A DNA stretch of 64,000 nucleotides from Adineta vaga (lineage: Eukaryota; Animalia; Rotifera). Location of the stretch: assembly GCA_021613535.1 (NCBI GenBank), contig CP075497.1:930001-994000 (forward strand), in the 5' to 3' direction. The notes under the pieces are model-generated. The model was not told where the DNA came from and did no database searches. It saw only the letters and a list, made by a program, of their open reading frames with translations. The stretch's first letter is position 1. Each line of letters opens with the position of its first letter. The position numbers and the translations under genes were made by a program. Shown here piece by piece: positions 1-64,000 of this stretch.

Positions 1-2
1 TT

Positions 3-326
3 ACAGTACTTGTTCGACAACAATTACAGATCCATCCTAAACAAAATTATTGAAATCTAATAAGTGAACAATTTCAACAACATCATCATCATCTATTCAT
101 AACTCCATTTATTCTATTGATTCTTGGTATACCTCGTTTAATCATTTCATTCATTGCAGGTTGTATTAAATCAAATGATAATCTATGGTTATTACTTATC
201 GGATATTTTGTTTCATTCATTCCATCAATGCTTACTTATATTGTATTTGTTTATCCATCAAAATTATATAAACAAAGATTTCTGAAGAATATCAAGCAAT
301 ATCAACGAATGATACAAACAATATAA
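3..326 (+). pseudogene. 3' end of a 7TM/GPCR-like domain (bdelloid-type), with an in-frame TGA near 51-53
   Basis: Frame 3 reads ...QNY*NLISEQFQQHHHHLFITPFILLILGIPRLIISFIAGC...LLLIGYFVSFIPSMLTYIVFVYPSKLYKQRF, i.e. two TM helices plus a helix-8-like tail. The 5' part lies outside the window. Confidence 0.6.
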
Positions 327-601
327 CATCTCTAATCTAACAGGTTAGTAAAAAAAAGGAGAAAAATCTCATTATGTAAATGATAATAAAGTGCATAATA
401 AGGTGATATGTTCTTTTAGATTAGCTTGTTGATGATCGAATCATAAAATGAAGAACAATATTCGATGTTTTTTTGCTTTTTGTCTTGTATAGCGTAGCAA
501 TGATTATTGCTTTGGTTTTTATATCGCGATCATTAATAAATATCATGTTAATAACAGAATAATAACTTTCTTTCATCATAGGTGAGAAATTAGATATTTA
601 T

Positions 602-663
602 TTAAGGGTGTGAGGTGTGGTTCGGTTTAGAGTACAGTCTGACCCACATTCTCACCCTCACCC
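602..663. repeat. Telomere-repeat inverted element (TIE) copy 1
   Basis: ttaagggtgtgaggtgtgg...acccacattctcaccctcaccc. Confidence 0.75.
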
Positions 664-1120
664 AGACGTTTGCATAAGGCTCTCCCTACAGTCGAGGGAA
701 TTTCAATCAATTGTGTCCTTCGCTTATTTTTCATTGTTCAACTCATCAGAAACAAAAAAATTTTGAACAAAAGATATGTACGTAATAAACTTATTCTTAA
801 TTAGATTTATTGTAGAAGACATTAAAATGCACGAAAATAGAAAGGTTTTATTCAACTTATTTTATCCACAGAAACAAAAATCACTAGTCAAAGTAACTTC
901 TTTTTTTTCTTTCATAAACTCTTTAAACTATGTGATTTACGTCAAAGAGAAAAAAACATTTTTCTTAACATCAAAATGTTTCTCTAAAGAAAAAATAATA
1001 GTTTTTATAGAATATTTATTGCATCTAGATTTTATTTAATATTCGATTCAATAATCATCTGCAAATATTTGTTTTCGCTGATATTGGTCAATTTAATCAT
1101 TCAATAGTTGTCAATTTCAA

Positions 1121-1797
1121 ATGATAGCAGCCGATGAAAGATCAATTAATATCCAAGAGTATTTAAATGCTAGACATCAACAAATGAATGATAAATCTGT
1201 GAAGAGTCTCGTCGGACGTATTATAATTAAATAAAGATGAAAAGTATTATCTGATCATGAAGATTATGTATCAGCATGTAATAGTTTAGGCAATGTGTTC
1301 TATGGCAAACGACAATTGAATGAAGAGTTGGAGATATTTGATTTAATTTATGAAGATCAGAATGTGGTAGAATTTAGTGAAATATTGTTAACAAAATATT
1401 AGAATAATTTACTTGTGACTTGTCTTTTGAAAAATTTGGGTGATCACATACTTAATCATTCCTATTGGCTATGCAACATGTTTGATGATGCATTAAGTTA
1501 TCAATTCAAAGCATTAAATAAACAACAAAGAATTTCATATGGAGAACAATCGCAAACTTTTTTATCGTTAGAAAATACCGGCAGTCTTTATTACAATCTA
1601 CAAAAATGACAAGAAGCTATAGATTATTTCGAAGAAGTGAAGACTATCTTAATATTAAATATTCAAATCAATAAGAACTACATTGAAGAGATAGACAATC
1701 TCATAACTGTTGCGAAACGAAAAGAAAGCACAGGATCTGATGTGAACACAAATTGTTGTCAATCAAATGAAAAGAGAAAATATCACAATATACAATA
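1121..1797 (+). pseudogene. Degraded TPR-repeat protein relic
   Basis: Fragments YVSACNSLGNVFYGKRQLNEELEIF, FDDALSYQFKALNKQQR and SLENTGSLYYNLQK*QEAIDYFEE are TPR-like. Multiple stops and frameshifts. Confidence 0.6.
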
Positions 1798-1911
1798 ATA
1801 TGTTAAACGTTGGAAATGTTTCAAAGACAGAGTCTTTAATTGCCCTTAACTGATTGCACATCTATTATATTTTGCATTGGCAGATATAGTGTTAGCTGCT
1901 TTACTTGTGTT

Positions 1912-2919
1912 TCATTTTCCAAGAAGTACATTGATTTCATCGAATTCTTTCTTCAAAGAGACACCTTCTATGTCGCAATAGCGACCATATAGTTTTTCTG
2001 CCCAAGAAAGTCGACGATGAACAGCTGCAATATGTGACGGAGAACTTTTCAGGATATACTTACCAACAGCAACATGATAATCAGCAATATCACGTATCAA
2101 ACGAACGAACAGATCTTCATAAAAATCAAATACTTGAATATTATTTCTATAATTAAATGCCCAATCTAGTTGCTCTCCATCGTTTTCACGAAACACATAA
2201 ATTGACAAATGAAATCCATATGTCAATAGATCAGTGAATATTTCTCGAAATTTCTCGAGAATCAATGGTACAGCTAATTTTGCCATGATGTTTGATGTGA
2301 TGAAAAAGATGCATTTATTTTTGTTTTGATCAAAGCATCCCAGACAATCTGTAATGCTTGAGAATACTTCTAATACACATGTTACAGCAGCAACCGTCAT
2401 AGACAAAGTATAATTTGTATAAAAGCTTTTTGCTGGTTGATTTTTGCTTTTAATTTCCGATATGAATGAAAAAGCATTTTTCAAATTATCATACTGTTGT
2501 TGCTCTTCAATTTTTCGATCAAGCCAAATAATCATGTGATCTGAATCTTCACTGCGTAGAATTGAATCATGTCGAATCTTCTCTAAATGAAATAACATGG
2601 GAATTCTGATTACTAACTTCAGAAAAGTCGATATATATTTTTATTTATTTTCGAATGTGTACTTACTCGAGATATACGGTGATAAAGTCAAGCGATTTTT
2701 CCCACCATAAATCCAAACAATCTGATCTCCATCTTGAATATTTCTGTCTCTAAATGTATCAGAAAAGCGATATATGAGACCACCAAAAAAAAGTTGCTGG
2801 CAGTCGGGTGGGACACCTGTTGCATGGTAGATTTGTTCTTTGAAACTTTCAAATGTGTCTGACGGTTCAACTTGAAATGGCATGTAAATGTTGTCGATCG
2901 ATTTAAGAACAACCTTCAT
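1912..2919 (-). CDS. Ubiquitin-like domain (with GG) spliced to a bdelloid-type alpha/beta (IIWLD) domain
   Basis: Ubl: VEPSDTFESFKEQIYHATGVPPDCQQLFFGG...IQDGDQIVWIYGG. A 54-nt intron at 2666-2613 (GTAAGT...TTAG, phase 1) joins it in frame to ORF 1912-2598. Confidence 0.7.
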
Positions 2920-3181
2920 CTTGTTTAGTACTCTCACCTAAAAAGCGAATGAAAGTACCTCTGAATGAAGATAAAATTTGAAATACGCATATTTTTTATA
3001 CTTCATCATTTAGTTGGAAATTTTCTCGCATTGACACGTGGTTTTTTTTTCATTCAATACACTCACATTGCTATGACGAGGGTCAAATTATTTACGTAAG
3101 GAAGCAAGAGAATCGACGAATCAACGATTTTACAACCCATGTAAAATTTTTTTCGAAATTTAACGATTTCACAAAACAACA

Positions 3182-3740
3182 TGTTACCTTTCTGATACTT
3201 ATCCATCATCTTACTGTATTCGTTTTGATACCAATGTTAAGAGTGCTAGTGGTTCCTCAATCATCGTAAACATTACTCGAAACTGGGCACCAATTGGAGC
3301 AAATCATTTATTTTTTTATATCCTGTACTTATCTCGAATACTATTGGTACAGTATCTTATGCTACTGATGGACCTAATACTCGTACAACACAATTATTTA
3401 TTAATTATCGCAATAATACACGTTTAGATTTACTCGGTTTTTCACTCATAGATGAGTTTATGACGCAAGTAAATGACTAAATTGTTCAAAATGTTTATAT
3501 TGTCAAGAAATTCATGAACTTTTCTGGAATATTTTGTAGAGTATGATATTTTCGAGTAGATTTTGATAATCGTTTGTGTCATCCAGTGCTTTAGATAATC
3601 TATCAGTCTGATGCCTAAGATTTTCTTTTTGTTTGAATGTTAACTTTATAAATAATAATACTGTTATTTTTCGTTGCAGGAATTGTCATCACTGGTTTAC
3701 ACGTCGCAAATGCTATTTTTAATCCAACTCCAGATAAAAA
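3182..3740 (+). pseudogene. Cyclophilin-type PPIase relic (bacterial/algal-like subfamily) with internal deletion
   Basis: YCIRFDTNV..SSIIVNITRNWAPIGANHLF, then a frameshift to SNTIGTVSYATDGPNTRTTQLFINYRNNTRLDLLGF. A later exon reads IVITGLHVANAIFNP. The central F.RV..GF..Q segment is missing. Confidence 0.7.
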
Positions 3741-3889
3741 GTGCAGTTTTTAAGCTTATTCAGATCAATAAATCTTCAAATATCTAATTATTTTCTTTCT
3801 TTATTACATATATTGTTTTGCAGAATGTATTCGACTAAAACTTAATATTTAATTGAGATTAAATGACTAAGAGTACATACGAAGAAAAA

Positions 3890-3945
3890 TAAGGGTGTGG
3901 GTGTCATTATTGAATCACCATCACCTAGACCCATCTACTCATTTC
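3890..3945. repeat. TIE copy 2 (degenerate right arm)
   Basis: taagggtgtgggtgtc...caccatcacctagacccatctactc. Confidence 0.6.
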
Positions 3946-4062
3946 TCTCTCATATAGTAACATCTATGCGAAATCATTCTAATCACACAGATTTTCTAAT
4001 TACCTAAGAGCGTCACTATCTATATACTCGACGATGTTTCCTCTGAACAATGACAACAATTA

Positions 4063-4145
4063 ATTTTCTAGTTCAAGTGGTTAAGGTGTTGCGCTTAGGA
4101 CGCAATTCACGAAAGTGTGTATGGGTCCGATTCTCATTTCTGGCA
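4063..4145 (+). pseudogene. tRNA-Leu(UAG) pseudogene
   Basis: Anticodon arm ttgcg-cttagga-cgcaa and a long variable arm like that of the neighbouring tRNA-Leu. The 5' acceptor strand is destroyed and the T-loop reads GTCCGA. Confidence 0.7.
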
Positions 4146-4219
4146 ATCTTTTTCATTTTTGAAATGATCGAGAATGAAGTTGAGTTCTGTTCACGAATAA
4201 GTGCGGCTTTATGCCATAT

Positions 4220-4302
4220 ACCAGGGTGGCCGAGTGGTTATGGCGTTGCACTCAAGATGCAATTCACGAAAGTGAGCATGGGTTCGATTCCCATTCCTGG
4301 TA
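4220..4302 (+). tRNA. tRNA-Leu(CAA)
   Basis: Acceptor accaggg/tcctggt, D-loop with GG, anticodon arm ttgca-ctCAAga-tgcaa, long variable arm, GGTTCGATTCC, downstream oligo-T terminator. Confidence 0.92.
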
Positions 4303-4430
4303 AATTAATTTTTTTATGTGCCGTTTTCAGGATACATAATGTTTGTAATTTTATTTTCGTTGCATTTCTATTTGCACAAGGTAGTGAACTCAAAGCATTT
4401 GTAGAAAATAAGTTTGTCTTGATTTGAATA

Positions 4431-4478
4431 TGCGGGTGTGGGTGGGTGTCTTTCTCTTACCCACACGCTCACCCTTAA
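4431..4478. repeat. TIE copy 3
   Basis: tgcgggtgtgggtgggtgtc-tttctctt-acccacacgctcacccttaa. Confidence 0.8.
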
Positions 4479-4976
4479 ACTCTTGCAAAGTCTACTCACT
4501 TTCGTTTGAATAAAGTAATTGACGACAATCGTATCTATCAAATAACGTTAGAATGGAATGAAGTCTGACTAAAGATTGAAAAGCCTAATCTGTCCAAGTG
4601 ATCTACCATCCATTGAAATGACAGACAGCAAATATTCAAAATTTCTGCAAGACTCCACAAATGAAGTGTCTGATGTTATCTCTCTCGTGTCAATATGTTA
4701 TGAAAATTGACTTTGTTTTTGATGATATATATGCAACATACATTAGGTATTCATGATTCATTGACCTATTTTGATTTTTATTAAACGTTTTCGAATAGTT
4801 TTAACCAAGTGAATGGAAGAGATTTGACAAATGGTACCACCGATTGTTCTGCTCATTTCAGTCTTTTCTTTTCTCAACATTCTTATTTTGTAATATTTTA
4901 TATAAAGACTCTCTTGAATACAAAAAATATGTTATATCAATGTCTAAAATGCGCTTGATTAAGGAGCGTAAAACAA

Positions 4977-5834
4977 TCAACGTGGACTAGTTGATGGAGA
5001 ACGAGAACTAGAACGAGATCGGGAACGTGAAAGAGTACGTGGTAACCAACGATTGTAGTTCACATATCCACTACTACTTTCATTAGATGAAGATCTTCTT
5101 CGTTTTCGATTGATTCGTACTGGTTGTTCATTATACTTATCAAAACACAAAGTACAAATACATTTTAAAGTCTCGCACGAATGTAAAGCAATATGTCTCA
5201 GTTGGTTTCGAATACCACATAAAGAACAACGCATTACTTTGGCTTCGTGATCTGTATCTGACTGTTTGAGACGACAAGGATTTGCTGTACAATTGGAAGA
5301 TAATATATGTCCATTATTGATAAACGCCTGAATAAAATGTTGCTGTTCAGACTGATTTTCTTCTATTGTCCGTATTTCTTTTTTTAAATGATCGATCACT
5401 GGACGCATTTCTGACAAACGACATTTTTCTAAATGTTGATTTAGACCTTCTCTGTATCCTTCCCATTGACAATGAAGATCCGCCGATATACATTTAACCA
5501 TCTGTTTTGGGCAAATTTCCAAATGTTGTTTCCGATTGTCAATATCAGTTTGTTCACATAAAGTGCATTTAACACGAAGCCGAAGTAATTGATTGAGAAC
5601 AGCACGTGTAGTAACGGGATGAAAACTTCTCTTTGTCACACGTCGACGACAAGTTGGACAACTAGAAGAATTTTTCAGCCATTCATTGACACAATCGAAA
5701 CAAAATGTGTGCCCACATTGATCATTGCATACAGGAGAATCAAAGGGTTCATAACAAATTAAACATTTAAGTTCCTCATCAACCGAAGCGCCGTCTAAAT
5801 ATTTGAAATCTGATTTTTTGGTTTTGTTTTCCAT
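4977..5834 (-). CDS. RING-finger / TRAF-type zinc-finger E3 ligase-like protein with RS-rich tail
   Basis: C3HC4 RING CLICYEPF...CGHTFCFDC...CPTC; TRAF-type zinc fingers (HLEICPKQMVKC...CQW...HLEKC); coiled coil; intronless. Start taken at MENKTKK. Confidence 0.85.
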   Translation of the reverse strand: MENKTKKSDFKYLDGASVDEELKCLICYEPFDSPVCNDQCGHTFCFDCVNEWLKNSSSCPTCRRRVTKRSFHPVTTRAVLNQLLRLRVKCTLCEQTDIDNRKQHLEICPKQMVKCISADLHCQWEGYREGLNQHLEKCRLSEMRPVIDHLKKEIRTIEENQSEQQHFIQAFINNGHILSSNCTANPCRLKQSDTDHEAKVMRCSLCGIRNQLRHIALHSCETLKCICTLCFDKYNEQPVRINRKRRRSSSNESSSGYVNYNRWLPRTLSRSRSRSSSRSPSTSPR

Positions 5835-6287
5835 TTGAAAGTTCTTTTCTCTTGATAGAATTATTTTGAAATGTTTTGTTAGATAAAAAAGAAATAACAA
5901 GACTTGAGAAAAATCTATTGAGTCATTCTCAATGATTATCGGTTCAGAGAGAAGCAGAATGCAAGAAAAAACTAGTATAAATATGATTACGGCAGGTAAT
6001 GTCGACAGAATTCAGCAAGATATTTCTTCTCTTTCTCAACAGAATGAAATTACAAAATCGAAATGAATTAATGGATTTCTCTTGTTTGCACTGTTTCACC
6101 TATTGAATAAAACACATGTAGACTATGATTCAGTCATAACGTAGATTGTAGTATGTCAGCACTATTAAATGTACGAAAACTATCATTCGGCGAGACTACA
6201 TTTTTTGATTTTTTTTTTGTTTAGCGAAATATCATTTTATTATAATCATCTCATGGTTCTTCTACGAAGTCAAACTCGCCACCATTT

Positions 6288-6436
6288 TTTCATGGACAAC
6301 CGGTAGATCCAACGAATAATATGACTTATTGGATTGGTTGGATTCAAGATGCAGAAGAAACTCTGTTCATTGGTGAACGATTCCAATTATCAATCAAAAT
6401 TCCGACAGATTATCTATTTAAGGCACCGAAAGTGAA
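6288..6436 (+). pseudogene. Ubiquitin-conjugating enzyme E2 fragment truncated at TIE copy 4
   Basis: QPVDPTNNMTYWIGWIQDAEETLFIGERFQLSIKIPTDYLFKAPKVK matches the E2 core (W...I.GP..T.Y.GG.F.L.I.FP.DYPF.PPKV). The following F.T.IYHPN/catalytic Cys segment is absent. Confidence 0.8.
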
Positions 6437-6497
6437 ATCTTAAGAGTGTGGGTGAAGAGAACAATATTAATCACACCCACACCCACACCCTCCAGAT
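6437..6497. repeat. TIE copy 4
   Basis: atcttaagagtgtgggtga-agagaacaatattaa-tcacacccacacccacaccctccagat. Confidence 0.85.
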
Positions 6498-7105
6498 GAA
6501 AATCTACCTATATGTCTCATGACTATTAATTTACAACAAGGCAAAGAACTTAGAAATAGAAAAGAAAATATTTGCATGAAAAAATGTTTGTGACAACAAA
6601 ATCCTCTTTGTATTGCAATTGAATTCGATTGTCAATATCTAACGAGTTATGGTGCTTGGAAATCATTACAAGAATATCAAGGAAGAAAACATCGTTATTG
6701 GTTACAATATCATCAATATCAAAAAGTGTCCTCTGATTTCAGTACACAAGAATGTAAAATGGCGAGTGATCGGTCAGGTCATATAAATAAAAATTTCAAA
6801 TTTCAAAATCATCATTGTTTTGTTCATCCATATTAGTTATTAATAATGATTTGACATCAATACGAATATCATTCGATCTTTTACTTGATTCGAATCTTAT
6901 TGATGAAAATTCTTATCTCAAACGAGATATTATTCCATGTCCATCCACTCATAATCACGACACTTGTCTCTATTTTCAAGATCAATCGAATGAAATTTAT
7001 ACACGGTATTTTCATTCACAAATAACTCGGGGTGCTATATTGACGATATACCATTGTTTTCTCCAACTATAGATACATATGAATGTTTTTATTCGACATC
7101 TTTAG

Positions 7106-7157
7106 TAGGGTATAGGCGTGGGTACCACATCTATCTAACACCCACACTCACCCACCC
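7106..7157. repeat. TIE copy 5
   Basis: tagggtataggcgtgggt...acacccacactcacccaccc. Confidence 0.7.
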
Positions 7158-7433
7158 GAATTATTATATATACTCTTTTGTTGAATTGTTTTTATTTTTC
7201 ATTCATTATTGTCTATTTTTTGTTTGAAAAGAGAAAACTAAGTAGAATGCTATGCAACCGACATGTTAAAGACAATTAACCACTGACTGTCAATAAAAAA
7301 AGATAGAGAAAGAATAAGACAATTTTCTCTTTTCATATGAAAACCATTTTAATTTTTCACTAAATTTTATTCTATAATCTAGATTAAAAAATTCTTGTAA
7401 AATTTATTCATCGGATTGTTATCATTCAGATGA

Positions 7434-8266
7434 TTAGACGCATTCGCAGATAATATCTCTTGCCAATCCTGATTTGACCATTCGAGTAAATTCAGGTAAG
7501 TTGATTTGGCCAGATCCATCTGTGTCAGCCAGAAAAACACAAAGATCAACACGATACTAAAACAAACAATGATTAAAGTCAAATAAACTCAACTTTTCAA
7601 TTAAATTAAAAGTTACTTCATCGGTAAGAATTGACAAAAAGGCTCGTAATTCATCAGGTGAAATCAGACCATCCGATAGACTGCTTGTTCGGTTGTAGAG
7701 ACCTCTTCTGCCTTGGTCGAGAATGTCGAAGACGCGTGCAATATCGGATTCTTGTTCCTGATTATTGCCTAACATGAATACTTGCAAGACTTGTAAGAAA
7801 TCATCCCATGCCAATTTCGGAACTGATGAAGAAACACTTGCTACAATAGAATGAGTAAACAAAAGATTACATAAGTAATATACTTTTAAGAATAAATTAT
7901 CCTAACCTCGTTGGTACTCTTCTTGGGTTATTGTACGAGAATGAATAGTTGCGCCGTCTTCGATCAATTCAACAGTAACACTTGTAATTTGACCATCAAC
8001 AACTTGCGCCTTATATTTAGCAGTTCTAATCGACCACATTGTTGTTGCAGGAAAGGAGAAGTTTGCTATTTATTTAATACAATTCAACCTGAAGAAATGA
8101 CATGAATGGACTTACTTGGTCTCACGAATTTCCGATAAAGTTTCATACCAGGAGTATCTAATGTTTTTAACAAGCAAACAAGGCAACTAACTACGATATG
8201 TAATGAAAATGGTATACTCACAATCAGATGGAAGTAGACCATATTGAGAGAAATCAAATAATCCAT
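7434..8266 (-). CDS. Multi-exon EF-hand (calmodulin-like) protein with hydrophobic N-terminus
   Basis: Exons give IARVFDILDQG...DGLISPDELRAFLSIL and ADTDGSGQINLPEFTRMVKSG...CECV* (canonical EF loop). Short GT-AG introns. Confidence 0.7.
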
Positions 8267-8485
8267 GTCGTCGAATAGATCTACTGCTTATGTATTGCTT
8301 ATCTATTTTAATATCATAATATGAAATCGAGTAAAAGTCTTGTAATATTGACTACAAGCGATAAATAATGTTCAACTAACTCGTTTTAGATTTCAGAGTA
8401 TGTGCACACTAGATTGAACAGCTATACGTATACTTCTTATCAGTTTTTCTTCTTCAATTTTATACTTTCGAAGTTGATTTTTACA

Positions 8486-8566
8486 GATGAGGCTGTGTGG
8501 ATGGGTCTGGGTCTGGGTAAGGTAGAAAGCAATAAAGACACCTCACACCCACCCACACCCCTCGTC
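8486..8566. repeat. TIE copy 6
   Basis: gatgaggctgtgtggatgggtctgggtctgggt...acacctcacacccacccacacccctcgtc. Confidence 0.75.
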
Positions 8567-8619
8567 GACCTTTCCTGAGATCTGGGGAAACACATCGTGG
8601 ACACTTTCGTGACTATAGC

Positions 8620-10156
8620 TATCTCAGGGACTGAATGCATGACGAACAGACAAATAACAATATTTTTCAGATATATACATGTGTCGAAATCTGGAAGCTT
8701 TGGTGAAGAATAGAATATAGAAATTACAAAAGAGTCTTACCCTGCACATGTCTGTCTCTATTTGATAGTTCATAATCGATGGCATTTTCGCGTATGTTCG
8801 AATATGTTAATGCTGGTGTAGACTAATAAAAAATTTTATTAGATATTTGTGACAATTATTTGGAACAAAATTACCAGATCTTCAAAAACGCCAGCATTAC
8901 GAGCCACTTTAATAAGTGTCGCTGAATCTAAAAGTGAATCTCCATAACGAGCTGCATAAAGAGCAGGATCTTCGCTGAAAACACCTTCTTTTTCAAATTG
9001 ACGAACTACATGTGGTTCAACACGTTCATAAATAATGATCTTATTCCGTGGTGCTGGATGTTCTATATCAGCAGCCGAAGCCTCTTCAACAATTGTGCGA
9101 CGTTCAGGTAAAGGTCCATAAGGAAGCCATCGTTCAATGATAATATCACCTAAATCGTAAGAAAACAACAATACCAAAAGTGAAAATAATTCTTTTTACG
9201 TGGTTTTTCCGGAGCAGGGGGAAAACGTTCGATGATAACTGATCGTGGTGGAGGAGGCAGAGCAGGTAGCTGACGAATAACTACAAAATGAAATACATTG
9301 AATGATCTCTTATATATGTGTGTAATTTAAGTTTATTGTTTTTTTAACCTGTTTCACTAGGAATAGCTAGTGGTGGTGTTGGCGGTCGCTCACGTAAGAT
9401 AAGTGGAGGTGGTGCAACAGCAGCTTGCATATATTGACGTATGGTAAGTGGTGGAAGTGGTGCTGGTTGAGGTGCACGCACTTGTTTGATAATGAGTGGC
9501 TAAAATCATACAAAGGTTAGTAAAATTGCATCTAAAAATATTCGTTTGATTACTCCTGGTGGGCGAACAGCTGGTGGTTGAAGATATCGAACAAGAACTC
9601 GCTGTCGATATGTTATCGGTTTGTCCGTTATTGCTTTTCGAATAATTAATGGATTACGATCCCTATAAATATTAACTGCTCGTTCTAGATATCCATTGGT
9701 CTCTTCCAAACTATTTGTTTCAATCACCGATTCATTTGTCCAATCATTAGCTACTGTTACAGTTCCGTGTGTACCATATATGTTTCGTTGCGATCGTCTA
9801 ATATTATCACCAGTAAGGTAAACCTCACTTGCCGATGTTTCATAATTGCTTCGATTCAATCGGCTATCAGTAGTATTATGAAGATACACGCCACTAGTCG
9901 ATGTTTCATAATTGGTTCGATTCAATCGGCCACCACTAGCATCACGAAGATACACGTCACTAGCCGATGTTTCATACGTTGTCGAAGATTTTCCTTCATT
10001 ATTGGAAGCCCATTTTTGAAATTCATCTTTATCAATTCTATATATATATATATGTATAAACTTATTATTGTGACAAAAAATTTTTGATTCTTACTTTCCG
10101 TCGTGATTTGTATCAATTTCTTCAAATGAACTATTAGTTTCAACAATTTCTGGCAT
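8620..10156 (-). CDS. Multi-exon protein with N-terminal EF-hand, 22-aa repeats and proline-rich PPPLI.RERPP/IIERWLPY region
   Basis: MPEIVETNSSFEEIDTNHDGK|IDKDEFQKW EF loop spans an intron. Exons RYLQPPAVRPPG|PLIIKQVRAPQP..PPPLILRERPP and DIIIERWLPYGP follow. 3' end uncertain. Confidence 0.7.
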
Positions 10157-11297
10157 TTTCCCAAAAAAGACAAAGCACAAATAAATTCTTAAAATAAAAG
10201 AAATGAATAATTACTAATTAATATATTTCTAATAAAAATATCATTCACACCCATTCGGTTGGCTCAAATGGCTACAAATGGTTAAATATGGTCTAAGAAT
10301 AGCTCGGCGATGCATGTGGTCTGTTATTTTTGGAGTGATTTCCGAACAAAAGCAAATACAGACCTGTGGTTGTTAGCATTTCTTAAAGCACATATGACTT
10401 CATCTATTCATGAATGATGGCTCGAAAAAATCGCAATCTTGAGCAGTCTATGTAAAAGGTTTTAGATCCTTTTTCTCTTAATTCTCATAGATATCTGTAT
10501 ACATATATATAATGCATCCAAAAGATAGTCTAGATGACTCCTTGAAATGTACCTCAGAATTACCATGCTGAATTATTTTCTTCACGAATTATAAGATTTC
10601 TACTGGTAGTCCAAACTTAGATCAGTTGATCTTACTTTGCTGAAAAATAGCTCTAAATTAGGGATTCCAATAAAATGCCTATGATTCGCGAAGAAAATAT
10701 TTTAACATGGTCTACTTCACATACATTAGAAGAGGACATGTTGAATTGACTATCTTTTAAATGTATCATACACGCAAACGTCTACCAGGATTAAACGAAA
10801 AACAAGCGTAGCTTTTAACAATCTTATACTATGAAATAATTTCTACTGGCTCTCTCGAAAATGTAAATCTGACAATACTGTTTCATCCGATTCTTTCTAT
10901 ATATATATATACAGAGAGAGAGATCGATAGATATATTTTTCCCTTGAAAAACATGTCAATATGGATTTTTTCCCTCGGTATGTAAAGTATTTAAATCTTC
11001 AAACATCGTTTACAACAGGGGATCATATAATGAGAAAGCAATATATATTATATGGATGCAAGAGGTAATGTATATTCTTTATGTACTATCTTAAAGTAGA
11101 AGATGTGATTATAGCTACCGTGATCATAATTTCGTTGTTGCTGAAGGGCTCTTCAGATAAATATTTTTTTATTGTTTGATGTGGTTCGAAATGCACACGC
11201 CATAATGTTTGTGGTTATATTGGCTTAATCAGAGAGGAGAAAAGAGGAATAAACTCCATCTTCATCAAAATTCTGGTTGCGCCAGTATGTGATGATC

Positions 11298-11390
11298 TTG
11301 TATCTTGAGGGTGTGGGTGTGGGTGTGGGTGATTTTCATCCGTTTATCCAAACATCCTCACCCATCCACACCCACACCCTCAAGATGCAA
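11298..11390. repeat. TIE copy 7 (best-preserved)
   Basis: ttgtatcttgagggtgtgggtgtgggtgtgggtga - 25 nt - tcacccatccacacccacaccctcaagatgcaa. Contains a 21-bp perfect inverted repeat, atcttgagggtgtgggtgtgg. Confidence 0.95.
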
Positions 11391-12763
11391 ACAAATCTTA
11401 TTTTATCATCAATTAGAATATCATGAAACTGTTGCATGTCAATATTTAAGTGAACGATGTATTCAATTAGTTCTTCGTTCAAAACTTGTTGAACATCAAT
11501 AAACAGTAGGATACTGTATATCTTGTTCAATTAAATCTACAATTTATGAAGAATATTTGAAAAAATCAATTTAGAAAAACATCTGTCTGCGTGTTACCAA
11601 TAAAGAATCGATTAGTTGAATATAAACATATCTTCTGATAGAAATATGGAAAAAGATATTCTAGATAATCGAAGAAGTGTACCTAATAGGACATTGATAT
11701 ATTTATGAATGAATGGTTAAAGTTCGGTATCATCAATTCATTTGAACAAGCGGAAAAGTAGAATTGTGATTATTGCTCTTATTTATTAATTGTGGTGTTA
11801 AAATTTTATTTCTCGAACTGGTCGAAAATTCTGTATATCATGCGTGCGATTCTTATGGGTGGTATAGGATTAATTATAGGAAGTATTTTCAATATCTATA
11901 TTCATTTCTCTAAATGAATTAAAACATATAAATATTTTGGATAAATTTCTATGATTTTTCATTTTACAATATTTAGTTTTCTTCTTGGCTGCTCACTTAA
12001 AATACCATTAAATAAGTGTTTAGAATAGTATCCGCGTTGGAATGCAAAATTTACTAGACATAATTTTCAGTTGTCTTAGTCTATTTATAATGAAATTGAT
12101 TTTATTATTAATTCGCTCATATTCTACATTTACACCAAAGTATTTGATTATTTTTATTAATTATCAATTCATAAAAGCAGCTTCTAGACGCAATCTAAAA
12201 CGAATGAATTATTGTCAAGAAAATTGAAAAGTGATTAACATTATTCTCTTTCTTTATGTTATATAAATTCAGAAAGATTAATCTTAAAGAAAACAGTGAA
12301 TTGTTTAACTAATAAATGTTTTGAGTTGATTGTGGATCTTTTTTCGGAAGAAAATCATGATTCCCTAAATGATTCGACTCTTATTGTAGAGTTTGAGATA
12401 CCTTCCAGTTACACAATAAATGAAGATGAGTCACAGAAACAATCATAGAGTCAAAATATTTCGAACATAAAACAGAAGAATATGTTGTTTATGATTATGG
12501 ATTTAAAGTTCACAACGTTGTAAAGTAATAGTCGGGTTTTAACTTTAGTCAAAAGTATTATTTTGTGATCTTTCTTATAAATAACGCTATAGTCGAGGCG
12601 ATTCAGTTAATCTTCAATTGCTTTGACTTTTACTACTATTTCGGATAAGTAATGGTTTTTATTCTTGTTCAAAATAGAAAAAGAAACCGCATAAAAGATG
12701 AATATTTCTAGTTTATTCAATTTCAGGTACATAGATATCTTCTTCGATTCACAAACTTTAATT

Positions 12764-15700
12764 TTAATTATCTCTCTTTTGAAATTGATTCCATACTTCC
12801 GTCGAAATATAGTTTTCATGGAGATACAAATGTTGAAGTGTCTAAATAGAAATATAAAAATAAAAATGATAAATATGAATAGAAATTATATGATATACCG
12901 AATTGCTCATGAGAGCATTGATAAGATATTGTGCTTCTTGATCTGCAATTTGATTATTTTCAAGGCCAAGTGTAATCAATGTCTGTATATACATAAATGA
13001 AAATTATTATCTAAATGATAATTAAAAACAACAAATTACTTTGTTATTTTTTAAACTATTAGCGAGATCTTGTATGCCTTGTCTTCCAATTGTATTTGTA
13101 CCAAGATTGAGTGTAGTGAGTGTCTGAACAGAAAAGTTAGAGATGCATACACAAAATGTTGAATAAAAAAAGCATTATTTACTGTATTATTTTGTAAAGC
13201 ATGACCGAAATATTGTGCTCCTCGATCTCCAATTGAATTATTTCCAAGGTGCAATTCTTTTAACGTTTGTAATGAATTTATTGTATTGTTATGTAAAAGA
13301 TTAGTTAGATATTGTGCACCTTCATGTCCAATTTGATTTTGCCAAAGCCATAATTTTGTTAGTGTCTAAACGAAAAAGTGAATAAGCATAATATGGCAAG
13401 AATTTAAAAAGTAAAAATGAAATTCACTTTGTTATTTTGTAAAGCATGAACAAGATCCTTTACCCCTTGATTACCAAGTTGAATTCCACCAAGATTAAGT
13501 TCAACGAGTGTCTGGATGGACATATTTAGATATTAATAAGAATAAAATACATAGTGAATGAAGTTTACTGTGTTAATGTATAAAGCCTTGAGCAAATGTT
13601 GCATCTTTTGATGACTAATTGGGTGTAAATGGAGATCGAGTATAGTAGGTGTCTAGAAAACAAATTTCATCACCATACACACATTATCAATAAAAGGTAT
13701 TCGATAGATGTTCATGTATACCTTATCAGATGTTGAATCAAGCATTTTATAGAGTGGTCTCTGAGTCAAATGATAGGCGTTGTCTGTCCATAATGTTTCA
13801 AGTCGAGCAAAATTTCTAACACGAAAAAAGTCAATGGGTGTAGTATATAGCCAAATCTCATCTTGTTCTAAGACGTAAGCACCGACTACAAACCGTTGTT
13901 TTTTATCAAGCCAGAAAGATGATCGAAATGAAGCAGTAAGAAGTTTAATATTAATCGAATCATCATTGCTGCTATAAGTATGAAAGAAAATAAATTCGAA
14001 TTTTCGTAGCTCGGATAGTTTAATCGAAATGAGTTTTCCCCAATGAGTAGCATCGAAAAAAGAATCAAACACTTTTCTATGAGAAGCTAATCTGAGTTGG
14101 CGAAGTGATGGTGTTAGAGCAAGTAGTAATTCCAAATGATTTGATAAAAGTGAACAGCGAGTCATAGTTAATGATTCAAGTACTGTAGTGAATGTAGTGT
14201 TTGAAGTTGATAAACCTTGTATCTCAACTTCATTAGTGATCAAATCACTTATGGAGAATGTTCGCAAATTAGGCAATTGTTGAAGAATGAGACGATACGC
14301 GCTACAAGTACAGTCATCAATTGCTAAGTGTTCTAATTTCCATTGATTTGGCCATGTTACATATTCCCACTCGATTTCTACATTACTCAAAGACAGTTTC
14401 CGAAGATTGTATTGACTGAATGTTGATGAAACAATCTCCCATGTTCTCTCATTTGTTTTTGCAGTTGAATCGAATGAAAATGACACTAAACAATTAATAT
14501 TTAAAACATTTTCTGCTAAATATTGCAATGGCATATGAGACATTCCACAAAAAGTAAGCGAACAAAGTCGAGTAAATTGAAGATTATTAAAGAGTGAATA
14601 AAATGAATGGATCTGAGTATTTCGCATGTACACAAAGTCATCCCTATCGATAATAGTCAATGAAACGACTCTCTCAGGTAGAATAAGACGAAAAGCCGAC
14701 TCTACAGTAGACGGGGATGTTGAATTGAAAGTGAGCTTGAATCGATTGTAGGTATCAGCACAAGCATACATTTGTTTGCAGACACAACGAGTTGAAAAAA
14801 TTGTTTTGAAATTGCAATAGTCGAAGATATGATGAACTATTTCAACAGGTAGAGCAAGAAGAGATGTGTTGATCATCGATTCGGTCCTATTCTGTAGAAT
14901 TTAAAAGCAGTTATACGATGTATCTTTCTTATTATAAAATAATTCGAATTAAAATTCAACTCATACTTCTAAGATTGTGTCATCAAGCTTTTGTCGTTTC
15001 CTTCTCTCCATTGTATCTTCAATTGTCGATAATTCTTGCTCATAGTCATCATGCATGTTAATGCTGTGTGAGAGTCTACGATGATGATTCGCAAGTACTA
15101 TTGGATTTGACCAACTCGCTGACTCTTCTACCGAAAACAAATTTACAGATGCTGTGAAGAAAGGAATACTTCTATATATACCTGTCAATACGGTTGAAAA
15201 TACAGTTGTATGCCATTGAGTAACATATAATATGCCATCAGTTGTCGTGTACAATGTGAATGCCAGTTGCGATCTGTCGAGCTGGAATTTATGAATGAGT
15301 TCTTTCGGTGATATTGGTCTATAATACGACATATGAGAATTGTGTAATGCGTCCTTGACAGACGAGAAAGGAACCAATGGTTGCAATTTTCTTAGTTCAT
15401 TCTGTTTAGCTTTCAATAAAACCAAATATACTCTAAAGTTGATGCGAAATTAATTACTATTTGTAATCAAACAAAGATGTTTTCTTACTTCATGAATCCA
15501 TTGCTATCAGTCTCGATATCGCACACGATCGGATTACTATCCGGAATGTCCGGTGACCAAGTGCTTACTTGGAAACGATACGGCATGATATATCGTCGTC
15601 CAGTACTATCTGGAAGTGTAACCCAATGAACTTGAACTCTTCCTTGAATGTTTGATGTCATCTAAATACAAATATAAACGATGAGATAAAAATCTATCTC

Positions 15701-16043
15701 TTATGTTCAAGACTCCGCTGAAAGCTAGAAAGTTGACTGATGGTATATGGTACATATTGCTGTTTCGATGTTGTGACGACAGTTAATGAATGCTTTTTAA
15801 TTCGGTTGATATATTCGAACTTACTTTCAACGTCACATAATGGTTGCCCACACGATCAGCCACATAGCGCGGCTTTCGAATGCGCCCGTTTTGACTAAAA
15901 TAGTCTGATTTATAACGTGGTCGATATATTTCTTCAAGATCGTTAACAATTTCAAGTTTGATTGAGTTTTGAATTAGATCCGTTGTATCAGTACCAACAG
16001 AACGTGTGCAACGAAAGTTATCGTCTTGGCATTGTGATTGCAT
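12764..16043 (-). CDS. Multi-exon fusion: putative Rel-homology-like domain + F-box + LRR + NLRC3/RNI-like LRR exons
   Basis: Phase-consistent introns link exons 16043-15824, 15661-15490, 15432-14967, 14894-13702 and several 28-aa-unit LRR exons (TLVELNLGGIQLGNQGVKDLVHALQNNK etc.). F-box: SLLALPVEIVHHIFDY...TRCVCKQM. The RHD call is by-eye inference. Confidence 0.75.
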
Positions 16044-17265
16044 TTTGAAATCTATCGACTATTGATTAGCAATGCTCCTTGTGTAAATTCTACGGAAAAA
16101 AATGAGAAAAATGATGCTTTCGAAACTCGTTTATCACAGTGGGTTTTTTCTTTTTTTCGTTTTGCACGTCATCATTTGCTCAGTAAAAATATAATTTTTC
16201 TTGGTTGCGTTCTTATTTCTATTCGAGTAAGCACCAATGGTATACAGAATAAGATAAAGAACAAACAAATTAGTCACATTAATGTGACTTTCTTCTCTTC
16301 ACATCTGACGGAAGAACGAATAAACACTATCAACGATTTGTTGAAAACTTCACACGTTGATATGGTGTGGATAAATATGGTCTTTTGATCCTCACAGTTC
16401 TCAGATACATTTCTTTTCTTCCATATGAAATTTTTTCTCTTCGATATATATTTGATGTAGTTAGATAATTGAATGAGATCAACTGAATTATAATTCATAT
16501 AGAGAAAAAACACATAATACGAAAAATAAATTTTGTATTGAACGTTCGAAATGAAACTTGTTTGATATTTTAAGATATAAGTGAATACGATTTAACTTCA
16601 TTTCTTTCCTTTATACTCACTGATAGACGATATTATAAAAAAGGACACAGAGAAATGACAAATATTGTTCGTTTTTTTTTATTCAAAACATAGTAAAAAA
16701 ATCCGATTGAATCATTTTTCTTTCCATAAACTTGAAGTTTTACCTTTTAACCAAAGGCGCATTATCGTATTATGGACCATATTGACTCTAAAACACCCTT
16801 GTTTTCTCTATGTGATGTCTTTTCACATGTCAATACTATTATGGACACATACGAAAGATATCAGGTATATTACAATCGAAACAAAGACATATCATAACTG
16901 GATGGTTTATTTTTGTTTCAAAATACGATACTCTTCGACACAATCTTTCATGATATTATTAAGAATAGAAACAAAAAAAAAAGCAATGACTCATTTTAAT
17001 TCGTGACTTTATTTTTGATATTTTCTTTCGCTTCAGTTTTAATGTATTAAAATCTTCTCTCTTGCACCTGATCGATTAATTTCATATAGAATCTGACTGA
17101 TAGAGCTCAGAATATTAGAATATTTTCTTTGTTATCAGTTTTTTTTAACAACAGCTCATAATACTATCGAATTGTATGTTCGGAGATAATGATTAAAAAT
17201 AATTCTATTCTAATTTCAACTAGAAATTGACGAATTTAAAATTCTGTTCTTGTGATAACAGAACC

Positions 17266-18025
17266 AATGAAGTTGATCATTACGTCACTCGTTTAAAAGA
17301 AAATTCGGTAAGAATTTTTTTTCTTTGATTTTAACTACTTCGCATTACAGAAGCGTTAATTGCATAATAGGGTAAAACGTATTTTATATTTGTGATTAAT
17401 TATACATTTACACTTTATTTGTTATAAATCAAGATACTCACAAGACTATAGTCATATCAGGAAACAAAACTGGTGACCAAGGAGCGATGTATTTAGCAGA
17501 AGCATTGTTATTTAATAAGGTTTGTCTATTGTTTCAATTCCATATCTCAACTATATGCAATAATATTATTTCTAATAGACCCTTAGAAATATAGGGCTTG
17601 TAAATGACAATAATCGGTTATGAAGGGGTAAAACATCTAGCTGAAGTATTATTATTAAATAATGTAATAAAATAAGCTATTTAATTATTTCTAAAATATT
17701 CAATGTTTTTATTTATAATAGACATTACTCAAGTTAGATATATCTGCAAATAATATTAACGATGATGGAATATACCATCTCGCAGAGGCATTAAAAGTGA
17801 ATACAGTAAGATTAGATATATGCATCTATTGTATATATTTTAACTATTGTCAATCATCATAGACACTTCAAGTATTAGATATTTCTTGTAATAAATTCAG
17901 TGCTGACACAAGATCATATCTTCGTGAAGCATTGCAAATCAATCAAGTAAGATGTTATTTTCAGTTATTTCTCACATAATCTATATTGCTCAATATTCTA
18001 GGTGGTCAAATTGAATGGTATTTGA
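17266..18025 (+). pseudogene. NLRC3/RNI-like LRR exon array, frameshifted
   Basis: Exons GNKTGDQGAMYLAEALLFNK, IGYEGVKHLAEVLLLN and TLLKLDISANNINDDGIYHLAEALKVNT, with frameshifts in the first exons. Confidence 0.7.
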
Positions 18026-18228
18026 TCAAATGCCCAATCACAACATCCAAGTAGAATATGAGTGTGACTTCATTTTTTTACAAACTCTAATCAATGATTT
18101 TATTCTTGATATTGAAATTTAATCTTTGTTTGGAAAAAAAATTCCTAAATATACATGAATAGAAAGATAAAATTTCAGATAATCATCTCGACGATGTGGA
18201 TGAATAAGGCGATGATCAATATATGACG

Positions 18229-18627
18229 TTATGATATTACACAACTCCATGTGTTCTTAGCATCGTCCGTGATATCGACAGAAAAATCCCATAAATGATG
18301 AATAACTCGTCGTGCTGCCTCTAATCCGCCATCGATGTAAATTGCTCCGATTAGGGATTCTACAAAATTATCATATCTTAAAAATAATTTCCGTTCTACA
18401 CCTTGTGCAAAATCAATATGTTGTTCAATCTTTATTTTCTTTGCTATTTCAAGTTGTTTTCGGGATTCTGCCAGTTTACGACGATTATCGGTTAAATGAC
18501 CTGGTTCATAGTGTGGATAAGTACGATAAAGATGTTCGCTAACAACAAGACTAAGAACGCTATCACCAAGAAATTCTAATCGTTGATAATTGGCTTTATT
18601 TCGATCATTTACTCGATGAGATAAACA
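18229..18627 (-). CDS. Stand-alone RNase III catalytic domain ending in CaaX (CVIS); 5' start not resolved, possibly a pseudogene
   Basis: Open frame CLSHRVNDRNKANYQRLEFLGDSVLSLVVSEHLYRTYPHYEPGHLT...YDNFVESLIGAIYIDGGLEAARRVIHHLW...WSCVIS*. There is an in-frame TGA at 18630-18628 and no start codon, so the ORF track missed it. Confidence 0.8.
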   Translation of the reverse strand, partial: CLSHRVNDRNKANYQRLEFLGDSVLSLVVSEHLYRTYPHYEPGHLTDNRRKLAESRKQLEIAKKIKIEQHIDFAQGVERKLFLRYDNFVESLIGAIYIDGGLEAARRVIHHLWDFSVDITDDAKNTWSCVIS

Positions 18628-19394
18628 TCAAACACTTGATATAGTATTTGAATATGTTGTATATAAGATGTCCAAAAACTACTGGGAAAAAATGATTCTT
18701 ATCGTTATTTTTGTTTTATTTGTCTTGCATATCTTTTGTTTTATATAAATAAGAATGATAATAAAGCAAAAAATACAGACAAAAAACAACACTTTCTATC
18801 AAAAGACTAATTAAAAACGTTATTTTGTTTCGAAAAAAAGAAGACGTGGCAAATCTCAAATTATAACTAGTTTTGAACAAATGCCTGCGTCTGATTTCTG
18901 CTTTTTCACTAGAAATCTACAGAACTGTTTGGTGTGGACATCTTTAGAAATCTATTTCTATTGAAAATTTTGAAAAATTCTTCTGTAACATCAGCAGATA
19001 CTGACATCACTTATACTTTGATCCAAATGTGCAGAAGAATTCATATATTAGTTAAATAGTCGCCACACGAATCTTTTGATCGACTTTCTCATAATAAACT
19101 TTTATTTTGATTTTTCACTTGATTCTGGTAGTTTTCATTCGTACTCATTATTCGGTTTAATCAAAAAAGACATATCCCATGAAAAGAATTTACCAACCAT
19201 CATGAAATCAGAGCCAATGAATATAAATTTGATAATACTTTCCATATTGAGATGTAATTTACAAGATATAAGGAATAAATTTCTAACTTCTTTCAAGTCA
19301 AAAAATTTGAAAATTCGAAATTTTGAAAATTTATGATATACTATCTTGAAAATTTGTATTAGTTTCATACTTGCTACCCCATGCCATATTCATT

Positions 19395-19461
19395 TCTTGA
19401 GGATGTGAGTTTATGGGAATGAGCCTGCCCTTAGCTCACGCCCACACCCGCACCCTCAAGA
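19395..19461. repeat. TIE copy 8
   Basis: tcttgaggatgtgagtttatggg...ctcacgcccacacccgcaccctcaaga. Confidence 0.8.
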
Positions 19462-21411
19462 TGCACGCAATTCCGATTCTAGAATTGGTATTGGGATTAG
19501 TTGGAATCGGATTTAGTACATCTCTATTTCTGACTGATTTCTTTTGCTTCACTAATTGGTAGACGCGGCTGAACACGATTAGTTAGTATTATATTAACGT
19601 ATCGTTCCGTTTTTTTCTCTCGTGATAGCAACGTCTGTTAGTAACATTTTTCTCTTTCTTTGAGAAAAGTAGACGATGGTTTGCTCCTTTTTTTACAGAG
19701 AAAAAGAAAGTAAAACAGACGAAGGGACTAATAGCTTTCATATTGCATGTTTCACTGCATTTATTCTTCGTTATTATTCTACACTGATTTTTCCCTGACA
19801 CACGGTATCGAATAATTCAACTATTCTTGGTCGTCGCATAGTGTATCAAAGTGAGTGAATATTTCGTTAGTATATGCACATTGTTTCAAAAGACTTAATC
19901 GTAGACTAATTTTCTATAATATATATATCGTTAATAAACTGGTTCTTTCCAAATTTCCCCGGAGTATACAGTAGCGCTTCTTTAGCACATCTAAGTTCTT
20001 CAGTTCCAGCCTGAAAGGAGTGTTGAAGTATAGGGCAGAAAATTTGGACCCCCACAGACCGCGAGCGATATAGTATCAAAGACTGTAATGGGCATTGGAT
20101 TACACAAAATATAAATATAAAACTTTAAGCTTAGCAGATTTATTATTTAAATGTCAACAGCTATATTGTGTTTCACATTTTAATCCTGCAGGGATTGCGC
20201 TAACAACTTGTTTTATATATGGTGCAGAGAGTTATCAACAAGTAATTTCAATTGCCAGAAACGTTCATAAGAAATTTCAAATTGTCTTCTTCACATTTTA
20301 AGAGTTTTCTGGTAGTACCAGTTATAAGTCAATCTACATATCCCACTATGAAGGACACAGAAAATCTGCTAAATTGAGATCATTGAATTTTGTTTAGTTT
20401 ATAATATGTTGCAAAGGGAAGATTCTTTTATGAATTTTTGCTCAAGCCACTTTAAAAATTATAGAATTGTTCATTTTTTTAAGCGTTTAATGGAAGAAAT
20501 GTACTAAAGATCCACTTTTAAGGGTCCTATTTTTTATACGACAGTTGCAGAATTCAGAATTTGATATGCTTCCCATCAAGAATCTTCTCGGTTGGTAAAT
20601 TCATTGTTAGACGTTTTCATAAATTGCTAACAAAAACTACCGCTTCTATGTTTATTAAAACGGCTTCTGTCAAATTGATAAAACTCTTCATTCCACAGGA
20701 CGTTATAAACTGAAGTGGATGTGAAGGCTTTGATCGAGGTGGCTTTCTAGGTTCTTAGCAGTGGTTGAATGGGATTATTCACAGAGAGTACGCCCATGTA
20801 ATTCTTAAAAATTTGCAGATGCTATCATCAAGAAACTCTGGAAAAGCTATTCTTATAAACATTGTATCTTTGCCTCACGATCTTAACAATAAAAATGTGC
20901 TACTTATACTCAGTTTATTATGAGGACTCGAATATTACCATTTTCATCCTAACTAAACTAGTCAGATGAGGAAAATAAGTCGGTTCCAGAACTTTTCCCT
21001 CTTCTTGGTTGTATATTTGATACTATTTTGTTAGGACTAAAGAGCAATAATTCATGTGCCTGGTAGAATATCAAAACCTGCTCAATAACAGTACTAGTCA
21101 AATACTTAAAGCCAAATTTTACTGAAACATAAAGCAATGAGAAACTATTTTCGACTGTCCCAGAACTTTCTATCAGGGCTGTAGTTTTGAGTATCGCATC
21201 AAGAATGTGTTCTAGAAAATGTGTCGAACGGTTGTTTAGATGTGACATGAATAATACAACATAGGACTTTTTATGCTACATTCTTCAAGAGAATGTTAAT
21301 TACTTCATCTTTTATTATTATTGTTATTAGGGTCATAGCTAAATAGACAAGAGGATTACGGATAAAGAACTCAATCAAGAAATCAAATATCAATTTTATA
21401 CGCATTTACTA

Positions 21412-22845
21412 ATGGAAAAGAAGCGTATTTTCCTTATCATCATTTTACATTTGCTAATAGCGAGTTATATATTTTCCAGAACTACTTATAGTATGGTCGT
21501 GCAATATTTCGCAACTACTTCGTCAAGTTGGCAACGTCATCCACAATCTCTCTCACACAATCGTGTTCCCGTGCCCTGTATTGAACCACATTGTAGTATA
21601 GAATGCTCGAATATTTACGAAATAAATGACAAAAACGGAATTATTGACAGTGAATTGTTAACAAAAGTGCAAAAGGAACATCTTTTAATTGACATGGGTC
21701 ACGACAGTGTAGTTCAGAAACTAATAAGTTTCATTCCACCATATAAACTTTGCCCTTATCGTCAACAAACTAGATGGCCCTTTAAAAGAAGCGCAAACGA
21801 AACTATCAAACTATACCCAATAGTATTTGGGTTTATTGATCACTTTATGCCAAATACTATATCACGTCAAGTGTTAATTAACGGAACAGTATTATCAGTA
21901 AATCAAACTTGTTTACCGAAGAAAACAAAGGACTTCAGCGAGCTGATACCGGGAAAGATTCAAACATACAAATTTCGTTTCGAAAATGAGTTAGACTATC
22001 GTCGATTGTATAGTACAGCATACTATGCGGTAACAATGAAAAAAGGAGGCTGGGATTGTAATCGTCATTATGAAATTATATCATCAGGCACAATGCCTTT
22101 TTTCGATAAATTGAATGAAGCAGGTGATCATACATTATCTTTCTTACCAAAATCGATTTTATACGCGGCTCAAGCCATTCCAGGAGTAAATCGTGACAAT
22201 TTGAGTATCGATCATAAATTATTCGATCTCAATCAGTACAATCTTCTACTACATCGATTATTATACTATGCTAAACATCGATTGACAACTGTAAAACTTG
22301 TCGAATATGTTTTGAAGACAATCAACTATCCACTTAACTATACTAAAGATCATTCCGTTTTGTTCATATCTCGTTACCCAGTTGACTATCTGAAAGACTT
22401 CATGTTACACGGTCTTACACATATATTCGAAGAAAATCTACATGTCTTTCAGGCCCCACGTTATATGTATCAATATCCAATATCTAAAATGTGGACTCTC
22501 GAAGAGACCACGGATTTTTACAAAGAACAGTTGTACGGAATGGGATATGGTTTCAAGTTGACTCTCAACAATTACGCTCATCTATATGACAGAGATAAAA
22601 AGGAACTTCCTAGTCTAGCGATCGTAGAAAACAATATCAGATCTAAAAAATATTCACTTATTGTATACGGATCGATAAATCGTGAACATTCTGCATTTTT
22701 TGTGGCGAAAGAACATTATGAACCATCTAGAATAGTGGCTTTAGACGGCGACGATGAGCTGAAAGATGTTCTTCGGTCAGAATATGCAAAACATGCGACC
22801 TATTTTCTTCGGGAAATACCAGATAATTGCAATTTAATTTTGTAA
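21412..22845 (+). CDS. Intronless type II membrane glycosyltransferase-like protein
   Basis: N-terminal signal anchor RIFLIIILHLLIASYIF. Motif YRRLYSTAYYAVTMKKGGWDCNRHYEIISSGTMPFF resembles the GT-B/exostosin-like nucleotide-sugar binding segment. Confidence 0.7.
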   Translation: MEKKRIFLIIILHLLIASYIFSRTTYSMVVQYFATTSSSWQRHPQSLSHNRVPVPCIEPHCSIECSNIYEINDKNGIIDSELLTKVQKEHLLIDMGHDSVVQKLISFIPPYKLCPYRQQTRWPFKRSANETIKLYPIVFGFIDHFMPNTISRQVLINGTVLSVNQTCLPKKTKDFSELIPGKIQTYKFRFENELDYRRLYSTAYYAVTMKKGGWDCNRHYEIISSGTMPFFDKLNEAGDHTLSFLPKSILYAAQAIPGVNRDNLSIDHKLFDLNQYNLLLHRLLYYAKHRLTTVKLVEYVLKTINYPLNYTKDHSVLFISRYPVDYLKDFMLHGLTHIFEENLHVFQAPRYMYQYPISKMWTLEETTDFYKEQLYGMGYGFKLTLNNYAHLYDRDKKELPSLAIVENNIRSKKYSLIVYGSINREHSAFFVAKEHYEPSRIVALDGDDELKDVLRSEYAKHATYFLREIPDNCNLIL

Positions 22846-23141
22846 CTCGTTACTGAATATTATAAAAATGCTATCTTTATAAATGGCAATTCATTGAATG
22901 GATGAAATATATCTAAATGTTATCGCTGTGTATTTGATACCTTTTGAAAAATGTGTAACTACATTTAGGAAATAAAGTTATTTATGAGATATTGCACCTA
23001 AGTCACGACTGACTTTGCTGATATTTTCACGGTAGGTAGGCCTAACAAAGTTAAGAAGAAGCTAAAAATTTCAGTTCAAACGGATTAACCGTTCTGGAGA
23101 TATAGATATTACAAGTATGAATACAGAGTTGGAAAAAATAG

Positions 23142-23200
23142 TGAGGGTGAGTGAGAATGTGGGTGAAGAATAGAGTATTAGCCACCCACAACCACAAGAT
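23142..23200. repeat. TIE copy 9
   Basis: tgagggtgagtgagaatgtgggtga...gccacccacaaccacaagat. Confidence 0.7.
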
Positions 23201-23445
23201 GGTGAAGTTCAAAAGTCATCTTCATCAGCAGTTACACCAGCGAATACAACATTCAATCCGATATTTGTTAAAATCCTAAGCAAAAACACTCCACAAAAAG
23301 TACTAATTGATACAGGATCGGCCATCACAATAATTCATAAACGCATACTATACAAGATCCCATACAAACAATTTATACCGCGAACAAAAAATCATGTATA
23401 AGCAAGTTGCTCAGCAGCGAACGTCAAAGTTAATGGAATTACATG
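23198..23445 (+). mobile_element. LTR-retrotransposon aspartic protease (retropepsin) relic
   Basis: NPIFVKILSKNTPQKVLIDTGSAITIIHKRIL contains the retropepsin LIDTGS catalytic motif. In-frame stop downstream. Confidence 0.7.
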
Positions 23446-23779
23446 ATATTTTTTCTATTGTGTGCTAATAAATTTTCCTTAAATTTTGAAACTTTCGATG
23501 TTCACCGATCTCGTCATGAAGAAGAGCAACAAAATATATATATATATATATATACTATAATGTCTTCATCATGAATTCAGAAACTCATATAACTAAAACA
23601 TCAGATATATATCAATAAAATAGAAGTAACTTGTAAGAGTCTTCACAAATGAGACATGTTGACTATAGCAATTTAAAACTGAGACGAACTAAAACACAAA
23701 CTTGAGTTTCTATGTAATAAAATATCCGTAGACGGTCGCTGAGATTGAGAGTGTGAAAGATTCGTTTTGTCGTAAACTT

Positions 23780-24028
23780 TCATTATTAACACTTCTGTTT
23801 ATAGACATTTGTGTTGTTTTCATTGTTGATATTTTGATTTTTGACGTTATCAAGGGAAATCATGTCAGAAGTGAATTGATATCGATGATAATTATCGACA
23901 ATGTTGTTGAGACGTTAATAGACATCTCGAATCGAACATATAAGTTAGGAATAACTGATATGATCCAATATCCGATAGACAAGATATATCGGTAATGTAA
24001 TGAAAGAAGCGTTGCTTTTAATGAACAT
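23780..24028 (-). pseudogene. F-box relic
   Basis: ASFITLPIYLVYRILDHISYS*LICSIRDVY*RLNNIVDNYHRYQ, a paralog of the F-box at ~14860 with stops. Confidence 0.65.
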
Positions 24029-24259
24029 AACTGAAGATTGTTGAAATATGTTTAGAAAATGATAAAGCCTTGTTTTCTTTTTTAAATAGGTCATTATTTA
24101 AGATGTGTCATACATTTTATGTGATGCCGTAAATTTTAATTATAAGAAAGAAAAACATTAGATAATATTAGCGACATTGTTGTGTCTTCTAAAAATCTTT
24201 ATTATGAATAAAAAACAATACAATTTAGATTTGTAACTTGTAAAATAGACAAAAGTTCA

Positions 24260-24793
24260 TTAGTTATTCACGTTGAAACATCCTGGTATATGAATTGTTT
24301 GGTTACTAGATGGAAAACGACGACATTTCGTCTGAGCATAGAGTGGATTATAAAAACCATCAGCGCACGATCTAGGCGATATTGACGAATTGAAGCATTC
24401 AACATCCAAAAGACATTTTGTACAATAGGTTGCACCCGGTTGAATATTATAATAACCTTTTGGACATGAACGACATTTGACTTGCTCATAGAGATCAGCG
24501 TAAGTTCCGGCAGGACAAAGTTGTGGTAATTGTTTAGCGTTCGGACAAAATTTTCCTAGGCCACAACGAATGCATGTTGTTTGACCTGTTTGAATTTGAT
24601 ACCAACCGCTACGACATTGACGACAGACAGATTGCTCATAGAGATCAGTATAACTACCTGGAGGACATGGAAGTTGGATCTTTCCATCAGGACAGTAGGA
24701 CCCTATGTTACATTTATGACAGACAGTTCCACTATGGTAAAAACCAGGAGTACAAGATAAAGGCTGAGAAATAGCAGGTACAATTATGAAAGA
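24260..24793 (-). CDS. Secreted Cys-rich protein with CPxGxY (GCC2/GCC3, ephrin-receptor-like) repeats
   Basis: Signal peptide; repeats CPPGSYTDLYEQSVCRQC and CPAGTYADLYEQVKCRSC. Confidence 0.75.
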   Translation of the reverse strand, partial: SFIIVPAISQPLSCTPGFYHSGTVCHKCNIGSYCPDGKIQLPCPPGSYTDLYEQSVCRQCRSGWYQIQTGQTTCIRCGLGKFCPNAKQLPQLCPAGTYADLYEQVKCRSCPKGYYNIQPGATYCTKCLLDVECFNSSISPRSCADGFYNPLYAQTKCRRFPSSNQTIHIPGCFNVNN

Positions 24794-25225
24794 AAAAAAG
24801 AAAAAAACAATGAAAATCATTTGAGTTTTTATTCACGAAAAATTGAGAATGATGATGATGAAAATTTCTCTCTTTTAAAGTTTATCGTTTATACATGTTT
24901 TGCGCAGTTTCCTTATTTTTTATATGAAATTGACGTAAATCAGATCAAGTTGGAAGAAAGAGAAAAACGGAAGAAGGGAAATAAAGGAATAGGAGAGAGA
25001 GAGGCAATAAAAAAATTCTTTTTATTTTAGTTATTACTCATATCAATCCTTTTCAAAAGTTATAGAGATTCTTTCGTCTGTGCAACGCAATTTCAGCTTA
25101 ACTGCGTCATAAATACTTTATTAGTAAGTTGGAAAGAAATAAGAAAAATATAAAATACATTCATTCACTGTCATTCATTTTCTTCAATTATTTTCAAGAA
25201 CCAATTTATCAACACGAAACTGAAA

Positions 25226-25777
25226 ATGTTCTTTAATTATATTTTCGTGCTAGTTCTTATTCACTATGAATATGTTCTTACGGCAACAGCTACTTCTAAT
25301 AGTCTTGTGAAAACTGGAAATGATCCAGTTTGTGATCCTTATACAATGAATTCAGATTCATATCCATCAATTCTCACAAGGTTAGATGTCATACTGACAA
25401 ATCCTCTTACTTTACGTGCAACGACACGTCTTCAGAACAGTACTCAAGTTATAACATTCGAAGGTATTGTGTTTCCATACGGTTTTAGTGATGATCACGC
25501 TTTAGCTGCCTGTCGATCAATGGGCTGTAGTAAAGTCAATACAAATATAAGAGTATCTTGGACACAAACACAGACATGTCGATTCACCTGTCCAAATGGC
25601 ACAAGTGGATTGCAACTGTGTCGCTATATGCAATCGTATTTCAAGTGTCCTTCGAATCCTAATGATGCGATGAGTTTGAAGGAATGTGTAAACAGACCAT
25701 TTTGGGCTGATTATAGTAACTATCCCTCAAGCAACGGCGCTATTGCTCTTATCTGTACAGAATGTGGCGATCTATAA
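25226..25777 (+). CDS. Secreted protein with divergent SRCR-like domain
   Basis: Signal peptide; GFSDDHALAACRSMGC...FKCPS...SLKECVNRPF...AIALIC follows the SRCR Cys pattern. Confidence 0.6.
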   Translation: MFFNYIFVLVLIHYEYVLTATATSNSLVKTGNDPVCDPYTMNSDSYPSILTRLDVILTNPLTLRATTRLQNSTQVITFEGIVFPYGFSDDHALAACRSMGCSKVNTNIRVSWTQTQTCRFTCPNGTSGLQLCRYMQSYFKCPSNPNDAMSLKECVNRPFWADYSNYPSSNGAIALICTECGDL

Positions 25778-25995
25778 AACTTCTACTTCCCTACGAAGAC
25801 ATTTTTTTGCCATTAATAATTCAGATTTCGGTTGAAAGTTTTATTCTCTTTGAATTCTCTAATAAATTCATTTAAAAAAGGTGTCACATTCAGAAATCGA
25901 ATTTCAAATTACGAGACAATAATCACTCACCACAAACCAACGTTCTCATCCTCCAGATGGTTAATAAAATAATATTTTCAAATAATTTATATATC

Positions 25996-26068
25996 ATGAA
26001 GGGTGGGTGAGGATACGAATAAAAAGCACACCTACCCTTACCCACACCCACACCCACAACCTTTCCAT
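25996..26068. repeat. TIE copy 10
   Basis: atgaagggtgggtgagg...cacacctacccttacccacacccacacccacaacctttccat. Confidence 0.8.
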
Positions 26069-26277
26069 TCCATCATTTGCGATTGTATGAAGTGAACACA
26101 ATTTTCGAAGAAAAATATGCAATATATTATGAACATCAGAAAACCTTTTTATTTCAAAGAAATTTAAATACACTATCTGAAAAATCACCCTTAGATCAAG
26201 GACAAAACACATCACAAATAGCTTACGAACATGTTCTTCTTTTCATAAACTCATCGACATTCTCACGCTCAATATGT

Positions 26278-26904
26278 TTAAACTTTTGCTATAATGGCTT
26301 GTTTAGCTTGCGTAATGAGGCCATTGTCACCGTCGAGCATTCGTTGTTGGTGAATAAACGAGCATTGCGTTTCGAATACAAACGAAGGTGTTTCATGTTT
26401 GACAACATTTTCTGCAAGTGCCCATGCTTGTTCAAAACGAATGAGAGCAGCATTAGGATCATTTAAAGTTAATAAATTTTTCCCTTCTTCAATAAATTCC
26501 TTGCTTATATCTCGAACAAGACGTACGAGAAGATCGTCTTCATGAATGAACATTTGTATATTTAAGTGCATCTGAAGATATTCCACAGCCCAGTGAATAT
26601 GACGCATTATATTCGTACAAAGAATATAATACGAATGAATATGCAGATTGTCTGCGATCACATGAGAAATAATTTGATGACCCATTGACCCTGATGAAAC
26701 CAAAATCACATTTTTTTCTACTGCATACTTCTTAATAAGATCTAGCGCACAGTTTTCGTTGTTAGTGTAGATTATTGGACTTTCGACGAAGCCTGTTATT
26801 GGAGCAAGTACAGCTTGGAACTTCAATTTTATACCATGATAAGCAGTGGGATCACTAATGTAACGATGGGCCCAGATGATAAAATATTCAGGTGCAGTAG
26901 TCAT
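26278..26904 (-). CDS. Bdelloid-type alpha/beta domain protein, paralog of 1912-2598
   Basis: FIIWAHR..., VILVSSGSMG, YYILC and EDDLLVRLVRDIS align with IIWLDR, IFFITSNIM, IYVFR and YEDLFVRLIRDIA. Confidence 0.75.
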   Translation of the reverse strand: MTTAPEYFIIWAHRYISDPTAYHGIKLKFQAVLAPITGFVESPIIYTNNENCALDLIKKYAVEKNVILVSSGSMGHQIISHVIADNLHIHSYYILCTNIMRHIHWAVEYLQMHLNIQMFIHEDDLLVRLVRDISKEFIEEGKNLLTLNDPNAALIRFEQAWALAENVVKHETPSFVFETQCSFIHQQRMLDGDNGLITQAKQAIIAKV

Positions 26905-27473
26905 AACTTCTTCTTGTCAATATAAAACTATAGAGAAAATTGTAGAAAATAATAAGAAAAGAAATCGGTTATTTAAGTAAAAATGAGTCTGAATAAAAAT
27001 AAAAATATATAAGTGTCTCTTTTCGTCAATAATGTATGCTGAATGATTGCTGTTTTATACCTCTATATTCTGCTGACATGACTGGTAACTGGAAAAAACC
27101 GTCTTGCTTCTACCTACAAAGTAAATATTATAAACAAATCTTTTTTTCTTTTCTTTTTCGCTACAAAAACAACTAAGTAGAATTATAATTGAATGTATTC
27201 ATGTAGCTTCTATACGTTTCCGTCAACTAATGCAGATTAAATAGCCCTTTCAGTATTTTGTATATTTCTCATCTGTAAGTCAAAATAGAAAAAACATATA
27301 TATTTTTCTTCTCATACGAGATGTCATGCAAAGGATCGATTAAAGAAGCATACATAACTTCCAAACGGCAAGTTTTTTCATAAATCGTTCCAAGAGCTGC
27401 GAATTAAAAAACACAGACTATCCTTTACCAAATCAACTAAGTCACATGCAGAGATGTTCATTGTTAAAAAACC

Positions 27474-27512
27474 TAAGGGTGAGGGTGAAATATCGAATGA
27501 AATGCATCCTTG
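27474..27512. repeat. TIE copy 11 (short, degenerate)
   Basis: taagggtgagggtga...tgcatccttga. Confidence 0.45.
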
Positions 27513-27896
27513 AATAAAACTTATCAGTTCATTATCGTTCATAATCGAGAATGATCGGATACTCATGCATATTAATTTCGCAAGGAGATTTTTTATTTTC
27601 AATTTCACTTAATTTTATCGATTTGGAACGATCGAATGAATAAGAAAAAGTTTGTGTTTGCTTGTAAGATGAAGTATTTCGAACATTTTTTTAATTGAAG
27701 ACAAATAAAAAGAGGTTTCACAATTATGTTTGTTCATTTGACTATGACACTATTACTATTAGAACTGTATGTCACAAAAAATTGTTTACAAGAGATAAAA
27801 TTGTGCAATTTTGTCATCACTGTGCTATATTTTGATCGATTAAAACTGGAAATCCAAATGGTCGATAATATTAATAGACTTATTACGATGAGATAA

Positions 27897-27980
27897 TTGA
27901 GGGTGTGGGTGTGGTTGTATGTGTGTGAGAGAAAATGATTATACACCCACACCTACATCCACACCCACATCCACACCCTC
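27897..27980. repeat. TIE copy 12
   Basis: ttgagggtgtgggtgtggttgtatgtgtgtga...tacacccacacctacatccacacccacatccacaccctc. Confidence 0.9.
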
Positions 27981-28635
27981 TTGGCAATCTATAAAACTAT
28001 TGACACTTTCAAAATCTTTGAGAAAAATGTATATCAAACAAAAAAAAATACAGCGAAGTAGCAGTACTTACAATATTATTTTATTAGTCTTTATCAAATC
28101 TGCGTGTATAATACACCATTTTATTGTATAATTTTTACATGTAAATAAAGAAAAAGATAAAGATGAATACAATCTGATTCAATACATTATAACTATACAA
28201 TGGAATGGGTGATATAGTTATTCATAAAATATTTTCAAAGATTCTTTTGATGAATCAGGAAATTTTATGAAAGATTTCTTCATATATGAGTATCGTATTT
28301 TGATAATATAATCGCGATTACTCAAAAAGAAAAGTTGATATATGAAATGGTTAATTAATTAATCATTTTGTAAATGCATCGTTTTAGATAGAGAGAAACA
28401 TATATTTCTGATTCTTTTCTAGGTAAAAACAAAGATAAACAAAAGAAAGGAATGAGTAAACATTATTATTTATAGCGTCTTACCTTATGCATCAAATATT
28501 ATACCCGCTGACATACTGGGAATAAGACGATGTATAAATACGATGTGTTTTTTCATAAGGATATTCCAGTTCATTTTCAACCATATATTCTCTTCCATTG
28601 ATCATTCTTGAACGAGAAAGTGAATATATATTCCA

Positions 28636-30435
28636 ATGTTTTTCTTTTTAATATCATTTCTTGTCATTATTATTCTTCTTGTCTATTATTTGAAACTTCG
28701 GCAATGTTATCAATATTTCAAAATTCGAGGTATTCCAACACCACCATTTCAATTTTTCTATGGTCATTTTAAAACTTTATGGAATGTTCCATCTAATTAT
28801 CGTCAACTTGAAAGTTGGACAAAACAATATGGAAAAATTTATGGAATATATGAAGGAAGTTCACCGGTTTTTGTTGTTAGTGATCCTGATTTTTTTTCAG
28901 GAGATTTTCGTTGAACAATTTTCTGTTTTCAATGCACGAAGACACACTTTTCTTAGTGATATAATGCCGGGTACATTTTTCTTGAGTGGTGATGAATGGC
29001 GTCGTCATCGTCATGTACTCAATCCAGCATTTACAATATCAAAATTAAAAATGATGAGTCCTCTTATCAATGGATGTATCAGTGATCTTATGAAAATATT
29101 ATCTAATCATGCAGAAAACGGTGAAGAATTTAATATCTATTTATATTATAAACGACTGACAATGGATGTTATATGTAAGAAAATCATCTATTTACAGAAT
29201 AAGATATTTTTCTTAATATTGTTTAGGTCGACGTGGATTTGGACTTGATTTTAAATTACAAAATAATTCGAATAATATTTATTTACAAAAGATGCAAGAA
29301 CTTTTTGATGATAATATATATGCAGATAATCTTGTTGCTCGACTTGTTCTACTGATACCAGAATTTGGATATATATTCAGTCGAACCTTTTCTATTATTA
29401 CTCGTGCTAAAACATTGATTAATATAAAAATTCTTCCTTTAATATCTAAAACAAAACAATTGAGTGAAATGCCAATAATGTGGTTTGTTAATCGAGTAAA
29501 AGTCATTGTCGATCAACGAATCGAACAACCAACTAAACAAGTTGATATTCTTCAACTTATGTCAAAAGCTTTGATCAAAAAAGTAATTGAACTTCGAGAT
29601 CATTTTTCATAATAAAAACATGAAAAACTAAATATTCTTTTCTTTCTTTTCATAGGATATGACATCAAATACTAATGAAAAAAATGATTGGTTAACTGAA
29701 AAGGAAGTTGTTGGCAATATTGTTATCTTTCTTACTGCAGGTTACGAAACGACATCAACTGCTTTAGGTTTAATGATGTATGAACTTGCTAGACATCCAG
29801 ATATTCTTGAAAAACTTCAACATGAAATTGATCAACTCGAATTCAAGAGTGATCCAAATAATGATGATGAAAATGCAATGGAATATCCTGATTATGAGAT
29901 TGTTTCACAATTACCATATATGGATATGGTCATTTCAGAAGTTTTGAGAATGTATCCTATTGCTAATGTTGCTGTTCAAAGACGTGCACTCGATGATACA
30001 ATTGTAAAAGGAATTCATATTCAAAAAGGTAAAGTAATTAGAAATTCTTTTGAAATAGGATTTTTCAGTTCTGAATTGCGAAAGATTGAAATAACTCGTT
30101 TTTCTTCGATTTTTGTAGGTACTGTAATACCAGTTGATTTATATTCGGTTCATTTTGATCCTGATCTTTGGGGTCCTGAAGATCCGTATAGTTTTATACC
30201 TGAACGTCATCAAACGAAACGTCATCCAATGGCACATTTAGCATTCGGAGCAGGTCCACGTATTTGTATTGGAATGCGTTTTGCATTGATCGAAGTAAAA
30301 ATTCTGCTAACGAGATTACTTCGTGATTATAATATTCTGCCTGGTGAACATCTCGAAAGTAAATTTACAATCCATGATCGAACAGCAATTACACCAGGCG
30401 AAATTTGGATTAAATTAGCCAAAAGAAATCTTTAA
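28636..30435 (+). CDS. Cytochrome P450 (clan 3-like) with a single-base frameshift in a T-run at ~28890
   Basis: N-terminal TM plus PPF; WRRHR; I-helix AGYETT; EVLR; PER; heme motif FGAGPRICIG; short introns. Confidence 0.92.
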
Positions 30436-30528
30436 GCAAGTTCAACTACCAAATTTTCTTTTATTAGAACTTTGATTTTTATTTTCAAATCTTCTCTTTT
30501 TTCTTCATATATATACTAATATATATAA

Positions 30529-30598
30529 TCGAGAGTAGGGTGGGTGGGTATGGGTCTCGATTCTTTATATCAACCCACACCCACACCCACACCCTCAA
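30529..30598. repeat. TIE copy 13
   Basis: tcgagagtagggtgggtgggtatgggt-ctcgattctttatatca-acccacacccacacccacaccctcaa. Confidence 0.9.
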
Positions 30599-30875
30599 AA
30601 AATGTCTTCTTTTCCTCGATTGTATTCGTGCAAACTAAAATACTCAACGAAGAAAGTTGTTAAAATCAAGAATCTAAAAGATATTTGTTTCGAGTGTTAT
30701 GATCTCTCTTGTTCAGTTATTCATTAAGAAGAACGAACTCTTCTTATTTGACCTTGGTGCAAACGACATCTTTGTTACTTTCATTAGTTTATTATCTTCT
30801 TGTAAAATAAAATTGAAGCTATTGATAAATGATCACTTTTCATCTCGATATATCTTCTACTCCACGCTATTCAGC

Positions 30876-30938
30876 TTGAGGGTGTGGGTGTGGGTGATAG
30901 TTTACAAATAACTCTCACACACTCACACCCACCCTTAA
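30876..30938. repeat. TIE copy 14
   Basis: ttgagggtgtgggtgtgggtga-tagtttacaaataactc-tcacacactcacacccacccttaa. Confidence 0.9.
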
Positions 30939-31102
30939 ACACATAGTATTACTGTAAAAAGTTGATATATCGTTTCTTTCACACTTTATTTCTTGATTTT
31001 TAAAAACGTCGGGAATGATCAAAAGAAAAATTAGAATATGAATAGTTAGCAAAAAACACACGAAAAGATAGTTCGTTTACTCAGAATGTGGTTTTAGAAT
31101 GT

Positions 31103-31702
31103 TTAATTTCCAGGTTTGGCTGCATGTGCGATACGACCTCCCGCTAAAGAGCTTAAGAAGAGAGAAAGTATTGTTAACAAATGACCTGCTTGATATAGAT
31201 TGGCTGAATAACCTCTAAAAACTAAATAACGAGAACCTTCAGCCATTGCGGCTAACATAAAAAGACATGCCAGGAAGAGCAATGCACCAGGAATGAAATT
31301 GAGAAACCATACGCTTAAAAAGCCAAGTGCCATAATAAGTGTAGCCGCGATACCAAAAGCAAGAAGGATAATACCGGCAATACCCAAACCAGATGCATTC
31401 CGCATACTATTGTTACAATTGCTTTGACTAGTTACAGCATTTGATACCGCATAAGTACTACAAATAGGATGTTAATCTCCAGAGCGATCTTTACAGCTAA
31501 TTGTGTCACCAGTACTTGGAGCGTAATTACATAATGAGAGGAAATTGGCTGTACTAGCTACATAATTTGAACCTGTAGTACCATCTATATACCATCGAAT
31601 CGTGCCAAAACCAACACAGCAAAGTATTAACGCAATAACTCCAAAAGCAGCCGCAACACATCCTAAGATTTTACTAATATTATCTGCTGCTGGTCTATCC
31701 AT
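31103..31702 (-). pseudogene. Claudin/PMP22-like 4-TM protein interrupted by one in-frame TAA (31474-31472)
   Basis: ORFs 31472-31702 and 31103-31405 are in the same frame, 22 open codons apart. TM1-T..W, Cys in loop 1, three further TMs. Confidence 0.7.
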
Positions 31703-32080
31703 GATTGATCAATAGAAATACGTCGATTCTTCTTATACTGAGAGAATACGGTTTGCTTGAAGTATTTATATTTCCTTTTTTTCACGTATAGGTGTGTTCG
31801 ATTTTATTCATACAATTCTTTTTCATTCTATTTATTCAACAATAAACGTCAATATTTCATAGTAACGCACTCATACAACATTACAAACATAGACGTTTTT
31901 ACTCTTTCAATTCTCTCTCCTAGCTTATTGACGACGTAAATAAAGAGAGAAAAGAAACACTTTAAGCACTATTAATATTATAATATCTCATTAGTTGTAA
32001 CTATGCCTTCCGGTATGTCGTTTATTTGTGCATTTTTAGTGTACTCAAAAAGTGAGTACACTATTAGAATCGGTCAGTAT

Positions 32081-32342
32081 CAGAGATGGACAAGTCAGCG
32101 ATTTTTTGCCTCAAATCAAGTCAAGTCAAGTCACATTAAAATTGATTGATTGGGAAGCCATATAACCTATGAAAACTGAAAAAAACTTCCAACGGATCCG
32201 AATCTTGTCTTTATTTCAAGATTCATCTATTCTGAGGAAATAATTATTGATGTTAGTTATATTTTCCTGTTATATTTTGAACCAGAAAGCAAAATTGAAG
32301 TGCATAAAAGATTTTTACGCGATATATTTTTGGACTTGACTT
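32081..32342. mobile_element. MITE (CAG-starting TIR, hAT-like) truncated on the right
   Basis: Left end cagagatggacaagtc...tcaagtcaagtcaagtca. The complementary gacttgactt begins at ~32333 and is cut off by telomere-type repeats. Confidence 0.6.
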
Positions 32343-32367
32343 AAGGGTGGGTGTGGGTATGAGTGAG
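32341..32367. repeat. TIE left half (copy 15)
   Basis: ttaagggtgggtgtgggtatgagtgag; no C-rich arm nearby. Confidence 0.75.
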
Positions 32368-33054
32368 AAAAAAAATTCGAATCGTTTTCTTGTATATAAA
32401 GTTTCTAGATCTATTTGTCTTAGTATTGATATGCGCAAAAAATACCTCTGTTCCACAGTCGAGGGTAAAGTTAGTTGTAGCGACGAGAGTTACTTATTTT
32501 ATTTCTTCTAGTAGCAGCCATATATTTTATTTCTTTCTTGACTGTTCGTCTTCATGGTAAAAGTATACACGCAGGTATTGGACTGTATATGTATCCTTTG
32601 AAATAAAAGAATAAACAACAAACAGATATGATCATGACGATCAAGACAAGACATACCAATTTGAATGCAATAATTCACTAAAGTTTTTAAACCGATATCT
32701 TCTACCATACTAATCAGACGTCTTCCAAAACATATCCATTCACTTAATAGATTGGTTAGTTGATGTTTTGTTTGTCAAGATTCTCAGTATTAACTGTTTT
32801 AGATGTGGTGGATTTTTCCGCTGATAATTTCAACGTAGATTGACCTTTAGTAGCTCCTATTATGGACATTTATGGTTCGAAAATGTCGTTGTTGTCGCAG
32901 AATAACCATACGTATAAAAACACTTCTTGCATGACGCAAACTTGTTGATGTTTTGATATTTATCGGGTCCTAATATCTTTGCTAGTAAGCCAAATGTAGA
33001 CCAACATGACGCATTTGAATTTTTTTATATTTCAAACAAATGGCGATACTATTT

Positions 33055-33336
33055 CCCAGGTCAATCATTCCGAAGGTCGGAAACGGCGCCTCAAACTACC
33101 AGAAACGGTTAGAAAACGGCAGTTTACTGCCTTAATTTTCACCTTATTTCATGGTGATCCGTTATTCCGGATTACGACTGCCGTTTTCGGCCGTTTCTTT
33201 CTACGAAATGACCATCTTTTTACACTGTATTTCTACACATTTCTGGGTTAACGGATTACGGCGAAGTATTAGCCCCGGTTTTCGCCGTTTTTCAACCGTT
33301 TAAGACAGTTTACGACACCGTTTGGTTGGACCTTGG
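33055..33336. mobile_element. MITE with CCCAGGTC..GACCTTGG imperfect TIRs and internal AAACGG/CCGTTT motifs
   Basis: Imperfect terminal inverted repeats; internal GC-richer repeated ACGG/CCGT motifs in mirror arrangement. Confidence 0.6.
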
Positions 33337-33439
33337 CAATCATGTTTGACCAATAGTTTTTATTTATGAAACAAAATTAAGTAGTACGATACTTGAAAGA
33401 ACAAAAAAAGCATGTAAACATTTTTTAACCGACGACATA

Positions 33440-34101
33440 CATTCGTTGAATGCTCTTATTTGTTTGTATTCATATTTTTCATTATTAATATATGTTCATG
33501 ATAAATTGGGCTGTCGTTGTTATGCCACTAACAGGACTGTATTGATGTGGTTCTAATACAAGTGGTCGTAAAAATGGAAAGTCAGTTTCAATTATTATTT
33601 GATCTACAATATTTGTTTCACCAATTAACCTAGTACTAAATAATTTCTGTGATTCCAGATCATCTTGTGTAGTGATTGATCCATTTAAACCGATGAATGA
33701 ATTGTTAAAATAATTTAAGAAATTTGATATAACATTTAAATTGCTGTACGGGTTCACATAATGCCAATAAATGTTGTGGGTGTGTTTTAAATTCATCCAA
33801 CATAATTTGAAAAGAATTTTTTCTACCATCATGAAGAACGACTGAAATTTTTAATTGAGGTGCTGTTTTAAGTTGAGATCGAAATGTAAACAAATGCGAA
33901 TATCTACTTGTATCATCGTTTCCGTACTTCTCTACAGCGACCTTGTTTGTATTCAAAATTGAATTTATTTTCAAAAATATTTCCTAGTTGTTCTAATGCA
34001 CGTTCTGGAGTAAATGGAATATATTTTGGATGAATACCATATGCCGTAAACATTTTTATATTTCTTTTTACATGAACATATGTTGTAAAAACTTCCTTCA
34101 C
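33440..34101 (-). pseudogene. TatD-family nuclease relic (frameshifted)
   Basis: FTAYGIHPKY, FRSQL...ISVVLH, IYWH, FIGLNGSIT and IIIETDFPFL are TatD motifs, split over three frames. Confidence 0.75.
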
Positions 34102-34381
34102 AAATAGTATTCTTGCCAGTGTTATAGTGTGGGTGGGTGCAAGAGGAAGGCGAAGGTAACGATAAAGATGCTACTACGGAGGGTTCTCAGACAGCATCAT
34201 CCATTTCAATCTTGAACTGAAAGTTTTGGCTAAAGTGGTTCAATTGGAACTTTAACTGAAACTATGTGTTTGAAATGAATTCAAGTATCAAGTTTAGAAT
34301 AACTGAATAGTTAAATAATTGAATGGTTGAGTAATTGAATAGTTGAATAGTTGAATTAAACTTTCAATTGCGACGTTACTA

Positions 34382-34406
34382 ACACCCTCACATCCACCCT
34401 CACCCA
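34382..34406. repeat. TIE right half (copy 16)
   Basis: acaccctcacatccaccctcaccca; no adjacent G-rich arm. Confidence 0.6.
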
Positions 34407-36605
34407 TGAAAACAATTTCTATATTTGTTCTTAATTTTCTTTCAATTCATTTCTATGAAAGACTTTCGAAAGTCTATAAATAATAAATAGATAACGCTCA
34501 TCCTGGGGATTCGCTTCCCTTTCATGAAAGAATTGCAATTAGGCTCAAGATACTCAAATACTTTGAATGAGAAGCAACATGATGCAAACGTCGCCAGAAT
34601 CTCTACTTAAAAAACATTTCTTCAATGAACTCAGTAGCTCTATTAAAGAATTCACAGTCAGAATTTTTTCCTTCATGCTTAATAACAAGTTCTTTTCAGT
34701 TTCTCAAGAATTATAATAAATAACGCATTGCAAATACCACTGAACCTTTAATGACAGCGTCTGGTCAGGCCTGTGAACGCACGCATAGGTTAAGTTAAGC
34801 ATTTGCTTTGGTTCATGAACCAAATTACTTGACTACTATCCAAAAAGTGGAAGTACTATTCCATGAGTGGCTAAGAATCTATCGTGTTGTTCAAGCATAG
34901 TTCTTCATATATTTGCAGTGTTACTTATATGACTGAGGCCTTTAAACATTCAGCAGTAGGATTGGGATCAGGTTCCTTATTCTTATTCACATATTTCTGC
35001 TAAAATTTCTTTAAAAAATCTGACTTATAGTTGTCAATAGTATTCAGATTCCTTGATTTCTAGTTTCCATGATGCAACTAGTATTAACCGTGACCCGTCA
35101 AAATCAGAATTACTAAATAGTTCTAAAGACATATATTTCAACCATGAGCATCATCTGATATATCACCTCTGATTCAGATTTGAAATAAAAAGTTACGTAA
35201 ACGCTTTTTTCAGACCGAACACAACAGAATCGCTCAACCACAGTGAATCAAAAAGAAGTAACTTCAAATTCGAGTTCCTCTACCCCGATTACTCTTCGGT
35301 CAATACATAAAGAGAAGTTCCAAGTCGAAGTAATTCTTTTTAATTAAACAACAAATTCAATTTTATTTAATCTTTTAACGGAAAGAAAAGAATAATAAAA
35401 ATCCTATTTAAATATAATTAATAAATATTCTGATTTATACGAGTATATCTATTAATTCGTGTTCCATGTTCCAAATTGATCCATAGTTTTACATCGAACA
35501 ATTATCGACGCGAAGAGGCAGAAAAAGCCATCACTTTTTTTTTAAATTTCACATATTTAAGAACAAGAAATATTATATCTCTCGCTACAACTATCTCATT
35601 ATATCCCTAAAGTTGTCTAGTTTCATTCATTAATATTGTCTTTTCTCTCTTTTTTTACTGAGAGTGAACGCTCCTTGACTTTTCTTGATCAATCTGTCAT
35701 TTTCTATAATCTTTCACTCTCTCTGATTAATCCGTTGGATAAAGAAAATGTTTTCTTCTAGTTTTTGACAGAAACACAACAATAAAGAAGAAGAAGAGAT
35801 TGTCACGACGATGATAACTATTTTCTTTTCTATTAAAATTTCATATCTCCTTCTCTCTCTTTGTCTTGTTATCTTCCTGATAATCATCTATCACTTGATC
35901 CTTGAAGTTATAATTTCTGTCACTCCCTGTATGATAACTAGATCAATACTCTGGAAGTATTGAAAAAATTTAAAAAATTCATTTCAGACCGACTTTTTCT
36001 GCGGATTTATTTTGAGAATGTATTGAGGGTAGCAGCCAGTTCAAATGAGTACAGATCCAGAAAAATTAGGTTCGTCCAAATTCATGTTTAGGTATAATCT
36101 AAATACTTTAATTTTTAATAATCTATAAATAACATCGACTAATGGTTGAGAGTTGTATAAGAAAAAAAGATTTTGAATACTTAACGAATGTGTCAGTCAA
36201 TGTTGACCGAGAAAAATCTGTTCATCTTATAGACGTTGCCATCGAGTGAAAAGTTAAGTCATATCTTTTTTTTCTTTGCACTTATGCAACCTTATGTCTT
36301 TCAATGTTTCTCTTTCTATCTTCGATAGTGTGGTTTGTCACTGCAAAAAATTGAATGCAGAGAAAACGACAAATATTTTTGTGTTACACTGTCTTCTTAA
36401 AATGTTCTCGAATACTCAACATATGAATCATTGATCTTCTCTTTGTACAGTTGTTCATCTTTCGATTTAATGCCATATGTGAAATATATTTCTACACACA
36501 TTCAATATCTGTGGATTCTTTCAACGTCTCATGTCAAGAAAGAATCTATGTATTTCTGTTTAGTCGTTATCATTCTAGAGAATCTTGCGTCGATTACAAT
36601 CTTTG

Positions 36606-37589
36606 ATGGCTAATGAATTCAATGTAACAGCCCATACAAACGGTAGTTGGTGGACGATGCCACTAGAATTGCTCCAACTCACGTTTAATGGTGTTGGTCT
36701 GTTCAGCAGTATTATATTCATATCAATCGTTGCCAGTCAACATGAACTACGACAGAATCTGGCTTTACTACTTGCAGCCAATTTGAGTATGGGCGGACTT
36801 GTATTTTGCGGTCCATTCATGATTCAAGTTTCCTACATGTTAATTAATTCTGTGCCCGACAGATTCTGTTCGTTTCGAGGTTATTTATACGTGACTGGTC
36901 TCGTCTATACATTTCAAGCAACTACATTGCAAACTGTACATCGACTCTTCGTTACGGTATTTGTTCATCATCGTCAATTACAAAACCGTTGGCTGTTCTT
37001 ATTCTTAGCTTTGATACAATTCTTGGTTTCCCTTACAGCACTATTACCATTGTTATTAGGAGGTCATTTTGCATATTTGCACGATGGCAAAGTGTGTTAC
37101 ATAGCTTTCAATGATCTTTTCGGTATTTTATATCCATCGTCTATTTTTTACTTTTTTCCATTAATTGTTCAATTATTATTATCTTGTTGGATACTTCGAC
37201 ACATCTCACACGAAGCGCAAGCAGGTCGCGCGCATATCAACGTTATGAGACGCGTCCGAAAAGAGCGACGAGTTTTAATTCGTCTGGCTATACCAGTTAC
37301 TCTTATACTCGGTGTCGGACTTATTTATTTTGTGTTCGTTTTTGGAACATTAGTCACCAGTTCATCTTGGAAAGCTCCACCCTATGCGCTCCATCTCAGT
37401 TTAATGGGCATTTCTGCTGCGACGGGTGCAGGCATGTTGACTAACGCGATTATTAACAAAAAAGTTTGGAAAATTATTTGTTCGATTTTTCACTGTTCTA
37501 TTAACTGTCGTGGACAAAATACCGTTCATATCATCGTTCAACAGCGTATTACAGCCCATCAAAGAACTAGAATAAGAACCGATAACTAA
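36606..37589 (+). CDS. Intronless rhodopsin-like 7TM GPCR
   Basis: Seven hydrophobic helices, N-glycosylation sites in the N-terminus, Cys at TM3 start (RFCSFRGY), HRL in place of DRY, ECL2 Cys. Confidence 0.85.
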   Translation: MANEFNVTAHTNGSWWTMPLELLQLTFNGVGLFSSIIFISIVASQHELRQNLALLLAANLSMGGLVFCGPFMIQVSYMLINSVPDRFCSFRGYLYVTGLVYTFQATTLQTVHRLFVTVFVHHRQLQNRWLFLFLALIQFLVSLTALLPLLLGGHFAYLHDGKVCYIAFNDLFGILYPSSIFYFFPLIVQLLLSCWILRHISHEAQAGRAHINVMRRVRKERRVLIRLAIPVTLILGVGLIYFVFVFGTLVTSSSWKAPPYALHLSLMGISAATGAGMLTNAIINKKVWKIICSIFHCSINCRGQNTVHIIVQQRITAHQRTRIRTDN

Positions 37590-38113
37590 ATTATTCAAAC
37601 AAGAGCACATCATTTTACTTAATAAGAAAATTCGTTTGAAACTATTTCATTTGACTTGTTTGAATCTATGTACATCATATAAAATACTTCAACTTAAGTT
37701 AAGTCTATAGCTGTTACATCAATTAAATTGTTTCTTAGAACAAATATAAAATATTGAAGAATAAATTAATCAAAAATTATTTTGAAATGTATCCAATATC
37801 TCGTGTAAGACGTAGGGATCCATAAGATGAATAATTTGTATCAGTCCATATCTGAACAAGTGATCTCGATCTAGAAAGAAACAAAGGATAAATTATATTA
37901 TTATTATATAAGAAGAACAAGAGAACAAAATGTTGAATATATATTTAATAACAGAGAACTAGTTTATCATTCGTCACTCAATAGAAATCTAAAGATACTA
38001 ATAAAATAAAATTGAAAAAGAAAAGAATGTAATTATTGATAAAGTAAGACAAAGTTAGATTTTTCCAAATAAAAAGTCTTTCTTTTGATTATCTTTACGA
38101 GAATATAATATTG

Positions 38114-38185
38114 TCCGCGGTAGTATAGTGGTGAGTATCCCCGCCTGTCACGCGGGAAACCGGGGTTCGATTCCCCGCCGCGGAG
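38114..38185 (+). tRNA. tRNA-Asp(GUC)
   Basis: Acceptor tccgcgg/ccgcgga, anticodon arm cccgc-ctGTCac-gcggg, GGTTCGATTCC, oligo-T downstream. Confidence 0.95.
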
Positions 38186-38310
38186 TAATTCTTTTTTTTT
38201 CTTTTTCTTATTATTTTTAGAAAACGAAATGAGATATTATTTAGTCTAGAGTAAATGTTTTTCATTTCTCAATGATTAGATTGAATTATTTAATGAGAAG
38301 GTCATTGATC

Positions 38311-38382
38311 AGCAGCGTGGCGCAGTGGAAGCGTGCTGGGCTCATAACTCAGAGGTCGGTAGATCGAAACTACTCGCTGCTA
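38311..38382 (+). tRNA. initiator tRNA-Met(CAU)
   Basis: A1-U72 pair, TGGCGCAGTGGAAGCG D arm, CAT anticodon, GATCGAAA T-loop typical of eukaryotic initiators. One G-C pair of the anticodon stem is G-U. Confidence 0.88.
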
Positions 38383-38961
38383 TTTACCTTTTTTTTCTTT
38401 TCTCGTAGAACAAAGGCAAGAGCAAATAATTGTAATTTCATATTTTTGCATCATAAGAACAATGTAGAAGTTTGTTTTTGATAAATTAGTTTGAAAATGA
38501 ATGCAAAATCGATGTTCACTACTTCTACAAATAAAATTTGATACCAAAATCTTTTTTCTTTTTATTTGAGTTTCAATCTCGTATTTCTTTTGTTGAAATT
38601 TGTCGATAGTTTGTAGAAAAATATTTTTTCAATTCAGAGTTTTATTACAGTTTGATTTTATGTATGAAGATTGTTACAAAGCTTAGAAAATTGTGAATTT
38701 GAAATAGCATTTAAAAAACTGTGCGATTATGGATACAACGTACTTTACCTTTGAAATGTTGTTAACATGTAGTTTCAATAGCAAACATAATAAAACACGA
38801 GATCTTTTCAATCAGAATATCAATATTAGAAATAAAAAAGTAAAAGGAAAATAAATATAAATACAATTCTTAAACAAACAATTTTATTCCTGTTCAATTA
38901 ATATAAAGAAGAATAAATCTAAAAAATCCAACATCATCGTCAAAGTCAAACTCTAGATAAT

Positions 38962-39017
38962 TCTTGAAGGTGTGGATGTGACTGATGATCTTCTTCTGCC
39001 TTTAACCCACATCCTCA
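38962..39017. repeat. TIE copy 17
   Basis: tcttgaaggtgtggatgtga...aacccacatcctca. Confidence 0.65.
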
Positions 39018-39481
39018 TATTAGTTTGAATTTAGATTAATCTGTAAGAATTTTAAAAAGTATTGTTTGCTACTGAGTGCAATGAAACTCTTTCTGAGTAA
39101 TTACATGTTGTCAAACTTTATTCTGACAAAATAGTATTGAATGAATAGACGATGAAAAGATGTACGAATAAATCATACTGCAATATTTTAATAACTGAAC
39201 TGATATCTTTTCGATCATTTTATTTTCGTCATTTTTTACGTGTCGTTTATCATATCGATAGAAAAAAAAAAGATTTTCCAACTATTTGACTAATAATTGT
39301 AAAAACCTACTTTTTAAATAAATCATTCTTTTCTTATCATTAGTGATAAAAACAGGACTCTTCTTCGTTTCTCATTCACCACATAGTTATTCTCCATTTA
39401 CTTATCTGACTTGTTTCTTTGTTTTCAAACAGCAAAATATTGTCTTGTGGTGAGACGGGTAATCATCAAGGATGTCCTTTA

Positions 39482-39958
39482 ATGAAAGTCATCGAAGCCT
39501 ATATGGGTCCTATTTTTCCTGCTGGGTTCTCAGATGGAGATCATCCAACGGTTGGTCTCATCCTTCTCGGAAATACAGGTATAGGCAAATCATTTCTTGC
39601 CAATATTTTAATCGGCATAGATACCTTTGAACATCGATGTGGTACAAACAGTGTCACTCACGAAACATGTTGGGATAGCTTCCTCGCTTTTGGACGAGTT
39701 TATATGGTCTTCAACGTATCCGGACTGATTGAGTGTGACCAAGCAGCGATCGAACGCAATAAAATTCAAATTCAAAGAGCATTTGAAAAACACCCTTATT
39801 CTTTCGTTGATCGTATAGATACGAAGAGTTGGTTGCAAAGAGGACAGTTACGCATGAAACAGCTCCAAGAGGAGATAAGTAGAAAACAAGACGCTTTCGA
39901 GGCAAAAAATCGTGAACTGCAAGCTCTGCAAACGACAACAAGAAATGAGAAGACATGA
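39482..39958 (+). pseudogene. AIG1/GIMAP-like P-loop GTPase with internal deletions
   Basis: G1 GLILLGNTGIGKSFLANIL, G2 SVT, G3-like FNVSGLIE. After AFEKHPYS the frame jumps to a short segment and a coiled coil, lacking the G4 region. Confidence 0.65.
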
Positions 39959-40128
39959 TATTTGCGTCATTCTCTAATTTCAAGTTAACCAAGAAATTAT
40001 TTTAATGTCGAGACAATGCTTCGGGATTTTTTTTCTTATCCTAATGATGAAACAAATAAAAAGCTCAATTTCTGATCTCTAATAGAATGATTTTGTCGCC
40101 AGGGTCAAATATTCCGCATTTTGGAGAC

Positions 40129-40146
40129 GCACCCACACCCACCCCA
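40129..40146. repeat. TIE right arm (copy 18)
   Basis: gcacccacacccacccca, with a residual agggt at 40101. Confidence 0.6.
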
Positions 40147-40149
40147 TAT

Positions 40150-41194
40150 CTACTTTTTTGTCACTGGAACAGCTCGTTACATCTTTTTCGGGTCTCAATT
40201 CTTACATCAATGCATTAATTCGATATAATGATATCAATATTCTACGATCATTTCCTACTGTAATTGATCGCCTGAAAATTACAAATGATAAACTAGTTGA
40301 TTTAACACAATTAACCGATTTGCATAGACTTACATTGGAATACGGTACTCAGACACAGTTCAATAGTAGTATTCGTCCGCAATTTTGCCCTTACTTGAAA
40401 TTCTTCATATTGAAGGTAATAAACTACAATAAAAAAAAGTAATAACTTTAATCTTATCTTATATGTAGGAGTTTATACGACTTCACGTGAAGATGCAGAA
40501 ACAATAAGTAATTTATTCAAAATTGTTTTATCTAATGGTTTTCCACGACTTCGAACATGTATAGCATTAGATATTGGAACTTTCACATATAATGAAACAT
40601 GGATAGAAACACCAAAACTTCGTACTCTTAATCTGGCAATGGCGACAAACGAAGATAGGGAAAAACTTCAATCAAAATTTTCATATATAAATCAAATCAC
40701 ACATTAAGAACATTCATTATCCAATCCAGGTATGAGTCTTCTAATCTCCTATAAAATCACCGAAACGAATATCATATAAGTATAAAAATATTGAATTTTG
40801 TTTCATTGTTTTTCTTGCAGATAATCCTTACAATCGAAGTCACCGTTTTCGTTCAGAATATCAAAAACTTCAAGCATTAGAATTGGAAAATAAGTTCATA
40901 CTTGATGTTTCTCCTACAAGGCAGTACTTCGATGGTTATAATCCACCACCTCTTTTTAAAAACTCAAAAATCACTCAACGACCTACTTACCCAGATGACA
41001 CAATCATCTTAGGTCGAATTACCGCAAGAATTTCCATTTAGACCTCCCAAAATAACATGTTTGGATCGACTCTATCATCCATAAGTTGAAACGTCAGGCA
41101 AATTATGTGGCTATGGAGGCGGTTTTCGTTATGAAGAAGTTTTCACACCATCAAAAACGTTGCAGAGTATAATTGAAAGTCCTTATACAGGTTA
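40150..41194 (+). pseudogene. 5'-truncated F-box/LRR-like region joined by introns to an E2 (UBC) domain relic
   Basis: LSLEQLVTSFSGLNSYINALIR (second half of a bdelloid F-box); LRR-like exons; last exon RFRSEYQKL...IILGRI/LPQEFPFRPPKITCLDRLYHP*VETSGKLC. Confidence 0.65.
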
Positions 41195-41599
41195 GTCGTC
41201 TCACAATTTCGAATGTCATCAAGAATATTGTAATGAATATCGAACATACAGTAAGAAAGCATATTCGAAATGAATTAAAAGATTATCTTTTTATTCGTTT
41301 TCTCTTTAATAAAAAAAGTTAAAATCACGGTGAACTTTTAAGGCTGTATAATTTTAGAACCTATTTTGATGCTTCCTCGTATTGCTAATTATGAATCTTT
41401 CAATTGCAAAATGTTTTGAATATAAAATCGAACTGATCATCAGTCCTGTTGCACTATTTATCTTATCTATGTCCCGCCTGTTCATTACAACATTGCCTAA
41501 ATGCGTGAAAAAAGCATCACAGAATCTATGGTTTATTTCTTTTCTTAGCAACGACAAACAAATTAATAATCAATTATTAAATTAATCTAATGACAGAAG

Positions 41600-42218
41600 T
41601 TGTTTATTTGACGACATACCGGTGCCTTCTCTATGCTTTATTACATGGAAAGCAAGTAAAAATGTAAATATTACCTCTAACTTCCATTTAGATGCGAATT
41701 ATGCAAAGTATTCTGTTGTTTTAATGTGTTCTTTGACGCAAATGTCTGATCCGTTCTTATCATCGTCGGTTGTGATACAACTACATCTAGAATAAGAATA
41801 GAAATACTCAATTATATATAACACTTATTATTGAAGTATACATACTTGAAGATGAATTCAAACGAAAATCAAGTTCACGTGCTTCTTGACATATAGCACA
41901 CGAAGAACAAAATGTTGTTACCAAACAATCATCACAATCTTCTAGAAGATCAAACCGTTCACGTAAAGCTTTTCGTTTAGTCATATGTACTAGACAGCAA
42001 AAGCTATGTTCTGATAATAACCAATATATAAAGCATGAACCAAAACAACTACTTTCATCGATACGTTCAGCATTTTGACCGTAGAGGCACACTGAACAAA
42101 AGCAACCATAAAGACAAATATCACCATCATCAAAACAATCGAAAAGAGCACCTAATGAATTTTTTAATTATATATTGATTGAATTCAATTCAATTAACTT
42201 ACTACTCCATTGGTTCAT
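41600..42218 (-). CDS. PLAC8/cornifelin family Cys-rich protein
   Basis: MNQWS|SALFDCFDDGDICLYGCFCSVCLYGQNAERID...RKALRERFDL..DDCLVTTFCSSCAICQEARE. 3' end approximate. Confidence 0.85.
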
Positions 42219-42649
42219 CTTTCGGCTTGCTTAATAAACAAAAGTAAAATATTACTCTGAGTTGCAGCTAATAGTAACATGATTATTGTAACGTAAATAA
42301 TTTCAATTCATACGAAGTACATTACACGTCCTACTTTCTTTCACACAAGACACACATAAATATTAGTCCATACGTGATTTAATAAAATAGAAGAGAGAGG
42401 GAAAAGATAGAGTCAATATAACACACACAAGTACAAGTTTATACGTTAATCGATACAATGACGTCTACCCTTCGATCGATTGTTTGACCTTTTCTCTAAA
42501 TCGTTAAATGTTTACCCATGTATTGAAAGAAAATTGAGTATAGCTCATACTATTAAAGATCTATAAGGAGTTCTTACTGACGATATATTTGTTGCTAGTT
42601 GAAATAATTGCAATAACAGCGATGATGGTGTTTTTTCAAATACTTCCCA

Positions 42650-43330
42650 AAGGAAAAGACAAGTTAAATTATTCAAATTCATAATGAATATTCGAAAGTA
42701 TTTTGTTAAAAATACTGGATAAGTACGGTATAGTATAAATGTGAATAGCTCATTTTGATAATACACATTCAACACATTATTTATGTTGTTGATGCCAAAA
42801 ATCACGTTGAAATGGCAGAAATCTCTGTCCAAATATCATCATCGACTTTTCCGAAAAAAACAAACAGAAAAGTTGAATTTAAGAACGTTTAGTAAAGATA
42901 ATGAAAACGTAATTAATCGTTCCAAACGATATCGCCCTCAATGATACATTCATCCCTATCGATACTATGTGATATTATTGAATTTTTTAAATTCGGCATT
43001 TTCTTCAGCATTACTTCGAGAGAATCAAATCGACTCATAAATTTAGAGAGATCGAGTAATATTCAAATATATTTTCAACTTTGAATACAGTACGCTTTGC
43101 ACACAATGGTTATCAATGGCAAAGTCTCACTTCTCAGTATCTATCTAAACTCTAAGAGTTTGATTTTCTAATTCATTACATGACCACTTTTTTTAAAGAT
43201 CAAATATTCAACCATTGTGTTTTTCCAAGTCAAATTCTTCTATACTGGCATTTTTCAAAAGATAACCATTAAAATCAATTATATCCAATAGGTGAAGTCT
43301 TAATATCAATGCCGTTCATCACAATAATTG
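42650..43330 (-). pseudogene. Decayed F-box/LRR C-terminal relic
   Basis: Fragments FQRDFWHQQH..VECV and IHIYTIPYLSS resemble the C-terminal part of the intact F-box/LRR at 13700-14000 (FRSSFWLDKK..IWLYTTP). Many stops. Confidence 0.4.
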
Positions 43331-43675
43331 AATGAAGATGAAAGAATAGAAGTTCTTTTTTACATTTTACACAAGAAAATATTTAATTTACTAATAATTA
43401 AATACAAATATAGACTCTATTATAACCTTACAAACTGCACGAATGCACTTTTCTTCTGTTGATTATATTGAAGCTTTTTTTTTCTTCATTTAATTTACGC
43501 ATCGTATATATTCACTAAGAACGACCGAAATAATCCATTCCACTGAATGGTATGTTAGATTTAATCTTTAAAAAAACATATAAAAGTTATCTAATAAATA
43601 AACTCATTTTCTTTTATCTACGATATATAAAACTTTATTTTTGTGTCTAATTGATGAGAGTGCATTTTTATTAAT

Positions 43676-44636
43676 ATGACATTGTTGTACGATGTTCAAC
43701 AATTGGTTCTTTATACTGGTTATTTCTTGCTTATTACAGGTATCATTGGTAATGGAATTAATATTCTCGTATTTTCAAAAGTGCGTAGTTATCGTACTAG
43801 TCCCTGTACATTCTATTTTCTTATTGGTTCAATCGATAATATTTTATACATATTACTCAATTTAACAATTCGTATTTTAAGTATAGGTTATAATATCGAT
43901 GTTATTGGTACATCAAATATATGGTGTAAGATACGACAATATTTTCTAGTTACACCTGCAATAATATCTGTAACTTGTTCATGTTTAGCTACAATTGATC
44001 AATTTTTGATTACATCTAAAAATGTCTATCTTCGAAGATGTAGTCAAATTCAATGGGCTCATCGAATTGTATTCTTTATCATCATTATTTGGTCTCTTCA
44101 TGGAATTCCTCTTCTTGTGTTTTGTGGTATTTCTCCAATTACGAATACTTGTATGATACTGAATGCAAATTATGAAATTTATGCATTAGTATATCTAATT
44201 GGTATTATTTCTTTAATACCCATTGTAATAATGATTATATTTGGATGGTTAACTTACCATAATATTCATCAAAGAATAAATCTTGCTGAATTACAAATTG
44301 ATCGCCAATTAATAAAAATGAGTTTAATTCATATTGTACTTGTTACAATTAGTTTACTTCCATACGGTATTTACAATGCTTATAGTTTAATCACTAAAAA
44401 TTTTGTCAAAAATATTGATGAACAATTGAAAGAATATTTAGCTTCTTCGATTTTTACAATGGCAACATATTTATATTATACTGTATGTTATTTAATCAAT
44501 ATAATTGGTTTTATATTTGATTTTTTCGTTTTAGGGAAGTTGTTATACATTTTTGATATCATCGAAACGATTTCGACAAAAAGTAAAAGAAGAACTATTT
44601 TTCTGTCAACAAAAAAACAATGTGATGCCAATTTAA
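43676..44636 (+). CDS. Rhodopsin-like 7TM GPCR (two exons)
   Basis: GIIGN in TM1, WCKIR, IDQF (DRY-like). An intron at ~44483-44534 gives the C-terminus GSCYTFLISSKRFRQKVK...VMPI*. Confidence 0.88.
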
Positions 44637-45299
44637 CTATACACGCTCTATGAAATATCAAAAGTAAATTGTCTCATTTAGTTATCGATTATATACCAAG
44701 TATTCTCATCACTAACATTTTTTAGTTGATAATATATGTTACCTATTATATGAATGTAATAAAATTTTTAGAAGGAAAAGATTGTATATTAACGTATGAA
44801 CTTGATTTTTTTAAATAATTATTTGCAAAGGTGGATAACCTTGAATTTCTACGTGGGGTATTTAAGAGTGAATTTTTACATGAATAGATTTTATTCGATT
44901 TAAAGACCTTTAGAAAGTAATGTATGTATAACAATATGAAACATTTATAGTTACATATGGACAAAAAAGGATGAAATTCATTATCTTACTATTCATAATC
45001 ATGACGATACTACTTCACTTCACAAGTCTGAAATAATAGTACCTAATGTTTTATATCCACATTATTCAGATGAAACAATTGAATTTACTCCATGATGTCA
45101 TTCAATACAATTAACACCGCCCATAGAAAACTTGACTCGTCTAATACGAAATGAACATAATACAACTGAATTGAAGATCTTTTTTTTCATGCTTTGTCTA
45201 CAAAATTCTTTGTTATGGCCAATTTTTCTGTTGGTTTCTCTTGTCAGACAAATTGTGATATTCGTTTATAAGATTTCTCATAGTAAAGTTGATTCTAAA

Positions 45300-45336
45300 C
45301 GGATGTGAGTGAGAATTAGAAGAACACCCACACCCA
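45300..45336. repeat. TIE copy 19
   Basis: cggatgtgagtga-gaattagaaga-acacccacaccca. Confidence 0.6.
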
Positions 45337-45393
45337 GCTTTATTTCTTAAGCATAAAGTAGAATAATTAACAGGCATTGAATAGATGAATTTT

Positions 45394-48300
45394 TCAAGAA
45401 CATTCACATGTATTTAACAAAATATTTATAGTCTTATATTCAGTAGTTATAGTAATTATATCTTGACAATTATCATTGTTGAAATCTTTTATATAACTCA
45501 GAGACGGTTTACCAGTAACTTGACTTGAATAAATAAGTTGACTTTGAAAATTTTCATGGCGATCTCCAAGAAAACCATAGATTTCATAAGGATCATTCTT
45601 AGTGACAACAATATCTAAATGATTATCATTATTTACATCAACAAAAGCCGCGGATCCAATTGGTACACCCAATTTCATAATAACTTGTTTATAGAAATCA
45701 AACGTACCATTATTATATCGATAATACATAAAGACTGTATTTATCCGACTATGAACAAAAATAATGTCAGATTGAGAATTACTATCGAAGTCACCGATTA
45801 TCATATGCAGACTTGGAGTACGAAGGGGGATGAAAAACATTTTATTTAATTGAAAACTTCCATCAATATTTCCAAAAAATACATTGATATGAGAAGCTTT
45901 TTTATCCAGAACAATGATATCTAAATAATTATCACTATTCAAATCAGCAACAGCCAATTGATCTACGTAACTATTGATTTTTAAGAACAATATTAATGGT
46001 GATGAAAACGTTTTATCACCATTTCCAAAATATACATTTATATGACTATTATCCTCACCTCTAGTAATAATATCCAACTTAGTATCATTATTCACATCAA
46101 TTATAGGAGTATTTACTGCGATGGAAGGTAAAATTAAAAATCGCATATCATGTGTTTCGAATGTACCATCACCATTTCCAAACACTAAAGTCATATTTGT
46201 TTTTCCAATTATATGATTAAAATATTGTATAATCAAATCGAGTCGATTATCATTATTCAAGTCAGCGATACGAATCGCACCTATGATGAGAAAAGTACTA
46301 AATGGAAATGTAATCGCTTTTTGAAACGTATTATTGCCATTTCCTAGTAAGACATGAACATTTTCATTACGCTCACAATAAAAGATTAAATCAATTCGGT
46401 TATCAGCATTTATATCGGTAACAACACTTGCAGATAAAGTTATAGATGAACACAATGGATTAATTAATATTTGTTTATATTTAAATAGACACAATGGTTC
46501 TAAAAATATAAATTATAGAAGATTTTATGTTCATCTGTACATCAATAAATCTTCATGAACTAACCTGATGTATTTGATGTTACTGGTATTATTGTTGTAC
46601 TTAAAGTATCAATAGATGCCACATTTGTTGTTGTTGTTGTTGTTAAGGAAACTATTAAACAAATTTCAAAGAATTATATATTAAATCGTTACTATAAAAT
46701 GTATGATTTTCTTTTATCTCTAAATTTATATGAAAATTGATGAAGATATAAGTTTTTTTCTACTTACAGTTTTGTTTATAATATATTGAAAAACAACTAA
46801 TAGTAAATATTATACATATCAAAAGTAGAATTAAATATATTATCTTTCGAAACGATCGACTATGTAATACAATATTATTCCTAAATATAAAAGAAATTTA
46901 TGATTAAGAATAGAAATAAAAGATGATCTACTGTGATCTAATCTCAGTATTCGAAATAGTGTGTTGATTAGATGAATTTTGAATAGAATTAATCGGATGA
47001 ATAGAATTTATTTGTTTTTTTCGTTTATTATAAATTTTGAATATAATTTGTATTAGTTTTGGACAAATCCATTTGAGAACAATTGTTAAACCACCTTGAA
47101 GACCAAGTATAAGAGTAATAATATAGAAAATATTTAATTCTTCAATACGAGTGTAAGAACATATTAATGGTGAGCATTGCTCATAATACAATGAATAATT
47201 CTTATCTATGAACCAATCTTCAATAAATAAATGATTAATCAGTTCACGTACTGTTGTATTCTGTGAAAAACGACTGTCGATTTTTGAAAGAGGTTTTAAA
47301 AATGTTTTATAATTTGTATATTGTTGAATAAGATTAAGACATGATTGATTATAAAAACATTCAAGAGTTGATGAAAGAAATGATTGACTTGGAGTACATC
47401 CAATTTTCATACCATTGATTGGAATTTTTTTCGAAAAATCTTTTTCAATGAATGTTGCTTGAGATGTACAATTTGGTGAAATTCCACAGGAACATTCATC
47501 ATCATAAATTACAGCTTTTCCAGGTACATGAATGACGACATCTGTCGTCACTTCAGTAATAAATTCGACATTTGTTCCATACGTTGATATAAAAGCGTTT
47601 TCATAGAATATACTTTGAGTAAAGAAGAGAAGACGCAAGAATAAAACAGGAGCATTGGATTTTTTGTGCTCAATTAAGATATTGATATGATTATGAAAAT
47701 TACTTTCGGATAAAAGTTCAGTAGTAACGAATAATGATGTTAAAAATTCATTAATTGTATTATTTACTGATTTGATGGAAAGTTGACATAATTCTTGAAG
47801 ATATTGCAAATGAGCAGAAAGAAATCGACGATAATCTCTTTGTTCATATAGAGTTATATTGAAAATAAGTCCATTTACCAAATCGAGTTGCCATTTTTCC
47901 AAAACAAATTCACTTGAACAAATCTAATATTATAACAGAAACATTTAGCAATCAAGACTTATTTTAATCTATATTTTCTAAACCATTAATAATTCTATCT
48001 TACCGAATGAAAACTTGATTTAATTTCGACAAATTGATCATATTTTGATGCTATTATTGAGCATGTACATCGTAAGTCATCACCATAGAGTGTTCTCAAA
48101 TGACTATAGACAATGAAAGATGGTTTATTGAAATTTTCCGTTGAAATATATGGCTGAAACATCCCATAGAATATCAAAATACTGATGCCACTAGTAAATA
48201 ATATTAAATAAAGTCGAGTCGCCAATTGACCATAATGTTTCGCTGTAATTCGATCAACATTAGTTCCAAAATGACGTATTGTAAATATATTTAATTCAAC

Positions 48301-51300
48301 TATTGTAGTGCGTAAACGTTTAATTAGATTCAATATAATTCTTTTCGATCTATCAAGAAAATTAAGACGAACTAGAATGAAAATATTTTTTTCGAAATTC
48401 TATATTCCTATTTTAAGAAACGTCGGTTCTATTAATAAATAGTTACCTTCTGTTTTTTGGTTTGTTTTTCTTTTGAATATTTTCAAGAAGTTCAAAGATA
48501 AATTAACAAGATAAGGTGTTAAAATACGTAATGAAACGACAATACCACCAAGCATCGACACCAATGTTATAATTACTCCGATAAAAGTCGTCTTGCGAAT
48601 TTTTTGAGAATAAGAACAATATAATGGTGCACAAGATTTATAGAATAGTTCATACGATAAGACAGGATTCCATTGTTCAATCATCAATTCTTCGATGATT
48701 ATTGAAAACGATGTGTTTGGAGGATATCGACTCGCAGTTGGATCATAAACGAGAGGTTGTAGATTAAATGATGATGAAAAATCTAAGAAATATTCATCTC
48801 CATTGTCTAAATAGCTTAACACAATTGGAAAACAATCTGAATCTTTATATAAACATTGAAATGTCGAGAATAGAAGTGAATCCATAGCAAGACAACCTTG
48901 AAACCAACCGTCTATATTATAGATAGAACGTGCCGTTTGAATAAATGCTGGAATTTTACAATGTGGATTTATGACACAGTTACATTTGCCTAATGATGAA
49001 TTCCTTTCTGGAATTTCATTTAACATAAATTGAAACTATAAGGAAAATGATTTACATTTATTTTTAATTTCAATCCTATTCTTTCTTAAATCCATATCGA
49101 TAAGATAATTACAGACGTTAAAAGCAAATCAATTGAACATACTTGTGCTGTTTTATGATTATTTGTTTTATTTATCACTATATTCAAGTTCAAACCGAAT
49201 TGATTATCATGTGTTAACAGTGTCATATATCCCTTGTAAAATTGATCAACTTGCATAATAAGACTCACAATATCTTTTTGAAAACTAAAATTGTCAACTG
49301 TTGAATAATAAAATTGATTGAGAGTTGCATTAAGTTGTTTAATAAAATTCATTTCATTCATCATAGAAGAAGCAATGAAGAATTGATTAAGAAATTGATC
49401 GATCGCATCAACAATCGTTTTGTTAGCTAATTGACAAAGATCAGATAAGATTTGAAATTGTGAATATGCTTGACTACGCCAATCATTAGAACTAATGTAC
49501 CATGCATTGCTCTTTATTATTTCAATCCAACTATTATGAACGAAACTACTTGAACATATTTGATGAAAAATTGGAGAAAAAAATAGAAAGTTTTTATAAG
49601 ATATTGTTTTATTTGAACATGGACATCGAAGTGCTGATAAATTTTTAATTTCTAATGAACTATAAGTTTTCAGTGTAGGATTTCGTTCATATTTTGTTAC
49701 TGTTTCATTGCGTAATGATGTGAATAGACAGAGAGCAAATGTTGAACCTAATATTTCAAAGAAAAATAAAAATCCTTCATATATAATTCATAAAAAATTT
49801 ACCAAATAATAAAATGAAATAAACACGAGTAATAATTCGTTGCTGTCTGATATCATTTTCTGTTCGATGATGTATATTTTTGAATAAATTTAATTTCTTT
49901 ATTGATTTTATTATTTTAAATACTTTTGTAATTAGATGATTTAAATTAATTTTTAATTTAAATAATATATGAATAGAATATGATGCAATTAAATGAAGTA
50001 TAATTGTAAGACCACCACAAAGACTAATAAATAGAGTTATAGAAGAAGATAAATTTATTCCACCTTTTATTGTATATGTACACATGGATGGTGAACATTG
50101 ACTAAAATATGATAAATAATCGATTTCTAATGACCAATTTTCAATGAAAAAACGATTTAAATAATTAATTATAGAGATATTTTTGTAGCCTGATGATAAA
50201 ATTGAATTATTCAAATTATTATATGTCTAAATATAATAATAAAAAAAATTATTAAATCTAAAAATAACATTATCATACAAACTTGATTTAGATTTGGAAA
50301 ATATTTCAATAATAATTGAATACAATTGAAATCATAAAAACAATCTAATGTACCTGCAAGAAGTGATTCAAGAGGAGTTAATCCTACAAAAAAACCTTTG
50401 ACAATTGTAAAATTGGGCATTGGTCTGATTCTAGATCTACGTAGGAGATGTTTAATATCCTCTGAGAATGAAGAGAAAGTAGCTGAGATCATTGAATGTC
50501 TGATGACGTATCCTTGATTAGTTTCATTTTCATCTACAGTTACAGTCGTTACACGAATTCTGAACCTTTTGTTATTTATGTTGTCTACTTCAATTATCCA
50601 ATTGGTACTGAGACCTGTGACTAAATAATGTCCTTGAATTGTTCTTCTCAAATAATTCAAGAATGACATTACTTGAACAGATGCACTGTCTTTTTGTAAT
50701 TCAAGAATATCATCTACTTCTTTTTGAATTTTCATCCCAGCAATAAGTTCAATAGAAATCAAATCAGTATTGTCAATAGTTTTACGAATTTGATTAATGA
50801 TTTCATTTGAAAGTAAATTAAATTTGGATAGAAGTTTAAACTAAATTAACAAAAAAGAAAAACATGTATAAAAAAAATATAATATTAACTCACCTGTGAA
50901 TAAGCTGTTGTTCGAAAATCCCATACACCAAACTCACTTGCATTTGCAAAATATAAACCTTCAATCCATTGTTTATCAATAAAAATACTTGAACATATAG
51001 GATGCATTGTGATTTTGTGTGTAACAAAACTTTTATACGGTATTGTTATTGTTTTACATGGACATGAAAGAGTTTGTCCATGATCAGAAGATAGTTTATT
51101 AAAAAGATCAGGTGTTATATTGGAAATAACAACCGTTTTCGGTTCAATTTTTATCAAAGTAACATAAAACAATATATAAAGGCATACTAAAATAAGTTTA
51201 AAAAAACTCAGTCGTTTATGATGCAAATGATATTTTGTACAAAAAAACATATTCGATGTTATATACCTGTACGAAGTGTAATGTACAACCAAGTTTTATA

Positions 51301-51426
51301 TTTTTGATGTTTAAGAACTATAACTGGGTCTTCAGTATTATCATCATAATCATTTTCTTCTAACATAAAAAGATTATAATTTGATACTTTTTCATAAATC
51401 CATTTGAAAAAATTTTTTCTCTTCAT
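45394..51426 (-). CDS. Large multi-exon membrane protein: three tandem TM-Cys-rich loop-TM modules + TM + Thr-rich stalk + FG-GAP/VCBS repeats
   Basis: Each module has TR.Y..L TM, L.C.C, ..CSS.F...W, S...C.Y...C, E.W....Y..C.P..C.Y and a ..GG-containing TM. The last exon carries D.N.D...D.I FG-GAP repeats. Confidence 0.8.
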
Positions 51427-51948
51427 TTTCGTTAAGTCGATTTTAAGAATTGATTCTGAAATGAAAATATTTTCTATGATGGTGAATATATGAGTATAGT
51501 CGTTTCTATAGTTGGGGAATATTATTTTTCAACATTCCAGTTTTCTACATAAATCTTTCTGAGTAGATCAAAATGAATACTTACTTGAATATTAGATTTA
51601 TTATATATTTCAAAAATATTCTTATCTTACACAAAACTTTAAAATATATTTATACTGTCTTGTTATATTTCTGTGCCTACTCAATAATATTTTTTTCATT
51701 GACGTCAATGCTCATAAGAGTTATTCATCTTTTCTTTTTAAATCTATTTCAAATACACATGATTGATATGCCTCTATAAGCATAATTAAATTTATTAGAA
51801 TGAATTACCATGCATGCATTTGATATGTTTGTTCAATATTAAGTATATGAAACTCAGTTATTCGTATTTATTTTAACTCTTTTAATTTTTAAGAAAAAAA
51901 TAGAGAAAATTTTCTTATTGGAAAAGATAAAAGTTATTTCATCAATAG

Positions 51949-52253
51949 TGTCAAACTTGAAACTTGAATTTAATTTTCGATGGCACTTCGTGCTTCCAAC
52001 TCCGCAACTTTGCTAGTAAGACGTTTTTCCGACCGAGACATATTTACACCAGCACCTGCTAAACGTTATCAATAAAATATTCCAATCCACGCACATACCA
52101 TCACTCTCAATCTGTTAATATCTCTCTGCACCCTCAGCACACCTTCCCTCGTGCCCTCGAAGATTTCAATTGGACAATTTAGTCTGAAATAGTCAGTGTT
52201 AAATTTCAATTGAAATTTTGTTTTTCAATTGAATATAAGTTTCAAGCTTGACA
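51949..52253. mobile_element. MITE with ~17-bp TIRs
   Basis: tgtcaaacttgaaactt ... aagtttcaagcttgaca (16/17 inverted match). Confidence 0.6.
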
Positions 52254-52785
52254 TGTATGGAGGATTGAGTGTGTGTGATTCTGACAGTATCTTCATCTTG
52301 ACCCTAATTTTGGTCCTATCAATCTAATCGTATCTAGAAATCGTAACGAAAGATATCCAAAACTCCAAGATCAAGTACCAATACAATCTTATGTTCAAAT
52401 AATTGTATCTGGTAGTTATCTTGATTATGTATCTTATCTAGCTAAAGTGAATAAACTCAGACGACTTTCAGATGTAAAATGAAGTTCGACGCCGATATAG
52501 AAAAAAAAGGTAAGGCTTTAAATCCATACTTAATATCCAAAAATCTGATCTGTACCATCATTTCAACATACATGTATGAAATTCCACAGCAACCGAGAAA
52601 TTGAGCAAACATTAGTACAATGTTTTTAAACTGACAATCATCAGTATTTAATTACTTTTCGTTTATGTTCGAGAAGAGTTGCTGATACAGTAATCATCAC
52701 ATAGATTCACGTGCAGATTTCAAATGAAATAACATTAGACAACTGAATACCAACAAGAACCATGTGTAAATCAACTATAACGAAG

Positions 52786-52863
52786 AAGGGAGTAAGTGAG
52801 AGGGTATGAGTAGACGTTAGTGTGAATAATCTAAAGAGAAGATCTCACAATCACACGCTCAAG
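52786..52863. repeat. TIE copy 20 (highly degenerate)
   Basis: aagggagtaagtgagagggtatgagt...tctcacaatcacacgctcaag. Confidence 0.45.
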
Positions 52864-53016
52864 TAAACATACACTAATATTTCTATTTCCATTCAAACTT
52901 GTGTAGTTTCTTGAATATATTTATCATTTCTTTATTTATTAATTTTCAATTGACAAAATAAAATCTTCCACAAACGACAAATATTATTCATAAATCATTT
53001 TGGTATAAGACCAATT

Positions 53017-54130
53017 TCAATCATCAATATAAAACTTTTGCACTATATAATTGAAATAATCCGCAATATATAGATTTCCTTGTCGATCGAATGATATATC
53101 GTTCAGAATACAGTAATTATATGATTCTTGTACACATCTACGTAAATCAACAATAATGCTACCTTCTCGAGATCCATTTGACCAACGCATCACTCGATGT
53201 TTGCCAGCTTCAGCCACATAAACATTACTCAAATGATCGACAATCAATCCTTTGGGATCAGTTAATTGATTGAGATTATCACCATCATCATGCCCACCAG
53301 CAACAACAATTCCTTCTTTTGCGTCTTTTAACCATTTCATCACACGATGGTTGGCCATATCCGATACATAAACTGAATAATCTCGATCGACCCAGAGAGT
53401 ACTAGGAGAAAAGAGTTGATTGGAATCATTTCCTTTTCCATTTCCACCAGCTACAACTTCTCCATCTTTTGCTCCTTGTTTCCATCGTATTACTGAATTA
53501 TTCATCGGATCAGTGAAGTAAAGATCTCCATTATTATCTAAAGCCAACCCGTCGCACATAATTTCTGAGACAATTATTTGTGGGTTTTTCAGATTTCCAA
53601 GAGACCATTTCACAACTCGATCATTACCTGAATCGCAAATGATGAGCGAATTAGTCTCTTTATCAATAACCACATCTGTTGGAAAAAATAACTGATTTAT
53701 TCCATCTCCAGGACCGTTTCCACCTGCAACAACTTCACCATAGTTTGCATCTGAAATGCATTTAACAACACGATGATTGTAGTGATCAGTAATATAAACC
53801 GATCCATCATCATCAATATCGATTCCGTGAGGTTGATTGAGTTGATATAATTCATCACCCTGTCCACGACCTCCAGCGAAGATAATTCCATTTTGTTTCC
53901 ATTTGGTATTAGTATTAACTAATATAAATGAAAGAAATTAATCGATCAAGTAATACTCAAGATTTAATGTTTAAATTAGTTTTTTTTCTCGGATAAGGTC
54001 ATCACAAATGTGAAAATCAAAAAGAAAGATTTTATTTTCATAGAATCAACTCTAGGTAAATAACTCATCTTTTATGAAGATTCATTGTTTTTTTCGAGAG
54101 ATATATACTTCTTCCTGTTGTTGTTGATGT

Positions 54131-54168
<38 letters not shown>

Positions 54169-54537
54169 ATGTTGTTGATGTTGTTGATGTTGATGTTATC
54201 GTTGTTATTGTAGTTGAGATTTTTTCTTGTGAATTCTTCATTCTTTTCGTAATAATAGTTTTTGCAATAATTACTCCTGATAGAATCGAAATAGCAACAA
54301 TAATAAAACATATAATCCAAATGGATTTTCTGTTTTGATAATGACCACATCTAAAACAAAAATCTTTTTCTATCATTTATATCATTTTTACACTATACAT
54401 ACAATACTCTTGATTGAATATTTGTTATTTTGACTGAAATAGAATTAACTGTTTCTGACTAAAATAATCGAGATTGGTTTTTCGATTAGTTTTTCTTAAA
54501 AGATTACATGATGAATGCCTATCTTGTTATGACTCAT
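53017..54537 (-). CDS. Type II membrane NHL-repeat beta-propeller protein with Thr-rich stalk
   Basis: Four exons; TM IWIICFIIVAISILSGVIIA; Thr tract; NHL repeats VAGGNGKG...QLFSP...VYVSDMANHRVMKW. Confidence 0.88.
54116..54213 (-). repeat. Coding (ACA/TCA)n microsatellite, poly-Thr/Ser stalk
   Basis: tgttgttgatgttgttgatg... repeats. Confidence 0.9.
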
Positions 54538-55419
54538 AGTAGAGTTTTGATTGACGTTGAAGACTATTATAAAATTTTGACAATCTAAAAGCTATTAGAA
54601 TTAGAAAATAGATAAGGAAAGAAACATTTTTCATTCCGAAATATCTGTGTGATAAATTATATTTTTATAAGAAAAGATTTTCTTGGAAAACAAAAAAAAC
54701 AAATAAATAATATAAATGTAATCGTTTTTTCTTTTCTTTCTCAACTGACAACAAATAAGGATTAAACTGAAGATATTGTAGTATTTGATATTTTGATTCG
54801 ATAGAGATTAGTTCAAATGTTCGCAATTGTATTGTACTTTGCTTTTATTTTTGATTAAAAGTCATTGTATGTGCATATCTTTATTAAAACTAGTCTTGTG
54901 AATATTTTATGAACTTGTATAAACTTAAAGACAATTAATGATGAGCTGAAAATATAACAGACATATTCGATATTTGTCTATCTACTGATTTTACTACATT
55001 CATAAAACCATGATGAATTATCTAATCTTAATTATTCGTGGTATATAGAATGTAGAATGATTTACTAGAAATGCTCAGCTCCTATTAAAATTATTTGAAA
55101 AAAACAAATGCTATTTGCTTACTCGTTTTCGACCATCTCTCAAGTGTTTTAGATGATTTTCGTCAGTATTTATTTCAACATTCTATATGTTTCTAAAATA
55201 TTTCTTCTCTTTTTTTCTACAGATAAAAATATCTACCCATACCGTTCGTTTTTGCAAAAAATGATTATGAAATCACCTTTCTAGTTTAACATCTGGCTTC
55301 TATTAGCTTTTTCTTTATATTTATTATCACAAAAAAAATGAAACATTGGAATTTATTTTACCCTCATATTATATGACCTATACAGAAGAGAAGAGAAGAG
55401 AGTTGTTCAAACATTTCAG

Positions 55420-55525
55420 AGAGGAAGCAGAAATAAACTGTTTTAAACAACACCTGTCATGATTCTGATTAAAGAAAACATTGAAAATCAGGATTTCATA
55501 AGGAAATACAAGTTTCCGGGAATGC
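55420..55525 (+). repeat. Dispersed repeat, homologous to 61405-61510
   Basis: Shared core aaaacattgaaaatcaggat...aaggaaa.ac.a.tttcc and upstream ga.g.ag.a..a. Confidence 0.65.
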
Positions 55526-56440
55526 AAAAGCCTATAGATGAGGGAAAAAAGCATTTTATGCAAATATTTCTTCGAATAATATTTGTTCAATTTAAGTCAG
55601 TGATGTGCTTTTTTATTCTCCCAATAGAGATTGCTCGCCGAATATCTCTCGCTGAATACATCGTTGATCTAAGTCTTCATTTTATTCTTCGTTGAATTCA
55701 TGTCGCTGAAAACAATCGAAAACTGTCAGATTTGAGTTAAAATCTCGTCATATGATACACTGTAACATATTAAAATCGAATTTTCTAAAGAAAACTCGAC
55801 GTTTTCAGAACAGACAATATCGATTTTGTCAAAAAATCAATGAAAAAGACAACTGAAAATGTGAATCCAGCACTTCTAACCCTACAAAGTTCGTCGCTTA
55901 TTGTATCGAATTAGATAGGTTCTGTTCTGTCACACTGAACGTTGGAAGGTTTTACCCTCACAGACTGAACTCTAATCTGTTCCACATTCTACGATACTAT
56001 GAAGATAAACGGTTCTGTCTTAACAACGTTGAATCGTCTGAAGTTTTCTATTTGATGATACCAAAGAAAATGGGTTTTATCCGCTTAGACTGAACCTTAG
56101 ATACACCAAACCATCAGTTATATTGTTTTCATTATTATTGTTAATTGAGTTAATAATAATTACGAATATTTATTTTCTTGATTGAAATCTTCGATGCAGT
56201 TAGTATCGTCAACTCTAAAAATATGTTTCTTCTTAATTGATTTTCTTTTCACAGCTGTGTGTTTGACTTATTTTCCCGATTTATAATGCATAAGTAAAAT
56301 AGTTCATATTCAGAATTCGTGAATTCTATTTTTTTACTTGTATATTTATTTTCGACTTGAATATACATGATTAAATATAATAAAGTTATTCTCATTCAAA
56401 TTCATTCTTAAGATAGTCAAATTTGATGTAATTATAGAAA

Positions 56441-59400
56441 TTATTCATTAGGGGTAATTGTATTTCTTCGACATTTCTTTCGAATTTGAAATATTATTTT
56501 AATTATAAATGGAATTGTAAATCGTAAAGCAATTGTTAATCCTCCACATAAACCTAACACTTTTGATATTGTATAGATAATATAATCATCTTTTTTAGTT
56601 TTATAAGAACAATAAATTGGAGCACATTGATTATAAAATGATGAATAAGATATCTCATGGTTCCATTCTTCAACAAATAATTCATCGGCTATATTTTGAA
56701 TAAATGTATTGATTTTAAAATGATTTTCATTTGAAAAATTCATAGCAGACATATTTATTCGATAAGGAAATGTTGATAATTCACTTGTCAAATAAAATAT
56801 TAATAAATCAATACATGTTTGATTATATAAACATTCAAATGTTGAACTTAATAATGTTTCTACAACTGAACAACCAATATTCCATCCAGGCATTACAAAT
56901 ATTTGTGTATCACTAAAATCTTCATAAATTCCTCCTGAATCAATACAATCACTTCTTGTTGCACATGAACATCCATCTTTCATTAGAACTGGTTTAATAG
57001 GAAATGTAATAAAATTATCTTTTACATCTTTCCACCAATACCAATTTAAAGAATAAGATGATATAAAAGCATTTCCATTGATAATATCACGTAGAAGTTT
57101 TAAACTTTTAGAGAATTTTTCTAAAGTAACATTTCGAAATTGTAAAATAATCGAATCAATTTGAGTTTCAAGTTCAGATTTTGTTATCAATTGAGTATTA
57201 ATAAATATATCATTATGAAATTGATCAAGAGAATTATTTATTGTTTTTTCAGATATTTGACATAAAGATGAAAGAAATGAAAAATAAACCGAACCACGTA
57301 CACGAATATCACGTCGATCATAACCACTCCAATATTTATCAAGAAATAAATAATTACGCCATTTTTCACTAATAAAATCACTTGAACATATTGGATGAAA
57401 TTTTGTTTCTATTTGAAGAAAAGAATTATATTCGATTGATATTTTCTTACAAGGACAATAAAGTGATTTTGAATAAGATATTAATAAATTGTTATATTCA
57501 GTTTGAGAAGGATTTGAAATAGATACACGTACAATTATGTTCAAAGCAATTGTATAGAAGATTATAACACAAATAGAAATTGAAAAAAATACTAAATAAA
57601 ATCTTGTTGATATTCGTTCACGATAGTTTGTATCAGTATCATTTGATTCACTATCAAATAAATTTAACATCAAAAATTCATCTTTTATTCGATTGATTAG
57701 ATTTAAGATAACATTGCAAATTCCATCATTTTCTAAATAATTATAATCATATCAAATTATGTTTAACCTTCTAATTTGACTTCAAATATAAATGATGATT
57801 TTCAAAAAGTGTTTTCTATAGTCATTATTTTTGATGGATAAAGATTTAGACTTTGTTACTCATAAATAAAGTCATATATGTGAAAGATTTTGAATTATAA
57901 TCAATGATGAACAAAATAAAACTATTCCTATTCTATAGAAAAACTTTAACTCAAGTTTCGTGATTTATTTTTCAAAATGATATCAAATAGTTGAATGTGC
58001 ATTTATATTCGAATTCAAAATAAGGAATCTCATGCGAATAACTTACGATGATTTTTTTGTTGTATAATTGAAAGTTTTGATGATCTAGTTTGTCTTAGTA
58101 GAGCAATAAGTTTGAGAATAATTTTGATAATAAATGGAGAAATAAATTTAAGTATAGTATTAATTCCACCAATAAGACTGAGAATAACTGTGATAATGTA
58201 AATAATATTAATTTCTTTTTCATAAGTAAAAGAACAAGATGAAGGTTTACATTTATGATAATATTTGTCAAATGAATAAGAAAAATTCCATTCTTCAATC
58301 ATCATTTCATTAAAAATTCTTTCAATTAATGTCGATGGAGAATATCGACTAGATAATGTTGAATTAAGTGGAATTATAGAAAGAGGTATTGTAATACCTA
58401 TTCCATTAAGAATCTCTCGCAATCGAATTAAACAACTATCTTTAAACCAACATATCATTGATGATTTTAATACAGAATCAATAATGGAACAACCACCATG
58501 TATTCCTTCAAGTTGCCAATTAGTATGTAATATCTCTTTATTTTGAGTTATTTTATAATCTAAACTACATGTTGAATCAACAATACAATCACATTCATTA
58601 CCATTTGTATTTAAACCAGATTGAGGATACACCACAATATGTATATATGTTGGTACATTATTAATTGAATGTAATATTAAATCAAGATAAGTATTGATTT
58701 GAATATTACTTATATATTGATTACTATGAAGTAATATATTAGTTAAAGACATTCTATAGAGAAATTCAGTTTGTGTTAATGTTGCAAATGTATTATTCAA
58801 TGAAATAACTCGTAAAATAAATGAATCATTCGATAAAAGTTGAGAATTAACAAAATTTGTTGCTGAAAATCTTTGAATTGCATCTTTTATTGTTTTATTT
58901 GTAATCTCACAAAATATTGATAATGTTTGAAAATATGATGGAGCTAATGATAAAAATTTCTTTTTTATATCAGAACTATACATCGGAAGAAAACTTTGAT
59001 ACCACCATGATTGAATAAAATCACTTGAACATATTTGATGATAATTTACTTCAATATTTAGAAAATCTTCATAAGGGATAGATATTTGAGTACATGGACA
59101 TATTAATGTTGATGAATATCTTTTTTCTAATTCTTCATATTCTTGTAGAGATGGATTTGAAATTTTTTCATTAATTCTTTGAGTTAAAAAGTCTGCTAAT
59201 AAAATAATAATACATATTGAAATAAACATTGAAATAATATAGAATCGTGTTGCTAAAAGACCATGATAAATACGAATTGGATCACGAGAATATTTAATAT
59301 ACAAATTAAAATTCACTATTTTATTTTCAATTTCTTTCAACAATTTAATTAAACGAATTTGAATTGTTTCATCTAGAAAAGATTAATTTTTATTCGATAT

Positions 59401-60784
59401 TTTATCTTTTTTAAATTTTACTTTGAGATTGTTTAATTTCTTGTATTTGTTTTGAACAGAATCGTTTTTTTAAAAAGAAAAATAATTGAATAATAAATGG
59501 AGAAATTACACGTAATATTGTTGTTATTCCTCCAAAAAGACCAATAAACATAGTTAGAATATAAATCCCATTGAAACGATTTAAATAAATATAATAACAA
59601 ATATTTGGTAAACATTGTAAATAATATTTTGTATAATTTGTTTGATTAAGAATATTTTCAATAAAAAGTTCATTAATAAGTAATTCAATTTTTGTTGTTA
59701 TATTAAAACGAGTTGATAATGATTGATTAAGAATTGAAATATTGATTTGAGTTGAATAAGATGAAAGAAGAATATTTAAACATGATGGATTATAAAAACA
59801 TTCTAATGATGATGATAATGTCATTTGAATTGGTAAACAATCAATTATTATACCAGATAAACTTTCATTTATTTCAATTTTATTCATATCATAAATTCCA
59901 AATTTTTCAGATATATTATATAAATAAAGATTACCAGGTAAAGGACATGAAACATTATTTTTACAAGAACAAATTATTGTAGAATTTTTTGGTATATATT
60001 TGTTTCCAGAGATTCCAATATAACTAGATATATTTTTAGTGGGAGAGACAAAAAGCAGATGAGATGATTGTGTTAAACCAAATTTCTCTGTTACAACAAT
60101 ATAATTTGTTAATAATCCTGTTACTAATTCATTTGCTTGAGTTATTCTTTGAATGATTGTTCTCGATTGTATAAAATTCGATGATATTGTTTGAAATAAT
60201 AAATTTAGAGCAGCTTGAACTTTTGCTTCTAATAATTCTTCATTTAATAACATTGAAGTAATTAAATGAGAATTATTAAATTGATGAAGTGCATTTAGAA
60301 CTGTCGTTTGTGCATTTTGACAAAATGTTTTCATTAATTGCCACATTGCACTTAGACTTGTTCGAACATCTATTGGCGAAATTAATGTTGAATCTGCTTT
60401 AAAGATAAAATCAATCCATTGTTGGGAAATAAAATCACTTGAACACACTTGATGAAATGATGGAATTGTTTGAACAAATTTTTCATAAGGAATTAAAACT
60501 TTTGTACATGTACATTGTAAATTATTAGGATATTTTTTTAGAAGATCTTTATAAACAGATTGTGTTGGAAATGATACAGTTATTGTTTCATTTTGTTGAT
60601 TAAGTGAAGCGTATGTTGTTAAAATAATAAGAGAAATAATAACAAGAATAATATATAGACGAGTTGATAAGATCTCGCGACGAATAATCAATGGATCTGT
60701 TGTTCGAGAATCAAAAACATTCCATGTAATCCATTTTTCACGTACACTTTTATATAAAGATGACAATAACACTCTTATAGACAT
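56441..60784 (-). CDS. Three-exon membrane protein with exactly three tandem TM-Cys-rich loop-TM modules (one per exon)
   Basis: ORFs 59411-60784, 58030-59343 and 56441-57673 are mutually homologous. They are joined in frame by phase-1 introns (..QSQ a|at ETIQ; ..NH c|aa NDGIC). Confidence 0.85.
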
Positions 60785-61404
60785 ATGACAATAGTTTTCT
60801 AAAATATAACTTTTTTCAAGATTTGATCAAATATACAACGGGAAGAAAACGATCTGTTTTTCAACATTTTCATAACGATCTATTAACTTATGAAAACTTA
60901 TTAGATATTTATTTTACGCAAAAAAAAGATTTAAGGAATAATACGAAATAGTTTTTCGAAAGTTTATCAGTAAAGTTGAGTTTTCGATTTAATTCTCAGT
61001 GACTAATTAAGGTAAAGTAAAAAAAAAGAAACCTAAAAAATAATTATAAATGAATAGGAGATTTTCATACACATGATTGTTTTTTATCAAATGAATGAAA
61101 ATATTTCATGATCGACAAAGCCTTACCTTCGCAAATAGTCAATATATAATAAAGAAATAGTATGTATGCTACCGAACAAAAATACTTATTTAAATAATAA
61201 CAATATTCGCCTATATATTTAAATCAATATGAAATATCTGTTAGATCTTTTCTAACAAACATCACATTGAAATCAGTCAAATAAATACAACGAACGCGCT
61301 TCCTTTTTGTTAAAGATTAGTGTGATACAAAATGTTACCAGATGTCAGTTAGTTTCTAATTGTATATACGGAGCGCATGATATAAATATTGTAATTCTTT
61401 AAGT

Positions 61405-61510
61405 AGGATGCGGAAGCAAAATATTTCAGTCGAAATTTAGTGTGATTTTTGATAAAAAAAACATTGAAAATCAGGATCCTTGAAGGAAACACGAATTTCC
61501 TGAAAAGAAA
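61405..61510 (+). repeat. Dispersed repeat, homologous to 55420-55525
   Basis: aaaacattgaaaatcaggatccttgaaggaaacacgaatttcc. Confidence 0.65.
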
Positions 61511-61719
61511 AAAAAGGATAATATGGAAATAAAGGCTTTTAAGACAACATTTTATCTGACGATAATTTGAAATAAAATAAAAGCAGATTGAATTAATTGA
61601 ATGTTCAATGAACATCTTCCAAATAAATCAAACTTTTTTCTTATTTTATTCTTCATCTAAACTCAAAAACAGAAGATGCTTTGAATATGGATGTGAATGA
61701 GATGAACCATTATGACCGA

Positions 61720-61773
61720 TTGAGGGTGTAGGTGAAGAAGAGATACCTTGATCCACACCCACGCTCACATCCT
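61720..61773. repeat. TIE copy 21
   Basis: ttgagggtgtaggtga...atccacacccacgctcacatcct. Confidence 0.8.
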
Positions 61774-62157
61774 ATAGTCTTCATTTCATTACAATAAATA
61801 CTATAATAAATAAAATAAAATGTTTGAATATTATTATGTGTGATGTGTTTATCTATTCATGGTCAACTTTGAGTATTAGGTTTGATGAATAATAATATAA
61901 TTCTAATGAATAAAAATGAATCAATTGGAGTGTTCTTGCACCAGAGCATGTCATGTTGTGTAGAAAAGAAAGAACGAAAAAAAACTTATATATATATTGT
62001 GGCGTTCGATCGAACTACGATGCTAATCAACAAGAAGAAAACCAACACTCGCAATCCACGAGGTACATTTCGTTTTTATTTTACATTAATAGTAAAGGTT
62101 TGTTTTTGTCAACGAAGAACATTTATTTTCTTTTCGTGTATTAAATACGATATAGAA

Positions 62158-64000
62158 ATGGATCAATATTTCACAGAACTAATTTCGTTCATCAAACCAA
62201 ATGAAACAATACCTAATATTGATACAATTCTTTCCTTCGACGATCAAGAAGATATGAATTATTTCCTCTCACGAGAAAGAAATTTCGATTCAAGTTTTCC
62301 TTCTGAACCACAATTAATTACTCGAATTCATCATTATCTATCGATTTTAACTAACGCGAACGAATTTCGTACATGGAATACTGAAATTGACAACATCTTG
62401 AAAGATCCAATTCTAAAGGAGATATTGAATGATTTTACTGAAGTTCGACGAGATATTCAAGATGCTTTTGATAAACCTCAACAGTGGAAAGTTTCTCTTC
62501 GACGAAAAATCACCAAAGATGATCGATACAGTCGATTAACAGTATTGCCAAGATTTCGATCGGCTGAACGGCAAGTTTCACCATCACATCTTCGTTTATC
62601 ACCCGAACCAAATCGTGCAATTAGTGCTTCTCGCGATCAAAACAAATCGACTATTTCAAAACAAGATATTCACAATAGTTTATCAAGATGTTCCAAGAGT
62701 TTCGGAACATTGAAAGATATTTTACCTATTCTCGATCAATTGATTTTTGATACCAAATTTCATTATGATATGCAAAGTATCATCAAACAATTCAATACTA
62801 ATTTCGAAAAGAATCTTATAGAATGGAAAAATCGAATTCTACCACAATGGATTGTCGCAAGCAATAATACATCAAATGTGTCTTCAGGTTAAATAACATT
62901 TTCTTTTTATATACATTAAACAATCGTTATTCATTTAGAGAAAATACTTGCAAATCCAATAAGTTATTTGAAATCGATTGATGCATATCCTACTTCAGCG
63001 ATGATGAAACAAGATAAGAAAATATTAACTGGTCAATGGATAACTAGTGTAATCTTGGCTCATATCGATATTCATCACATTATTCATGCACATAATCAAT
63101 TTCAATCTGGCAAAATAAATAGTTCTCTTTCATTTGATTTTCATCTCGAAACATTTCATCAATTATTTCATTTCATTGAACAATTATTACAGAAGATTGA
63201 AATAGACAATAATACAAATTTTAATTTTCTATTAAACATGTGTTTACGCTTATTTACTACTCATTTAAAATATCTATCTATATTAAGCATTGATCATCAT
63301 CGAAAAACAACAACAAATCATACATCAAGTGAAGAAGATATCGAATGGAATGACTATCCAACGGATGAACAATGGCAAACTTGGTTTGATACATTACTTG
63401 CATTAGTAACAAAAGAATCGGAATATACTATTTGTAGTCGACAAGCTGCAAAAGCGATCATTATTATTCTTGAAAAACAAATTGTATTATTTTCCGACAG
63501 ATTATTCTATATGCTTCAACATATCCTAGAAAATAGACATCCGATTTTAACTGAAGAATTCTCAATTGCATTAACACAGAATACAACTATAATGGCATGG
63601 ATTGATCTTTTATGTAATGAACACAAAGGAAAGAACCAAACTTGGTCGACTGTAAATTCATTGATCGATCTTTATCCTCGTACATCAAAATCATTACAAC
63701 GAATTCTAGAACGATTTCAACAATTACTCTTTGCTCGACTGATTACAGGTGATCAATCTGTAACTTCAGTGTTTATTCAATATCTTTTAACATTATTCAA
63801 TCAATGTACGATTGATAGTAAGTTATTCTCATCCTTTCTTGTTAATCTCAGTGTTCTAACCATCATCGAAGATCGAATGCGTTTAACTACAATATTTATG
63901 AATATATTACCAATATTATCTGACTTCATTATAAAACATATGACTCAAATAGAAATCGCTGATAGTTCTCAATTTCGATATATCAATTGGTTATTTGGAA
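62158..64000 (+). CDS. 5' part of a large alpha-helical protein (possibly a giant E3 ligase), runs off the window
   Basis: MDQYFTELISF..., intron at ~62889-62938, then open reading to the window end. Leu-rich helical composition; family not securely recognised. Confidence 0.65.

Follow-up and report, generated by a model that had tools for sequence, protein, structure and literature searches.

Athena and Terminon elements are endonuclease-deficient Penelope-like retroelements of bdelloid telomeres. They are described as priming at exposed 3′ termini and as having captured host genes between their units (PMC6431247, PMC3846280). The short hairpin elements that we describe here resemble Athena/Terminon in having C-rich, reverse-complement telomeric repeats beside a DNA end and in being enriched in subtelomeres, and their arms start in the same way as those at hammerhead-bearing Athena/Terminon 3′ junctions (..CACCCACACCCTCAAGAT^flank; here and below, ^ marks a junction). 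They differ in having no ORF or hammerhead, in measuring only 50–90 bp, in the inverted arrangement of their tracts (42 inverted vs. 3 direct), which are co-oriented in a Terminon unit, and in their centres, which are distinct from the Terminon tails seen.

Human examples of interstitial telomeric sequences (ITS) are the fusion relic at 2q13, which is head-to-head, and the (TTAGGG)n islands that border subtelomeric duplicons. As with ITS in general, the present elements place intrachromosomal telomere repeats at the borders of rearranged or duplicated blocks, head-to-head and in G-then-C order; unlike what is generally known of ITS, they form a dispersed family in which each arm has 1–5 repeats, the centre is specific to the family, the start motif is conserved and cores recur at unrelated loci. 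Drosophila foldback elements have arms with a variable number of subrepeats, and the elements share with foldback elements and MITEs their inverted arms of variable short subrepeats, variable centre, non-coding nature and association with rearrangements, but have no TSD, sharp termini or known transposase partner, and their arms consist of the host telomere repeat. Reverse transcriptase (RT)-mediated break repair and endonuclease-independent LINE-1 insertion occur at breaks or dysfunctional telomeres and are marked by the absence of a TSD, by junction microhomology and by flank deletions, all of which have counterparts here; the proposed template, however, would be a tiny palindromic telomere-repeat unit with a lineage of its own, and the part played by an RT is presumed. 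Integron attC sites and bacterial REPINs likewise lie between gene-sized segments and consist of short, imperfectly inverted repeats around a variable centre, but the present elements have no maintained fold, no associated recombinase that we could see, a eukaryotic host and junctions that are fuzzy rather than site-specific. Bdelloid subtelomeres accumulate foreign genes, transposons and rearrangements, and the elements bear on how fragments are joined there after massive breakage.

Results

Elements in the window

The window is the whole 64,000-nucleotide stretch analysed, from Adineta vaga chromosome 6 (0.93–0.99 Mb), and it contains about 15 full, 5 half and 3 degenerate elements. In each unit, a G arm of the form (ACCATC)TTGAGGG(TGTGGG)n is followed by a short centre specific to the family and then by an inverted C arm, giving the consensus (ACCATC)TTGAGGG(TGTGGG)n - centre - (CCCACA)nCCCTCAA(GATGGT). 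Copies are dispersed and number in the hundreds, and the homology among them is restricted to the unit itself. Within the window there is about one element per gene, in intergenic positions, and TTGAGGGTGTGGG with ≤1 mismatch occurs nine times, vs. a chance expectation of 0.01. A first-pass annotation had listed 21 positions and called about 15 of them clear; telomere-like G and/or C runs were indeed present at 21/21, with 15 clearly two-armed, 4 one-armed and 2 degenerate. Its attribution of the DNA to a bdelloid, A. vaga, was also correct. Beyond that list we added two features, a C-arm remnant (25924–25960) and a G run (34127–34139). The features are as follows, in window coordinates and with no strand assigned:

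602–666: degenerate full element with a family A centre (TTTAGAGTACAGTCTGA)
3890–3940: G arm and decayed C half
4431–4478: full element, outer end CCCTTAA
6437–6498: full element truncating an E2 (UBC) gene just upstream of the HPN motif
7106–7157: full element, family B centre; left boundary of the 7159–11308 block
8486–8563: full element, family D centre (GTAGAAAGCAATAAAGA)
11300–11388: near-perfect full element; right boundary of the 7159–11308 block; DNA fold −31.4 kcal/mol
19395–19464: full element, canonical ends TCTTGAGG...CCCTCAAGATGC
23142–23202: full element, C arm short
25924–25960: old C-arm remnant, end ..CCTCCAGATGG
25996–26061: full element; begins, on the left, a stretch of 4.8 kb absent from the C1 paralog
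27474–27493: half element, G arm only
27897–27980: full element, C arm long and irregular
30531–30598: full element; closes, on the right, the stretch of 4.8 kb absent from the C1 paralog
30876–30938: full element at the end of C1 homology
32341–32375: G arm only, then a purine-rich tail
34127–34139: short G run, start of a block in common with C1
34382–34408: C arm only; junction ACTA^ACACCCTCAC..
38962–39017: full element, degenerate; identical copy in a 97%-identical C1 paralog
40129–40145: C arm only; the C1 paralog has the same
45301–45338: full element, short
52786–52863: strongly decayed candidate, weak
61720–61772: full element, family C centre (GAAGAAGAGATAC); fold z −1.45

Arrangement and abundance

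Genome-wide, strict arms were found in G-then-C order at 42 sites, in G-then-G (head-to-tail) order at 3 and in C-then-G order at 0, and mirrored controls of the same search returned 0 sites. That the G arm comes first on the + strand, as the first-pass annotation put it, holds as an observation, but the wording is uninformative because G-first is true of both strands of any palindrome, and the real signal is the G-then-C arrangement. Inverted G and C arms characterize about 15 copies in the window and 42–93 strict copies in the genome. The genome contains 256 instances of the single arm end CACCCTCAAGATGG (control, 0), and 40 of the 48 chromosome-1 matches listed (~83%) lie ≤3 Mb from an end. 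Among 30 canonical C ends, about 20 had a clear upstream G arm, 6 had a weak one and 4 had none, so that canonical arm ends are mostly paired, roughly two thirds of them or more.

An assembly artefact, which had been allowed for at the outset, is contradicted by independent 2013 DNA contigs that read through three of the elements (at 25996, 30531 and 30876). The 2013 DNA run also carries a 27-nt insertion allele at 27460, beside the G arm at 27474, and the element at 27897 is spanned by a 151-nt contig of run X3. A related element lies inside one 2,039-nt contig of X2 (candidate RNA runs, contigs only); the RNA-type runs yielded only a few contigs, none of them informative on an RNA intermediate or a polymerase. 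Canonical copies were also present on two environmental (metagenome) contigs, one of which bears a gene of another bdelloid. The family is real, abundant and subtelomere-enriched, and occurs in another bdelloid as well.

Centre families

The spacer had initially been described as unique and non-conserved. This did not hold: the spacers fall into recurring families (..TGAAGAAGAGATA.., ..TATTAGATAGATGTAG.., ..TTAAGAGTATAGTCTGA.. and ..GTAGAAAGCAATAAAGA..), and they are strand-asymmetric: the G comes first in 86% of G/C pairs, vs. 50% in shuffles (2000 shuffles, maximum 60%). The family A centre has a fixed phase at both boundaries (GGGT^TAAGAG...GTCTGA^C(C/T)CAC), and the family C centre has a fixed-phase boundary, ...GATA(TA)^CC(C)ACA. 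The core is evidently inherited or copied as a unit, since lineages keep the phase of the centre boundaries at unrelated loci. The centre families did not match the Terminon tails seen, family D partly resembling the L064 type, and no hammerhead was found upstream of family B centres. We rejected a unique-event telomere fusion relic with an arbitrary junction, given that the centres are recurrent and in constant phase at unrelated loci.

Outer ends, TSD and fold

The outer end TTGAGGG, which had been called fixed, is conserved, and even beyond its edge, to about ACCATCTTGAGGG; the edge itself is not sharp, fades outward and is partly supplied by the flank. Conservation decays from T at position −1 (80%) to T at −2 (72%), T at −4 (58%) and A at −5 (52%), and beyond ..AAGATG the sequence continues with G in 46% and with GT in 29% (100 matches listed, our own count). 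The outer motif reaches 0–8 nt, with left and right completeness uncorrelated (r = −0.07), and in five paralog comparisons the flank provides motif letters in register: TT^GAGGG, TTGA^GGG (twice), ATCTT^AAGAG and TAAG^GG. In agreement with the first-pass annotation, no TSD is evident: 24 of 35 elements were not flanked by any direct repeat, and shuffled partners gave an equal distribution.

DNA fold z-scores ranged from −8.6 to −1.45, with some copies very stable and arms unequal; hairpin stability is not maintained. An Rfam search of the window gave no family match and no hammerhead. A Helitron 3′ end was considered and set aside, the outer sequence being a symmetric palindrome (..ATCTTGAGGG / CCCTCAAGAT..) with no CTRR.

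Junctions with paralogous segments

Homology blocks tend to end at elements: 8 of 16 block ends lay ≤5 nt from one, vs. 0.45 expected (6 of 16 without the two features added after the block ends had been seen). The block at 7159–11308, paralogous to C5:586–661 kb, has the elements at 7106 and 11300 at its borders. At 25924–25960, homology to C1:12.66 Mb ends at the outer edge of the remnant; at 30876, C1 homology ends at AGCTT^GAGGG, where the C1 sequence reads AGCTT^TAGCTG; and the 537 bp following 34382 are absent from the C1 paralog. The E2 junction at 6437 reads AAATCTT^AAGAGTGTGGG, and the intact C2 paralog reads AAATTTT^GTACAC.

Some elements share only a part with their paralogs. At 602–666, the left flank and G arm are common to the C3:18.066 Mb paralog, and homology stops at the centre. 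The 8486 core is common to paralogs L041 and L043, with both flank junctions different, and L042 is without the element; because L042 is also without ~200 bp of flank, deletion is an equally good reading of it. At 11300, the inner core is in common with L043, and the outer C arm and right flank are new. The paralog comparisons contained no clean filled-vs.-empty pair differing by the element alone.

Discussion

Because the elements sit at the joins of rearranged, duplicated or truncated segments, they have the look of reusable patches. The reading that we favour, at somewhat less than even confidence, is that they are junction modules from template-directed repair of broken ends, rather than ordinary transposon insertions or plain telomere–telomere fusions, with a core that would propagate as a unit by microhomology-primed copying into breaks, in a process akin to end extension by Athena/Terminon or telomerase. 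The 3′ end of a break would anneal, through a few base pairs, to a template that bears 5′-(CCCACA)nCCCUCAAGAUGGU-3′; this template would most likely be RNA copied from an existing element and less likely telomerase RNA or another genomic copy. An RT of the Athena or telomerase type would then copy arm, centre and inverted arm, and the new 3′ end would be joined to the opposite break end, again through microhomology. Since the two broken ends could have separate origins, the patch would mark segment borders. Existing elements might later suffer new breaks within or at the arms, and the core would go on being used as flanking sequence was lost or exchanged. Some points weigh against repair by such a patch: in-register microhomology is also expected from microhomology-mediated deletions beside a pre-existing element; the unequal, irregular arms, as in one real telomere, could be a telomerase product; and the centre families are unlike the Terminon tails seen, with no hammerhead preceding family B centres.

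Capped and rejoined ends, one of the roles proposed in the first-pass annotation, are the nearest fit among its candidates, given the block ends, the gene truncation, the one-armed junctions and an arm start like that at Terminon 3′ junctions and roughly like that at the C4 telomere; a simple fusion of two telomeres nevertheless fails, because the centre is non-random, most ends are paired and the outer end is partly flank-supplied. A fuller version, in which ends were healed separately by telomerase or abortive Athena priming, and two healed ends, or a healed and a plain one, were then joined head to head in independent events, is in our judgement unlikely. It would account for one-armed junctions such as ACTA^ACACCC.. 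at 34382 and for the 4 unpartnered ends among 30 canonical ones, for the two paralogs that have flank and G arm in common and differ from the centre on, for arms as unequal and irregular as the terminal array at the C4 start (beginning ..TGA^GTGTGGG), and for the same start motif at Terminon 3′ junctions; telomeric repeats and Athena fragments have moreover been found at deletion breakpoints in A. vaga lines (2026 Sci Adv, PMC13564844). Independent fusions would not, however, yield recurring centre families in constant phase on both sides at unrelated loci, random joining should mostly meet plain DNA where most canonical ends are in fact paired, and an extra joining step is needed because two G-rich 3′ tails are not complementary.

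Inverted arms, centre sub-families, hundreds of dispersed and mostly intergenic copies, homology confined to the unit, and a subrepeat number as variable as in Drosophila foldback elements are what a non-autonomous DNA transposon (a MITE or miniature foldback) would show, with TIRs of telomere-like subrepeats and ends blurred by microhomology-mediated deletions. We consider such an origin quite improbable: TSDs are no more frequent than by chance, termini are not sharp and their left and right completeness is uncorrelated, motif letters come from the flank, elements mark block borders and the cut in a truncated gene, the opposite flank being unrelated in these cases, and no transposase-bearing partner was noticed in a non-exhaustive search. 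A functional cis-element (for example a telomere-protein boundary or terminator site, hairpin RNA gene or recombination site) would suit the intergenic spacing of about one per gene in the window, the conservation of the motif in another bdelloid and the very stable fold of some copies, and yet is very improbable, given an unmaintained fold, unequal arms, junctions that shift between paralogs, a gene truncated at one element, copies concentrated in subtelomeres rather than genome-wide, and no Rfam match. For the attC-like site suggested earlier we found no support, with fold stability as variable as above and no conserved structure or recombinase link seen, and a boundary element looks unlikely because of truncated genes, variable junctions and subtelomeric restriction.

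Returning to template-directed repair, we regard it as possible, if on the unlikely side, that bdelloids harbour a self-propagating, non-coding, palindromic, RNA-templated patch of ~70 nt made of telomere repeat, whose 3′ end would imitate either the telomerase template or the end from which Athena/Terminon primes, and which, through microhomology-primed reverse transcription across double-strand breaks, would stitch together unrelated fragments, duplicated and possibly foreign DNA among them, leaving a dated scar at each junction. Should the elements be scars of junctions, recognisable by a start motif and with cores that are heritable, they would form a sequence record of healed or joined ends that is mappable genome-wide; their decay would date junctions, whether they flank horizontally acquired genes could be asked, and lines exposed to irradiation or desiccation could be checked for new elements.

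The start motif, ..ACCATCTT^GAGGGTGTGGG, predicts the sequence of the end-extension template, be it an Athena-type 3′ end or telomerase RNA; the literature examined defines no such template for rotifers. The motif recurs at Terminon and element junctions as CCCTCAAGAT / CCCTCAAGAG / CCCTCA, and this sharing is a feature of mechanism and not proof of membership. Genuine Terminon ends occur at 41 sites elsewhere in the genome.

Occurrence and genomic distribution

The first-pass annotation listed 21 elements in the window, and telomere-like runs were present at every one of these positions. The element is full at 15 of them, has a single arm at 4 and is degenerate at 2. Two further features were added:

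25924, C-arm remnant
34127, G run

The window is subtelomeric, at ~0.93–0.99 Mb from an end of chromosome 6, and TTGAGGGTGTGGG matched it nine times with at most one mismatch, against 0.01 matches expected. Genome-wide figures refer to 100.8 Mb on six contigs (chromosome-level A. vaga assembly, PMC8494291) and are lower bounds from exact patterns; the portion read directly, letter by letter, came to only ~260 kb. An initial gapped pattern with 8–38 nt between GAGGG and CCCTC gave zero matches because the arms are longer than that, and wider spacing succeeded: the strict pattern TTGAGGGTGTGGG-N10-60-CCCACACCCTCAA found 42 sites and a looser two-arm pattern 93, while the lone arm end CACCCTCAAGATGG occurred 256 times (control, 0). 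Genome-wide the arms kept to the G-then-C arrangement, with 42 G-then-C sites vs. 0 C-then-G sites and 0 in a mirrored control. Head-to-tail order was found at three sites, all of them neighbouring elements. Among the chromosome-1 matches listed for CACCCTCAAGATGG, 40 of 48 were no more than 3 Mb away from an end.

Contigs of a 2013 DNA run spanned three window elements, and the elements are therefore not an artefact of long-read assembly, a concern raised with their first description. The same run carried a 27-nt insertion allele, TCGCGGTTGAGAATGTGCCGCAACACG, at window 27460, immediately before the one-armed element 27474. Sequencing-run contigs over the window neither began nor stopped at elements, and none of the listed runs containing this stretch was recorded as RNA. 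In run X2, which we guess to be RNA, a 2,039-nt contig from another locus (word depth 367) held a related, longer element of ~140 nt, which was compared with window 27895–27978; if this run is truly RNA, some elements are transcribed at a high level.

Canonical copies were also detected on two contigs of one metagenome (..ATCTTGAGGGTGTGGG...CCCACACCCTCAAGAT..). One of these, L070, lacks a DNA match to this genome, which we take as no more than a sign of another organism. A protein encoded on the other shares 74% identity with A. vaga and A. steineri proteins, so this contig, at least, derives from another bdelloid, placing the element and its outer motif outside A. vaga. On L070 (1240–1464), the canonical element adjoins a LINE-type reverse transcriptase fragment (..FYLDFKSAFDRI..). 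Bdelloid interstitial telomeric repeats appear in the literature searched only as TGTGGG hexamer counts or as sequences capping truncated Athena copies. The inverted telomere-repeat hairpins, their start motif and their centre families are undescribed in the rotifer literature searched, and an earlier mention is possible in the 2007 Athena and 2017 Terminon papers, which lay outside its scope.

Arms, outer motif and flank junctions

The arms had unequal repeat numbers and irregular units (TGTGGG, TGGG, TGAGGG and TGCGGG). Folded as single-stranded DNA, the most stable element scored −31.4 kcal/mol (z −8.6) and the least stable −7.9 kcal/mol (z −1.45); the folded structure is not being maintained.

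An RNA copy of an element would be expected to have the termini ACCAUCUU...AAGAUGGU. TTGAGGG was indeed present at the outer end, but it is not the fixed end that had been described: the motif extends to about ACCATCTTGAGGG and has no edge. Over 80 flanks, conservation fell from T in 80% at −1 and T in 72% at −2 to T in 58% at −4 and A in 52% at −5, and then to background. On the C side, G followed ..AAGATG in 46%, and GT in 29%, of 100 listed sites, and T followed ..ATGG in 18 of 30. Motif completeness varied from 0 to 8 nt and differed between the two ends of an element, without correlation (r = −0.07). As the first-pass annotation had supposed, there was no target-site duplication (TSD) beyond chance. 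An introner or start-codon role was rejected, since the ATG of ..CAAGATG opens no reading frames and the window elements are situated between ORFs.

Comparison with an uninterrupted paralog showed, in five of five cases, that the flank itself provided the outer letters of the motif, keeping the register of the consensus.

Flank junctions (caret) in the copy with an element and in the uninterrupted copy
AGCTT^GAGGG in the element copy; AGCTT^TAGCTG uninterrupted
ATATTGA^GGGTG in the element copy; ATATTGA(C/G)TAC uninterrupted
TAT(C)TTGA^GGGTG in the element copy; TATATTGA^AAATG uninterrupted
AAATCTT^AAGAG in the element copy; AAATTTT^GTACAC uninterrupted
AAATAAG^GGTGTGGG in the C1 element; AAATAAG^AAGAG uninterrupted in the window

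Judged from these alignments, flank-supplied letters combined with outward fading would be expected if a DNA end shared microhomology with a template carrying 5′-(CCCACA)nCCCTCAAGATGGT-3′. Microhomology-mediated deletion beside an existing element would also give this pattern; a transposase would not.

Recurring centres

The sequences between the arms had been taken for unique spacers, a reading that did not hold, as they fall into recurring, related families:

Family C (commonest), ..TGAAGAAGAGATA..
Family A, ..TTAAGAGTATAGTCTGA..
Family B, ..TATTAGATAGATGTAG..
Family D, ..GTAGAAAGCAATAAAGA..

Members of one family may lie in opposite orientations. In the stretch from the last GGG to the first CCC, G preceded C in 86% of G/C pairs, compared with 50% in shuffles (maximum 60% in 2000), so that each element reads as C-poor in its left half and G-poor in its right. 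Within a family, the phase did not shift at either boundary of the centre, even at loci whose flanks were unrelated (for example, GGGT^TAAGAG...GTCTGA^C(C/T)CAC). A larger repeat was rejected: all-against-all BLAST of 61 loci limited homology to a unit of 50–90 bp. Constant phase, with similarity confined to this unit, indicates that cores were inherited or copied whole rather than remade by independent fusions. At C1:17474397–17474439, two centre families lie back to back in a single element (..TGAAGAAGAAATACC TTAATCCACATCTATC..), so that two-tailed elements exist beside the usual one-tailed form.

Elements at the junctions of paralogous segments

Like a mosaic, the window consists of segments that have paralogs in other parts of the genome (C1–C6, chromosome contigs):

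1–620, paralog at C3:18.07 Mb
6279–6441, paralog at C2:1.38 Mb
7159–11308, repeated region at C5:586–661 kb, 82–90% identity
23794–44644, collinear with C1:12.66 Mb, 83–100% identity in blocks

The proposed enrichment at synteny breaks was borne out: an element stood no more than 5 nt from 8 of 16 block ends, where 0.45 were expected (P < 5e-5), and from 6 of 16 without the two features added after the block ends had been seen. Element 6437 cuts an E2 ubiquitin-conjugating gene just before its HPN/Cys core, leaving a fragment (window 6279–6437, ending ..FKAPKVK) of which an intact paralog lies at C2:1.3786–1.3789 Mb. Window 25961–30743 (4.8 kb) holds four elements and a P450 gene; its C1 counterpart is 160 bp with one element. 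At the one-armed junction 34382 (ACTA^ACACCCTCAC..), the next 537 bp are missing from C1.

Element 8486 has a centre common to two C5 paralogs; both flank junctions differ, with flank deletions adjoining the arms, and a third C5 paralog lacks the element together with ~200 bp. Element 11300 shares its inner arms and centre with a C5 paralog and differs in its outer C arm, CCCTCAAGATG and the right flank; on its left, 125 bp of the paralog are missing in the window. Element 602 has its flank and G arm in common with the C3 paralog, and homology stops at the centre. Element 38962 is identical in a 97%-identical C1 copy, and elements are thus passively duplicated too. No clean empty site was found among the paralog comparisons.

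Relation to Athena/Terminon elements and telomeres

Pattern and Rfam searches located hammerhead-bearing 3′ ends of Athena/Terminon retroelements at 41 sites. After the hammerhead of these elements come telomeric repeats in reverse complement, which pair with G-rich overhangs (PMC6431247, PMC8557442). Where the C-rich stretch gives way to chromosomal DNA, the three ends that we read have ..CACCCACACCCTCAAGAT^, ..CACACCCTCAAGAG^ and ..CACACCCTCA^, the same start as in the hairpin arms. Among the contig ends read, a true terminal array was present only at the start of C4; it is irregular, contains TGAGGG variants and begins ..AATTGAATGA^GTGTGGG. From the likeness of hairpin arms, Terminon ends and C4 array, end extension appears to begin in one register in all three.

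Candidates for the template are telomerase RNA, the 3′ end of Athena-type RNAs and the hairpin's own RNA. The start motif would be attributable to telomerase if its RNA template reads 5′-CCCACACCCUCAAGAUGGU-3′, and otherwise to Athena-type RNAs; a search for the telomerase RNA gene found no common downstream sequence among 30 loci with CACCCTCAAGATGG. An origin of the centres as Terminon-tail cDNA was rejected, as the 41 hammerhead-bearing ends carry other tails (ATGGTAGC.. and similar). No hammerhead was found upstream of family B centres, and family D alone among the centre families resembles a Terminon tail, that of the L064 type.

At the C4 tip (C4:1–3000), the sole contig end with a terminal array among those read, ~125 bp of irregular C-strand repeats stand ~2.4 kb ahead of a long inward-pointing G-strand array, which adjoins an antisense Terminon hammerhead (~2692–2753). 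With arrays on either side, this is a segment with two telomere-tract ends at the chromosome tip. Four solo Athena/Terminon 3′ ends, strongly 5′-truncated (L044 and L045 at C3:19.5168 and 17.4988 Mb, L063 and L064), consist of hammerhead, tail and 1–3 C-rich repeats and adjoin paralogs of window 7205–8411; L064 has two tandem hammerhead copies ~200 bp apart.

A proposed templated patch and its alternatives

We infer that a templated patch covers most of these facts. A resected 3′ break end would form a few base pairs with the 3′ portion of an element-copy template, a reverse transcriptase would then copy arm, centre and inverted arm, and microhomology would join the new 3′ end to the other end of the break. 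If the arms, or sites beside them, were broken again later, cores would persist and flanks change. Such a patch would account for the inverted arrangement of the arms, for centres that are heritable whichever way round they lie and for the fuzzy, independent ends without TSD, as well as for flank deletions, junctions of unrelated segments, subtelomeric enrichment and the Terminon-like start.

In the main rival reading, the two arms are broken ends that healed separately, and every element records a fusion of its own. Junctions with one arm and breakpoints at centres favour it, but it is opposed by the constant-phase centre families and by the high rate of pairing at 30 canonical ends, where the partner arm was clear at ~20, weak at 6 and absent at 4. 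A foldback-type MITE is less likely than the templated patch, given that both TSDs and sharp ends are absent. Also less likely is a functional hairpin or boundary site, against which stand the unmaintained structure, the gene truncated at an element and the shifting junctions.

Other features of the window

Rfam returned only three tRNAs over the window. These and other features of the window were:

4076–4161 and 4219–4303, tRNA-Leu(CAA) gene with, 157 bp upstream, a tRNA-like copy of 78% similarity, between elements 3890 and 4431
38114–38185 and 38311–38382, tRNA-Asp(GTC) and tRNA-Met(CAT), ~600 bp upstream of element 38962
45397–46512, minus strand, FG-GAP repeat ORFs
50978–60577, four copies of a 150-nt coding repeat, 61–71% identity

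The copies of the 150-nt repeat lie in tandem long minus-strand ORFs (56444–60826) and in one ORF at 50888–51295.
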